Of a DNA stretch of 64,000 nucleotides, positions 1-64,000 are shown piece after piece. Source of the DNA: the human T2T-CHM13v2.0 reference genome, Homo sapiens; the NCBI RefSeq assembly GCF_009914755.1, contig NC_060928.1; one strand, given 5' to 3'. The notes beneath the pieces are model-generated. The model ran no database searches. It was not told the DNA's origin and saw only the letters and a list, made by a program, of their open reading frames with translations. The number at the start of each line of letters is the position of its first letter. Positions within the stretch are counted from its first letter, which is position 1. The position numbers and the translations under genes were made by a program.

Positions 1-1620
1 CATTAGCGTCAGATGTTCCTGAGAGGCTTCTGAAATACTTGTTCCTTCAGTTTTGCAATATCTGAAGAAAATATCCAGTATGACCTTTTAAATGTTAACT
101 TTTTCCCACTCATGCTGTTTCATTTCACAGATGAGGAGTAACGTAAAAAGAAGTACTCCAGTCACATTGTAACTGTACTCTATATTCTAACTACTCAATC
201 TCCTAGCCACATTAGTTTGTTGGAGATCTCGTTGATGTGATTAGCTAGTTCGTGGTCTATTTGGGAACTCCACAGCAAAGTAGAATTTTCTACCAATTAT
301 TTACATAGTCTGCTGTTTGTACTGTGTAATGCAAAGCAACTCCAGCTACTGTGGCAGCAGCTGTGACAACCTTTTGAAGAATTTTAGTAACAATATGCAC
401 AGGAGAGGCTTCCCAAGGACAGGAAAGCTTTACGGGTATCCATACTCCTCCTCGGGCTCTTACCACTAAAATAGAATGATCAGTATTATACAAGGAAGAA
501 TTAACACAAGAAAACTACATTCCTGACAAGTTACATGATTAGGGAGATCAAGTTTTAAAAAACCCACTCTACCAACAGGAAAGGCAGATGGACACAACTC
601 TGTATCCAGACTGAATCGTTAGGCCAATTCTACTATGTAATTAGGATTATATTGGGCTGGCTTAATAAATTTCCCTTCCCAAATCTTTTTTTCAGTGCCA
701 TTAAGATTTTCCATAATTCCTTACGTTTAGCTCCTACAGCAGGCCATATCATTTGGGGTTGCGGTACCACTATACCATATGCCCAAATAATAGGAACCCT
801 TGCTGTACTTAGTGTCCACCATCAGATTATTTTTTGTTTAGATGCAGAGTGACCACTACCTGCAGATTGAGAGGTGGGGCCTCATAGATGCCCCTTTAGG
901 GGACCAATCAATAACTCCATATGAATCATTATGCAACACCTCTGCCTGCGTTATGATATGATCGTCTGAAATGCCTTCATTTTTTCTGACCATGTCCAAT
1001 CCACTTTACAGATAGGTTTTTGAGGGTGGTAAACCTTGGCTACAGGAGCATAATCATTGTAATAAATACTAAGATTGGAAAGCATATGTAAGTGCCGCAG
1101 AGATACGTTCAGGCACTATCCCCAGCCAAGATTGGGAGGTAAACGCCCATTGGCTTTCCCTAAGCAAATAGGTAAATGCTCAAATCCCAACAAGATATTC
1201 ATAATTGTTCCCTCCTCTTGGGGGTGAGACACGCCTCTATCTGTAGAAAAAGGCATCCAAAAGCTATCATTAGTGTATACCTCCACTAGGGGCTCTAAGC
1301 ATATTACTGGCCGTAGAAGTGGTAGAAAAGGAATATATGCCCAATATAATTGTTTCAGCAGTTACTGGGGCGGGGTGGGGGGAGTACTCATAGCAATGGT
1401 GAGCACAGCCGTCATAGCTATTATTAGATTATTCATCATAGCTGGTCATTCCGCCACCTTCAGATTTTCTTCTCCCATCTTTGTCAACTTCTTGATGTGG
1501 CCCCAGGTGAGTGGCTGTGCCTGGTGAGTGTTGCTTGCCGGGACTGGTGTCTTCCTTACTGTCAGTCTCGACATGGCTGCAATCGGGGGTCCTCGGGTTC
1601 CTTCCCAAATCTCTTCCTCA
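1..1620 (-). pseudogene. env: HML-3 env (SU and start of TM), disrupted
   Basis: Signal region PLTWGHIKKLTKMGEENL near 1460-1515. ORF 290..493 reads [45 protein letters not shown], matching the HERV-K SU/TM junction. Confidence 0.88.
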
Positions 1621-1689
1621 GCATCTGGCTCATAAGGTTTCAGGTACCTTGATGGTATCCAAGTTGGCTGCTGGTTTTGGCCTGGAGAA

Positions 1690-3390
1690 ACACAAGCATA
1701 ACCTCTACCCCATGTTATTTTACCTATTTCCTAACTTTGTTATCAGACCTCTCCACCAAACCAGTCGTCTTGCTTCTGTCTTTGCCACTGGTTTCTATAG
1801 ATGTTGTTCAGCTGCTTGATAGCATCTGGCCTTTAGGCAGGCTCAGAAAATTTAAAGTCAATAATGCTAGATTCAATTGTATACTTGGAGTTCCATAGTC
1901 ACTGTTACCCGCAACCCCACACTTTGTTTTTGTAATTGCTGTTTTAGGGAGAGATTGATTCTACAATGGCTTGTCCTTATGAATTATGGGATGCCAGTAA
2001 TGTGTTTAATATTCCATATAGAGAAAAATGTAGCTAGAGCTTGGCTAGTATAGCCTGGGGCATTATCTGTTTTAACTGAAGTTGGAATGTCTATGATTGT
2101 GTGAAGCCTTGTAAAAGATGCCACTTAATACAGGCAGAAGATTCTCCTGTTTGACAGGTAGCTTAAAGTGAGAAAATGTGTCTACATATACATGCACGTA
2201 AGCTAGTCTCCCAAAAGTTGGGAACATATATGACAGCCATTGGCCAAAGAGAATTAGGTTCCAATCCTCGAGGATTAACTCCTGTAAAAGATGAGGAATG
2301 CACCATTTGGCAAGTTGCGCATTGCTGGATGATAGCTTTAGCTTCTTTCCAGGTAATGCTGTATCTGCATTTGAGACCAGAGGCATTAAGGGTTAAATTG
2401 TGAAAGTGTATAGTATTAGATAATGCAGTAGCAACTAGGCGATAAGTCATTTGATTGCCTGTGGTCAAAGGTCCTGGAAGGGAAGTGTATGAGCTCTAAT
2501 TGAGTAATGTAAAAAGGGTGCATTCTATTCCTAACTGCCGTTTGCAGTTGGGTGAATAAAGTAATCAGTTGTTCATCTGTATGAAATTGTGTAACTTAGC
2601 ATTTTCAATTGGGTGGAGTGAACCACATGTGAACAATTAGAAATTACATTGACAGGCATCTCAAGCACTCAGCACCTCAATTACAGCTACAAGCTCTGCT
2701 TTTTGAGCTGAAGTATAGGGTGTCTGAAAATTTTTTAATCCAGAATGAGAAGCTTTACCATTACTAGACCCATCTGTAAAAATATATTTAGCACCTTCAA
2801 TTGGTTTAAATTGTTCTAGGGAGACTCCAATTTTAAAAATTGAAATAATTTTCAAAGTGATCAGGAACACCTACAAAATCAGCTAAATGGGTTTACCAAG
2901 TAAGACTATTTATAAAGGCCTGTTGTATTTGTGCCTTTGTAAGAGGGACAATTTTTCCAAGGTCATATCCATGCAATTTAACAATTCAAGTTCTCCCATT
3001 TCCTATCAGTAGCAGTTTGATCCAAATAAGGAGTTAAGGACTGCGAATTAGTATGTGGAAGAAAAAGCCATTCTAAGTCTTGGTCTTGGACAATAACACC
3101 AGTAGGTGAATGCTGAGTTGGAAAAATCTAAAGTCTTTTTTTGATCTATTCCGTTTGATCTTTATGTATTTGCTTCTCAATTAGCTGTAACTCTGTCTCA
3201 GCCTCCTGTAATTGCCAAGGGCTAGCGAGACTAGGATCCTCCTCTAACGATAGAAAACAGGCTACTCATGGCACAGGTAGGAATGCCTAGAGCAGGTCAT
3301 ATCCAATTAATGTCTCCTAGTAATTTTTGAAAGTCAATGTCTTCAATTCCAACGTATGGTTACTTTCTGTGGCACTATTGTAGTGTCATT
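1690..3390 (-). pseudogene. pol: HML-3 pol remnant (RT thumb/connection, RNase H, integrase)
   Basis: DFQKLLGDINWI near 3300-3335. RNase [12 protein letters not shown]...[11 protein letters not shown] in ORF 2661..2870. Integrase FGRLAYVHVYVDTFSHF in ORF 2072..2386. Confidence 0.9.
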
Positions 3391-3640
3391 TACTAAGCCG
3401 TGCTATACGCTCTCCTGGCTCTGCTTTCCAGGGAACAGAAGTAGATACAATAACTTGAATTTCTCCATTGTAATCTGACTCCTGTTTGTACTTGTATTCC
3501 TTTTAAACTTAAACTAGACCTACCTAGAAGTAATTCTGCTGTCCCCGCAGGCAGGGGTCCGCTCCTGTTGACACCTTTTGCGGGGGTTCCCCAGGCAGAA
3601 GGCTCGCAGCTTTAGTGCAGCATAACTCTGGCGGGTACTG
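3391..3640 (-). pseudogene. pro: HML-3 pro N-terminal dUTPase remnant
   Basis: LCCTKAASLLPGEPPQKVSTG, LLGRSSLSLKGIQVQTG and VPWKAEPGERIA are betaretroviral dUTPase motifs. The protease itself is missing. Confidence 0.85.
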
Positions 3641-5210
3641 GCTGTGGCAGGGGACAGGCATTGTACAGGGGTGAGAGAGTGGCCTGAGCCAGGAATGACC
3701 CGGTTTGGAACGGAGCCTGGGACGGACCCTCATGGCACTTCCCGAAATCGGGTTCTCATCTTTATCAAACTTAGTGACGCTGATTAGCCCAGTGTTTTCG
3801 TTTTTTGCATTTTGGACATATTCCAGCCTCAGCAGTTGTTTGCCCCCCAACTGGGAGCCTGACTTGCTGATTTTTTTTTTCCCCTGCATTCTTTTTTAGT
3901 ATTACCATGCTTCCCACAGTTAAAACAAGCTCCAGGAAATGAATATTTCCTTTACCCACTTTCAGTCCTGCCATTGCCTTGGGCTAGCAGGATAACTTTA
4001 TGCAGATTACCTCTGATACTATCACAAGCTTTAATATACTCGACCAAATGTGCTTTTCCTTTAATAAGTGGCAGAGCAACTTGGCACTCAGGATTGGCAT
4101 TGTCAAAAGCAATAACTGCAACACCATATCCTGAGCGGCAGAATCTGCAATCGCCTTTTTAAGAGACTCCTGTAACCTGGCTATAAAATCTACATATGGT
4201 TCTTTTGGTCCTTGTCTCACAGCACTAAAAGATGGGTATTCTGAAGTGATTTTCCCCAGCTCTAATACGTACTCCTAAGGTGCTCTATGGCATCATCCTG
4301 CATGACCACTTGCACATCTAAACCAGCCCAGCCGCTAATCCCCAAAAGTTGGCCTGCAGTTACATAAATTTGAGGTTGGGCCTGGGCATTGTGAGCAGCC
4401 TGAATGGAAGCTTCCTCTGCCCACCAAGTTTTAAGCTGTAAGAATTGAACATGAGTCAGACAAGCTCGAGTAAGAGCCTCCCAGTCAGTAGGGATCACCT
4501 GACTGGAGACGAGAACATTTAACAGTCTTATTACAAAAGGAAAACCTGGTCCATACTGATTAATAGCTTGTTTAAATTCTTTAACTTAAAAGGAAGAGGC
4601 TCACATGTAACCATAATATTCCCGTTGATCAGGTGGTTGTATTGTCATGGCAACTGCCAAGCATCCATATCACCCTCTCATCTAGCTTGCTGGATTCCTG
4701 CCTGAATGTAACTGAGAGCGGTCACTTGAGGCGCTGCTCAGTCACAGGGGCAACTACTTTTCACCCAGTGTCCTCCAGAAGAGATCCGGAGGGGGTCAGG
4801 CCACTTTCTTCAAAATGGGTGGGGAGGTGTAGAGGGTTAGGGATAAACATCTCCCTCTGCCGCTTTAGCTGGCAAGCAAACTTGCTCTGTCATCTTCGGT
4901 TACTTCATTGTACTCTCCTTCCTGACTTTTTTTTCTCATCTGTGTGGAAAGGTTCCAAGGTGGAATGAACCAGAGCCCACACTGACTAGTTTACAGGAAT
5001 ATCCTCAGCACCATCCTTATATGCCTTTTTCAGTGCACTGCCTACCTTTTCCCAGACCTCTACATTCAGAGTTCCTTGGTCCAGAAACCAGGGGCAATAT
5101 TTCTCTACCACACTACAAAGCTGCATAAGTCATCTGGTGCTACCCTTCACTCCTCCTTTTGAGATGCCAAAGCAGACTCAAGCCTCATGTCTGCTCACCC
5201 CTTGTCCCAT
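3640..5210 (-). pseudogene. gag: HML-3 gag, disrupted
   Basis: ATG GGA CAA (MGQ, myristoylation start) at 5210. Matrix CPWFLDQGTLNVEVWEKVG near 5040-5100. Capsid PTDWEALTRACLTHVQFLQLKTWW, MHR and CCHC knuckle. Confidence 0.9.
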
Positions 5211-5338
5211 TGTTATCCTGATGCTTCTGAGCTCCCCTTCTTACCCACAGGGATTGCTTAAAGAGTACTCGGGTGTGCTCCAGTGTAGTTCCACGTACTC
5301 CAGCCGTTGCTCCAGTGACCTTTCGACTGGAATTCGAG

Positions 5339-5356
5339 CCCCCCCATTGGGCACTG
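5339..5356 (-). promoter_or_regulatory. Degenerate tRNA-Lys primer binding site
   Basis: Minus strand CAGTGCCCAATGGGGGGG immediately after the LTR resembles the Lys PBS TGGCGCCCAACGTGGGGC. Confidence 0.7.
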
Positions 5357-5358
5357 CT

Positions 5359-5828
5359 TGCCAAGACCAGCTCGGTTGTGGAGACCCTAAACCAATGGTG
5401 CTAGAGGAATTCGACTCAGGAATTAGGGTATAAAGTGGAAATCGGGGGGCTGACAGCCTTGAGAGCTAAGAGCCATGAACAGAGACTGGCCCACACATTT
5501 GACAAAGTCAGTGATAAGCATAGTTTTTATAGATAAGCTAAAAGCATTCCTTAGGGGAAACAAAGCATTCTTAGCAAGGAGCAAAGAAACAGGTGCTGGC
5601 TTGATCATCTGCAGCAAAAGCATATTAAGGCACAGGCAGCTCCTGCTATTGTTAGTGGTTTGACCAGTTTTCCCTCTCTGGGCAGGCCAGGTTTTCCTAG
5701 CCCCCTGCTCCAGTAAACCTCTAGCAGTGTGTGTGATAGCCATCATGATCGTGTCATGTTGCTGCAGAAATCCTGTTTGTGGTGTTTCTTTAAGGCCTGT
5801 TTGACAGGGTTAGGGCTTGCTACCAGCA
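5359..5828 (-). mobile_element. 5' LTR, MER9 (MER9B-like)
   Basis: TG...CA termini. Minus strand begins TGCTGGTAGCAAGCCC...ATTTCTGCAGCAACATGACACGATCATGATGGCTATC, matching remembered MER9. The sequence right of 5828 is homologous to 17045 and 32195, so the provirus inserted into the repeat array. Confidence 0.85.
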
Positions 5829-7974
5829 CCAGACAGCACAGGGGCCAGTGTGAGATTAGTATGGCTGGGTGAGAAGTCCTGCCAAGGTGCTGGCAGATCT
5901 GGGCTGTTGCCAGATGGACTTGAGAGCTCTATTCTGGGAGTAGATTTTTGGCAGGCTTTTTCCAGACTCGAGAGGGCCCTCAGCTGATATATGGTCTCAG
6001 TAATGGATCAGGCTCTACCATGTACCATGAAAGTGTCTTATGACCAATTTAGATCTCAACTTCATAGAAAGCTGTCACAATGAACTGAATGTTATGCATA
6101 GTCCAGGAGAGGGATTTTTTTCTTGGTCATAAAATGGTTTGTTAGGGAATCATGACTCTTCCCTTGTTATCTAAGTCCTTCAACTTCATACCTGTTACCC
6201 ATCTTTGCCTATGACTTAAACTGAAGTGTAGTAAAGTTATGTGCTTTTTGTGGGAGAAGTCCTAGGCCTCTCGCTTAGTGGTGTCCAGGTAGCTACTTAA
6301 CCCCAAAGAACAATCTAGACAATAAGACCTAGACTGGAAACAAAGTTCTCTGTGAATCTCGTCTGAGATGGGTAATGTGGTGTGAGACCTTATGGCTGAC
6401 AGGTGTCATAGCCACAGCTGGTTAGTGTCAGTTACTATAGACCCAGAGGTGCGTCTGTGCTTGTGAAATACTTGGAGGGAATTAGTATGTTATTGGCTTC
6501 TTTGGTTCCCTTATGCCTTTATGTCATGTCCCTTAATGGAAGAATTTGTACAGCTTTTCCTGTATTAAAAATAAAGAACTGGTACCATAACCTCTCCACA
6601 CTTAAGGCCCTTCAGGGACTAAGACTTAGGCCTGACCTCAGCTCAGTGGCTGAGCTCATGGATCCCAGCCATGTTGAGCTGCAGAGCTAATCATACAATG
6701 CTAGAAGCACACTTGAAGGTGATGCCCCATCACCAGGTGGCTGGGTCCCAAGAGTCATCTTTTGCTGAGAAGCATGTGATGGGAACCTCTGGGCTCTGGG
6801 GTGTCTTCTGGGGCAAGCAAGCATTGGGGCAGGAGGTACAATAGTGCCTGAGCTACCCTTTGTACCTTCCTCTGCTCTGAGGATCCTAGACAACTTTGAT
6901 CCATGTCAATGTCTTACTCGGCTTTTCAGACAACTGTGACCTTGGATTGCCCACTTGGCTATCTGTTATAAGTAAAACTTCCAGTTTGTTCTTTCACTCA
7001 ATGTTTTGAAATCATTCATAAACTTCTCGGCTGTCATAAGGCCTCAGGAATCATTGGTATGAAGAATCTGGTTAGAGGGTATCGGAGGATACAATGACAT
7101 AGCCATCAGAATGGAACCTTTAAGTCTGAATTCTTGGCCCTTAGAGCTTGGGCTATAATGTAGCCAGAGATCCATCTCATCCAAAACCAGACTGAAACAC
7201 ACGTTTCCGTATACCACTGTGTCTGAGTGATGCACGTAGGATCGTTTTCTGCTGGGATATGCACTGAACTGACAGCCTTGGTGAACATGAGGGAGATGGA
7301 TGGACCCCAGTCTCTGCACCTAGTAGACCTTTGGTAGTTTACCCTGTTTCATGAAATGTGTGGCTCAAGTCTAGTTCTTTCACTGTGTGCGCACTGACAC
7401 TGCCAGAAAAGGCCTTGGAACTTTCTGTAGTGGTTGTGTTGTTCATACTGCCTTGTGTGCAGGGGAGACTTAAGATAGAGGAAGGCTGCTCCCTGACTAA
7501 AATGAGGTGCATTCTCAGAGGGGGCACCTGAATTTCCACTGGATGTGGGAAGCATTCCTCACCCAAGTCATACTACTTTAGATCCTGGATCTGAGTCATC
7601 CAGGACCCAACACTTGAGGTCTGGCCCCAGTGGAAAGTGATGGGAAGGTTGGTCCTCCAATCACAGCTTGCAAGATGTCCCTATGTGATCACTGTACCAG
7701 TGTCCATAGTAGGAGATGTTAACACCCAAACTCATTGTTGCCTATAAAGGTCTGTATATAGACACTAAGGTAAATGCGTAGCAAAAGGGCCAGGTGTTAG
7801 GGAACAGGTAGAAGGTGGACCAGTTTTCAGCTCCAGAAAACAAGCTTCAACAGTCATAGTGAGGCATCTGCATGCTTCAACCTGAATCTGAAATACTTAA
7901 CACACTACCTATGCTCCCAGAATCCTCCAAAGTCCTCAAATTACATGTATATCTGATATCCACCTATCAACTAG

Positions 7975-8170
7975 ATCAGAAACTTTTAATTGGATGCTCC
8001 TGTGTAATTTTTCATTGGGGGCTGTCCTGTGCACTGTAGGACTTTAAGCAGCACAATTTACCTTTTCTGCTAGGTGCCCATAGCAATTCCCTTCAACCCC
8101 TGAAGGGCTGTGATCAACATCTAGACACTTCTCCCTGGAAAGCAGAATTGACCACTTGAATACCAAACTA
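7975..8170. mobile_element. MER20 (hAT DNA transposon) inside GON4L-like copy A
   Basis: GGGGGCTGTCCTGTGCACTGTAGGA..AGCAGCA core of MER20. Present at the equivalent site in copies B and C. Confidence 0.75.
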
Positions 8171-11100
8171 GGTTTCAAGAAACCATCAGCTGTCTTGGGG
8201 GTAGTTCTCTCATGGCACCTTCATGTGTGGCGTACTAGATGCCTGTGTGTTTTCTCCATGATCTTTGAAAGGTTGGAGAACAGACAATCTGAAGCTGAGC
8301 AATGCCTTCACAGAGGTGAACTCTCCCAGAAAAAATCCCTTCAAGGTAGCCCCTAGGGCCTGGGATTTAATTGTTCTCCTTTCCACGTTGAAGAATCCTC
8401 TTCACCACCGAGTCTTGGGATGCAATTGGCAGGTCCATACCCTTATGTCTTCACTGTGCGTGTCTTGGCATGGGCTTCTTACTGCTCAAGAGTCTGAATT
8501 GGACCATTCCCATAGGCCCCTCCACATATGTGTGTTCCAGATCTCTTCTATGTAATCATCTTCCGGGGTCTGACCAGTCAGTCCATTTTCCAATATATGG
8601 GACCAATTATCCTCAAAACCCTTATCCCATAAGAGATGATCAAGTTTATTGATTGAACTTCTGCCAAATGAGAGGATTTTTTCCCCAATGACAACTTAGG
8701 GTGCCCTCAGAGAAGCTTTAGTGTCACAACAGTTTATACTCGGCTATCACATATTGAGTCAATCATCCATAAACCAGAACTTTACCCTTTGCCAGTTGGT
8801 CATAGAGATCTCCCCTTGAGGCTACAGGTATGAGCTGACAGATGCAGGTACTACAGAGCTTGAGGATGATGGGAGTCTGAGCCACCTAGTTTTGTGATTT
8901 AAATGTAGTTCTATGTTCATTTCCCTCACAACCTTGTTGTGCCCATGGAGCTTCTGCCTCTATGGGTCTCACAACACCCAGATCAGGGTAGGAAGTTCTA
9001 AAAGTTACTAGCTGTCTCATGGCCAAGAGCTCAGTCTCCAAGGCTCAGTAACATGGTTGAAGCTGACCTGAAGGGTAATCAGCCTTCTACTGGCAGACTT
9101 AGGCTAGAATCTTAATGGTCTGTAGTATTTTTACTAAAGTATCCCCCAGACGCCTCCCATGACCACCTCCTACCATGGATCTAATATGAGAGGCAAGGCA
9201 ACATTTTAGAAGGCCAAGATTAGCTGCAGGGCCCTCATCTGATGAGGCCTCTTCAAAACTTATACCTGTTGGAGCCCACTAAAAATGGCTTACAGTAGTT
9301 AAGTGTGATACGCTGTATCAAATTCACAAACTCCTATTTTGAAAGTACACTGTTTATGGTAGGAGATAATCCAAGGAGCTGTCCTTGAATTTGAAAGTTG
9401 GAAGTGATGTCCCTGCATGCCCTAGATACTTAAGCATTGTGGATAGACCCCTGAGTCTTGGTAGGCTTTCCCCTCCCTCTGGCACTTGGGTATGCTCCAG
9501 AGCACTGGCTGCTTCCTGATGGGTCTGACTTATGCCAATAATAAAGTGGCCCAGCGAGATCTCCTGTGAGATGCCAGCAAAACCAAGACTTCAGCCTATG
9601 ACATTAGGACAGACCAGTAGAGTTAATACCGCCTGAGGACAAGACAATGTGTATTCCTGGCCTTACCATGAATAAGCCAAACTGAACTTGGAACCTCAAT
9701 GAGGAGGATTTGAAAGAATGGATTTTCCAGAATGGCGGTAAGCCTCCACTCAATGTCAGAAGTGGTGGTTACTAGCAAAGATACCATAATGTTGCATGAT
9801 GGCTATGCTAAATCAAATATATGGTAGTTCACTGTCATGTGACATGGAACTCCAAAAGATGAAAACCACAAGAATCTAGTCAAATGCAGAATGACATCCT
9901 TTCCATATGTGGCAGACAAGTGAACAGGTGCTGAAAAGGTTCCCTGTTGAGTTACCTTGAACCAGTGGTCAAAGTGAGGTTTTCTGTGCTGGAAAACCTT
10001 CGTAGCCTCGTGTCCAATTCAAAACACTTGTGTTTTGAGGATGAAACTAGGACCATTCTAACTTTTCAGAAAACATGGGCCCTTGAAGCAGCAGTTTCCA
10101 TACTTTGGGGACAGATTCTTTATTGGCGTAGGTACATTACTGACCTAAAAATCCAGATTTCTCTAGGAGAACTGGGGTCCTAGTCCAGGATGCTGGCTAC
10201 ATGGACGGGCAAGGAGTGACCACTAGCTTGCCCTTAACCATTGCCCAGGCATGGGAGATCCCAGCAGCAACCATGCCGGGAGTGTCTGCAATGGCAGCTG
10301 GACTCTTGTTGGGCTTCTGATGCCTCATGAACTATGCCACATCCATCCACCTTCACTTGTGAGAATTGTCTTCCCAGAAGTAGGTCTTTCTGCCAGTTTG
10401 CATGTTTATTGCTAGAATGTACAAGGTTAAGCCAGTGAGGGAGGGGGAAAAGGTAGAGGCTGGGAGGGAAAACTCACCAGTTTAGGTTGTGAGCCACCTC
10501 CACTCAAGGTGTACCCAATTCTTTAGTGTTGGAAATACATTTAGCTTCTGGTGGCAAAACTCACTGGATTTCTCCTTAACTTCTATGCTCTTCGTTGTCT
10601 GACACTTGCACTGCCCCAATATGATCTGTAGGAATATTTGAGTATCCAAAAAGATCTTTAAGGTATCAAGTCACCTACTCTCACATGTACAGAAGATGTG
10701 CCAGATGCCAGTCTTCAATTCTTGTTTAAATTGGTCTTTCGGAACTCTAAAGTCAACTGCCACTGAAGTCATTGACTAAAGCTTCATTCACACATCTGTC
10801 CTTCCTCAGACTGGTAGATAAGATGGAGATGAACTTCACAAAGACCTTACTGGGAGGATTGTATGATGCTTGGGAGATTCAGAATGCAGACAGCATGTCC
10901 TCCTAATCAAGAAGCAGCCCTCACCCTTTTCAGAGCTGACAGACTACTGAGGCTCTCTGAAAAGCAGTTTAGTTTGCCATAAGGAGCCAGTCAATTTAAT
11001 CCCTGGATGGTGTGAATTGCTCTGGGTGGCAGGAATGCTTTCCTGAACCTTTCTGATAAGGTCCTTGTGTTTTCTGACTATTCTCTAATCTGTAACTTTG

Positions 11101-11740
11101 GAAATGTGGATGGTGTCAATGTTTACAAAGGGGTGAGGCTGTATTCAAAACTTGCTGTCTCCTTAGTTGACCAGATCTTCATTGCTTAATACCTGAAAGG
11201 GATCCCGATACTAGAAGAAAGCATGGAAGGACTTTTTATGGGGGCTTGTGAATTGCCCTCTTAGGGGAAGACAGGAACCTTTCTGCCAGTCTCATTAAAC
11301 CCTAATCACAGATCCTGGGTAGGCTGAGCTAGATGAAGAAACAGGACCTGTGGTATTTGGGGCAGGTGTTCATCGTATTCCTGCCAGCAGAGATGTGCTC
11401 TTGACATAAGTCAGTCACATGTCCTTGAGTCCTAGTCAGCACTGGGGAGCCAGTGTAGGGTGGATATAGATATGCAAGTGGTCTTACGTGGGTCCTGGCT
11501 GATCTAGAGTGGGGACTGAAATGTAGGGTGTACCTGCAGAATTGGATCCTTCATAGGCTTTTGGTAGAACCAGAGAGGGAAGAGAGGACAGCCTTTGGTG
11601 AACCTGTCAATGGGGAAGACTGAGTAACTGAGAACTGTTGATAGTTACTTGGTTATATGTAGTCTATGACCAAAAGAAACATCCGAGGCTTTATGATCTT
11701 CAAATAGTTTGAATACTTGGCCACACCACAGTGATAGGGC

Positions 11741-11759
11741 TTTTTTTTTTTTTTTTTTT
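11741..11759 (+). repeat. Poly(T) run, 19 nt
   Basis: Direct observation. Paralogous sites (about 23047, 35596, 40866) have only short T runs before GGTCA. Confidence 0.95.
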
Positions 11760-13249
11760 GGTCATAGAATGACTTAAACAGAATCATGATGCTTTGAATT
11801 CTCTACATATTTCATCTTTTTCTATACTTGAGTGATCTTGGCCCTATGGCTTAAACCTAAGAATCCTTGTTTGGTTCCCTTTTCAGGGAAAAGGTCTAGG
11901 CCTCCTGTTCACTGGTGTCCTGGTGGCAACCTGAAACAATGTTAAGGGATGTAGACTGGGGAACAGACCCCCATCAACCTTGTTGCAGGGACTGTGATAA
12001 TGCACCGTGAGCCCTGTGGTTGGAATATACTGTTGCTGTGGTCAGTTATGGTTTCTGGGTACCCAGGGGGTAATTTTGGGCTTATACACCACTGACAGGG
12101 AATTGACACACTTGTGGTTTTTTTCCTTATCTCTTATGCCTTGTCCCTTGATACAGGAAGAAGCCATAGAAATTCCTCTTAAAGAATTGGCACTAATTTC
12201 TCAGCATGCAGAGATCCTTCAGGGACCAAGGTTCTCATGGTTGTCTGCTTCGTGATTGAAATGGATGTAGAACCCAGCTGTTTTGAGAGCCACTCATGAT
12301 GGTAGCAGTGCCCATACCGCTAACACTCCACTCCCAGCTGGCTGGATATCAAGTCTTTCAGCTTCCTCTGACAGTGGACGTGTGTGATGGAAGCCTCTGG
12401 GCTCCAGAGTGTCTGCTGGAGTAATCACTGGGGCAGTCAGAACAATAGTCCCTGAGCTCCTCTTATCTTCCTCTGCTCATGTTGAGGTCTCTAGATGACT
12501 TCACTTCCTGTCAATGTCCTCCCCTTCTTAAACCACCATGAGTTTGCATATTCCACTTCTATCTACCAAGAACACTCTAGTTCATGACTGTCACTCAAGG
12601 AGGCTTTCAAATTAAGATTCACAAGTTTGCTGGCTCTGAAGTTTAGAGGCAATCTTTAGCTTGAAGAATCCCACCTGAAGGTTTAGGGAGATATAAGGAC
12701 AGACATAAATGTAAACAACGGCAAGTAGATAGGAGTGTCTAGAACTTGGAGAGCTGAGATAATCTTGTAGAGGGTGCACTTCATTCCAACTGACTTCAAG
12801 ACTACATCCTCTATATGCATCACAGGAACTGAGTCACACAAAAGAGTGCAGTTATGGAATTTGTGCTGTGGAAGCTGATGCCCTGGAGAATGAGAAATGG
12901 ACCTCAGCTTGGCACTGACATGGAGATGTCTGTCACTTGATCTTTTTGTTGCCTAAAACTTGTGACTCAAACCATCTGTGTGGATGCACAATGCCAGGAA
13001 AGGTCTAGGTAATTCAGTAGCTGTGTATCTCACTGGCTTTAGAGTGTATTTAAGATAGGCTTCTCCCTTACTCATGATTCTCACCTTCAAAGAGCAACTC
13101 AGTTTGCATGACGAGGTAGTCAGAGTTGATTCGATCCCTGCGTGGTATGAACTGCTCCAGGCAGGAATGCTTTCCTGAACTCTTCTGATGAGGTCCTTGT
13201 GTTGCATCACTGTTCTCTAACCTGTATGAAAGTGTGCATATGTGGATAT

Positions 13250-13650
13250 TTTTCCTAAATGAGCTCCTGGGGCTTCTGAATGTCCTGGCTCTTTCCCTGT
13301 CACTGAGGGACATCCTTTTCACCATTATGTCCTGGGACTTGCACCACAGCCATCGTGTCCTCATGCAGTACAGCCCAGTGTGGGTCTGAATGGCCTTCAT
13401 GGCTTCACATAGGCTACATGTGACCCAATAGCATCCTATCTGGGCAGAGGCTGAGAGAACCTGCCCTCATGCTGCTTGTGGGTGAGTCCTTGGAGGACTG
13501 ATTGCTGGCTCCTTTGCTGTGACCCCTGCACTGCTGACAGCTGTCCCAGCGTGTATTTGACTTCAACATGTCAAACTGACTATACGTTAGTTCCACTTAC
13601 TAACATAGCACTTTCTGTTAAGACTTTACATTTCTAGAGCCTTCTAGGAA
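13250..13650 (-). pseudogene. MARK/SMOK-like kinase N-lobe fragment (duplicate of 27255-27660)
   Basis: GAGCTCCTGGGGCTTCTGA...CACAGCCATCGTGTCCTCATG...TACAGCCCAG...TCTGAATGG aligns by eye to 27267-27410. Confidence 0.6.
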
Positions 13651-13744
13651 ACGTGCTTAACCATACTACATAGCTTAGTTGATAGACATTTATCATGACT
13701 AAATTAACACTGACATTTGTAGAATTCCTAATCTTTAAAGAATT

Positions 13745-14870
13745 CCTGGTCTTATTTTAGGTCCAGGAGTCCATGTGCGGGACATGTTGTAGGTAAGCTG
13801 TGTTGTGGGATTGGTATACAGATAATTGTCACCTGGGTAATGTAATATCAATGGGTATTTCTTATCCTCCACCCTCAAGTAGGCCTCAGTGTATGTTGTT
13901 CCCCTCCCAGTATCTGTGGTCATCTTGTTTGGCCTCCCATGTAAAAAGAACATATGTATTTGTTTTTTCACTTCTGTGTTAGCACATCTAGAGGAATGGT
14001 TTCCAGCTCCATATTGCTGCAAAGGACATGACCTCATTCCTTTCTATGGCTTCATAGTATTCCACGGTGTATATGTACCACATTGTCTCTATCCAGTCTA
14101 CCATCTGTGGGCATTTAGGTCGATTCTGTGTTTTTGATATTGAAAATAATGCTGGAATGAATAGACACATGCCTGTCTTCATGGCAGAACTGATACAGGA
14201 CAGGTAAGGCCCAGAATTGGGGCTTAGCCCAGAAGGGGTTTTTGGCTTCATCCAGGAAAGAATTCAAGGGTGAGCCAATGGTATTAGACAGCTACTGTTA
14301 TGGAGGTGGCAGGATAGGATACAGCAGTGGCAGAGGGTATAGCTCCTGGTGGAGCAGGGCTTATCCCATAGGCAGTGAGCCCAGAGTAGCAGCTCACAGG
14401 CACTTCTGTACTCATACCCCCTTTTACTATATGCAAATCAAGGGGTGGATTACACAGAATTTCCAGGAAAAAGGGTGGTAACTTCTAGGTGGTGAGGCTG
14501 TTGCCACGGAAGCGGGTGCTAACTTCTGGGCATTGCCTTGGCAACAGTAAACTGATATGGCACACTGGGGGTGTCTTATGGAAAGTTGCTTCTGCTAGCC
14601 CTGTCCCTATCTTCAAATTGGTCCAGTGTCTGAGCACCATCACCTGCCTCAATGATTTTATATTTCTTTGACATATACTTAAATGGGATTGCTGGGTTGA
14701 AGGGTAATTAAGTTCTTTGAGGAATTGCCACACTACTTTCCACAATAAAGTAATTGACACTCCTACCAGCAGTGGATAAGAGTTCCCTTTACTCACAATC
14801 TCAACTAGTATCTTACTTTGACTTAGCAGCCATTTTGACTTGACTGGTATAAGATGACATCTCATTGTGA
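13745..14870 (-). mobile_element. L1 3' end (older primate L1PB/L1PA15-16-like), split by an LTR
   Basis: ORF 13988..14251 includes FIPALFSISKTQNRPKCPQMVDWIETMWYIYTVEYYEAIERNEVMSFAAIW, the L1 ORF2 C-terminus, followed by the 3' UTR. Confidence 0.85.
14191..14651 (-). mobile_element. Solo ERV1 (MER4-group) LTR nested in L1
   Basis: TGATACAGGACAGG...GGGGCTTAGCCCAG...CAGGAAAGAATTCAAGGGTGAGCC...CCTGCCTCA. Paralogue at 29600-29950 at the same L1 position. Subfamily not assigned. Confidence 0.75.
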
Positions 14871-17800
14871 CATTCTGACCACAAACCAATGGCCACGGGA
14901 AACAACACTGAGACCATGAAGACATCCTGCTTTTCAACAAACTTACCTTTAAGAATTCTTCCCCCAACCTAGTAAGTCTATATCATGATTACAAGCCTTC
15001 CAACTCCCTCTGGTGTATTATTTTTTTTCTCTGGAGGGTGGAAAAATCCCTACTTGTAATTAAAACAATGTTGCAACCTCACTAAACACAGAACAAATAA
15101 AAATCAGTTGCAAGACTGACAGGGCTAGAAATCTAGGAAGTACACAAATCAAACTCAGTTGGATACATCAAATATGAGCAGCTTTGTCATGCCTAAATGA
15201 AGTAATTTTAAAAAACAATTCATACTACCAATTAAAATGGACCATGCAAAAGAAAATCATGCTTGCACATGATGAAAACGTTTATATACACACAAGCTAC
15301 GTATTTGAGAAGCAATCTTAAACACTGAACAGCAGAAATGCACAAGAATATGTGGAAATAGTATGGGTTTTTTTATCCTGAGTCAAACCACAAAGATTTC
15401 AGGTTAGAAATTTTGAAGTGTCTTGAATATTAACCATCGTGTGTTTTGGGGGGGGAGGGAAAGACTTAATAGCTTCTTTATGCCTTGTAAATTTCAAATT
15501 GTGATGTATTTTAACTGGAATGGCACAATTCCCACAGTCAGCAGTTTGCCCGTGCTGGTCAGAATATTATTGCTTCATTCCATTCCTTCACAATGCTCAG
15601 CTGAGGGAAGGTACCCCCTTAAAAGCCGTTTGTACTTTAGAAGTCATTTGTACTTCAGAAGGGGATGTAATTTGAGTGACTTTCCCTGCCTGAATTAATA
15701 GGAACTTGAAGTATTTCCATTTTCAAACACCAGTCTGTGTCTCAAACCATAAAGCACACTGGTGGGTTGCAGATGTTAGCCTAAGACCTTCAGCAGTGCC
15801 TGTTGCATGGCCTCGTCAGCAGGTCCGTGGTCAGTGGCACCGCAGAACTGACAGCCTTTCTGCCATTAAGTACTGCAGATGGGCCCCTTTTCCTGGGGGC
15901 TGTGCTCCTGCCGGAGGCTTTCCATTAAGACATCATTCCTTGTACGTTTAGGGCAAGATATACTGTCTTTAAGGTATAGGCGTGGAATACAGGGAACAAG
16001 AAGAGTACACTGTTACCTTCCTGTTTCCTGGAACCCAGGCTTGTGCAGCATGAAACTGGAGGTGAACAACCACCTGTGTCTGCAGGGAGACGTCTCCTGT
16101 GCACTACACACCCTCTAACACCGTAGGCCTCCTGTGGAGATTCTGCTGTTTCTGGTGTCCAGGTCCTGGCTGATTGTGTCCCAGAAGGCCAGCAAAGCCT
16201 CCAGGGCAGAAGTTGTCATGAAAACTGTATGAACCCCCTCAAGGAGAGCAGCAGAATGGTCCAGGGCTGGCAACACCACCTTGAGGAAGAGCCACTTTAG
16301 AGAATCCTTTGACCCTTTGCAGGGACATTTCCACCTCATCCATCTCAGACTTCCATAATGACTTCGAGATTCTGGTCTCTTCTGTCCTAGGAACATACTT
16401 TCACCTTTCAGTAGTGAAGACAATCAGGTGTTTATGCATCTAACTTCTGACCTATATCTAGCTCTAAATCTTCATGCTGGGCTCAATGTCCCAGTAAAGC
16501 AAGTTAACGGTGGCAATCTTAAGGATGATAGAATTGCTATCTTCCAGGATTTCGGGCTGTCTTTGGCTTCTGCCCTCTTCGGACAGCATTCTGTCACTTG
16601 TGACAGATTCTTCATTGGGTCCCCTTTGCTGATTTTTTTGGTAAGGCAATTGTGCTAGGATTAGAAGCCTGCTGTCCTTCAGTTTCTGACATTTGTTTGA
16701 ATTTTGTATTCCTGTATTCTCCCCTTGATGTGTCTGTTCTGTTCCTTGCTCCTTGCTTTCTCCATACTCAGAAATGAAACTTGAACACCTTTTCCAACTC
16801 ACCGTGCTGGTAGGTGTATCTGTAGGCATTCTCTTCAAACCTCCAGGTATTGTGTACCACCCAGATGTTACAGCATAAGATAGACCGTAAAAGCCAACCT
16901 GTATCTGTCCCAGAAGTCATTGCTAAAGCAGGAAGGCCCACATGGAAAAGATGATGGCAATCCTGGATGAATGTTTTAGTCTTTTCCAGAGACCTGCCAT
17001 TAGCTGTGGGTCGATCGTGTCCTATGATGTGCTATAGTGTCCCAGATAGCAGAGAGGCTAGTGTGAGGTGGGTGTGACTGAGTGTGAGTTTCCAGCCCAG
17101 GGTGCTGGCAGATCAGGAGTGATGGTGGATGGGCTCAAGAGCCCTATTCATGGGAGTGGACTCTTAGCAGGCTTTCTACAGAGCCCAAGATAAGAGATGG
17201 CCCTGAGCTGACCTCTGGTCTCTCAGTGATGTGTCATACTGTGCCTAATGAATCACTGGATATAAATGTCCCCATGACCCAAATGGATCTTGACATCTTC
17301 ATGAAAAATTGTTCCAATGAAGTTTGAATACTAAGCTCAACCCAGGAGAAGGATTTGTTCTTGGATGTAAAATGGTTTATAGGGAGTCCTGACTATTCTT
17401 GTTCTGTGTCCTTAAATCCTTCAGTCTTCAACTCTTGATACCTGTTAATCATCTCTGCCTATGCTATAAACATAGGCATGCTCAAGTTAAGTGCCTCTAT
17501 TGGGGAAAAGTCTTAGGGTCCAAACTTGGTGGTGTCCAGGTAGCTACTTAACTCCCAAAATCTAGACAAAGCACCTAATTGGGAAACACATGGCTCTGTG
17601 AATAGCTTCAGAAGACAGTAATGCAGCATGAGCCCCATGGGTGGAAGGCTTAACTCCTGCAGCTGCTTAGCACATTGGTTACTGAGGACCAGAAGGTACT
17701 TCTGGCCTTGTGGAACACTTGCAGGGAACTAATACAGTATTACCTGCTTTGATTTTTGTTGTTCTGTTGTGCCCCTGTTCTTAATGCAGGAAGTTGTACA

Positions 17801-19194
17801 AATGCCTCCACAATGAACTAGTGCTGTAACCTCTCACCATGTTTAAGGTTGCTCAGACAGACTCATATTTGACCTGAATCTTAGAACCTAGCCATTGTGA
17901 GCTGTCAAACCAATCATAGGAAAACAGCAGTGCAGTGGGGGTGACACCCTGTCATTAGGTGGCTGAGTCCAAAATGTCATCATCTATTGCTGAGAGGAAG
18001 TATGTATGTTGGGAGCTTCTGGGCTCCAGGGTGTCTGCTGGAGCAAGTGTGGGAAAGCCAGGACAGCTGTGCCAGAACTGCCCTGTGTGGCCTCTAGATG
18101 GTGTCATTATGTGTCGGTTTTCTCAACTATAAAACCACCGTGACCTTGGATTGTCCATATTATCATCCATCTGTTAGGTTTAAAAACTCAAGTTCTTCAC
18201 TCTTCCACTAAAGGGTTTCAAATGATTCACAAGTTTTCCAGTCATCTTAAGGTTTTAAAGACTGTTGTTAGCATGAGGAATCAGATACAAGGTTTGAGGG
18301 GATAAATGGCATAACTGTGTGTAAATTACAGGAGGGACCTTAAATCTGGGATTTGGAGAGCTGGTAATACAAGGTAGCCAGAGGTCTATCTCATTTCCAA
18401 CTAGATTCAAACATGTTTCCTTTCCTTGGACTGCAGTTGAGTCACATGTGATACTGTGTATTAGTGATGGGATTTGTACTGTGACTGCCCTGGTGAATGT
18501 GAGATGTCTGGACTCCACCGTGTGCAGCTCAGAGTGGCCTTTGACAGCATAAAGCTGTTTCTAAAGCGTATGACTGTGACATCACTTCCATCATTTTGGA
18601 CAATCGGTGTTGGAAAAGGTGGTGTCAGTACTTCTGGCAGTGGCTATGTGGTTCATATTGGCTTGTGTGCAGGGCTGACTTAAAGGAAGTCTGCCCCCCA
18701 CTGCCTGTGACTAAGATGAAGGTACCTTCTTAGCGGGGAGGTACCAGGACTGCCCTTAGATATGGGAAACATTCCTCACCTGGATCATCCTTGTATTCTA
18801 TGCTTGAGTCCAGTGCCCAACACATCAGATCTGGCCCCAGGTGGAAAGAGTGGGCAGGTGGCTCTCTCCAAATGATAGTTTGTAAGATGTCACCATGTGG
18901 CTGCTGTTAGTGTCTGCAGTGGGAAATGGTGACACCAAACTCTCAATGTTGCCCTAGTGTCTATATAGACCTTGCAGGCAGAAGTGTGTGGTAAAGGGCC
19001 GGGTATTGGGAAGCTGAGGGGACAGTTGGAAGGTGGCTGACTTCTCAGCTCTGAGCAAGGCATTTCAGCAGCCATGGTAAGGCTTTCAGGGCTGCAGCCT
19101 GCAGAATCTGAAACTTGAGCATTTACCTGTGTTCCCAGAATCCTCAGGTTTCAAATGACATACATGATGGATGTCGAAGCTGCCAGCTTGGTCA

Positions 19195-19390
19195 GAAAGT
19201 TTCAGCTTCATATTGACACTTCTTGGATGCTTCATTGTAAGAGGCCTGTCCTGTGCACCGTAGGATGTTTAGCAGCATTACCTACCTGTTCTTCTAGATG
19301 TCTGTGGCACTCCCTGAGCTGTGATGACAAATGTCTACACATCCTGTCTTCCCTGAGGAGAAAAATCTACCACTTAAAAACTCAGAGTAG
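19195..19390. mobile_element. MER20 in copy B
   Basis: CTGTCCTGTGCACCGTAGGATGTTTAGCAGCAT; equivalent position to 7975-8170. Confidence 0.78.
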
Positions 19391-21098
19391 GTTCCTCAAA
19401 ACCTCCCAGGTGTGTCTTGGGTCACTTTACAGACTGGATGCCTGTGCATCTTCTCCATGATGTTCAAATGGGAGAATAAACTATTTGGGGGAGAGGGCAG
19501 AACAATGCCTCCCCAGAGGTGAAATCTAATTTCCTCAAGGTAGCTCCTAGGGCCTGGAATTTACCTATGCTGTCTTCACTTTGAAGAATTCTTGACCACC
19601 GAGTATTGTGATACAGCTTGCAACTCCACACCCTGGTGTCTTCACTGTGCATAACTCGGGACATTGTACTGCAAGAATTGGAATCTGAATGACTATACTT
19701 GTAGGTTCCTCTATGTGCTGCTTTTCCAGATCTCATCTCTGATCTTCTAATCACCTCCCAGGGTCTGGCTGGCTGGCCAGCCAGTCCACTTGCTAATGCA
19801 CGTGACTAATCCTTAGACTGCTTATCCCATAAGAGATGACCAAGTGGGATTGAACTTCTGTCCGGTGGGGGGCATTTTTCCTCAATGACTTCTTAGGGTA
19901 CCCTTGAAGGAGCTCTTCAGTGTCACAGCAGTCCATATTCAGTTAGCTCTCATATATTCAGTCAATCCATCTGTAAACTAGGATGAGTAGTTTTCCCTTT
20001 TTTGCCAACTGGTCATAGGGACCTACCCATGAGGCCATAGGTTTGAGCTGATAGGACATAGAAGTACTACAGAGCTTGGGGAGGATGGGAGCCTGAGTCA
20101 ACTGGTTTTGTAACTTAAATATGGCTGCATGCTCCTGCTTCCTTCATTGTTCTTGTGCCCATGGGAGTGCTTATGCCTTTATGGTTCTCACAGCACCTAG
20201 TGCATACTGAGCAGTTCTAAACCAAGTTCAAGTTACTAGGTTTTCATGGCCATGAGCTCAGTCTCTAAGGCCCGGTAACATGGTTGGAGCTGACTTGGGT
20301 TAATTAGCCTTCTAGTTGAAGGTGCAGACTTAGCTGGAGTCTTAGGAGTCTGTAGAACACCTTTCCTATGGAGTCTTCCAGAGACCTTCCATGGCACCCT
20401 CCTACCAAGGCTCTTGCATGAAAGGCAAGGCAGCAGCTTAGAAGGCCAAGACTTAGCTGCAGGGCACTCATCTGATGAGGCTTCTTCAAAACTTGTGCCT
20501 GTTGGAGCCCACTAAATAGCTTGCAGTAGTCAAGCATGACATACCCTATTTAAAAAAGCCTATTTTGAAAGTACACTTAATTTATGGCAGGAGATAGCAA
20601 TGCAGAAAGCTGTCCATGAATTTGGAAGTGATGTCCCTGCATGCCCTAGATACTTAAGTACCATGGATGTGTATAGGCTCCTGAGTCTTGGTAGGTTTCT
20701 CCTTCCCTCTGGCACATAGGTATGTTCCAGACCCCTCCTGCTGTTGGGTCTACCTTGTGTGATGCAAATAATAGTGACCCAACGAGATCTCCTGTGAAAT
20801 GCCAGCACAATCAAGACTTTAGCCTATGACATTGGGACAGACCAGGAGAGTTAATTACCTGAGGACAAGATATAATGTATACTTCTGGCCTTCTCAGGAG
20901 TAAGCAGACTGATTCTGGACCCTCGATGAGGAGGTTTGGAAAGAATGGATTTTCCAGAATGTTGACTCTGTACTTAATGTCAGAAGTGGTGGTGGTTACT
21001 AGCAAAGATACCACCTGTCATGCAACATATATGTTAAACATACGGTAGTTCACTGTCGTGATGTGGAACTCCAAAAGGTGAATAAAAACAATCTACTC

Positions 21099-21143
<45 letters not shown>
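21099..21143 (+). repeat. (A)n(TA)n microsatellite
   Basis: Direct observation. Absent at paralogous sites (about 9880 and 39010) and flanked by a duplicated TACTCAAA. Confidence 0.95.
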
Positions 21144-21144
<1 letters not shown>

Positions 21145-24100
21145 TCAAATGCAGAATGTCATCCCTTCCATACTTGGCAGAAAAAGTGAGCAAGTGTTCA
21201 AAAGGTCCCTGTTGATTTCGTTACCTTGAACCAGTGGCCAAAGTGAGGTTTTCTGTGCTGGGAAGCCTTGCTGGCCTCCTATTCAGTTGACATTTGTGCT
21301 TTAGGACCAAACTAGGATCATTCTGACTCATTAAACATGAGCCCTTAAAGCAGCAGTTGCAATACTTTGGGAGCAGATTATCTTTATTGGCACAAATGTT
21401 ACTGATAAATCTGTTGCTCTAGGAGAACTGGAGTCCTAGCCCAGGATGCTGGCTAGGTGGACAGGCCAAGGAGTTGTGACCCATTAGCTTTGTTTTTTGC
21501 TCAAGCTTAAGCATTGCTCGTGCATGGCTAAGTCATTAGCTTAACCATTGCTCAGGCATGGGAGTTCCCAGCAGCAACCACAGGGAGGGCCAGTAATGGC
21601 AGCTGGACTCCCACTGGACTTGTTGCCGCATGAACATGCCACATCTGTCCACCACCTCCAGTTGTGAGAATTGTCTTCCCAGAAGGGTAGGTCCTTCTGC
21701 CTGTATGCATGTTCTCTATAGCTACAATGACTTACAAGATGGGAAGACAATGATGGGGAAAGGTGGAGCCTGGGATTTAAAAGTACCCCAGAGCCTAGGG
21801 TTCTGTGAGCCATCTCTACTCAAGGTACCCAAGTTTTAGTGTTAGTAGTATATTCAGCTTCTGGTGACAAAACCCACTGTATGTTGTCTCAACTTCTGTG
21901 ATCTTTATATTGCCTGACACTTGTATTGCCCCAATATGATCTTGCAGATACGTTGATTTATAACTGAGCATCCAAAAAGATCTTAAAAGTATCAAGTCAC
22001 CTACTTCCAAATGTGCAGAAGACATGTCAGATGTCAGTCTTCAACTTTAATTTTGTCTTTTGACTAAAGTTGACAGCCATCGAAGTCACTGACTACAGCT
22101 GCATTCACACATGTCCCTCCTCACTGGCAGATAGGATGGAGATCAGGTCTACAAAGGTTACCTGGAGGACTGTATGATGCTTGGGAGGTTCAGGATGCAG
22201 GCAGCATGTCCTTCTGATCAAGAAGCAGCCCTTACTTTTTAGAGCTAGCATGCTAGTGAGGCTCTGAAGAGCCACTTGGCTTGCCATGAGGAGGTAATCA
22301 GAGCTGGTTTAATCACTGCGTGGTATGAACTGTTCCATGCAATGGAATGCTTTCCGGAACTTCTCCGAGGGCCTTGTGTTGCCTTACTCTAATTCTCTCT
22401 AGTCTGTGTGAATTTGTGGAAATGTGGATGCTATCAATGTTGCTTGAGATGGGATGCTGTCTTCAGAACTTACTGGCTGTGTCCTTAGTTTACCTGATCT
22501 TTGTTGCCTGATGTGAATAAAGAGGACTCCAACACTAATAGAAAAGGAAGTGAAGAATTTTTTAATTGAAGGTCTGTGAATTGCCCTTTATTTAGGGGAA
22601 GATTAACAAAATACCTTTGCCTGTTTCATGTTGAACCCTAATGACAGATCCTGGCTTGGCTGGATGGGAAAAAGGAGACCTGTGGTATTTGGGGCAGCTG
22701 GTCACTGGTTTGCTACCATTAGGTGCTCTTGGCAGTGAGTTGGCCACATGCCCTATGAAGTCCCAGACAGCACTGTACCACTGAGGTGAGTGGATTGGTT
22801 AGTGATCCTATCTGGGTCCTGGCTGATCTGGACTGATGCGAGCTGCGTGTGAGGTCTACTCCCAGAATTGGTGGCTTCACAGGCTTTTGGTAGAATCTGG
22901 GAAGGGAAAGGGAACAGCCCTTGGTCATTCTGTCAGTGGGCAAGGCTGAGTAACTGAAATCATAGGATGTGTGGTCTATGAGCACAATGAATGTTGGAAG
23001 CTTTATTAACAATAAAGCTTGAGTATCGAATGCAATACTGATAAGACTTTCTCTGGTCACAATGATTTAAAGAGAATTATGAACTTCAGCTTCCTCTGAT
23101 GGTGGAAGTGTGTATGACAGGGCCTCTAGGCTACAGTGTGTCTGCTGGGCAGGCACTGGGGCAGCCAGAACACCAGTCCCTGAGCTCACCTTTGTGTGTT
23201 CCTGTTCTTGTGGGGCCTCTAGATGACTGTTTCCCATCAATGTCCTTCCTTCATCTTAAGACCACCATGACCTTGGTCCACCTTTTAATCAAGAAAATTC
23301 TAGTTCTTGATGCTTTCATTCAAGATGATTTTCAAACTATCATTCACAAGTTTTCCAGCGCTGAGGTTTAAAGGCAATCATTAGCTTGAAGAATCCCAGA
23401 GTTCTAAGGGGACAATGACGGGAACAACTGTAAATCTCAAGTAGATAGGAGTGTCTAGAACTTAGGGGGCTGAGATCATTTTGTAGCCAGAGGGTACATC
23501 TCATCCTAACAATTCAAGTCTACATCCTCCATATATACCACAGAAATTGAGTCACACATGATAGGGTATGGTTACTGTGAGACTTGTGCTGTGGGAGCTG
23601 ATGGCCTGGAGAATGAGGGAAACAGACCCCAGCTTGTGTGCTCACGTGGAGACTTTTTTCACTTGACCTTTTGCTTCCTGAAACATGGCTCAAACACTTC
23701 CTTAATTTGCAGGAACACTCACACGGCCAGGGAAGGTCTGGGTGCTTTTTCAGTAGCTGTGTACCTCATATTGGCTTGTTTGCAGGGTAGACTTTAGATG
23801 GCGCCTCCTCCCTTACTCATGACTGAGATGAAGTATGCCACTGTTAGGGTGGCACCTGGACTGCTGTTAGAAGTGAAAGACATTGCTCACTCTGGACACA
23901 ATGCCAAATAGCATCCATACTTCTGTCACAAAGAGCCTGGAAAGATCTTGTGTCACTTGGGGGGGATAGTCATTTGTATAGACAGTTTCTCTAGTGGTCA
24001 CTAAGGACCCCATTTTCTCTAGCCATTAAGCTCTACACAACCCAACATCTTCAGAAACTTTTCTACTCCTGTGTTAAGAGCAATTGGTGAGTGTTGCTCA

Positions 24101-25739
24101 AAGGACCTGGTGTAGAAAGTGTAAGAGTCTTGGATGTACTCCAAGCACAGTGGCATTTTTCTCAGTGACAGCTCAGAGCAGATGAATCTGTATGTCTGGT
24201 CACTTTTAAGCATATTGCATAGGTATATTTTGGCATTATAACATACAGGTCAGTGGGAGATGGAATGTAACTGTCATGGTAGATGTCGAATTTCCTGGAG
24301 TATCTGGTGTAATCTTGACATCTTCATAATAGTTGAACAATTCTTGGGAAACTGATCTTAGGGGATCCAAGGATGCCTGCCACTGACTCTAACTTGGTAT
24401 AGTGGAAGAAGGCTTTATTTCTAAACTTCAAGGATCTGCTTCTCATTAACTTGATGTAGAACCTGAAATCTCTAGGTACAAAGGTCTGTTTTCAGTCCTA
24501 CATCGGTATCAGAAGGCAGCCTAACTTCAGTTTGACCTCATCTCTTCAGCATATTCTCTATCTGGACTCAACTGTGGGAACTAGGGTGCTTCCCTGAGAA
24601 GAGCGATCTTGCAGAGCTCCTGGTTGCAGTGAGTTAGAGAGTCTGCAAATGCTGGTATCCTTTCAGTCCAGGGCTCTAATGCCAGCTCATGCCTATGGAC
24701 ACCAACTTACTCTCAAAATGGAACACAGTGCTTCATGCAGTGACTTGTGGGGTCATTGCAGAGGGCATCAGTGAGATCCCAAATCAAAGGATATTGACCT
24801 TTTCCCTGCAGATGTGAGAAAGGGGGGTACTTGACTGTAGGACTTTTGTCTCCTTTAAGTTCTCTATTTAGTAACTTGGTACAGGAATATACCAAATTTG
24901 ATGGCCTTTTGGTCCTTGAGGTTAATTCCAAGTTGGATGGTAAGCATGCGTTGGCATAAAAGTGAGGGCTCCATCTCATAATGCATGACATAAGCTTACC
25001 AAAAAGAGATGGAGACAGTCCCACAAGTTTACTGTTGGAATCATTGTCAGCGATCTTAGTCTTTCTCAAATGACCAAAGAAATGTGTAGATTGTCTATCA
25101 CCAGCATCATTCAAGTGATGGCTCTTCCTTCCTCTTTCCTTTCTCCATCTTGCAGAGTTGGAGAAAGGATGCCATACCTATAGAAAGCTTTATCCTCCAT
25201 CTCCCAGTATCGTGGGTCTTGGAATGTCAAGGAAGCTGGCCTCTAAGGCTCATCAACTCTAGTCTTGCTTCCAGACATGCCTTTAGGAAATGGTCCCAGC
25301 CTATGGGGTCTTTACCAATTGAGGTCAGTCGTTTGTGCTGACAGCATTACAAAGTGTCGTCTTGAGGCCAGTATTGAAATTTCTCAGTCCTCCTTTAAGC
25401 AAAAGTATGTATGATCTAGGCTTGACAATATGAAAGAACTGTTAACTTACGTAACAGGCTTTAGATTTACTGCATCGGCTTAAAGGAAGTAACCCATCTA
25501 ATGTACAAAGACATGTACAGGGTGACACAGGGTGTTGCCTGGGTAAGGTGGTATAGTCCCTGACACTGTTTATTGTAGTCAGCTAAAGAGTGTTTACTTG
25601 CCAATAATTACATCATATGTTAGTCCTGGTAAATCAAGGGGGTTTACACTAGTTCTCATACTCCTCTAGGATCAAGGATCTTCTATTTCCTATGTCATCT
25701 ACAATTTGTGATTAAAAAAAGGGGTTTGTGAAGCCTAGA

Positions 25740-26140
25740 GCCCCAGTTTGGGTTGAAGAGAAGCAGACTGTAAGATACAGGCATTAAAATTTACTAGTTG
25801 AGTGAGCTTGGGAATCACACTGGGAAGGGAGGAAAAACATGGTTGGGCAGGGGAAGGTGAATTGTGGGCTTTTTACAGCTGAAGCTTTGACCCAGTCCCA
25901 CAAAGAACCCTGTAGCTAGGGTGGCCTCCAGGGCTATGAGTTGACCTACCTAGCTGGGCTCTTGTACTCCTCACAAATGCTTTTGGATGTGATTTCCCCG
26001 GAGAGGGGACATAACCTTGGCTGAAATGGCTTATGTTGGGACAAAAGCTACCCCCAGGGAAAATGACGGTCTTGGAGTTCATATTCCAGACATTGGTGCT
26101 ACTGTGCAGCATTAATCTCAGGAAGGAAGGTATCACCTGT
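25740..26140. mobile_element. Old MaLR (MLT1-like) LTR remnant
   Basis: GAGAAGCAGACTGTAAGATA...GAGTGAGCTTGGGAATCACAC pattern resembles older MLT1 LTRs; highly diverged. Confidence 0.4.
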
Positions 26141-26149
26141 CCTCCTAGG

Positions 26150-27640
26150 AACAGACAGATCTTGGCTGAGGATCTCTTGCTGAAGGTCTGTTATGTGAGG
26201 TTACCTGTGCATCCCAGCAGGGCCCAGAGTTCTTTAACTCCAAGACCACAGATCCGTACCAAAGGAAGTTCAAGTGATGAGCCATAGTCTAACAGGAGGC
26301 TCCTGGCCTTGGTTCTGCCATCTTTGTGAGATTCACAGAAGCATCCAGCTGCGAAGAAGCTAGTGGTACTGTAGGTGAGGAATGTGTTGAGAGGCTCCCC
26401 TGAATTGACTGAGACCTCCAACCTGTGTCCAGATACCCTAATCTGTGTTCCACTCTTGACTTGGGGATTCCTGGTAGCTGTGTGAGCCCCTACTGCCATT
26501 CACCACCTACAGGATTACATGAAATGAACAGGGCAGTGATTCTGTGGGTCAGACACATCCCAGGAAAGTTTATTCTAATGGGTTCCAGAATAAAGGCCCA
26601 GAACTCCCATCTTAAAATTACCTTGAAAAAATTTCTAGAACAGTTGCCTACCATCACTTTAAAGTCCAGGTGATTTGGAAGACGATCGCTATAACTGAAA
26701 TCAGTTTGACCCCACCCCCAAATTAATGCTGAAAATCTGTGCATGCCTTGAACAGAACTCAATGACGTTCCCTTGGCCCTCAAGTTGTGACAATGAGTCG
26801 GGCAGGCCCGTCCTCTAATCCAGAAGTCCCTGTACTCAGATGGCATAACCCATTGTCATGGTCTGTGCCAAGGTTGGACACTTGCATGCTCGGTGTCATG
26901 GCGTGTCCCCCCAAGGCTTCTAGCACTGTGAGGATGTATCTGTTCATCCTGCGTTCTGGCTGGAAGGCCTGTGCCAGTGCAGCCAACAAGATAGGTAGGA
27001 GGCAATATTTCATACATGTCTCCCTACATTGCAAGAAAGAGTGGGGCGGGGATTGGGTTGTGAAGGTCAAATTTCCCACTGTGGTGGGGAGCTCAGTGGA
27101 TCTCTCCCAGGAGCACTGGAAGGGCTTTGAGCTTCTCCACAGGAGAGAGGTGTGGATGCTGCCAAAGCAATGGTTCCAACTCTCAAAGTGTGGAGAGTCA
27201 GGGTAGTTTGGATCAGAGGCCAGGAGAACAGGCTCCCTGCCTCCGAGAACATGTTTCCTAAACACGGAGCTCCTGGGGCTTCTGAGTATGGCCTTTCTTT
27301 TCTTTTATTATTGAGGGATATCTTTTTTCCCCCTGTTGAGTTACATCTTGGAACTTGGACCACAGTCATCATGTCCTCATGTGGTACAGCCCAGCATGCG
27401 TCTGAATGGTCTTTGTGTGTTCCTGTAGGATGCTATCAGATCATATGTTGCCTGTCTGGGTAGAGGCTTGGTGAGATTCTGCTGATGCTGCTTGAAGGTG
27501 AATCCCTGGAGGGCTGAGTACCTGCTCTGACCGATGCATGCATGGCTGTTATCCCAGGCTGCTTGCTTTTCACTTTCAAACATGTCTTCAAGAAACTTGA
27601 TATATACAATGGTTTACTTGCTGACATAGCACTTTCTCCA
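26150..27640 (-). pseudogene. MARK/SMOK-like Ser/Thr kinase pseudogene (kinase domain plus UBA)
   Basis: Collinear degenerate subdomains: FLKTCLK..AMHASV ~ LLKTIGK..ARHILT; NHCFGSIHT ~ DTFCGSPPY; SWERSTELPTTVGNLTF ~ VWSLGVILYTLVSGSLPF; MKYCLLP ~ GKYRIP; QPERRMNRYIL ~ NPSKRGTLEQIM; TMTMGYAI*VQGLL ~ LMVSMGYTREEIQDSL (UBA). Confidence 0.62.
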
Positions 27641-27734
27641 CTGACTAAACTGTGTGCTAATAATCTTCTTGGAAATATGCTTGATATCATTGATGGACAT
27701 GTAGGTTGATTCCATGTGTCTGCTACTGTTGTAG

Positions 27735-29561
27735 TCTCAACCATGCACCAAGGTGTAAGAGTCTCTTTTCTGAGAATAAGGCCCTGAGCTCTTTGTCCTA
27801 CCTCCATGAAGCTTAAGGAGCATGGACACCAGGTGAGGTTGGAGCAAAAGTTTCATAAGTTGAAAGAAAGCCCTCTGTCAGCAGAAGGGGGGGGGGTCCT
27901 GAACAGGGTGCCCCCAATAAAGCTGGGCTCCAGGGTTTTTATGGACTAGAAAGGGGAAGGGAATGTGCTTAGTCTGTGAGCCATCTTGGAGAACTTATGA
28001 CTTAGCTTGGCCTGGGACCCTGGCCTGGGACCACTCAAAGCTTGGCCAAAGACCAGTCAGGAGCTGAAGTGATGATTCATAGAGGCTGCTTAGCTTGGCC
28101 CGGGACCTATCAGGAGTTGAAGTGATTAATAAAGGTTGACTTTATGGTCCAGAAAAAGGAAAGTAGAGTGCCCACCAGAGCCCACTGTGCCTATGCCCAC
28201 AAAAACTTTTTCCTGGGAACCTGCTGACGATACAAAGGATGAAAGCATTAAGTTCTGGGATACGTGTACAGAACGTGTAGGTTTGTTACATAGGTATACA
28301 TGTGCCATGGTGGTTTGCTGCACCCATCAACCTGTCATTTACATTAGCTATTTCTCCTAATGCTCTCCCTCCCCTAGCCTCCCACCCCCCAACAGGCCCC
28401 AGTGTGTGATGTTCCCCTCCCTGTGTCCATGTGTTCTCGTTAAACTCCCACTTATGAGTGAGAACGTATGGTGTTTGGTTTCCTGTTCTTGTGTTAGTTT
28501 GCTGAGAATGATGGCTTCTAGCTTCATGTCCCTGCCAAGGACATGAACTCATCCTTTTTTATGGCTGCATAGTATTCTGTGGCGGCATATACCTGCCACA
28601 TTGTCTTTATCCAGTCTATCACTGATAGGCATTTGGGTTGGTTCCAAGTCTTTGCTATTGTAAATAGTGCTGTGATAAACATACATATGCATGTGTCTTT
28701 ATAGTAGAATGACTTACAATCCTTTGGGTATATACCCAGTAGGGGGATGTCTGGGTCGAATGGTAATCTGGTTCTAGAACCTTGAGGAATCGCCACACTG
28801 TCTTCCACAATGGTTGAACTAATTTACACTCCTACCAACAGTGTAAAAGCATTCGTATTTCTCCACATCCTCTCCAGCATCTGTTGCTTCCTGACTTTTT
28901 AATGTTCGCCATTGTAGCTGGCTTGAGATGGTATCTCATTGCAGTTTTGATTTGCATTTCTCTAATGACCAGAGATGAGCTTCTTTTCATGCTTGTTGGC
29001 TGCATAAATGTCTTTTGAGAAGTATCTGTTCATATCCTTCACCTACTTCTTGATGGGGCTTTCTTGTAAATTTAAGTTCCTTGTAGATTCTGGACATAAG
29101 CCCTTTGTCAGATGGCTAGACTCCAAAAATTTGCTCCCATTCTGTAGATTGTCTGTTCAGATAGTTTCTTTAGCTGTGTAGAAGCTCTTCAGTTTAATTA
29201 GATCCCATTTGTCAATTGGGGCATTTGTTGCCATTGCTATTGGTGGTAGTCATGAAGTCTTTGCCCATGGGACAGAGGTATTTCTATGCTAAGCCTTGTT
29301 CGTGTATCTGAGTGATTCTGGAGGTTCGTACAAGTGTTTATCCAAATGGGCCCAGAGGTCTTTCTGTGCAGCTGTGGGCATGTCTCCAGGCACAACACCC
29401 TGTGCTTGTTCCCTTATCGGTACCTGCGGCTTGAGTTTTTTCCCCGGCTGCTTTTTGTTATGGGGATGAGCCACTGACCCATAGGCCGAGGGCTCTCTGG
29501 GGACCCTTCCTTTCCCTTCCCTTCCCTTCACTATCTACCTAAGGCAAGCTAACTCCTTTCA
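27735..29561 (-). mobile_element. Solo ERV1-class LTR interrupted by L1PA
   Basis: Minus-strand start TGAAAGGAGTTAGCTTGCCTTAGGTAGA at 29561. LTR-like halves at 27735-28250 and 29269-29561. Absent from the paralogous L1 at 14150. Subfamily not assigned. Confidence 0.65.
28250..29268 (-). mobile_element. 5'-truncated L1PA (L1PA7/8-like), about 1 kb
   Basis: GGTTTGCTGCACCCATCAAC 3' UTR; ORF2 end FITALFTIAKTWNQPKCLSVIDWIK (ORF 28524..28808). Confidence 0.92.
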
Positions 29562-29599
29562 CTATGAACATACATACGCATGGGTCCTTATGGTAGAAA

Positions 29600-29950
29600 T
29601 GGTGCAGGGCAGATGAGCCCCCAAATTAGGATACAGCCCAGGAAGATTCCTAGCTTCTAGGAATGAATTTGAGGGTGAGCGGTGGTGGTGGTAGATGGCA
29701 ACATTATTGACACGGCAGTGCACAGCGGCAGGAGAGGTACAGCTCCTTGTGGAGCGGGGCTTACCTTTCAGTGCTGGGCTATTGTCACGGAAAGGGATGG
29801 CCACTGCTGGGTGTGGCCATGGCAATGGTAAACTGACATGGCATAGCAGGCATGTCTCATGGAAAGCGGCTTCTGCCCTGTTTCAGCTAGTCCTCCATTA
29901 GGTCCTGTGTCCAGGCTCTGCCTCCAGAACTGAGGCCTCCCTCCTACCTA
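29600..29950 (-). mobile_element. Solo ERV1 LTR, paralogue of 14191-14651
   Basis: TGGTGCAGGGCAGATGAGCCCCCAAATTAGG...GAATTTGAGGGTGAGC; AGAA-like TSD; same L1 insertion point as at 14190. Confidence 0.75.
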
Positions 29951-32900
29951 AGAATGACTTGTATTCCTTGGTATACCTGATAATGGGATTGCTGGGTTGA
30001 ATGGCAATTCTTTTTCCAGTTTTTACGGACTTGACACACTGCTTTCCATAAAAGCTGAAATCACTGAGACTCCCAAAAGCAGTGGATGAGCTCTCCCTTT
30101 ACTTGGCATCCTTGCCAGCATCTTCTGTTTTGACTTAGCCACTCTGAGAGATGGCATCTCATTGTGACACTGAAATTCTGACCACCCAGCAATGAACAGG
30201 GGGCAACAACACTGAGACCATGGAAACGTCCTGCTTTTCACCAAACTTTCCTCACTTTATACTTCTGAGGATTCTTCTAGTCAATATCATGATTACAAAG
30301 CTGCTAACTTCACTACCCCTTCCAGTGCATTACTTCTTGCTCTCATTAGAGGGGCAAAAAAGCCCATAGTTGTCACAGAACAGCGTTGGATATTGACTAA
30401 ACACAGGACAAATGTGTTCCAAGACTTGCAGAACTATAAATCTATGAAGTACACAAAAAAATCAGTTGAAAGCATTAAATATGCAGCTTTCTATGTTAGT
30501 CATGCCTAACTGAAGTAGTTTTAAAGCCAAATGAACCAATCCATGCCACCAAGTAAAACAAGTGGATCATGCAAAAAATTGTGCTTGCTCATGATGAAAA
30601 TGGTTCCCTATATACACTAGCTTAACTTTTACATACACATACTTAACACACTATTTGGGGGAAGCAACCTTAAACACTTGAAACAGCAGAAATAGACAAA
30701 ACAATTCTAAATGGAAACAAAGTGACTTGTTTCTATCCCAGAGTCAACCCATAAAGGTCTCAGGTTATTAAGAACTTTGAAAAGTGTCTTGAATATTAAA
30801 AATTGTGTGTTTGGGGCAGAGATATTAATGATATTAACTGGTATTAATGGTAACTGAAATGTTTCCATTTTCAAACATGAGTCTCTATCTCAATCCACGA
30901 AGCAGGCACTGGCTGAGGGTCCTAGGCTAACAATATGCAAACCCATCAGCGTGCATGGCCTGTAAGCAGGGTGAAGATGACCAGAGGTCAGTAGTCAGTG
31001 CATTGACAGAGTCTTTCTGCCATTAAGTACCATACATGTGCCCTTGGTGCTGGTGCTCCATTTCCATGGGAAGCTTTATTAGACCTTGTTTCTGTGAACT
31101 CACTTGGTGAACTAGATATTACCTTCAAGGTATAGGGGTGGAAAATTGCAAGCAGGGGGCAAGAAGAATGCACTGACGTGCCCTTCCTGCTTTTCTGGAT
31201 CCAGGCTCTTCTACCATGAAGCTGGAGGTAAACAAAACCACCTCTGCCTGCAGGGAGACATCTGCAGACCACACACCATCTGACTCCATAGGCTGCCTTT
31301 GGAGATTGCACTGTCTCTTCCCCAGCCCTTGCTGTGATTCTGTCCCGGGAGGCCAGCAAAACCTCTGGGGCAGAAGTCATCACTGCAGTTGTGCAGACTC
31401 CCTCAAGGACAGCAGCAGACTCTACCCAGGGCAGGCATCCCTTTTCAGAAGAGCCACTTCAGGAGGATCTGTCTCCTCTGAACTTCTCAGACACTTCCCC
31501 CCTTGTGCACTACAGACTTCTTTTGTAATGACTTCTGGGAATATCCTTTTTTGATTTGGGTGGCCGAGGGCAAACAGGTGCCTATGCATCTAATTTCTGG
31601 CTTTTGATGCTCAGCTGTAACGGGGTAACCGGCCTTCAGTGTCCAGATGAAACAGGTTAACTGGCAGTTTTTGAGGGTCATGGGGGAATTGGAGTCTTCT
31701 AAGGTTTTGGGGTACTCACTGCCTTCTGCTTTTGGGCAGAGTGCTTTATCTTGGATGGTTTGTTCTCCTTCACTGACGTTCCTGGTAAAGCAGTTGTGCT
31801 TGGTGGATTAGAAGCCTGCTTTTGACCCTCTTTGGTGTTTACTAATACTTGTTTGAACTTGGGATTTGCTTATTCTGTCTCTGGAGTTCCACTTATTTCC
31901 TGCCTTCTCTATACTCAAAAGTAGAGCTTGAACAAGAAAGTCTTTTCTACCTCCTAATGCTGGTTGGTGTTTATTTTAGGCATTCTTAAATCTCCAGGTA
32001 TTGTCCACCACCCAGGTGCTTTTCTTATGACCTGGGGTAGAAACCCCAAAAAGACGTGTATTTATCTCTGAAGTCTTTGCTCATGCAGGAAGGCTTTCAT
32101 GGAAAAGAGGATGGCAGTGTTGTACAGCTGGTGGTTGGAGTCCTGTCTAGAGAAACCTGCCATTGGGTCTGGGTTAGTGTATTTTGCAGTGTCACAGACA
32201 GCACAGTGGCTGTGAGGTGGGTGTGGCTAGGCAAGATGTCCCAGCCCAGAATGCTGTCAGATCTGCAGTGATAGTACTTGGTCTACTCATGGGAGTAGGC
32301 TCTTGGCAGGCTTTTTGCAGAGCCAAGATGGTAGAGATGGCCCTCAGCTGCCTTCTGGTATGTCGGTGATAGATCAGGCTGTAACAAGCAACTCATTGGA
32401 TAAATGTTTCTTGACCAAAATGGATCTCAGCAACATCATGGAAAATTGTTCAAATGATATTTTAATATAAGTGCAGCCCAGGAGAGGGCTTTTTTTCTTG
32501 GTCATAAAATGGTCTATAGAAAGTCATAACAATTCTCATCCTCCAAAGCCTTTAGTGTTCAACTCGTCATACCAGTTAGCCATCTTTGCCTATGAGTTAA
32601 ATGTTAACATGTTCAAGTTAGGGTGCCTCCTTTGGGGAGAAGTCCTAGGTCTCCCACTTGGTGGTGTTGAGGTAGCTACTTAAGCCCAAGAATCTAGACA
32701 AAGGACCCAGATGGGGAAACACATGTCTCTGAACCTGTTTGAGAGTCTGGCAATGCAGCCAAGAGCCCAGTGGGTGGAAGGTTCAACTGCTGCAGCTGCT
32801 TAGTGTGTCTGTCACTCAGGAGCAGGAGCAGGTGCAGGGTTACTTCTGGACTTGTGCAGCACTTGCAGGGAATGAATACAGTATTGACTGCTTTGGTTTC

Positions 32901-33889
32901 CTTGTCTCCTGTTCCTAATGTAGAAAGTAATATGAATTCCTCCATGGAAACACTAATGATCTCATGGCACTTGAGGTCCTTCAGAGACTGACTCCCGTCT
33001 GACCTCTGCTGAGTGATCTGGATCTAGAACCCAGCTGTTTGTAGGTACAGAGCCAAACATATGGTAGCAGTGTGCTTGGAGGTGACACCCCATCAGGTGG
33101 GTGGGTCCCAGGCATCCTCATCCTTCACTGAGTAGAAGTGCGATATGGGAGCTTCTGGGCTAGTGTCCTGAGGCAAGCATGGGGGAAAGCCAGCGCAGTA
33201 GTGCCTGAACTACTCTGTATCTTAGGCTCCTGTGAGGCTTCTAGATTTCATTTCATGTGAGTGTTGTATGACTCAGGGATATCACTTCCATTTTTGTGCA
33301 CACTCAGTGTCAGCAAAGGCCTTGGTACTTTCTACAATGGCTGTGTGGTTCTCATTGGCTTGTGTGAGGGTTAGACTTAAGATAGAAGAAGGCTGTGCCC
33401 CTGCCCATGACTAAGGTGAAGTACATCCTCGGGACACACCTGGACTGCCCTTGACTATGGGGAACATTCCTCACCCGAGTCATACTACTGTGGCTCCTGG
33501 TTTTCATTCCAGCACCCAACACATCAGGTGTGACCCCAAGTCAAAAGAGGGGTCAGATTGGTCTCCCAACCTTAGTTAGCAAGATGTCACCATGTGATCC
33601 CTGTATTAGTGTCCCCAGTTGAGAAATAGTAACACCAAACTCACTTATCTTCATGTCTGTATACAGACCCTTGTAGGCAACAGTGGACAGCAAAGGGCAG
33701 TGTTTTAGGAGACTGAGGGAACAGGTTGAAGGTGGCTTACTTCTCAGCTCTGGGCAAGGAGTTCCAGCAGCCGTGGTGAGGCTTTATGCTTCAGCCAGAA
33801 GAACTTTAAACTTGAGCATTTACTTGTGTTCACAAAAGCCTGCAAAGGCTTCATATTACATACATAACTGGTGTCAAAGCTGCTAACCA

Positions 33890-34090
33890 GGTCAAACTAT
33901 TTAGCTTTGTACTGAGTTTTTTTTTTTTTCTGGATACTTCATTGTGGGTGGCTGTCCTCATTGTAAAATGTTTAGCAGCATGATTACCTGTTGTATTAGA
34001 TGTCTTTAGCACCACCTGAGTCGACAAAAATGTCTAGATATGTCATGCTGTTCCTGGGAAGAGAAATCTCACAGTTGAACAGCAAACTAG
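33890..34090. mobile_element. MER20 in copy C
   Basis: GGCTGTCCT...ATGTTTAGCAGCAT...ACAAAAATGTCTAGA at the equivalent site. Confidence 0.7.
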
Positions 34091-34861
34091 GTTCCTCAAG
34101 GAACCCCCAAGTGTGTCTTGGCAGTTCTCCCATTGGGTGTCTATGGGTGAAGGGCTTGGTTGTCTGTGGGCTGTGCTGCCTCCTGAACATGCCACATTCA
34201 TCTACCACGTCAAGTTGTGAATTTCTGCAAATTTTCATGTTTTTGTAAGGTGACTTAAAAAATCTCAAGCCAGTAGTAGGGGTGGGGGGTGGACGAGTAG
34301 TAGAGCCTGGGCACTGAAAGACTGAAGTTTACCTTCAGTGAGCTGCCTCTACTCTGTGTACCCAAACCTCTTTTTCAGTATTTGAAAGCTGGCTTCAGAT
34401 GAGTTTATCTACCTGATCTTAAATGTTGCCTGATTAGAACTGCCCATATGACCTGCAGGAATATTGATAAAATTGACATGGAAAAGTTTGCTGCATACCA
34501 TTGTATAATCACCTATTCTCACGTGCCCAGCTGTGCCAGACTCCAGCCTTCAACTCTTGTTTAAATTTGTCCCTTGACCGTGAAGGAGGTAAATGTCACA
34601 AAATTCCTAACACTGCACTCACTTTTTCTCCTCAGACTGGCAGATAGAACGAAGATCAAGTTCACAAAGGTTCTGGAGGAAGACTGGATTATGCTTGGGG
34701 AGGTTCAGGATGCTGGCATGTTCTTTTGATTAAGCAATAGCCCTCACCCTTTACAGAGCTGACATGATAGTGAAGGGTCTCTGAAGAGCAGCTGTTTGTC
34801 ATGAGGCAGTGAGAGTTGTCAGAACTCCTCCATGATATGACTTGCTCCAGGCCATGGAGTG

Positions 34862-34862
<1 letters not shown>

Positions 34863-34903
<41 letters not shown>
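34863..34903 (+). repeat. Poly(T) run, 41 nt
   Basis: Direct observation. The paralogues read GAATGCTTTCCTGAAC (about 11033 and 13165). Confidence 0.95.
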
Positions 34904-34904
<1 letters not shown>

Positions 34905-37109
34905 AGCTGCTCTGATTTTCTGGTATTCTAACCTCTGATTGTTCTTCCGTGCATCTGTGCAGACCTGTGGCAATATGGATTGGTATTAATGTCACTTGAG
35001 TCAAGTGTGATGATGTCTCCAATACTTGTTCTCTCCTTAGTCCGCCTGACCTTTGGTATTTGAAGGGAACTCTAATACTAGCAGGAAAGACTGAGGAAAA
35101 GAGGGAAGTAAGGACTTACTATGGAAGGCTTGTGAATTGCTTCTTTCTTAGGGGGAAGATACAGAATATGTCTATTGGATATTTAACCCTAATGACAGAT
35201 CCTGCATAGGCAGGGCTGGATGGGGCCCTGTGGAGTCTTGGACAACTGGTCATCAGAAATTCCTGCCAACAGGGTTGTTTCCTGGGCTGTGACTCAATCG
35301 GGTGTCCTGCAGTGTCCCCAACAGCACTGGGGCCAGTGTGAGGTGGGTGTGGTTGAGTGTGGGATTCTATCTGGGTCCTGGCTGAGCTGTAGTCGTGTGG
35401 GGGCTGGGATGAGAGGTCTACTTGTGGTACTGGAGGTTTCACTGGCTTGTGCTAGAACTAGAAAAGAAGAAAGAGACAGCGATTGGCTAACGCATGGCAG
35501 TAGTGGGCCCCAAGGCCCTGAGTAATAAGAAAAAATCATTAGATAAATGTCTCATGACCAAAACAAAGTTCAAACACTAGGTGCAGCACAGAAGGGTTTT
35601 CTCTGGTCATAGAATCTCTTAAAAGGGAATCATGACAGATTTTCTTGGCTTTAAGTCCTTTATTTAGTTCCCTCTACCAAGTGTATCTTTTAAAGCCTTG
35701 TTAAGGAAGAAAGCCCAGATCTCCTGATGACTCCTTGATGTCCAAGGAGCTACTTACCCCAAGAACGAGAATGTAGACCAGGACAGATGTAGGAGAAAAT
35801 GACTCAACTGCTCCGAGGTACTGCAGTAATAGAGCATGAGACTTTTGGTTGGAATGTGTCATTGCCATGGATAGTTCGGGCTTCTGCAACACTTGCAGAG
35901 AATACTTTTGGATTCTGTGGTTTTTTTAGAATCCTTCATGACTTGTCCCTTCACACAAGTTGTACAAATCCCTTCATAAAAAATAACTGGCACTGTAATC
36001 TCACACCATGGGCAGTTCTTCAGGGACCAAGGCTCATGTGTGACTGCTGCTCAGTGACCGAGCTTGTCCTAGAGCCTATAATATGGTAGCAGTACACTTG
36101 GAAGTGACACCCCATCGCCAGGTGGCTGCGTTCCAAGTGTTGGCAGCTCACTGACAGTGGGAGTATGGGAGCCTGTGGGTGTTTGCTTGGGGCACGCATT
36201 GGGGCAGGCAGGATGACTGTGTCCTGCTTTGTGTCCTCTCTTGTGAGGCCTCTTCTAGGTGGCTCTGTTCCATGTCAACATCTGCCTCAACTTCTTCCGA
36301 GACAACCGTAACCTTGGATAGTAAACTACATTACCTCTCATTCTAGTTCTTTACTCTTTCACTCAAGAATGCTTCCAAGTCTCAAGTTTCCCAGTTCTTC
36401 AGAGGCTTAAAGGCAACCTTTAGCTTGAGGAATCCAACTTAAGGTTTTAGGAAATGACAGATGTAAATGTAAATAATCCCAAATGCATGGCAATGTCAAA
36501 CTTGCAGCTGAGATCACCTCACAGTTGGAGGTGTACATCTCATTCCATCTGAATTCAAGCAGACATACATTACATACACCAGGAGAGTTATGTGGAGGTA
36601 CATACAGAATAGTCAGTGGCACTTGGAACATAATAGCTGACTGTACTGGCAAATATGAGATGGCTGTGTGCTCACACGGACCTGACAGTTGACCTTTCAT
36701 CTTACAAAATGTATGACTCACAGTCCATCATTGGTCATTTGGACAGTCACACTTGCAAAAAGGTTCTGGGTACTTATTGCCATGACTGTGTCATTGTTGG
36801 CAGGTGTATGGGGTCAACTTGAAGGCTTCTGGCCTACCCATGAGTAAGATGAAGTACATCCTTAGGGGGAGGCATCTGGACTACCCTTTGGAGTGGAAAC
36901 CAATTATTACCCTAGTCGTAATGCCAAAAATCCTTGTTTCCTGCCATATTGAAAAGCCTGATGAGAGGACCTTTCTGTTAGGGAAGGGGGATATGCACTT
37001 GTGCATAGTTTTTCTAGTGGGTGACTTAAGTGCTCCATTTTCTCTAGCCATTCAGCTCTGCCTGAGCTGATCTTCAGGAATTTCTATTGCCATGTTAGAC
37101 CAGACATTG

Positions 37110-40100
37110 CCACCACAGTTGTATGAACTCCCTCAAGGAGAGAGCACTGAACTCTTCCAGGGCGGACAACTCAGAAGAGCCACTTCAGGAGGATCCATCT
37201 CTTCAACCTAGACATTTACCCCTTGTCCACCTGACTCTTTGTAATGACTTCTGGATTCTGTTCTCAGCTGTGCTGGGAATACATCTTGATTTGGCTAGGG
37301 TAAAGGCAAGCAGGCACTTGCACGTCTAATTTCTGGCCTCTGGTCAGCTCCAGGTGTTGGACCTGGGCCCTGCAGTATGTCCTGGTGAAGCAGGTTAACT
37401 GGTGGCAGTCTTAAAGGTAATGGGGGAATTGGTATGCTAGGTTTTGGGCTGTCACTGCCTTCTGCCCTATTCCCTTGGCAGAGAACATCATCATCACGTG
37501 GGACAGTTCTTAGTCCCCTTCACTGATGTTCCTGGTAATGCAGTTGTGCTTGGGAGTTAGAAGCCTGCTGTCCCTGTTCAGTTTCTACTGACAATTGTTT
37601 AAATCTGGGATTTCCATGTTTTTCCCCTTGACTTCTGGAGTTCACTCCTTGCCTCTTGGCTTCTTCATAGTCAGAAGGGGAAGCTTGATCAAGAACAGCT
37701 TTTCTAACTCCTAGTGCTGGTCAGTGCTTCTGCGGGTATTCTCAAATGCCCTGTATTGTGCAGAATCCAGATGTTTTTCTTATGGCATACAGTAGAAACA
37801 CTAAGGCCAGAACTGTCTTTGTCCCGGACGTCTTTGCTAACGTAGGAATGCCTGCATGGGAAAGAGAATGGTGTTGCACGGTTGGTGATTAGAATCCTGT
37901 GTGTAGAAAGCTGCCAGTAGCTGTGGGATTGAGTATCCTACACTGTTGCAGATGGCAAGGGGCCCAGTGTGAGGTGGGGGATGACGGGAATCTGAGCCGC
38001 CTGGTTTTCTAACTTAAATCTGGCCTTTCTGTACAAATACTTTATAACACTGTTTCTGTGCCTACTAGAACGTTTGCCTGGATGGGACTTCACAGCACCT
38101 AGCTCATACTGAGCAGTTATAAACAGTTACCTGATGTTTCATGGCCAGGAGCTCACTTTCTAAGGCCCAGTAACATGCTTAGAGATAGCTAGTAGAAGGC
38201 TTATCTGAAAAAGGTGCAGACTTAGGCTAGTATATTAGGGGTGTGCAATATACCTTTTGCTATGGAGTCTGCTAGAGAGCACCCGTGACATCCTCTCCTA
38301 CCATGGATGTAATCCCATAAGAGACAAGGCAACAGCTTAGACCAAAACTAGCTGTGGAGCCCTCATTTGCTTGGAGTCCTCCTCAGAACTTTTAGCCATT
38401 TGAGCCCAGAAAAATGGTTTGAAGTAGTCGAGTGTGATGTATGCTTTCTCTGAAATCCAAAAAATCCTACCTATTTTGAAAGTACACTTCATGGTAGGAG
38501 AAAAAGATGCAAGAAATTCTCCCATAATTTCGAAGTTGGAAGTAACGTCCCTGCATTCCTTAGATAACTAAAAACATCAGTGATGTCACTGAGCCCCTGG
38601 GCTTATAAGTTTCTCCCTGTCTCTGGCGCACAGGTGTTCTCCAGGGTACTTCCTACTTTCCTGTTGCCCAGGTCTGACTTAAGTGATACCAGTAAGTGAC
38701 CCAGCAGGCTCTTCTGGGGAATGTCAGCATAATTGAGACCTCTGCAAATGATATTGGGGCAAAGATCAGGAGAGTTACCTTGAGAGTGAGACTGAATGTA
38801 TACTTTTTCCCATTAAAAAGAAAACTGATAGTGGACCCTCAATGAGGATGAATGAGAGAATGTATTTTTCCAGAATGGCACTAAATGCCAGAAGGGGTAG
38901 TTATTCACCAAGATATACCATAAGTTGCATGAAAGCCATAATACATACTTCATAGTACACTCCCATCTGACATGGGACTCCAGAAGATTAAAGACCAATT
39001 TCAAAAATGCAGTCAAATATAGAATGACATCCCTTCCATACTTAAAACTCCAGAATAGGCACATGAAAGAAGATCCCTGCCCCACTGATTTACTCAGTTT
39101 GAACCAGTGATCAGTGAGGCTTTCTGTGTTTGGCATTCTTCTGACCCCAAGTCCAAGTAACAAGTGTTTCAGAGGGACCATTCTAGGACTGTTTTGAGCC
39201 CTTGGAGCAGCTGTCCCAATACTTTGGGGGCAGGGTATTTTTACTGGTATAAAAACATTCACATAGAAATCCAAGTTTCTCTAGAAGTGGTGTCCTAGCC
39301 CAGGATGCTGTCTAGATGAACAGTCGAGGAGTGACCCACTAGCTTCCCTTAACCAGTGCCCAGGCCTGTGAGATGCCAGGAGCAACCACAGGGAGAGATG
39401 GCAATGACAGCAGCAGGACTTCTTGTTGGGTCTGGTGCCTCATGAACATGCCACATATCCATCCACCACCTCCAGTTGGGAGAAATGTCTTGCCAGAAGT
39501 AGGTCCTTCTGCCAGTCTTCACACATTCTTCATAGCTAGAATGACTTAGAATGCTCAAGCCAGTGATGGAGGGAAAAGGCAGAGCCTAGGAATGAACACT
39601 CCAGAGCTTAGGTTCAGTAAGCCACCTCCACTCAATGTATGCAAGTCTTATCATAGGGCTTGAAAAAGATAATTTCAGGGGGAAAACTCACTGGATGTTT
39701 TTCTAACTTCTATGATCTTTGATGTTACCTGATACTTGTATTGCCCCAATATGATCTGCAGGTGTGTTGATTATACCCTGGTATGCAACAAGATCTTCAA
39801 GGTACCAAGTCACCTACATTCATGCCCAGAAGCTGTTGCAGACTCCAGTCTTCAACTCTTCCTTAAATTTCTGTCCCTTATCCTAATGTTGATTGCCACA
39901 GAAATCACTGAAGCTCCATTCACACCTGTCCCTACTCAGACTGTGGCAGACAGGAATGGAGATCAAGTTCACAAGTCTACCTGTAGGATTGTATGATGCT
40001 TGGGAGGTTCAGGATGCAGGCAGCATGTTCTTAGCAACAGTCCTTGCCCTTTACAGAGCAGACAGGTGAGTGAGGCTCTCTAAAGAGCAACTGTTTGCCA

Positions 40101-40910
40101 TGAGGAGGTAAATAGTTGACTTAACCCCTGCAAGATATGAATTGATCCATACCACAGAATGGTTTCCTTAACTCCCTAATGTCCTTGTGTTATATTACCC
40201 TAATCTGTGTGACATTGTAGAAATGTGGATGGTGTTAATGTCACTTGCCGTTCTAATGCTGTTTCTCGGACTTGGTATCTCCTTAGTTTACCTGATTTGT
40301 TGCTTGATACTTGAGTTAAAGCAACCCTAATCCTAGCAGAAAAACCAACTTAGAGGTGAAAGTTAAGGATTTTTAATGGTAGGTTTGTGAATTTCCCTCT
40401 AAGGGAAGATACAGAACTTTTCTGCCTATTTCATATTTAACCCTTGATTACAGATCCTAGGTAGGCTGGGCTGGATGGGAAAAAGAGGTCCTGTGGTGTT
40501 TGGGGCAGCTGGTCATTGGATTTCTGCCAGCAGAGATGTGTTCTTGGCTGCGGGTTCATTAAGGGTCCTGCAAAGTCCCAAAGAGAGCACAGGGGCAAGA
40601 GGGTGGGATGGGGGCAGCAAGGGGTCCTACCTGGGTCCTGGCTGATCTGGAGTGATGGGGACTGGGATGTGAGGTCCACTTGCCAGGATTAGATGCTTCA
40701 GACTTGTGAAGGGAGACAGGATGGGGAAGGGGACCTTCCTTGGCCAACCTGTCAGTGGGTAAGGCTGAATCACTAAAATCACTGGACAAATGTCTCATGA
40801 TCAAAACGAATGTTGGCAACTTTATTTTTCCAATAAAGCTTGAATATTAGGTGCAATAGTGATAGGTTTTCTGGTCATAGAATGATCTAAAGAGAATCAT
40901 AACACTTTCA
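37110..40910 (-). pseudogene. GON4L/YY1AP1-like pseudogene, copy D (PAH region deleted)
   Basis: 37110-37980 matches 16200-17070 and 31390-32220; 38040-40910 matches 20150-23090. Best motif: GKQLLFREPHSPVCSVKGKD (about 40040-40100) ~ TSKVFMYPELLPVCSLKAKN. HLSLWLLLAS ~ RLPFWLKAS (about 39372-39402). Confidence 0.72.
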
Positions 40911-41049
40911 AGTGAAAGGCTTCTATTTTGTAGAGAGGAACCTTACCAGCCCAGATACCATGTTGGGAAAACCACCAGTCCTTTATTGCTATATGTAACT
41001 GAAAGCAATAGAATTACATGAAGACTAAAACCCTTCATACTGAATATCA

Positions 41050-42310
41050 TGTGGTAAATAACTCACATTTATTTTCAAGTTTGATTCCATCTAGCTGTGA
41101 TCTGCTCTTGAACCCCTCTAGTAAATTTTAAATGTGTTACAGTACTTCAAATTCCAGAATTTATATGGGGTTTTGAAAAACTCTATTGGTATTTTTAAGA
41201 CGTTGTTCTCCATTTCTTCAGTTCCTTTTGACATGGTTTTCTTTACTTTGTAGGTATCTAAAACAACTGAGTTTGGCTAGGAAGTCCAGCTGTTCTGGCT
41301 TGCTCAGGGACAGGGTCTATCAACTACTTAGAACCTGTGTTATCGGCCATACTTTGCCATTTCTTTTCATGCCTCACTTTTTGTTACACTGTATAACTGA
41401 AATAATTGACAACTCTGGAGTTAGAGATTCCCCTGCCTGACTTGCAGGACTTGTTGCTGGCTGTTAAGTGAGTTCTCTAATGCCATGATCTCTACACTTC
41501 ATGTGCGGCCACTGAAGCCTCTGCATGGTTATCTTGGTAGTCGATGATTTAGTAGATATTTCCTTCTTGGCCCAATACTTTGAACCAATAAGTCTCAGTT
41601 ATGACCGAAGGACTCTGTTGGGATGCACCTTCAATTTTCCCTTAGCCTTTTTCTGTGGATCAAGTTCAGCTGGAGATGATACTGGAAGCTTCTCAGGTCT
41701 TTCCTGGGCGTGCACGTAGCCATGCACATGTACGTGGCCTTGGAAGGTCCCAGAAATCTTAGAACTTTGCGAAGCTCCCTGTGAACATCTCCTTTCATGG
41801 TCTATTTGGTCAGTCTCTCACTTCCCCCTAGTAATAGTAATACTGTCTTGAGCATCTGATGTTAAACAATTGCTGCTGACTTATTTTTGTTGACAAAGTG
41901 GGGATTGGGCTGTTGCCAATGAGTGTGCTCTAAGGTAAGTCAGCTAAAGACAACCTGAGAACAGGGCTGCTTCTGGAAGGTGCCAGACAAGTGAAACAAG
42001 TGTCTCTGTGGGGGAGCAAGGACTTTTTGAGGAGGTCCAAATTGCCCCCAACAGTGGCTGGTAGGCGGCTTGTCATCACGGCTAATATGGTTGTGAAACT
42101 TGGGATTTCAAAGGTAGTAAAGAGCTGGGGAGAGTAAGATTGGAGTAAGACAAGTTAAAATGCCACAAACTTACTGCCCTAAGATTGTTGCAAGTGCTTG
42201 GCTGATATCCAGAGTACTGAAAGTTTACTTTTGACAATCTTGTCAGTGTCCTAATAGCTTTTCTATAGGGAGAGACTTGGGAGTTTCCTACTGCCATTCT
42301 GGAAGTTCTA
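41050..42310 (-). mobile_element. Old L1M-type 5'/ORF1 region remnant
   Basis: CTCTAGTAAATTTTAAATGTGTTACAGTACTTCAAATTCCAGAATTT resembles antisense L1M ORF1; the downstream part is weakly similar only. Confidence 0.45.
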
Positions 42311-42699
42311 TAGGGTGAACACTTATAAGGGGAAATTCTTCCAAAGATTTTTCTGCCTTAACTTGTGACCACAGGTCTGTGTACATTGGAGTATGTGAGA
42401 TGCACATCATCTGAGACTGTACTGGATATGGCTTAGGTAAATGTTTTCTCATCTGCCTCACATTCCTTTTTGTCTAGACAGGTTCCTTGTCACCCCAAAA
42501 TACTTGGTATGGTGAAGGTATTATTCCACACAGCAGCCATGGAAAAAAGGAACACTCCAATTTAACTTCAGATAATAAACACTAAATATTGACTACATAG
42601 AGAGTGGGTCGCCAAAGTCGTCTCCCCAAGGTTCCCTCACTTCTGGTCCTCACATCTGAGGGACTCTCAAGGGCAAGATCTTGAGAATTAACAGAGCAA

Positions 42700-43620
42700 G
42701 TAAAGGACTGAATGCAGAAATCTTGAAACCAGATGTATCTTTCAAGTTCATTTTTTACCTGGATGCTGTTGGTAGAAGTCCCAGACAGACTGAGCGCTAG
42801 GCTTACCATAGTCAACACTGATAGCTCTTCCTGGAAGGAGGGGCTCATCTGAGAGACAGGGAAAGAGATCAAGTCTCAATTGTAAAGCCATCACTATGGT
42901 ATCAACAGCTGGGCTTAACTGACTTTTTAGTGGGGCAGCATCATGAGCTAGAGCTATCTATAGTCATTGAGAATGCAACCAGTGGATCTAGTATATCTCC
43001 TTAGTGATGATACCACAGTATATCTGGGGTGCCCCTATGTGCTCCTGATTGCCCCCACAGAAAGTCAGATGAACTGAGCCTGGATAGGTTTGCTCAAGGA
43101 TTTGAGGTTGCTGTTTAGTCCCATGGGATGAGATTAGAAGTTGAGCTTGGTTCGTGGTTCAGTCCCAATGTTTTTGAGAGATCAGAGCTATAAGCTATGT
43201 GGTGGTCTTTATGGTGGGCTGTTTTCTCTGCCTCTAGCTCCTATCAATGGAATCTAGGCTGGTTCAGAGGGACAAACTTTGTGCCTGAGGCTGAGCAGCC
43301 TTCAGAGACTTTGGTTGAAAGTCCAAGTGCTGATAAACAGATTGAAGGAGAAGGAGCTTGTAGTGGGATGCAGGGAACTGACATGGTGCAGTCCTTTGCA
43401 ACTGTGCCAGAAAAATAAGTAGGCACGGGAATGTGGCATGATATGCCCTGCCTCTGCCAGGCTTGCCCAATCATTCCAGAATGCCAGACATCCTGGGTTC
43501 TTTTGAGGAGAAAGAAGTGGCTCTGTACCTACTACAGCAAGGCTACCCAGAAGCCACAGCCAAGTTCCCAGCTCCCATCATCTTGTCATGGAGGCTTTTC
43601 TGGGAAGAGACTTTCTTAGA
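42700..43620 (+). pseudogene. MARK/SMOK-like kinase pseudogene, the only plus-strand copy
   Basis: Single frame 42843-43003 QVSIVK...ELELSIVIENATSG ~ EVRIMK...EKTLYLVMEYASGG. KDLRLLFSPMG*D*KL ~ RDLKAENLLLDADMNIKI. KLCGG ~ TFCGS. LQRLWLKVQVLIN ~ CENLLKKFLILN. DILGSFEEKEVALYLL ~ EIQDSL..EVMATYLL (ORF 43463..43726). Confidence 0.55.
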
Positions 43621-43902
43621 TGTCATATCCCATTTGGCTTTGTTTCTCCATTTCTGCTTCCCAGAAATGTTGGCTAGAATCAAGTGTCCCCAAACTGATA
43701 ATGGGAGAATATTCTACTTTCAATAAATTGTTTTACTTTGTCTAAGTCTCATTTCTTAAAACTCCACAAAATGAGTGTTGAAAGATCTATAACTAGGTGT
43801 ACCTTAGATGTCATGAGATTTAAGTCCTATGCTGGAAGAAGTCCCAACTCATTTGTTCACTGGGACAAAATGCCTGCCCAAGTTTTGGGTTTCTACACCT
43901 AC

Positions 43903-44407
43903 TGTATTAGAGTTCTCTAGAGGGACAGGAATAATAGGTTAGATTTATATATGAAAGGGATTTTATTAAGGATAATTGACTCACATGATCACAAGGTGAT
44001 GTCCCACAACAGGCCGTCTGCAAGCTGAGGAGCAAGGAAGCCAGTCCGAGTCCCAAAATCTCAAAAGTAGGGAAGTCAACAGTGCAGTCTTCAGTCTGTG
44101 GCTGAAGGCAAACCACTAGTGTAGGTCCAAGAGTCGAAAAACTGAAGAACTTGGAGTCTCATGTTTGAGGGCAGGAAGCATGCACCACGGGAGAAAGAGA
44201 GGCTGGAAGACTCAGCCGGTCTGCCCTTTGCATGCCTGCTTCTATGCTGGCAGCTGATTAGATGGTGCCCACCCACACTTGAGGGTGGGTCTGCCTCTCC
44301 CACTTCACTGACTCAAATGTTAATCTCCTTTGGCAACACCATCAGACACATCTAGCAACAATACTTTGCATCCTTCAATCAAGTTAACCCTCAATGATAC
44401 CATCACA
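43903..44407 (-). mobile_element. MLT2A (HERV-L) solo LTR
   Basis: TGTATTAG..CTCTAGAGGGACAG..CTGCAAGCTGAGGAGCAAGGAAGCCAGTCC..CCATCACA; TSD CCTAC/CCTAT. Confidence 0.92.
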
Positions 44408-44779
44408 CCTATATAACTCATGTCAGTTACTGCACTTGTGATGGTATACCCCTTCCTCTTAGCAATCTACGTGCTCTTGAGGGAACAGTTCTGATGTGTC
44501 ACCCTATCCTTAGGCTCACATTCCTTGTAGGGACATGTGGCTGCGAACGTGCTGTTTTTCCGTGGAAACCCCCCATGGATAATCATAAAGGAGAGAATGA
44601 CATTTTCTTAAGCTCTACCTTGCTTTGCAATCCTTGGTTAAGCCTCACCCACATGTGTTGTAGAAACTGTCCTGATCTCCCAAGGGTGGTGCTTCCAAAG
44701 CTAGTTTGCTTTTTCCCAAAGGAGGGTCTGAGCATGGGGAGCAGTGGTGGCCACCATCTGAGCTCCTGCTGGATGACCT

Positions 44780-45700
44780 ATGTTGTCCTTTCATCCTCAT
44801 CTGCCTGATAATGTCATTCCTTTTGTCTTAAGTGTTCCTTCTGAGAACACTTGGGATGATCCAGCTGAAGTCTAAGAATGGTCTAATACTCACTTGTGTA
44901 TGAGCAACTTAGGCCTCGGTGGAGGGAGGTCTTTTGCCATCTTGACTTCCCATCTGTAGGCCTGGAAACGCTGCCTTCTCGTTTGATCCTCCCAGTCATA
45001 AGGAGGCAGCGTGAGATGTGCCTGAAACCTTTCAACTGTGTTCCTGGCAGTGATGAGCCCTTAGTGCACAGTGGACCTGACACAACACTTACCAAGGTGA
45101 AGGGTATCCAAGGCTATCTTGCTTTGACTCTGGCCACAAGTCTGAGGTATGTGATCCTCATCTTGCCTGCCCTTGATAGTGACAGCCTAAGTCATCCTGA
45201 CTTGTCTGAGACTCTTGTTCCTTATGTTTCAAATGCCCTTATAAGGTATTTTTATCTGCAAGTATTTGAGATAGCTTAGTGATGTTTCACCTCGTGGATG
45301 TCCTGGAAGAGACATGCACTCCAACTTATGCTTGCATATGTCCCCAGGATAGTGGGCCTGGACCACTAAGGTCTTCTTTCCAAGGCTCACAGACCAGGGC
45401 TCTCAGATCTCAGCAACTTCATTCTGCTTTTCTATAGGAAGATATCCCAGTGATGGTCTTCATGAGCCATGGGCTCACTATCTTAATGTGGTTGACACCT
45501 TCTGGAATTGCCTGCCTTTGATCTTTATTCCATTGGTTCTGGTTGCTTGGTCAGAAAATGCCTTTTCAGAGATGTACCTTGAAAATATACCAGTTTTTGA
45601 ACCTGGCTAAAGTTTCATTCACCTTGGTTGAGTATCCGACACTTGAAGCTGATGCTGGATGCCCTCTTAAGCCATGCTATCTTAGGTGGGCATACAGGAA
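44780..45700 (-). pseudogene. MARK/SMOK-like kinase pseudogene
   Basis: GYSTKVNETLAR ~ GNFAKVKLAR; VNHIKIV ~ LNHPNIV; LSLSRAGKMRITYLRLVARVKAR*PLDT ~ SMOK-type GKVKIIDFGLGTQVKPGQKL or MARK KLDT; LLMTGR ~ TLVSGS. Confidence 0.58.
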
Positions 45701-47236
45701 AGGATGTGTAAGAAGTGCAGAACTGAACGTGGGAGGATTTAAATCTGTCTCCTGCATTTGCACCTTTCTCTTCTCCTTTGTCATCAATTGCCCTTCTGGT
45801 GAGTGGAACCCTCTGGATGACACCTGAATACCAGTCAGTTGATTAGCAAACTGTTCTCATAGGTTCCCTTAAATTCCCCCTTGGCATGTCTCTTTACATC
45901 TTTATAGGTTCTAAGGATTAGGACAAGGGTGTCTGTGTGTGTCAAGAATCTGCCTACTTACCACTGGCACTCTACAAGGAGGTGACTTTTCACACTTGTG
46001 TGAATGTTTTAATACATAGCAACTGTTGAATCTTACTACTGTGTACCTCCATACAGCTTAAGGGAAAATGACCTGAAGTCTGTAATTTGTTAAACTTAAT
46101 TCTTATTTCCTCCAGAAATTGAGCTCTAAGAACAGTCCATGTCTCACTCATTTGAACAACAGATACTTCCGATCATCCCTTCCCCAGTGATGACAATGGT
46201 GTTCTGGGCTTTGATTTCTTTCTACCTCCAAAGCATCTGAAATCTTGATCTTCAAAGTCATAGTGACTCTTGGTCTCTGCATTACTCTTCATGCACACAC
46301 TTCCTCAGCTTTCAGCACCAGAGGACACCTTGTGGCAATGCAACTGCCTCTGAGAAGGGTGACTCCTCCTCACAGCACTTCCAGCATATAGCTTTTGCCT
46401 GAAATCTGGTTCCCGACGATGAGGAATAGGTAGGACCAAGTCCTGCTCCACACCCAGGTCCACATAATTAGGTCAATGCATGATGTGCACCTTCTCCTTG
46501 CATTGGCTGTCTGTCGTTCTTGGTCCCTTGCCCTGACTTTTGTCACATTCACATCTCCATGTAGTAATGGATGGTTGGATGCAGAAGCTGGATGTTTCTT
46601 GACTTGCACTTCAGAATGAACCCTTTCTCTTGCCCTCCTTTGCACATGCTGTCTCCCTTCTGCCATGGGATGACATAGAAGATGCTTGCCATATGTGGGT
46701 CCCTGGACCTTGGAATTTCAGTTGTTGAATTCCTAATGCTATGCTTTCTGCTATAGTCCTTACTACTTGAGGGGGAAGATGGTCCGAAGTCCTTACCACC
46801 ACATAGTTCTTGGGAGCTGCACTTCTGGTTTGTGCCTGTCCTGCTGGGCTGATAACAATTGTCCAGCCATGAGAACTTCTAATCAGACCAAGCATACTAA
46901 GAATTTATTTTGGACAGAATTAGCAATACCCTTCTATATAAAGTTACTGCAAGAATATGGTGGCTAAAACACCTGTTCATTTGGAAACCAGTGGTAACAT
47001 ACGTCAGCATCTCATTAGGTCCAGATGAGTCCTTGGTGCTCAGAGCCTCCTGGTGTAGAGTACTGCTCGGCTTCCAGTGAGCAGCTCTGCAGTGAAAGTG
47101 TATGTGCTCAGGGCATCCTTAATGTTGCCACTGTTTCACGTTGCTCCAGACATGCAGGATAACTCCACCTGCAGCAGGCTATGTTTGGCAGCCCAGTTCC
47201 AGAGAGTGAATCAACTGAAGCTCCACTCCTTGCAGT

Positions 47237-48376
47237 TATAAACCAAAAAGTATGAGACAATTCTCAGTCAACTTAGTTTATTTTTCCAAGGTTACAAGAC
47301 ATGCCCAGGAGGAAGAAACAGACTCACAGCCTCTGGTCTGTGCCATTCTTGAAAGAGGAAAAGCGGGCTGGAGGGAGAAAGGTGAGGATATTGGTAATCA
47401 ATACGTTGTAAGAGAAAAGGAGCAGGTAGGGGATAGTCAATGGCACATCCCTCTTGGACTCAGTAAATAAGCACTTTACATATGACAAGACAAATACAGA
47501 ATAGGTACCTGTGTAGAGATTTACCTTGTTATCTCTAGCTATCTGCTTTTAGGGACAAAAGGAAAGGCAGCTTTGTTCCCGGAACCAAGCTGGGTTCAGC
47601 TGCGTTTTCTCATGGCCCAGTGAGAAGCAGACTGACTAGCAAAGACTGGAATTTATTGTTGTAACTGGCTACAGGGAGAAGGTTGGAGATAATTTCACCA
47701 GACCAACTCAGTGTTACAATTTTCTCAGCGCTTGTATAGGCTGGGGTTATTTGCCTTCCTGCGGTATGGCATTCACCTAATTCTATGGGTAACTAATTGT
47801 TTCAACTAGAAGGTCAGAGGCCAAAAAAACGCTTTCAAGTCTGATCAAGCTGTGAGGGCCCCAGTACCTTCAAGGCCTGTCTCCCTAAATTCTACTTAAT
47901 TGAGGACCTTGGTACCGGAGTGATTATTTCTATTTTACCTCATTTGCAGTTTGGTCCGGAGAGCTGCCTTAGACTCTCCAATACATCTATTCACACAGCT
48001 GCCTCTGTTAACTTGACTCGTCTGATGTCATCGAGCCCAAGACAGGTCCTGGCAGAAGAAATGTAAGGCTGTCTCCATTATGTTGACTTGCTCCTGGTTT
48101 GGGAGAAGCCTGTGTAGGGCATATGTTTCATTTTTGGCTTTAATACATGGGCATCCATTTCCCTGGGTTTAATTAGCTTTATATTAAAGCAGTGCTGTGG
48201 AAATTTTTAACTGGGGTGTTATACAGGCCTGTCTGCTGGTTGCACAGGCCCGTCCATGTGGCGGTCAGGGAGAATTGGCCTGCCACAGAATCATGCGTGA
48301 CTTGGCTATTGGCTTAAATTTTTCTGGTGGGGGGGCATAGCAAATTGGGGTCCTGGGTTTTTATTTTCCTTTCACA
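47237..48376 (-). mobile_element. MER41-like solo LTR split by a nested LTR
   Basis: TATAAACCAAAAAGTATGAGACA..AGTTTATTTTTCCAAGGTTA and end TTTATTTTCCTTTCACA. Confidence 0.75.
47574..48287 (-). mobile_element. ERV1-class solo LTR (same family as 52291-52971)
   Basis: TG..CA termini; minus-strand start TGTGGCAGGCCAATTCTCCCT; collinear with 52291-52971. Subfamily not assigned. Confidence 0.78.
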
Positions 48377-48522
48377 TAGCTTACCTACATAGCTTACAGA
48401 GAGGCCGGTACCCAACCCACCCCCTGCTCAATTCTATCAGGACTTGGCAAAGTGCCTGTGCATGAGAAGAGCTGAACAAACCCTTCTATGACTAGATAAG
48501 GAACAGCTGCCTTGTCACTATC

Positions 48523-48956
48523 TGTGTTAGTCAGGGGTCACTAGAGGGACAGAACTAATAGATGTATATATAAAGGGGAGTTTATTAAGGAGCATTACCT
48601 CCCACAATTGCAAGGTCCCACAATAGGCCCTCTGCAAGCTGAGGAGCAAGGAAGCCAGTCCAAGTCCCCAAGCTGAAGAACTTGGAGTCTGATGTTTGAG
48701 GGCGGGAAGCATCCAGCATGGGAGAAAGATATAGCCTGGGAGGCTAACCCAGTTGAATCTCTTCACATTCCTCTGTCTGCTTTATATCCTGGCCATGCTG
48801 GTAGCTGATTAGAGGGTGCCCTTCCAGACTGAGGATGGGTCTGCCTCTCCCAGTCCACTGCCTCAAATGTTCATGTTTTCTGGCAACACCCTTATAGACA
48901 CACCCAGAAACAATACTTTGAATTCTTCAAGTTGACACTCAGTTTTAACCATCACA
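48523..48956 (-). mobile_element. MLT2A solo LTR
   Basis: TGTGTTAGTCAGGG..CTAGAGGGACAGAACTAATAG..AACCATCACA; collinear with 43903-44407. Confidence 0.9.
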
Positions 48957-49839
48957 GTTATCATAAGCCTGGTACACTGGCCCCAATCCTCTATATGACC
49001 TCTGCTCATTGGGACTATCCAAGGCTAAGGAGTACTAAGGAGAATTGTCTCTTTGCCCAAAGACATCAAGACTGAGGACAGTACTCACTGATGCTTAGGA
49101 ATTGATGTGTCTGCAGTGTTAACTGTGTAATCTAAATTTGCATGGGGCTCTGTTTCTCTCCCTCTAGACTGTTGAGCAGAACAAATTCTATTGAACTGCT
49201 ACTCACCTTGGAAGGAGCAGGTATCTCCTTCTCGTGACACTTAAATCTGCTCTTGCAGATTCTCAGGTCAATGCAGCATCATCACCTCACCCAGAGGTAA
49301 AAGACTGAATGCAGAATGCATTGAATGCACCAAATGCAGAGTGCTGGGAGCTTCTGCCTTTTCCTCTTCATGGATTGGTATCAACTGAATGTTCTTATCC
49401 CAGAACATCGAGAGATAGTGGCAGTGGTCATTGTCAACATGAGTATTAGTTTTGTTATGTAGGATAATTTCGATATAATTGTTGTACTTCTACCTTAATA
49501 GCTGTATAATATCCAGTAAGGGAGTTTCCAGGGTACTGAGGATACCACGGGAAGGTTTTTCATTGTATACCTAATTTCTTCCACAGAAAATTGAAGTAAA
49601 GACCTACCTTTTGTGTAAGGTTTAATAATTCATGCTTTGGTATTCATGTATTCACTGGAAACTTAGATTGAACACTGGATAATACCCACATCTTTATTTG
49701 GTAAGGGTAAGAAGATACACAGCTGTTTTCCTTGATCATGCTTCCCAGGGAAAGAATACTTCTGAGGCTTCTCATATGAAACTAAAGTGGCTTACTGGAT
49801 TTTTCTGAAAAGACTGAGAGAACAGAGTATCTGTACAAT

Positions 49840-50290
49840 TTTGTTCCTGCTCTAACAAATGACCACCAAGTTTTAATCAAATCTGTATCTTCTCACAAGT
49901 TTGAAGCAGGTCTCATTTGGGTAAGATCATGGTGAGGGCAGGGTTTGTTCCTGTCTTGTTGCTTTGACGACCATTGGATTCTGGACCTTCCCATGTTTAT
50001 AGGTCCCTTCCATTGCTTGACTTGTGGGCTGTTGGTTCATGTGCAATTTCAGGACCCTCTTTCATGTCAAATCAGCGTACATTTTAAATCACTTTCACCT
50101 TTGTTTCTGCTTCTCTTTGTCTATAATTGTTCTGACAGTGGATCCTCCTGGATGAGACCTGGAATCTTAAATTCAGGGCTATGCAACCTTATTTCAATAC
50201 ATTTCCTTGTCTCCTTAGACATTCACATAACAGGTTTACAGGTCCTAAACATTAGGACAGATATATTTTGGGAGGTTATTCATCTGCCTC
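49840..50290. mobile_element. MLT1-type MaLR LTR remnant
   Basis: TGCTCTAACAAATGACCAC..GGGCAGGGTTTGTTCC..ACAGGTCCTAAACATTAGGACA..ATTTTGGGAGG..TCTGCCT. Confidence 0.6.
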
Positions 50291-51581
50291 CATCTGGTAC
50301 TTCGGGCTTTGAGATCATTTCTAACAGAGGAGGAGGATCTGGTGACAAGGTGGAGAGAGCCATCACTGAAGGGGTGGAACTACAGTGTTCACTGATGGGA
50401 GTGTAGGGCACTCAGTGGTACTGGGGCCTCAGGAAGTACATAATGTGGATATCACAGAGTTGGATTCTGGGGGCCAAGAGTCTCATTTTGTTCTGCTTGT
50501 CTGCCATGATCATTATAGCTTTGTCCTACTTCTGAGGCATCTATCCCTTGTGGTGCTGAGATGCGACTTTGCATGAAAAAGTGGACGAAGAGGATGAGGA
50601 TGCGGCCCAGGGCAGCCTAATGACTGGAATGTAACCACCAAGACACTCCATTCCATGGAAGTAGGAGCTCCATGCCCACAAAAGCAGTGAGATGACCAAT
50701 GGAACAGTTGGGAATGGATAACAAAAAATACGGAGCTCTATCCACAGATGACCTGTTACTTTGATCCTATTTCCCTACATAGTCCAAGGATCTAAAATGA
50801 GACCTATCTTATCTGCCAAATCTTCCTTACGTGTCATGAGTTGTTCCAAGGTGACTGTTGTGGAAGATAATGACAACCCACACCCCTGAGTACAGTGGAG
50901 GTTTAGGAGGTTTGGATCTCCACGTTTAAGTACTGCCAAGTGTGTCCTCCTGTGTTTCATTGCTACGTATCTCACTGTGTTAGAAATGGGATCGAAGATA
51001 CTTTTTCACACTTGCTTGTGAAAGAGATGCCTTTCTCCTTGAGCTGGTAAGAAGGGTATGTATCTAATTTCAGGTTATTAATGTAACTTTTTGGTGATGG
51101 GTATCCATTCTCCCTTCTGACATTTTCCTGAGTTCCTCTGACTTGAGGGAGCCTAGCCAATGTCATGCTACTTCCTCTCATAGAAGCTTTGCCAGCTTCT
51201 GTGGGGTCTGAGCCGCATCACATGGGGTAGTGCTGGATACAACCTTGATCAGTTTGACTCTTACCTGTCAGACATTCCTGTTTGTGTCCCTATTGAGTTC
51301 ATTTTCATGCCAGAGTTTGGGATGATCCAGGTGAGGTTTCTTGCTCTACCTATGGGCTCTGATGGAGATACTCCATTTTATCTGCAGGGAGGTTCCAGTG
51401 GGTGTGAATGACATGGGCAATACTTACTGTGGGCCTGGCTCCCGGCAGTCGTCTTTCCCCACTGGCTCCCATATCCACAGTATTGTCAAGTGTTCAGTGT
51501 TCTCTGTAAAGTCTTTGAGTAGCTGAGGTTAAGGACTTAGCAACATAAATGCTGTGAGTAGATGTGACCCATTGGTAGTTC

Positions 51582-52058
51582 TAAAACTACCCAAGGGGTT
51601 CACCTTGCCTGCTGCCAGACAGGGGAATTGCAATAGAGAAAAAGTAATTCAAACAGCAGACTGTGAGGGAGACTGGAATTCTATTACTCAAATCGGTCTC
51701 CCCAAGCATGAGGGGAGCAGAGTTTTTAAGGATAACTTGGTGGATGGGGGGGAAGCCAGTGAGCCAGAAGTGCTGATTGGTCAGAGAAGAAATCATAGGG
51801 AGCCAAAGCTGTCATCTTGTGCTGAGTCAGTTCCTGGGTAGGGGCCACAAGATCAGATGAGCCAGTTTATTGATCTGGGTGGTGCCAGCTGATCCATCAA
51901 GTACAGGGTCTGCAAAATATCTCAAGTACTGTTCTTAGGAGCAGTTTAGGGAGGGTCAGAATCCTTGTAGCCTCCAAGACCGCTTGCATTTCAGAAGCAA
52001 GATGGAGTCAGTTAAGTTAGATCTTTCACTGTGTCATAACTTTGCAAAGGCGGTTTCA
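51582..52058 (-). mobile_element. LTR8 solo LTR
   Basis: Minus-strand start TGAAACCGCCTTTGCAAA; CCCAAGGGGTTCACCTTGCCTGCTGCC; 4-bp TSD GTTC. Confidence 0.88.
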
Positions 52059-52290
52059 GTTCCAATGTAACAGAGGAAGCCTTTCCCCTCTACTGACTTT
52101 AGGTTGTCTCTCTATGGTACACTAAGGACAGGGTTGGTGCTCAGTTTCTATAGTTATTGAGCACTGGGACCCATGAGTAGTGAGGTGACCTCTGCCTGTC
52201 CTGGACAATCCCATGGGTTGACATGGTGCCAGAATTGGGCCCGTGTACACTTTCTGATACTTCTCCCTAGAGGTTACTGTGTAGTATAAC

Positions 52291-52971
52291 TGTTCCTCGA
52301 ACAAGCTGGGTCTGGCTGCATGTCTTCATGACCCAATAATGAGAGGCAGACAAGGGAATTTATTGCTGTAACTGGGTACAGGAGAAGGTTGGAGATAGTT
52401 TCACTAGACCAACTCAAAGTGTTAACATTTTCTCAGTGCTTACATAGGTTGGGGTTATGTGCCTACGTGGGGTATTGCATTCGCCTAAGTCTATAGGTAA
52501 CAAATTGTTTTACCTAGGTCAGAGGCCAAAAAAGTCTCCAAATCGAATCAATTTAAGAGGGCCTCAGTACCATCAAAGCCTGTATCCTAAATTTTAATTA
52601 TTGAAGGTTGTGGTACTGAAGTGATCCTTTCTATCTTATTTATGATTTCATCCAGAGATCTGCCTTAGACTCTCCAATAAATCTATTCACACAGCTGCCT
52701 CTGTTACCTTGATTCCTCTGATTTCATTGACCTGAGGGTGGGTCCTGGCAGAAAGAATATAAAGCTGTCTCCATTATCTTGACTTGCTTCAGGTTTGGCA
52801 GAAGCCTGAGTAAGATGTATGTTTCAGTTCTGGCTTTGATGTCTGGGTATCAACTTCCCTGGCTTTAATTATCAGTTTAATGCTAAGGCAGTGCTGTGGA
52901 AATTCATCTGTGTAGCTGGGGTGCCATGTGGACCTGTCTATGTGACTGTGAGGGAGAATTGGCCTGCCACA
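52291..52971 (-). mobile_element. ERV1-class solo LTR (same family as 47574-48287)
   Basis: TGTTCC..AAGCTGGG..GAATTTATTGCTGTAACTGG..GGAGAATTGGCCTGCCACA. Confidence 0.78.
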
Positions 52972-53178
52972 TGATGATTCAGGCTGTAATTGTAACTGCA
53001 GCCGTTTTAGAGCATTAATCTGTCATAAGATTAGAGTTCTCACCCCTCTGAATCTTTTTATATTAGAATTGATCTCCACTTCAACCACTCCGACAATGAG
53101 ACACTTAACCTTTTTATATTTATCAAACTACTAGAAAGTATCCTCAAAACATTTACCACTATGATACAACTTTGTCAC

Positions 53179-53675
53179 TGTTAAACAATATTCAGTGGTA
53201 CGCATTAGTGTGCACAAGGAGGACGTTAGTAGGACCACCATGATGGATGCTGGGACTAGTGCAGGGTGTCTCATGGGGAGAGATCAGGTTCAACTTTGAA
53301 CGCAGCACGTGCCAGTGGGAACTTACAGCTGAGAAGCAATGTGGGGTCAATGGATGAAAAATTACCAATAGGAATCCTCGGAGGTAAAAGGTATTCAGGC
53401 TTCACAGATCCAAAAGCATTGCTAAAGACCAGCCAGAAAAATGAGACATCATTTGAGGGGGATGGGAGAAGATGAGGAACATGAACAGATACCAACTCTG
53501 GGGACTTCCTGCTGAAGGAACTTAGTTCTTTGCTAAAACAATATAATAAACTACACAGAAGGTTCAGAAGCTTGACTCCAGTTTGGTCAATCCCAAGGAT
53601 CTTGATCACTACCCATAACTTCACTGTTAGGTTTTTTTGAAGGGATATTGGCAGCATTACCCCCTTCTCATACAT
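53179..53675. mobile_element. Probable LTR remnant, family unassigned
   Basis: TG start; GGGGAGAGATCAGGTTCAACT..GGGGTCAATGGATGAAAAATTAC resembles old ERV LTRs. Confidence 0.45.
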
Positions 53676-53677
53676 AA

Positions 53678-54101
53678 CTGCTACCAAAACACCAGGGGTT
53701 TGGTCTAGGTCCTGCTGCTTGCAGCACAGAAATCGAATCATTAAGACAGTATTGCCAAGGAAGGCAGATTTATTCAGATGCTACAGCTGAGGAGATAGGA
53801 GATAAATCTCAAATTCATCTCCCTGACTAAAACTAGGTTTATATAGCAATGACGAAATGTAACTGGGTAAAACAGGAACTTGAGAGAAGTAAGGAAGCAC
53901 TCATGGCTAATTAGGGCGGCTGCATATCTCATTGTCGGGATACAGGGATCCGGTAACTTTCAGTTCCTTGATACTACTTGAAGCTTGAGGCGTCTCTTCA
54001 TGAGGAAGGAATCTCAGATAAATGTAACTTTCAAGCTTTAAGGCCGGAAGGGTCAATTTATATGTTGGCTCAAACTCAATGGGACTATTGGGTCTGTTTG
54101 A
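53678..54101 (-). mobile_element. MER57-like (MER4-group) LTR
   Basis: TGCTACCAAAACACCAGGGGTTTGGTCTAGGTCCTGCTGCTTGCAGCACAGAAA. Confidence 0.65.
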
Positions 54102-54799
54102 GAACCTCGACTAGATGAGATGTGGAGAACTTTCTTTAGATTTGCCTTGGTGCCTTAAGCAGCTGTATGTTTCTAGAAGTCCTCCTGATTCAGAGATAGC
54201 TTTTGTTGGCTCCACTTTACCTTCAACCCACCCAAGGTAGAAAATCAGGAGAAGGTACATTACCTGTTAGCTGAAGGCAGTTTGGGGAAGAGACCAGCTC
54301 CTTTTAAATAAGCATAGCAGTCCCTCACTGAAGCTGAACTCGTTGTAACCCTTACCCCCAGAACATTGCAGACTAGCATTCAGAAATGTATTCATTATCC
54401 CTCCTTGGATTTGAGCTGCCTCTTAAATTAAACACCTATTAAACTGCATAGGGATGCCTGATCCCTAAGCAGGGATATACAAGTTCATGCATAAAGTCTG
54501 CATTGATATCTAAACTTAGTGGGGGCTGCAGAAGACTCTTCCTGGACTTACCTCAAAGGGTCATGTCTTTATTCAAGTTGAATGATGAAGAATCATCTGT
54601 GTGCTCTTTCACTTGGCTACAGTCATGCAATTTTATTCTGCCCCATAGGTTAGTTAAGTGGAATTGATGAGTGATCTCCAGGTTTATGCTCTTAAAAAGG
54701 AGGTAACTTTTCTTCCCTCTGTCATCCTGATGGGACCAACAGCCCCCCGCCGAACTATCTGGGAATGTTAGAACAAAAGGGGAGGAGTATGACTTTAAG

Positions 54800-55910
54800 G
54801 TTTTTCTTTAAATTACTTCAAGTTTTGGGGTACATGTGCAGAAAGTGTAGGTTTGTTACATAGGTATACACATGCCATGGTGGTTTGCTGCACCCATCAA
54901 CCCATCTACATGAGGTGTTTCTCCTAATGCTATCCCTCCCCTAGCCCCCCACCCCACAACAGACCCCAGTGTGTGATGTTCCCTTCCCTGTATCCATGTG
55001 TTCTTTGTTCAACTCCCACTTATGAGTGAGAACATGCAGTGTTTGTTTTTCTGTTCTTGTGTTTGTTTGCTGAGAATGACGGTTTCAGCTTCATCCGTGT
55101 CCCTGCAAAGGACACGAACTCATGTTTTTACAGCTGCATAGTATTCCATGATGTATATGTGCCACATTTTCTTTAGCCTATCATTGATGGACTTTTGGGT
55201 TGGTTCCAAGTCTTTGCTACTGTGAACAGTGCTGCGATAAACGTACGTGTGCATGTGTCTTTATAGAATGATTTATAATCCTTTGGGTATATACCCAGTA
55301 ATGGGATTGCTGGGTCAAATGGTATTCCCGGTTCTAGATCCTTGAGGAATTGCTACACTGTCTTCTGCAATGGTTGAACTAATTTATACTCCCACCAACA
55401 GTATAAAAGCGTTCCTATTTCTCCACATCCTCGCCAGCATCTGTTGTCTCTTGACTTTTTAATGATGGCCACTCTAACTGGTGTGAGATGGTATTTCATT
55501 GTGGTTTTGATTTGCATTTCTCTAATGACCCAGTGATGAGCTTTTTTTTTCATGTTTGTTGGCTGCATAAATGTCTTTTGAGAAGTGTTCACATCCTTTG
55601 CCCACTTTTTGATGGGGTTGTTTTTCTTGTAAACTTAAGTTCTTTGTGGATTCTGGATATTATCTCTTTGTCAGATGAATAGATTGCAAAAATTTTCCCC
55701 CATTCTGTATGTTTCCTGTTCACTCTGATGGTAGTTTCTTTTGCTGTGCAGAAGCTCTTTAGTTTAATTAGATCCCACTTGTCAATTTGGGCATTTGTTG
55801 CCATTGCTTTTGGTGTTTTAGTCATGCAGTCTTTGCCCATGCCTATGTCCTTAATGGTATTGCCTAGGATTCCTTAAACAAAAATTAACTCAAGATGGAT
55901 GAAAGACTTT
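54800..55910 (-). mobile_element. 5'-truncated L1PA (L1PA7/8-like) with short 5' inversion
   Basis: ORF2 end [35 protein letters not shown]. 55880-55909 AAAAATTAACTCAAGATGGATGAAAGACTT is sense-strand upstream L1 sequence. Confidence 0.92.
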
Positions 55911-56916
55911 GATTCTTGATGGCTCGTTCTATAAGCATCCAGTGGCATGACACATCCAGCAAAGGGATACTTCTCCGTTCATTGCCCTGATCTACCAATG
56001 AAGGAAGAAAATGGTCCTGGAATTGAAAAGGGGGTAGGTAACTTGGGTCTGTAACTCCCTAGATGGAAGCCATCTCAGTGGGTATGCATGATAGTCCACC
56101 TAGAGTACAATCCACATGTGCTCAGTTGGAGTTCTTAGACATCTACCACCCAGAAGGAAAGGAAGGTGACTCAGCCTTACCTGCAAGGGAGGTTTCTAGA
56201 CTTCCATAGATGAGACATTAGGGGGCATCTGATCTTTCCTGTGATGCTGAAGTTCTCATATCTTTTAACTAAGATCTAGCCACTGAGCCAAGTTTCTTAG
56301 AAGGCATATCTTTTTCTTACCATAAATGATAGGAAGTGTCAAGGCAAAGTGTGGTGGGACAAGATGATGTCCCTTTGCTACATTGAGTGGAATATACGCA
56401 GAGGTTTTAATGTTCCCCTTGTGCATGAATATCTCAATTTCTGCATTTTTGGGTAGAAAGATGTTTATTTCATACAGATGAAATATGATTTCCACGTTAT
56501 TACATATGATACTTGTGTTAAACTTTGGGTTTGTGAAAAGATGTTACAAAAACCATAAAGTGATGCTCCTGTGATGCTTAGAAGTGAATTGGTTTCTGAT
56601 AGACAATGGAGGAGTTCAGAGAACCACTCTGATGATAGAAAATGGCATCACTCCATATATCATGTGTTTCTGAGGGTGGGCCTTAGTCTTAGTAACAACC
56701 TGTGGTAGCAGTTTGATATCACTAAGTACTCATGGACTAACGGATAAGCACAGACTGACTAGAAAGTCTCAATACTAAGCAATGAGGTGTCTGCTGCACT
56801 AGTGATCCTTTAATCCACGAAATACTGGAGCCTCTTCTCCCTGGGACATGCTATGAAGATGTAGGTGCTTGACAAAGAGCCCAATTTATGGAGGGGATTT
56901 CAGCTGTTCACTCTGA

Positions 56917-56982
56917 GTTTCTTTTGCTGTGTGGAAGCTCTTTAGTTTAGATCCCATTTGTCAATTTGGGCATTTGTTGCCA
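56917..56982 (-). mobile_element. Isolated L1 ORF2 fragment of about 65 bp
   Basis: GTTTCTTTTGCTGTGTGGAAGCTCTTTAGTTTAGATCCCATTTGTCAATTTGGGCATTTGTTGCCA nearly matches 55734-55803. Confidence 0.85.
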
Positions 56983-56999
56983 AATTGTTAAACTGGTGT

Positions 57000-58300
57000 T
57001 AAACATGGGTCAACTGGTGCCAAGCCTGGACCAGCCATGCAAGCAGCTCCTCCAGGAACTTCAACCTGTAAGTTGTCTCTGGCCCTCCATGAGCCAGAGG
57101 TGTCCTGGAGGGGTTATGCGTGTACATGCGGTATTGCATTGGCAGGAGCTACAGCCTGCCCTTTTGCAGCTCCTAGCTATAAGGATGAAGAACTGGATGA
57201 TCAAAGGGATGTGGCTGGAGAATCTGGTTCCTGCCCCCCTGGTGGTAGGGGATCAGATGCTGAAGATTTTAGCCATGGGGGAGAGTGTCCCCTTTGCATT
57301 GCTTCGGATGTGCAGGATGATGATACCATTGCCTGTCATAGGCTAACCTCTGAGCATCCATGTTGGAGACTGAATTTGCTGTTGGCTGAACTCCCTGTTC
57401 TTGCAGGCCGCCTGCACTGAGTCCTGTACTCAACCCACCCTCTGACCTTCAATTCTGTCAGACTTGAGTTACTTGTGCATGAAGAGAGCTGAAAACAAAA
57501 CCCCTCCTGTATGACTAGACCAGGAGGAGCTGCTTTGAGTAACCCCTGCTTACTGTGGGTATAGAAGGCTAAAAAGCACTGAGGAAATGTGATTTATTCT
57601 TAGTAGACCCCACAGGAGGAGGAGACCACTCCCTAATTGTCTGAGAAGTGATGTATCCTCAATATTAACTGTGTAACCTGTATCCTCATGGAGCTTGTCA
57701 CTCTTCCCCTTGGATTGTTAGATCTTGAACTCTCCTAAATCACCTTTCCACCTGTAAGGATCTAGTAGTTCCTCATAGTGACAGTTAAGTCTGTTCTGGC
57801 AGTTTCTCAGAGGTTGGTAGAGCTCCTTGGAAACACACCCAGAGGTGGTGATGAACTGAATAATGAAAGCATGGTGCTGGATTCTTCTTTTATTTTGATG
57901 CCTTGGGGGTACCACCCATGGTTCTTGCCCTATAGAAGACCTGCTGGCAGCACTCATCATGGCCACACAGCACCACCTCTGGGCAAGAAGGGCTCAGTCT
58001 CCAATGCAGAGCAGGATTCTGAAATCCTAGCCTTTGCCACGGTTCGGAGTGCAGAACCTGCCAGGTGCCTCTGGGCACAGGTGTGAGCCCCAGAGCTCTT
58101 CTATGAGATGGAAGCAGGTGCTGATCTTGTGCTTTCCAGGTCTGAGCCCCTTGACACTGGTACTTCCCCACTTGCTTAATTTGAGGAGGTCATTAAGAGC
58201 CAATAGGGTAGAGAATGTTCAGAGCTGTTTGTCAGGAAGAGTGTGCTGTCACTCTGTCTCATGTGGGAGTGATGTTGACCTGCAGCTCATGAACAGCCCC
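57000..58300 (-). pseudogene. MARK/SMOK-like kinase pseudogene
   Basis: CAQRHLAG ~ IVHRDLKA; VLCGHD ~ TFCGSP; GLL*GKNHG ~ ELFQGKKYD; AFIIQFITTSGC ~ KYRIPFYMSTDC; QNRLNCHYEELLDPY ~ KDRWMNVGHEDDELKPY; GYTVNIEDTSL ~ GYTREEIQDSL. Confidence 0.6.
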
Positions 58301-58739
58301 AGTGCTCCACTGTGAGTTGTGGAAAAGCAATAAATGTGTCCAGTTCTGAGTCGATTGCATTGCTTGTGCATATGATCGGTGTATATTTATCTGAATTAGT
58401 GGTAAAACCAGAATATTTTTGGGAAACGTTTTTAATTGCATAGAGAAAAATTCTGAATATTCTATACATTCTGCTTAAGTTGCAATCTTGAGTATTCCAT
58501 GGCATTTCTCACTACACATTTGAAACATAAACTCAACACTCTTTAACATCTCTAAGTTGTGATGCTAAGTAGAGAAGCCACTATTCACTACTTTTTTCCA
58601 TGATTAGAATTACACAGACTAGGAGACCCAACATTTGAAATACAAAGTAAACCTCTATCACCTAGTCTGTTTTTCTAAATGTAAAACCTGAGAAATCTTG
58701 AAATGGGCACTAATTTCCTCTTGCTGCTATAACCAGTGG

Positions 58740-61700
58740 TTATGTGATATTTTTACCCACACTTGGATTTGTTTTGAACACTTCTAGTTTATCTCCCTGT
58801 GTATTATGTTCTAGAAGACTGGAGTTGTCAGTCCTGAGAAGGAATGGCGGAGAGGAGACTGCATTCCTATAATGTAAGGGTAGAAGAGTTGCATGATTCA
58901 GACTGAGAAAGTTGATTGCCCTACGGGTCAGTAAGCTAGGGACATAAGTTCTATACACTAAGTTACGAGGTTCAGGCAAAGTGACATCCAGCCTTCAGGA
59001 TCTTGTTCCCTGACTCTACTGCTGTGAGTGGTCAATGGGATGTCCTGCTGTACTTGGGAAGAAAATCTAGTGCTCCTTTGCAGAGAACCGTGCACAGTTT
59101 CTGGTGCCTGTCGGTGTGTAGAGAACATCTTCTAGTCTATAACACAATATACTGTGTGGCTTGTTTTCCCCCCAACCATTTTTGAAAGTGACTCTCCAAT
59201 GGGATGTGTTCCCTCTCCCCATCTTAGGTTTTAAGGACGACCTGAATCTTGACCTCAACTAGTTGCACAACTAAGTAGTTACTGCCAGTGATGAGCCTCA
59301 TTTTGTTTTCCATTTTGATGTAGCTGCTCTGCCCCTCTGGTTATAGATGCGCTGTTCTGTGTCGAAAAGAACTGACACCATACCGATGTCTCATGAAGAT
59401 CACTCCCCTCAATAGGACATGGAAGATTTTGTTGATAGTCCAGGTGGCTGGCCCTAATGGCTGGATGCTCTAGAATTCCTTCCTGTCAGAGACATCTTGT
59501 GATACCACCACCCACCCTGCCTCCCAAACTGAACGAAAAATAACATAGATGAAAAGAGGAGTCTTTTTAGAAGGCCGTATTTGTGAAGAGAACTGTTCTG
59601 TCTTCACGCATACAGCAAACCCCCACTAAAGTGAAAAATGAATGGTGTATTAGTTCATTTTCACACTGCTATAAAGAAATGCCTGAGAATGGATAATTTA
59701 TAAAAGAAAGATTAATTACAGTTCAGCATGGCTGGGGAGGCCTCAGGAAACTTAGAATCATGGTGGAAGGAGAAGCAAAGAACCACCTTCACCTGGTGGC
59801 AGGAGAGAGAAGCATGAGGAGAGAAGGGGAAGAGTCTCTTAAAAAACCATCAGATCTCATGAGAACTCATTATCGGGAGAATAGCATGAGGGAAACCACC
59901 CCCATGATCCAATCGCCTCCCAGCAAGTCTTGCCCTCAACACCTGGGGATTAAAATTCAAGATGAGATTTTGGTGGAGACACAGCCAAACCATATCATGT
60001 GGTACATTTTTGAAATCATAGCAGAGTAGTCTAAGTGAATCCTTAAAATTCAGCCATGACTGCAAGAAGAATGATGGGTGGGTGCTGTCCTAAGATGCCT
60101 CTTTGCTCATCTGGCCTCTACTGCCTTGTACAGGGGAGAGGGTGAAGAGGGTCACTGACCTGTGAAGTGGGCAGCAGAGAAGAAGCCAGTATTTCTGAAT
60201 TTTCCACTAACGGGGTCACACTTCCTTGTAGGTTAATTCAATTAAATAAGATGTGTCTGCTATATTGGATAAGCTATGGCCACATTACTTCTTGATGAAG
60301 TATATGCAGAAGTCACGTCTGACCTTTCAGGGTCGTGCCTTTAAATGGGTGAGGCTTCCCCTCCCTGTTAATTTTATAAGGTGTAAGCTTAAGTTAAAAT
60401 TGACCTTCACGATCTTGTTCCAGATGTACTGCTTATGACTGCTCAACTTAAATACTTTTGTACACTGAAGATGAAGAGTGAATTGTCTTTTGTAGGAAAC
60501 TCTGTACGTTTCCTGGTTCATGTCAGTGGGTAGAGGTCATCCTCTATTTTGAAAAGTTAATTTCTGCTGGAACCGTTTTTCCAGAGCATAACTCCAATGA
60601 GACTTCTTATCTTCCTCCATCTTAGATTGTTGGAGGATCTGAACCTTGATCCCTAGTAGGGGGGAAATTGACCATCTGTCTAGCAACACCAGAGTGGAAT
60701 GAATGCTGAGGTCTTAGTTTTCTTTCTGTAAATATTTTAATATCATTTAATACACTGACACTAATGAGTAATAGTCTTCACTGTCTTACTGTTTTGGGAA
60801 AAGACCTAAACTTCTCACTCCTCCAAAAGACTAAATTGCTCATGTGCAGGTGATACTGACAGCTTGTACAATTTTGAAAGGACCATAGCTGGTGTTTAAA
60901 AAAAAATGGTAACTTTAATTCTGCCTTCTATATTTCAACTTCAGCTTCATGGATTATAGTGACCCATGAGAACTCCTTCCCCTTGGGGTCTTCTGAGGCC
61001 TGAATCAGAAGGAAATGAGATGTATTTGAAATCATCTGTGTGGCCTTGTAGATCTAATCAGAGGTGTGGGGTTGAACTGGACACTGCCCTGACCCACCAA
61101 GGCTTCCAAGGCTGTCTCCCATGCCCACAGAAGTCTATGTGGGTTTTCTGCTTCTCATTCTGTGAACCTGTGTAGTAGGTTGCCCTTTAGCTTGTGTGTC
61201 TCGTGGTCTTATTGTGTTGAAATGAGTTCATTCCTGTCAAAGTATTTCAGGTTGTCCAGGGAGGTTTTGTACCTTGCTGATGCTCTGGAAGAAATTTCTG
61301 CTTCAATTTGCCCTGCAAATATCCATAAGACGATTTAGGTGAATTTAGGCCATGCAGGTTTTCTTCCCATAGCTTTCACACACTGGGTTCTCAGATGTGG
61401 ACTTTGTAGTCTGCTCTCCACATTTCTGTGAGTGTGCTGAGCTTCAAATCACTGATGAGCTGGACTCGGGAATATGGAGAAAGGGAGAGGCTATGCTGCT
61501 GTGTAGAAGCTCAAAACTACTCCAGAGGGGTTTTAGGGCTCTTATTCATGTATCTCAATGGACTGAGATTGGTCCTAATCCATGGCTTCCCAAACCCATT
61601 GTACCTGCTCTAGACCTTGCCTTGATCCATCAATATTTAGTTACAAGGGCCTCTCTTCTATACTCTGGGTGGGTCAGCAGCTTTGTAGAGGCAGCTTTGA

Positions 61701-62800
61701 GTAAAACATACATGTGTACCAATCTGAGGTTGCTGCTTCTCTGAATATACTGTGATACATTTGCATTTCTCCAGTCCCACTCCTGTGCTGCTGGAACGGT
61801 CTGTCAGGATGATGTACCTTAGGGAAGAGGCCCTGCATTGGACTTGTGCTTGAAGCCAGAAACACGTAGTTTCTTTCCTGCTCTGTTTACAGCTGATCTT
61901 CTGACGCTGGGCTCTGTCGGGAATGTCTGTAGAGCTTGCAGTGACTTGTAGCTCAGCTGGAGATGTGGTGCACTGGCTATGTTAGGTCCTGTTTCCTTGT
62001 GGGATCTGGTGAGTTTGATTACTGTTCTGGCTTTGTTCATTTGTTAAATCCGAGTGGGAAAATTATTTAGGCACTGTCCTAGTAACCTCAGCGATTGGCT
62101 CTTTTTTTCTGTAACTGTTTATTTCCTCCTTGGGCCATTCAGAGCGTCGAGTCTCCTAAATGTCAGTATACTTTGTAAAGTAGGTGTTTCCATGCTGCAA
62201 GACTTAAATCTGTTCTGGAAACTTCAGGGAAACTCTGTGGTTGGAGTAGAGGCTTCATAATTCACCCTGAGGAAGGAAATGATAGTATGAATAATCAGTA
62301 CTATCCACAGACTTTATGATAGAATGTTTGATTCATAGCAAACATATTGAAAGAGAAGCTTACAGCTCTATGGTCAACAATTGCTCCTTCTCCGGCCAGA
62401 AAAGGCTCAGGATTCTTCAATCCATGGAACAGAAATCTGAAATCATTCCCATCAGCATGTCTTAATGCAGGGCCTGCCTGGCTACTGCAGGGTAAGAGCA
62501 TGAGCCGGAGCACTCTTGTAATGTGGAAGCAGCTGCTGGTCTTGGGCTTCAAGGTTTAGTTCCTTTCAAATTCATACTTAAAAAATACTTTCTGGTGGAG
62601 GTGGTCAGGAAACTCGAACAATGGGTGCCGCTAGGGAAGGGTTGAGGTGGGAACTGTCTGGAAACACCTTACTGTGTCTGGAGGTGAGAAACAGTCTTTC
62701 TCTGCTGGCAGCTGTGCTGACCTCAGCTCATGAGACGTCAGCTTCAACTCTTTGTGGTCCCCTCTGAAGCATGGGGCCAGTCAGAACAGCAAGGCTTTCT
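58740..62800 (-). pseudogene. Diverged GON4L-like pseudogene, N-terminal and YY1AP-type region
   Basis: Collinear motifs: SHEL..EKDCFS ~ LHEV..MKAAIS; HPLFE ~ MPMFE; NQTFYHK ~ DSTFMEK; SILTFR/TRRSEWP ~ SLIAFRTRSKMP; NYVFL..P..DR ~ EYNFL..P..DR; ASARYKTSLDNLKYF ~ ASSTRICLKELGTF; EFPTKDNSLFIFSVQKY ~ LFTKAEDNLLALGLKHF; HVLLRGVIF ~ LLLPKGVVL (about 59420-59450). Confidence 0.65.
59646..59997 (-). mobile_element. THE1 (MaLR) solo LTR
   Basis: TGTATTAG..GGCTGGGGAGGCCTCAGGAAACTT..ATCATGGTGGAAGG..GACACAGCCAAACCATATCA. Confidence 0.93.
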
Positions 62801-62849
62801 GGGCTGAGGATGTTGAATGCATGCAATGGTCTTGGTCAATGCAGTTGGC

Positions 62850-64000
62850 TCCTCAGGAAAAACTGGTGTTTTTCAGAGGCCTTTTTGGGTCAGCTACCAG
62901 CCTCTTCATTGCTTTCGGGCAGTTCTTGTGTATCTTGCTAAGATCTAGGAATGGGGGGATACCCCCAGCCTGTCAAGAAGATAATCTGGTCGGGGTTGTT
63001 GATGTGGGAGAAAGGAAGTGCCCCTCCCATCAGCTCATAAAATGAGATGCCATAGGCATTGACATGGGACTGGAAGCTGAGTGGGTTTTTACCCTTCGTT
63101 CAGATCGCCTCTGGGGCCATTGACTGTGGGTTTCCTTAATCTGCTGAGAATCACTTCGGTGTGACTTCACTGTTGCCAAACCAAAATGTCTCTAGTTCAC
63201 ACCATGAGGCCTTCATGGAGAAATATGTTGGATTTTATGTCTCTGTGGATGATCTTCTCTGCATGCCAACTAGTTCCTTCCCTGAGCTGTCTACCAGGCA
63301 ATGTCAATTAGCTGGAATGTCTGAAACTTGGTCTCCTGGACATGCAGGTAGCTGTAGAGGCTGCCTTCACAGCACTGGGTCACAATGCCAGGTTGTCCTG
63401 TGTCATGAACCCCAACAAGAGCAGAATGTCCACATGTCCTACACTGCTCAGGACAGCCACCTCATCTCTGAAGGCCTGGAACTGCTCTGGGGGTCAGGTT
63501 GACAACCTTGGAGGATCTTGACTGCATTGCCTCTGCCACTTAACCTGAAACAGTTCTGATAGAGCCTGACCTGATCTAAGCAGAGCGTGCCACTATATGG
63601 GCTTGTATTTCCCCAGAAGAACATGGATCTGTCCATGAGGTCTAACGTTTTTTTCTCCTGGATCCCAGAGCTCAGTGACTTTCCTTGTGTGCTGGCACAG
63701 GGGTTTGGGTTGTGGACCAGCTCACTGGGCTGAGGTGGCTGGAACCACTGGGGTAGGGCTGTGAAGGGAAGGCAGATTGACTGTGACTTGGTGTTGCATC
63801 CTCAATCATCCTCCTGTCCACAGGTGTGGTGATGCTGATCACGTGGACATGAAGCGTAGATGTTGACCCCTCTCTCTGGGAGAGGAAACCTTCAGAGGGG
63901 CTGAAGGAATTGAATATGAAAGCATGAGGTGTAGAATGTCTGTTGGGAGCTAACAGGCATCCAGGAAAGACTGTCACGTATGATACATTGTCAAAGAAGG
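62850..64000 (-). pseudogene. RAF1P1: Processed RAF1 pseudogene (CR2 through kinase domain), continues past the right edge; probably RAF1P1
   Basis: [34 protein letters not shown] (RAF1 S259 region), [67 protein letters not shown]. Intronless, with stops and frameshifts. RAF1 identity is strong; the locus name is from memory. Confidence 0.9.

What the first reader, a model, noticed from the sequence alone, without database searches (positions are those of the whole stretch)
1..64000. Candidate germline (pachytene piRNA-type) locus assembled from antisense pseudogenes and retroelements
Seen: the provirus, the L1s, the orientable LTRs, the RAF1 retrocopy, all GON4L-like copies and all but one kinase remnant lie on the minus strand, and there is no intact gene. 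Established: mammalian pachytene piRNA clusters are long single-strand transcripts, and pseudogene-antisense segments in them can yield piRNAs against parent mRNAs. Inference: a + strand precursor here would give piRNAs antisense to RAF1, HML-3, L1 and possibly GON4L/YY1AP1 or MARK transcripts. That would also explain why non-coding copies kept being amplified.
Basis: partly seen in the sequence, partly recalled or inferred. Interest (0 to 1): 0.85.

Follow-up and report, generated by a model that had tools for sequence, protein, structure and literature searches.

The report
Known WDR1–ZNF518B germline piRNA cluster

Summary
The window lies 51.6-115.6 kb from the WDR1 promoter, inside the published WDR1-ZNF518B piRNA cluster. 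In human oocytes this is a ~320 kb, + strand, one-directional cluster that gives 34% of uniquely mapped piRNAs and holds antisense L1 and ERV insertions. In testis, a pachytene piRNA gene, 4-p16-5577 (hg19 chr4:10118745-10191565, +), runs divergently from the WDR1 promoter and should cover window 1 to about 21.4 kb.

Confirmed on the minus strand:
- a broken betaretrovirus-like provirus
- 4 of 4 L1 3' fragments
- RAF1P1
- DPPA2/4-like copies
- an unannotated MX1-like fragment

Not found: GON4L-like copies, or kinase remnants other than RAF1P1.

All 23 internal repeats are old direct duplications, so much of the shared orientation is inherited by copying. G>C and T>A skews flip at the WDR1 promoter and stay positive across the window, an independent sign of long-term + strand germline transcription.

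Regulation of RAF1 by these piRNAs is possible in sequence terms at a few sites, but it has not been shown.

Verdict: core interpretation right, already known, low novelty.

The parts
1..64000 (+). Internal stretch of the precursor transcription unit of the WDR1-ZNF518B piRNA cluster. It lies 51.6-115.6 kb downstream of the shared WDR1 promoter.
   Evidence: The published cluster is hg19 chr4:10115601-10436958, + strand. The hub table puts the WDR1 transcription start at window -51623. TA skew is positive in 21 of 21 8-kb bins and GC skew in 20 of 21 from that start onward.
1..21400 (+). Approximate 3' third of the testis pachytene piRNA gene 4-p16-5577. The end point is estimated, not aligned.
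   Evidence: Yu et al. 2021, Supplementary Data 4: chr4:10118745-10191565, +, one exon of 72820 nt, 'Pachytene'. I anchored it on the WDR1 promoter. AATAAA at 21083 and an A15 run at 21099-21113 lie near the estimated end.
1..5828 (-). Broken betaretrovirus-like (class II) provirus that continues to window -681. The order on the minus strand is LTR, gag, dUTPase, RNase H, integrase, env, LTR. There are many stops and no reverse-transcriptase hit.
   Evidence: Pfam on ORFs. The LTR pair -681..-208 and 5359-5828 has K2P 0.129.
5829..11631 (.). Copy 1 of an old, locally duplicated unit. Direct copies lie at 17042-22957 (68.7% identity) and 37971-40774 (70%).
   Evidence: Self-blastn. The own-genome search finds copies only on chr4 at 10.144-10.21 Mb. 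K2P 0.27.
17042..22957 (.). Copy 2 of the same unit.
37971..40900 (.). Partial copy of the same unit.
15694..18086 (-). Duplicated segment that carries a decayed DPPA2/4-like pseudogene copy. It is paired with 30843-33218.
   Evidence: Self-blastn at 67.2% identity. The ORF 16118-16423 resembles the 30991-31458 ORF by eye.
30991..31458 (-). DPPA2/4-like open frame of 156 aa, inside the annotated DPPA4 pseudogene LOC100129344.
   Evidence: Pfam DCR (E 6e-5) and Dppa2_A (E 5e-4), both below the curated cut-offs. Own-genome hits on chr3 at 112.05 Mb are 56-60% identical.
37116..37978 (-). Third decayed DPPA2/4-like copy.
   Evidence: Self-blastn: 69% identity to 31386-32221 and 68% to 16226-16957.
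13860..14171 (-). Old L1 3'-end fragment that is part of the duplicated unit.
   Evidence: tblastn. Aligns to 28382-28709.
28241..29269 (-). L1 3' fragment.
   Evidence: tblastn. It is 84.5% identical to 54820-55841.
54797..55911 (-). L1 3' fragment.
   Evidence: Copies at 84-89% identity are spread across the genome.
43894..44412 (-). Dispersed LTR-like repeat (MaLR type).
   Evidence: Many copies at 80-83% identity. The orientation was judged by eye against a recalled consensus.
48519..48962 (-). Dispersed LTR-like repeat (MaLR type).
   Evidence: Copies at about 83% identity. The orientation was judged by eye.
59640..60030 (-). MaLR-type LTR.
   Evidence: The + strand ORF 59697-60029 reads the reverse complement of the recalled start of the LTR. 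No tool tested this.
46214..46621 (-). MX1-like (interferon-induced dynamin-like GTPase) pseudogene fragment covering MX1 residues 2-142. It is not in the gene table.
   Evidence: phmmer against PDB sequences, E 2.6e-13. It is related to the downstream pseudogenes, which match chr21 exon by exon.
62889..64000 (-). RAF1P1, a processed RAF1 pseudogene that continues past the window end.

Best explanation
The window is an internal 64 kb of the known one-directional piRNA cluster that fills the gap between WDR1 and ZNF518B.

How it most likely works:
- RNA polymerase II starts in the CpG island shared head-to-head with WDR1 (window about -51.5k) and reads the + strand for tens to hundreds of kilobases.
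- The long non-coding precursor is cut into piRNAs. In adult testis, annotated production covers the first ~73 kb, which reaches window ~21.4k, and is classed as pachytene. In oocytes the whole ~320 kb is the most productive cluster.
- The ERV provirus, the L1 fragments, the LTRs and the RAF1, MX1-like and DPPA2/4-like pseudogenes all lie on the minus strand, so the piRNAs made over them are antisense to those elements.

Two causes together explain the shared orientation. Old direct duplications copy orientation along with sequence. Insertions that put their own polyadenylation and splice signals on the transcribed strand are likely to be lost, or antisense ones kept.

Shown: the position inside the published cluster, the element strands, the duplication structure and the strand-composition asymmetry. 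Taken from papers, not tested here: piRNA production and its strand. Inferred: the causes of the orientation bias.
For: Papers (passages read):
- Nat Commun 2026, PMC13111593. The most productive human oocyte cluster spans ~320 kb between WDR1 and ZNF518B, gives 34.05% of uniquely mapped piRNAs, is one-directional and holds abundant antisense L1 and ERV insertions. Fig. 8a gives chr4:10115601-10436958, + strand; reads were mapped to hg19.
- Genome Biol 2024, PMC10964541. piC-ZNF518B-WDR1 is among the top five syntenic oocyte clusters in mammals and evolves fast.
- Hamster, PMC8437802. A female-specific cluster lies between Wdr1 and Znf518b.
- Marmoset and human testis, PMC4105748 and PMC5648030. 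A pachytene cluster runs divergently from the WDR1 promoter.
- Supplement of PMC7782496. 4-p16-5577, + strand, 'Pachytene'.

Sequence:
- A CpG island lies at -52.5k..-51.2k and holds WDR1 exon 1.
- GC and TA skews are -0.051 and -0.073 in the WDR1 part. From the promoter to +116k, TA skew is positive in 21 of 21 8-kb bins and GC skew in 20 of 21.
- Element strands.
- Direct duplications: 23 of 23 alignments in the window and 88 of 93 in 184 kb.
Against: - I could map no small-RNA or RNA-seq data here, so piRNA output from this exact window rests on published coordinates and figure legends. I did not see the figures or per-base tracks.
- The hg19 to T2T conversion for the 3' end of 4-p16-5577 rests on the WDR1 anchor, on recalled hg19 coordinates of WDR1 and on assumed collinearity.
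- The part of the rhesus testis list that I read shows no intergenic cluster on chr5 below 163 Mb. The testis cluster may therefore not be shared by all primates. That rhesus WDR1 lies on chr5 is recalled, not checked.
- MYB-site matches at the promoter are not enriched: 3 in 1.4 kb against 2.9 per kb in the background.
- Two L1 fragments just outside the window, at 72.2k and 116.4k, are on the + strand.
- Replication-linked skew could add to the strand asymmetry.
Confidence: 0.9

Rival explanations
1. The shared minus orientation is only a by-product of old tandem (direct) duplication of a unit that already held minus-strand elements. It says nothing about function. On this reading the piRNA output is incidental to a long read-through transcript from the WDR1 CpG island.
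For: All 23 of 23 internal alignments are direct, as are 88 of 93 in 184 kb. In total 38,266 of 64,000 window bases lie in local alignments. The DPPA-like, old-L1 and MX1-like pieces recur as parts of duplicated segments. A primate-wide study sees pseudogenes in piRNA clusters as largely a by-product.
Against: Insertions younger than the duplications and independent of them are also minus: the provirus, a second provirus of the family at 104.6-111.4k, the L1s at 28.2k and 54.8k, and RAF1P1. The oocyte paper reports antisense enrichment of ERVs across the top clusters against the genomic background.
Confidence: 0.3
2. The reversed pseudogenes are working parts. piRNAs made from the + strand over RAF1P1, and over the MX1-like and DPPA-like copies, guide cleavage of the parent mRNAs in germ cells. 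This use favoured keeping and amplifying the copies.
For: RAF1P1 is antisense to the precursor and shares 8 exact stretches of 15 nt or more with RAF1 exons, the longest 30 nt. Of 986 28-nt windows, 73 have 2 or fewer mismatches. Pseudogene-directed piRNA regulation has been proposed in marmoset and mouse (titles).
Against: - Mean identity to RAF1 is only 79.8%.
- The DPPA-like frame is 40-60% identical at protein level to its relatives, and the MX1-like piece is heavily decayed. Extended pairing to those parents is therefore unlikely.
- RAF1P1 lies about 41 kb beyond the annotated end of the testis gene.
- The primate study found no significant reverse bias (P = 0.09), no better retention of reversed copies and weak conservation of targets.
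Confidence: 0.08
3. The window is ordinary intergenic DNA. The strand asymmetry comes from replication direction rather than from transcription.
For: Skew jumps at CpG-island promoters are also known at replication origins (established knowledge, not tested here).
Against: Several independent papers place a piRNA cluster here. The skew stays positive for at least 168 kb and switches exactly at the WDR1 promoter.
Confidence: 0.03

Closest known systems
Human oocyte piRNA cluster between WDR1 and ZNF518B (piC-ZNF518B-WDR1; hg19 chr4:10115601-10436958, + strand)
   Same: This is the same locus. The window lies 51.6-115.6 kb from WDR1, inside the ~320 kb span. The strand is the same, and the element strands found here fit the published antisense L1 and ERV insertions.
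   Different: Nothing differs in kind. Three things seen here were not in the passages I read: the mosaic of old direct duplications, the near-absence of Alu in the first ~175 kb, and the RAF1, MX1-like and DPPA-like pseudogene content.
Human testis pachytene piRNA gene 4-p16-5577 (Ozata et al. 2020 annotation, as listed by Yu et al. 2021)
   Same: Same promoter side and same strand. It overlaps window 1 to about 21.4k.
   Different: It covers only about the first third of the window. RAF1P1, the MX1-like piece and two of the three DPPA-like copies lie beyond its annotated end.
Drosophila flamenco, a one-strand cluster filled with antisense retroelement fragments
   Same: One promoter, one strand, and ERV-type insertions mostly antisense. 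The oocyte paper draws this comparison itself.
   Different: It is a different animal with different PIWI proteins. Here interspersed repeats make up only a small share of the window and most of the sequence is old, locally duplicated DNA.
Mammalian piRNA clusters with reversed processed pseudogenes (marmoset and mouse examples)
   Same: Processed pseudogenes lie opposite to cluster transcription.
   Different: Targeting of the parent genes has not been shown here, and the copies are old and diverged.

Membership tests
One-directional mammalian piRNA cluster (WDR1-ZNF518B) | The window lies inside the published coordinates of the cluster. | tested here: met
   The hub table puts the WDR1 start at -51623. 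The published cluster runs ~320 kb from WDR1 to ZNF518B on the + strand.
One-directional mammalian piRNA cluster (WDR1-ZNF518B) | Dense, uniquely mapping 24-32 nt (oocyte: also ~20 nt) small RNAs from one strand, with a 5' U bias and PIWI binding. | not testable with these tools
   Known only from the papers. No read data could be mapped.
One-directional mammalian piRNA cluster (WDR1-ZNF518B) | Long single-strand precursor from a defined promoter. | tested here: met
   This is indirect evidence. A CpG island is shared with WDR1 exon 1. The skew sign switches at that promoter and stays positive in 21 of 21 bins for TA and 20 of 21 for GC.
One-directional mammalian piRNA cluster (WDR1-ZNF518B) | Retroelement insertions mostly antisense to the precursor. 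| tested here: met
   The provirus and 4 of 4 L1 3' loci in the window are minus. In the 184 kb examined, 6 L1 loci are minus and 2 are plus, and 2 of 2 proviruses are minus.
Pachytene class of piRNA genes | A-MYB (MYBL1) binding at the promoter and onset at pachytene. | tested here: inconclusive
   There are 3 MYB-site matches in 1.4 kb, against 2.9 per kb in the background. The class label comes from the annotation. ChIP data cannot be tested here.
Pachytene class of piRNA genes | The window lies inside the annotated testis transcript. | tested here: inconclusive
   Only about 1-21.4k falls inside 4-p16-5577, by anchoring on WDR1. The end point was not aligned.
Gene-regulating pseudogene-derived piRNA source | A reversed pseudogene with enough complementarity to the parent mRNA. 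| tested here: inconclusive
   RAF1P1 has 8 exact runs of 15 nt or more, and 73 of 986 28-mers have 2 or fewer mismatches, at a mean identity of 79.8%. The DPPA-like and MX1-like copies are much more diverged.
Gene-regulating pseudogene-derived piRNA source | piRNA-guided cleavage of the parent mRNA. | not testable with these tools
   It needs degradome or 5'-monophosphate RNA data.
Betaretrovirus-like (class II, HERV-K supergroup) provirus | gag, pro with dUTPase, pol and env in order, between two LTRs. | tested here: met
   Pfam Gag_p24, zf-CCHC_5, dUTPase, RNase_H, Integrase_Zn, IN_DBD_C and HERV-K_env_2, in order on the minus strand. LTR pair. There is no reverse-transcriptase hit.
HML-3 subgroup | Closest to HML-3 reference pol or LTR sequences. 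| not tested
GON4L/YY1AP1-derived copies | Similarity to the parent gene. | tested here: not met
   Seven own-genome DNA searches gave no exon-wise match to such a parent, and Pfam found none. Limits: stretches 11.6-23.1k and 28.2-41k were covered only through their paralogues, and two searches were swamped by repeats.
MARK-type or other kinase remnants besides RAF1P1 | Kinase-domain similarity or motifs. | tested here: not met
   No Pkinase hit in 311 ORFs of 60 aa or more. The HRDxK motif occurs only in RAF1P1 plus one chance hit. Very decayed remnants are not excluded.

The most novel reading that the evidence does not exclude
The 5' ~175 kb of this cluster is a nearly Alu-free mosaic of old direct duplications. 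On this reading, local duplication rather than transposon trapping is how the locus grew. Strong selection or chromatin state keeps Alu out. A few piRNAs made over reversed pseudogenes, RAF1P1 above all with its 8 exact stretches of 15-30 nt, slice the parent mRNA in oocytes or spermatocytes.
Probability: 0.1. Interest if true: 0.6.

Novelty: already known. Interest (0 to 1): 0.25.

Why it matters
The locus itself matters: in the published data it is the largest single source of piRNAs in human oocytes, and it is also a testis pachytene piRNA gene. As a finding it adds no new kind of system.

- The cluster can be recognised from sequence alone by the skew switch at the WDR1 promoter.
- Much of the 'antisense pseudogene' pattern is inherited through old direct duplications.
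- The window holds an unannotated MX1-like fragment.
- The first ~175 kb has almost no Alu.

These points could guide a closer study of how mammalian piRNA clusters grow.

Tried and rejected
- Six-frame read-through Pfam scans with X at stops failed because the references were too long to print. I did not repeat them. One short read-through reference did work for the MX1-like piece.
- The Rfam gathering scan of the window gave 0 matches.
- Ozata et al. 2020 (PMC6961462) is not held. Its annotation was seen only as relisted by Yu et al. 2021.
- A text search for '4-p16-5577' found 0 papers. The supplements of PMC11316121 had no occurrence. A search for recalled WDR1 coordinates gave only unrelated papers. 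'RAF1P1' occurs in 3 papers, none about piRNAs.
- Supplement reading was closed from then on. The cluster tables of Ha 2014, Gebert 2019, the 2024 oocyte paper and the 2026 oocyte paper (its Supplementary Data 9 and 10) were therefore not seen. They may hold per-cluster counts and pseudogene lists that bear on RAF1P1. The main texts of Ha 2014 and Pantano 2015 do not mention chr4, WDR1 or RAF1.
- Poly(A) hexamers are fewer on the + strand (36 against 64 in the window), but the T>A skew alone predicts about 36.5 to 63.5. This is no extra evidence.
- MYB-site counts at the promoter are not enriched.
- Strict kinase motif patterns found nothing, not even RAF1P1, which has lost one residue of the loop. 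The looser pattern found RAF1P1.
A smaller one was answered, so Alu content and skew between T2T 10.292 and 10.422 Mb were sampled at one 10-kb stretch only.


Full report
WHAT THE WINDOW IS. The window is T2T-CHM13 chr4:10168001-10232000. The hub table places the start of WDR1 (a minus-strand gene) at window -51623, and the own-genome search confirms the window's place. GC content is 41-48% throughout.

CHECK OF THE OBSERVATION

- Provirus. Pfam on all 311 stop-to-stop frames of 60 aa or more found a run of retroviral domains, all on the minus strand. They are HERV-K-type env (1119-1361), integrase (1449-2495), RNase H (2664-2870), dUTPase (3396-3611) and gag (3774-4585). Self-comparison of a 184 kb stretch around the window places the two LTRs at -681..-208 and 5359-5828, with K2P 0.129. 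This is a broken betaretrovirus-like provirus. It has many stops and no reverse-transcriptase hit. I could not test the subgroup name HML-3.
- Second provirus. Another provirus of the same family lies at 104588-111445, also minus, with different flanks.
- L1. A tblastn search with the window's own L1 piece found four L1 3'-end loci in the window, all minus. In the flanks, two more are minus (86.0k, 94.2k) and two are plus (72.2k, 116.4k). None lies between WDR1 and the window.
- RAF1P1. It is a processed copy. Eleven RAF1 exons from chr3 are joined without introns at 62889-64285 on the minus strand, with a mean identity of 79.8% over 1283 aligned bases.
- DPPA4 pseudogene. The annotated pseudogene holds a 156-aa frame with weak DPPA2/4 matches, below Pfam's cut-offs. 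Its relatives in the genome are 40-60% identical. Two more decayed copies lie at about 16.0-17.0k and 37.1-37.9k.
- LTR-like repeats. Three of them look minus to me, but only by eye against a recalled consensus.
- No intact gene. The longest frame is 174 aa.

WHAT WAS NOT FOUND

- No GON4L/YY1AP1-like copies turned up. Seven own-genome DNA searches returned local chr4 paralogues, dispersed repeats, RAF1 itself and one chrX match to the RAF1P1 query (probably a RAF paralogue), but no GON4L/YY1AP1- or MARK-type parent. Two of them were swamped by L1 or LTR copies.
- No kinase remnant turned up besides RAF1P1.
- Instead there is an MX1-like fragment at 46214-46621 on the minus strand, absent from the gene table (E 2.6e-13 to MX1 residues 2-142). 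The pseudogenes downstream of the window match a chr21 locus exon by exon and have small homologues in the window at 46467-46593 and 52125-52217. That is a guess.

IS THE SHARED ORIENTATION MEANINGFUL?

- All 23 internal repeat alignments of the window are direct, at 65-85% identity.
- In the 184 kb, 88 of 93 alignments are direct (61,047 aligned bases) and 5 are inverted (1,089 bases). The three inverted ones of 250 bp or more each pair an L1 end with the + strand L1 at 116.4k.
- The large repeat units occur only locally, from about T2T 10.144 to 10.337 Mb.
- In total 38,266 of 64,000 window bases lie in such alignments, and the unit copies differ by K2P 0.27-0.30, about twice the LTR divergence.
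- Copies of one old unit therefore share orientation automatically. Counting only events I judge independent leaves about nine, all minus: the provirus, three L1 events, two or three LTRs, RAF1P1, the MX1-like piece and the DPPA-like piece. That is suggestive (about 0.004, two-sided) but rests on my own judgement.

WHAT IT IS. The literature settles it.

- Yu et al. 2021 (PMC7782496, Supplementary Data 4, human hg19 sheet; rows seen) list a pachytene piRNA gene, 4-p16-5577, at chr4:10118745-10191565, + strand, as one exon of 72820 nt. This relists Ozata et al. 2020, which is not held.
- Hirano et al. 2014 (marmoset testis; passages) and Gainetdinov et al. 2017 (human testis; passage) describe a one-directional pachytene cluster divergent from the WDR1 promoter.
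- Hou et al. 2024 (passages) name piC-ZNF518B-WDR1 among the five top syntenic oocyte clusters of mammals. They note that it evolves faster than its flanks and that its piRNA sequences are not conserved.
- A hamster paper calls it a female-specific cluster (legend passage).
- The 2026 human oogenesis paper (PMC13111593; section 12 read whole) reports that the most productive cluster spans about 320 kb between WDR1 and ZNF518B. It gives 34.05% of uniquely mapped piRNAs, is one-directional and holds abundant antisense L1 and ERV insertions. Its Fig. 8a legend gives chr4:10115601-10436958, + strand, and reads were mapped to hg19.
- The window starts 51.6 kb from WDR1 and is 64 kb long, so it lies wholly inside this cluster whatever the exact coordinate shift.
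- Anchoring 4-p16-5577 on the WDR1 promoter puts its end near window 21.4k. This uses recalled hg19 coordinates of WDR1 and assumes no large indel. An AATAAA at 21083 and an A15 run at 21099-21113 lie nearby.

INDEPENDENT SEQUENCE EVIDENCE

- A CpG island at -52.5k..-51.2k holds WDR1 exon 1.
- In the WDR1 part, the GC and TA skews of the + strand are -0.051 and -0.073. From the promoter onward, TA skew is positive in 21 of 21 8-kb bins (0.026-0.129) and GC skew in 20 of 21, through the whole window to +116k. Excess G and T on the sense strand is the established mark of transcription in the germ line. It fits long-term + strand transcription well beyond the annotated testis gene.
- Near the ZNF518B end (T2T 10.422-10.432 Mb) the TA skew is negative.
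- Replication-linked skew may contribute.

HOW IT MOST LIKELY WORKS. A long + strand precursor starts in the shared CpG island and is processed into piRNAs. Over minus-strand elements these piRNAs are antisense. The orientation pattern comes from direct duplication plus loss of sense-oriented insertions, or retention of antisense ones. The last step is inferred.

PSEUDOGENE TARGETING

- RAF1P1 shares 8 exact stretches of 15 nt or more with RAF1 (the longest 30 nt), and 73 of 986 28-nt windows have 2 or fewer mismatches. A few piRNAs could therefore pair well.
- However, RAF1P1 lies outside the annotated testis gene.
- Gebert et al. 2019 (passages) found only a slight, non-significant reverse bias of pseudogenes in primate clusters (P = 0.09), no better retention and weak target conservation.
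- The DPPA-like and MX1-like copies are too decayed for extended pairing.

OPEN POINTS

- No read data could be mapped.
- The part of the rhesus testis list that I read has no chr5 intergenic entry below 163 Mb, so the testis cluster may not be shared by all primates.
- MYB sites are not enriched at the promoter.

VERDICT. The core interpretation is right and already published. The pachytene label holds for only about the first third of the window. The GON4L and MARK parts are unsupported, and the regulatory and amplification ideas remain speculation.

Noticed in passing
window -51600 to +124000 (T2T chr4:10116400-10292000): Almost no Alu. Three Alu motifs searched with mismatches gave 3 hits in the 184 kb examined: two belong to one Alu inside WDR1 at -55.2k, and one is a lone hit at -22.05k. 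None lies in the window. As a control, 20 kb at the ZNF518B end gave 44 hits, and two other 10-kb samples of the cluster gave 6 and 5. This is odd for DNA of 44-48% GC. The oocyte paper says only that Alu is 'not enriched' in the top clusters.
   Followed up: partly
window 46214-46621, minus strand: An MX1-like (interferon-induced GTPase) pseudogene fragment that is not in the gene table (PDB search, E 2.6e-13). The downstream pseudogenes LOC100422637 and LOC100422639 match a chr21 locus exon by exon and seem to belong to the same locally duplicated family, all on the minus strand.
   Followed up: partly
window -51089 to -49879: About three tandem copies of a ~400 bp unit (81-82% identical) sit just inside the start of the piRNA transcription unit, next to the WDR1 CpG island.
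   Followed up: no
window 104588-111445 (outside the window): A second provirus of the same family, also minus. Its LTRs differ by K2P 0.120, and it differs from the first provirus by 0.128, the same as each LTR pair. The flanks do not align. This points to two insertions of similar age rather than a duplication.
   Followed up: partly
window 20880-21720: AATAAA at 21083, then an A15 run and a (TA)n run, lie close to the estimated 3' end of the annotated testis piRNA gene.
   Followed up: no
window 34863-34903 and 11741-11759: Runs of 41 and 19 T on the + strand. These could be poly(A) tails of minus-strand retroposed pieces. In the 184 kb, four T runs and two A runs of 12 or more bases were seen.
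   Followed up: no
Yu et al. 2021 Supplementary Data 4, rhesus sheet: The first chr5 entry in the sorted list is at 163.4 Mb, so no intergenic rhesus testis cluster is listed near the expected WDR1 region, although marmoset and human have one. That rhesus WDR1 lies on chr5 is recalled, not checked.
   Followed up: no

What the first reader, a model, noticed from the sequence alone, without database searches (positions are those of the whole stretch)
28250..55910. Excess of 2-5 bp deletions at short repeats: possible transcription/TOP1 mutational scar
Comparing the two L1PA copies directly shows repeat-unit losses: TTTATAGTAGAATG (about 28698) vs TTTATAGAATG (about 55260); GTATCTGTTCA (about 29022) vs GTGTTCA (about 55584); GCTTCATGTCCC (about 28521) vs GCTTCATCCGTGTCCC (about 55088); CTGTTCAGATAG (about 29153) vs CTGTTCACTCTGATGGTAG (about 55716). 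Both also appear to lack one unit of the TCTTCTT and GATGATG I remember in the L1 consensus. Established: topoisomerase 1 causes 2-5 bp deletions at short repeats in highly transcribed DNA (ID4-like signature). Inference: long-term intense germline transcription of this locus, which would independently support the piRNA-cluster idea.
Basis: partly seen in the sequence, partly recalled or inferred. Interest (0 to 1): 0.7.

Follow-up and report, generated by a model that had tools for sequence, protein, structure and literature searches.

The report
Deletion scar in oocyte piRNA cluster
Old repeats and gene copies inside a major human egg-cell piRNA locus carry about four to five times more short deletions per base change than their sister copies elsewhere in the genome, likely because heavy transcription in oocytes lets topoisomerase 1 clip out short repeat units, which would help explain why such loci evolve so fast.

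Summary
The two L1 copies carry 7 and 10 deletions of 2-5 bp per ~1.1 kb; 56 sister copies average 1.2 (maximum 4). Five ERV/LTR-like pieces show 27 in 3.7 kb against 12 in 15.8 kb of paralogs, and DPPA4 retrocopies 36 against 1. Per substitution the excess is about 4-5-fold for the repeats. 1-bp deletions and 2-5 bp insertions are normal; deletions over 5 bp are also raised about 6-fold. Short tandem repeats are depleted across the window.

The window lies in the known, fast-evolving oocyte piRNA cluster piC-ZNF518B-WDR1 (280 kb, + strand). The best reading is a transcription-associated, TOP1/ID4-like germline deletion process acting in oocytes.

TOP1 itself is not shown. The motif is no richer than in control deletions, there is no strand bias, and RAF1P1 shows no clear excess. 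The process class and the cluster are known; I found no paper linking the two. Rare-variant and phased de novo indel data would decide it.

The parts
1..64000 (+). Interior of oocyte piRNA cluster piC-ZNF518B-WDR1 (Human-Cluster64, 280 kb, + strand), about 52-116 kb from the WDR1 5' end; short tandem repeats depleted
   Evidence: PMC10964541 Table S6; hub gene table; GC skew +0.039, AT skew -0.069; tandem-repeat O/E 0.86 against control median 1.39
28250..29269 (-). L1 3' fragment A: 7 deletions of 2-5 bp plus one of 6 and one of 7 bp; tail eroded
54820..55870 (-). L1 3' fragment B: 10 deletions of 2-5 bp
1..5830 (-). Decayed endogenous retrovirus interior (gag and integrase domain fragments); scored stretch 3396-4983 has 13 deletions of 2-5 bp and 3 larger ones, against 2 in six paralogs together
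43895..44410 (.). Dispersed repeat (LTR-like; family not determined): 3 deletions of 2-5 bp
47573..48290 (.). Dispersed repeat (LTR-like; family not determined): 5 deletions of 2-5 bp
48519..48962 (.). Dispersed repeat (LTR-like; family not determined): 1 deletion of 2-5 bp, no excess on its own
52290..52970 (.). Dispersed repeat (LTR-like, same family as 47573): 5 deletions of 2-5 bp
15640..16678 (-). Unannotated DPPA4 retrocopy (tandem duplicate): 12 deletions of 2-5 bp against the parent exons
30831..31832 (-). DPPA4 pseudogene LOC100129344: 10 deletions of 2-5 bp against the parent exons
37101..37579 (-). Partial DPPA4 retrocopy: 3 deletions of 2-5 bp in 175 aligned bases
62889..64000 (-). 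RAF1P1 (runs past the window end): 5 deletions and 3 insertions of 2-5 bp in 938 aligned bases, no clear excess

Best explanation
The locus carries a several-fold excess of deletions of 2 bp and longer, likely left by transcription-associated, topoisomerase-1-type mutagenesis during heavy transcription of this piRNA precursor in oocytes. Shown here: the excess in three independent element classes, normal 1-bp deletions and insertions, about 1.3-2-fold more substitutions, and window-wide loss of short tandem repeats. Published: the locus is among the most expressed oocyte piRNA clusters and evolves fast; TOP1 makes 2-5 bp deletions in transcribed DNA, including the human germline; non-dividing neurons gather ID4 deletions; female mutation rates rise with expression. 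Inferred: arrested oocytes transcribe the precursor over long periods, TOP1 nicks twice a few bases apart, the strands realign on a repeated base or unit, and the loss is inherited; over tens of millions of years this erodes every insert.
For: L1: 17 deletions per 130 substitutions against 67 per about 2,650. ERV/LTR-like pieces: 27 per 428 against 12 per 901. In pure pairwise alignments the ERV piece has 15.2 gaps against 1.8 in its partners. DPPA4 retrocopies: 36 distinct deletions per 504 mismatches against 1 per 278. Pooled per substitution: 2-5 bp deletions 3.6x, 1-bp deletions 0.9x, 2-5 bp insertions 0.9x. L1 deletions sit at repeats or microhomology in 14 of 17 cases (null 8.4, p=0.004) and at tandem repeats in 8 of 17 (null 1.75). 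Among repeat-context deletions only 4 of 41 are G/C-only (about 11.7 expected, p=0.004). 2-bp events are 30 of 80, close to the 41% in germline de novo data (PMC8866115 section 14). All 11 window tiles lie below the control median for tandem repeats, and so do 5.5-kb samples from the expected places of two other top oocyte clusters (0.62, 0.84). GC-binned controls give 1.17-1.44.
Against: The TN*T share does not differ from control deletions (12 of 17 against 52 of 67). No strand asymmetry: T-only 4 against A-only 5 in ERV/LTR pieces, 7 against 5 in DPPA4. Repeat context is not enriched in the DPPA4 events (20 of 36 without any, null 18.9) and is absent in 10 of 21 ERV/LTR events, though divergence blurs this. 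Deletions over 5 bp are raised 6.4x (16 against 9). RAF1P1 has 5 where about 13 are expected at the cluster rate (p=0.01). 2-bp events are not dominant as in RNase H2-null cells (82%). The L1 piece in the second chr4 sample has only 2 in 530 bp and appears to be another subfamily. Nothing here measures transcription, sex of origin or TOP1.
Confidence: 0.5

Rival explanations
1. Transcription-linked breaks (R-loops, stalled polymerase, TOP2) in oocytes are repaired by end-joining, giving small deletions of 2-15 bp without TOP1.
For: Deletions of 6-15 bp are raised as much as or more than the 2-5 bp class; many events lack a visible repeat; substitutions are also raised.
Against: 1-bp deletions and insertions are normal. 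The same tandem units were lost twice in two independent L1 insertions (6 shared substitutions, control pairs 4.9), which suits unit loss at fixed motifs.
Confidence: 0.24
2. A regional mutation process of 4p16 that is unrelated to the cluster's transcription (replication or recombination context).
For: Flanking regions were not scored here, so the edges of the excess are unknown. A/T-to-G/C differences exceed the reverse in 6 of 7 window elements, as GC-biased gene conversion would give.
Against: PMC10964541 reports lower phyloP inside the cluster than in its 10-kb flanks. Autosomal recombination hotspots are biased to insertions (PMC7615360 passages). There is no C>G excess in the L1 copies. 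Two other putative clusters also lack tandem repeats.
Confidence: 0.13
3. Selection favours deletions that degrade or diversify piRNA source sequence, with an ordinary mutation rate.
For: The recognisable inserts whose orientation was read are antisense to the precursor, so the locus content looks shaped by selection.
Against: A several-fold excess spread over many unrelated remnants would need very many selected events, and selection on piRNA sequence would not favour deletions over insertions.
Confidence: 0.06
4. Artefact: older or different subfamilies, biased controls, alignment choices or assembly error.
For: Controls were best BLAST hits, and window copies have 1.3-2x more substitutions. 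The ages of the DPPA4 copies are unknown, and the cluster copies share some history (4 of 36 events).
Against: Ratios are per substitution; gaps are one-sided; counts are stable across settings; genome-wide pattern counts match or fall below the control rate; 1-bp indels, the usual long-read error (my knowledge), are normal.
Confidence: 0.05

Closest known systems
ID4 / ID-TOP1 transcription-associated deletions (Reijns et al. 2022, PMC8866115; passages and section 14 read)
   Same: 2-5 bp deletions at short repeats and microhomology, T-spaced motifs, present in the human germline and rising with expression; similar share of 2-bp events as in germline de novo data.
   Different: That paper's germline section relates deletions to male germ-cell gene expression; the word oocyte does not occur in its main text. 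Here the signal is a fixed, locus-wide scar in a non-coding oocyte cluster, with 6-15 bp deletions raised too.
piC-ZNF518B-WDR1 oocyte piRNA cluster (PMC10964541; section 9, passages and parts of Table S6 read; PMC8437802 one legend passage)
   Same: Same locus; reported as highly expressed in oocytes of most mammals tested and as evolving faster than its flanks.
   Different: The main text reports phyloP only; 'deletion' and 'topoisomerase' occur 0 times. No mechanism or indel spectrum is given there. I did not read its supplementary figure files.
Female transcription-associated germline mutagenesis (PMC13439702; abstract, discussion and passages read)
   Same: Maternal mutation rate rises with expression in oocytes; fits the raised substitution rate here.
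   Different: It treats protein-coding genes; 'indel' and 'piRNA' occur 0 times.
ID4 accumulation in post-mitotic neurons (PMC11062076 and bioRxiv 10.1101/2025.03.03.641186; passages read)
   Same: Non-dividing, transcribing cells gather 2-4 bp deletions.
   Different: Somatic and not inherited; the disease-linked form is dominated by 2-bp events.

Membership tests
ID4 / ID-TOP1 | Excess of 2-5 bp deletions without matching excess of 1-bp deletions or insertions | tested here: met
   3.6x pooled (4.7-5.2x in repeats) against 0.9x and 0.9x per substitution
ID4 / ID-TOP1 | Deletions at short tandem repeats or microhomology | tested here: inconclusive
   Met in L1 (14 of 17); tandem repeats 7 of 21 against 2.4 in ERV/LTR pieces; not enriched in DPPA4 (16 of 36)
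ID4 / ID-TOP1 | TN*T motif enrichment | tested here: inconclusive
   Above random placement in L1 (12 against 5.4) and pooled (G/C-only 4 of 41 against 11.7), but equal to control deletions (52 of 67)
ID4 / ID-TOP1 | Excess confined to 2-5 bp | tested here: not met
   Deletions over 5 bp raised 6.4x, 16 against 9; PMC11062076 describes ID4 more loosely as deletions of 2 bp or more
ID-TOP1 of RNase H2-null cells | 2-bp events dominate (82% of 2-5 bp) | tested here: not met
   30 of 80; matches the 41% of normal germline instead
ID4 / ID-TOP1 | Rate tracks transcription | tested here: inconclusive
   Locus is a top oocyte cluster; tandem-repeat depletion in two other putative clusters; no flank or expression gradient scored
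ID4 / ID-TOP1 | Genetic dependence on TOP1 or embedded ribonucleotides | not testable with these tools
   needs oocyte experiments
Oocyte piRNA cluster piC-ZNF518B-WDR1 | Window lies inside the published interval | tested here: met
   GRCh38 chr4:10,117,120-10,397,432, + strand; the window is 52-116 kb from the WDR1 5' end in a 280-kb cluster; no formal liftover was run
Oocyte piRNA cluster piC-ZNF518B-WDR1 | piRNA production from the window itself | not testable with these tools
   taken from PMC10964541; no reads available

The most novel reading that the evidence does not exclude
The most expressed oocyte piRNA clusters are the strongest maternal TOP1-deletion hotspots of the mammalian genome. 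Their own transcription in arrested oocytes erases captured transposons and pseudogenes several times faster than elsewhere, which would explain their rapid divergence by mutation rather than selection and give piRNA memory a built-in half-life.
Probability: 0.35. Interest if true: 0.85.

Novelty: new variant of a known kind. Interest (0 to 1): 0.64.

Why it matters
Why piRNA clusters keep their place but not their sequence is an open question, usually put down to selection or structural instability. A measurable, deletion-specific excess makes a mutational cause directly testable with existing population and trio data. It would also give a natural reporter of damage in human oocytes. It warns that repeat annotation and age estimates inside such loci are biased, because copies look older and fall below masking thresholds.

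Tried and rejected
Common origin or gene conversion of the two L1 copies: rejected, since they share 6 substitutions against a control-pair mean of 4.9 and their flanks do not align. Mismatch-repair or slippage defect: 1-bp deletions and insertions are normal. Maternal C>G process: C>G 0.55x and G>C 0.91x in the L1 copies, small counts. Strand-biased cleavage: none seen. RAF1P1 as confirmation: no clear excess, and no control pseudogene. Element-level test in other clusters: the chr12 sample had no scorable repeat. The chr4:80.6 Mb sample gave 2 deletions in a 530-bp L1 piece and a median 9-bp net shortfall over 843 bp in another repeat (first 20 of 39 full-length rows): inconclusive. Both samples were placed with recalled assembly offsets and are not verified to lie in those clusters. 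A double-deletion screen gave 4 copies genome-wide, one being copy A: too few to map other scarred loci. Flanking regions and a randomly drawn full-length L1 control set were not obtained, so the edges of the excess and an unbiased whole-element background remain open. Literature searches found no paper joining piRNA clusters to TOP1/ID4 or to a short-deletion excess; the library lacks most subscription papers.

Full report
Observation. All quoted motifs are present, and the two L1 3' fragments align at 84% with 42 gap bases. I fetched the 30 best loci for each copy, dropped the two self loci and two duplicates, and scored 56 controls and both window copies against the control majority. A has 7 and B has 10 deletions of 2-5 bp; controls have 67 in 60,175 bp, with variance equal to the mean and a maximum of 4. 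1-bp deletions (0.9 per kb) and insertions are the same as in controls. Non-CpG substitutions are 6.7-6.9% and 5.5-5.7% against 4.4%. The counts hold under five alignment settings. A and B share three unit losses but only 6 substitutions (control pairs 4.9), so they are independent insertions that were hit at the same motifs. Genome-wide pattern counts put two of these losses at 6.4% (187 of 2,908) and 1.6% (3 of 190) of copies. The anchors of these patterns differ slightly, so the figures are approximate.

Extent. The excess is not confined to L1. A decayed ERV interior (gag and integrase domains on the minus strand) and four LTR-like pieces were compared with 20 paralogs. They show 27 deletions of 2-5 bp in 3,672 scored bases against 12 in 15,805, with no 2-5 bp insertions and twice the substitutions. 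Pure pairwise alignment agrees: 15.2 gaps in the window ERV piece against 1.8 in its partners. One of the five pieces (48519) shows no excess on its own. Four DPPA4 retrocopies in the cluster (one just upstream of the window) have 40 such deletions, 36 distinct, against the parent exons; three retrocopies elsewhere have 1. RAF1P1 is the exception: 5 deletions and 3 insertions in 938 bases, below the cluster rate (p=0.01). Pooled per substitution, 2-5 bp deletions are 3.6x, deletions over 5 bp 6.4x, 1-bp deletions 0.9x and 2-5 bp insertions 0.9x.

A test that needs no repeat library agrees. Short tandem repeats are at 0.86 of a first-order Markov expectation in the window, against a median of 1.39 (95% range 1.05-1.87) in 76 kb of masked control flanks. 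All 11 tiles lie below the control median, and 10 of 11 lie below the range. GC-binned controls give 1.17-1.44. These controls are L1 flanks and the bootstrap draws on only 99 pieces, so the range is probably too narrow. Two 5.5-kb samples from where I expect the TBX5-RBM19 and CCNG2-CXCL13 clusters gave 0.62 and 0.84. Their placement rests on recalled assembly offsets.

Setting. The window lies inside Human-Cluster64, GRCh38 chr4:10,117,120-10,397,432, + strand (PMC10964541 Table S6). This is piC-ZNF518B-WDR1, one of two syntenic clusters that give a large share of oocyte piRNAs in most mammals tested; it has lower phyloP than its flanks (section 9). A hamster paper calls it female-specific (PMC8437802, one legend). 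The window's base skews (G over C, T over A) fit + strand transcription, by my knowledge of transcription skews. The L1, ERV, DPPA4 and RAF1 inserts are all antisense to it.

Mechanism. TOP1 cleaves twice near an embedded ribonucleotide and the strands realign, deleting 2-5 bp at T-spaced repeats. Such deletions are the largest class of human de novo indels and rise with male germ-cell expression (PMC8866115). Neurons, which do not divide, gather ID4 deletions (PMC11062076; bioRxiv 10.1101/2025.03.03.641186). Maternal mutation rates rise with expression while paternal ones do not (PMC13439702). The window fits in size class, in the normal 1-bp and insertion rates, in repeat context for L1 (14 of 17) and in avoiding G/C-only repeats (4 of 41 against 11.7). 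It does not single out TOP1. Control deletions have the same TN*T share, which is expected if the background is itself largely TOP1-made but is no proof. There is no strand bias, the DPPA4 events show no repeat enrichment, and 6-15 bp deletions are raised. I give about 0.95 that the excess is real, about 0.75 that the cluster's transcription causes it, and 0.5 that TOP1-type realignment is the main route. End-joining at transcription-linked breaks is the chief rival. Recombination is unlikely, because autosomal hotspots favour insertions (PMC7615360 passages).

Novelty. The signature and the cluster are both known. Ten searches found no paper linking them, and the cluster paper's main text has no mention of deletions or topoisomerase. 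The library misses most subscription journals, and I did not read that paper's supplementary figures. I rate this a new variant of a known kind, interest 0.64: a large, cleanly measurable effect with an unproven enzyme, decidable from existing rare-variant and trio data.

Noticed in passing
window 5829-41000 and L071: An old tandem duplication (67-70% identity, very gappy) repeats a unit holding a DPPA4 retrocopy about four times. Only one copy is annotated, and all are antisense to the piRNA precursor, so they could yield piRNAs against DPPA4, though at only about 79% identity.
   Followed up: partly
window 1-64000 and L061: No match to the Alu copies of the control loci in 72 kb, and only 4% is masked. 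The chr12 sample likewise has almost no recognisable repeat in 5.5 kb.
   Followed up: no
window 28250-29269, 54820-55870: The extra substitutions in the L1 copies fall mainly at A/T bases (T>C 2.0x, T>G 2.6x, A>G 1.5x), while C>T and G>A are near normal. A/T-to-G/C differences exceed the reverse in 6 of 7 elements.
   Followed up: partly
window 28200-28250: The L1 A tail is eroded: 14 T in the 50 bases at the 3' end, where none of 56 controls has 14 or fewer (median 26).
   Followed up: partly
window 55870-55910: L1 B appears to end in a short inverted L1 piece, as 5' inversion would give (read by eye).
   Followed up: no
window 13861-14870, 29951-30166, 56900-56989: Further, more decayed L1 fragments in the same antisense orientation.
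   Followed up: no
window 47923-48772: The RefSeq cis-regulatory element overlaps two adjacent LTR-like repeats (47573-48290, 48519-48962); it could be an internal promoter or enhancer of the cluster.
   Followed up: no
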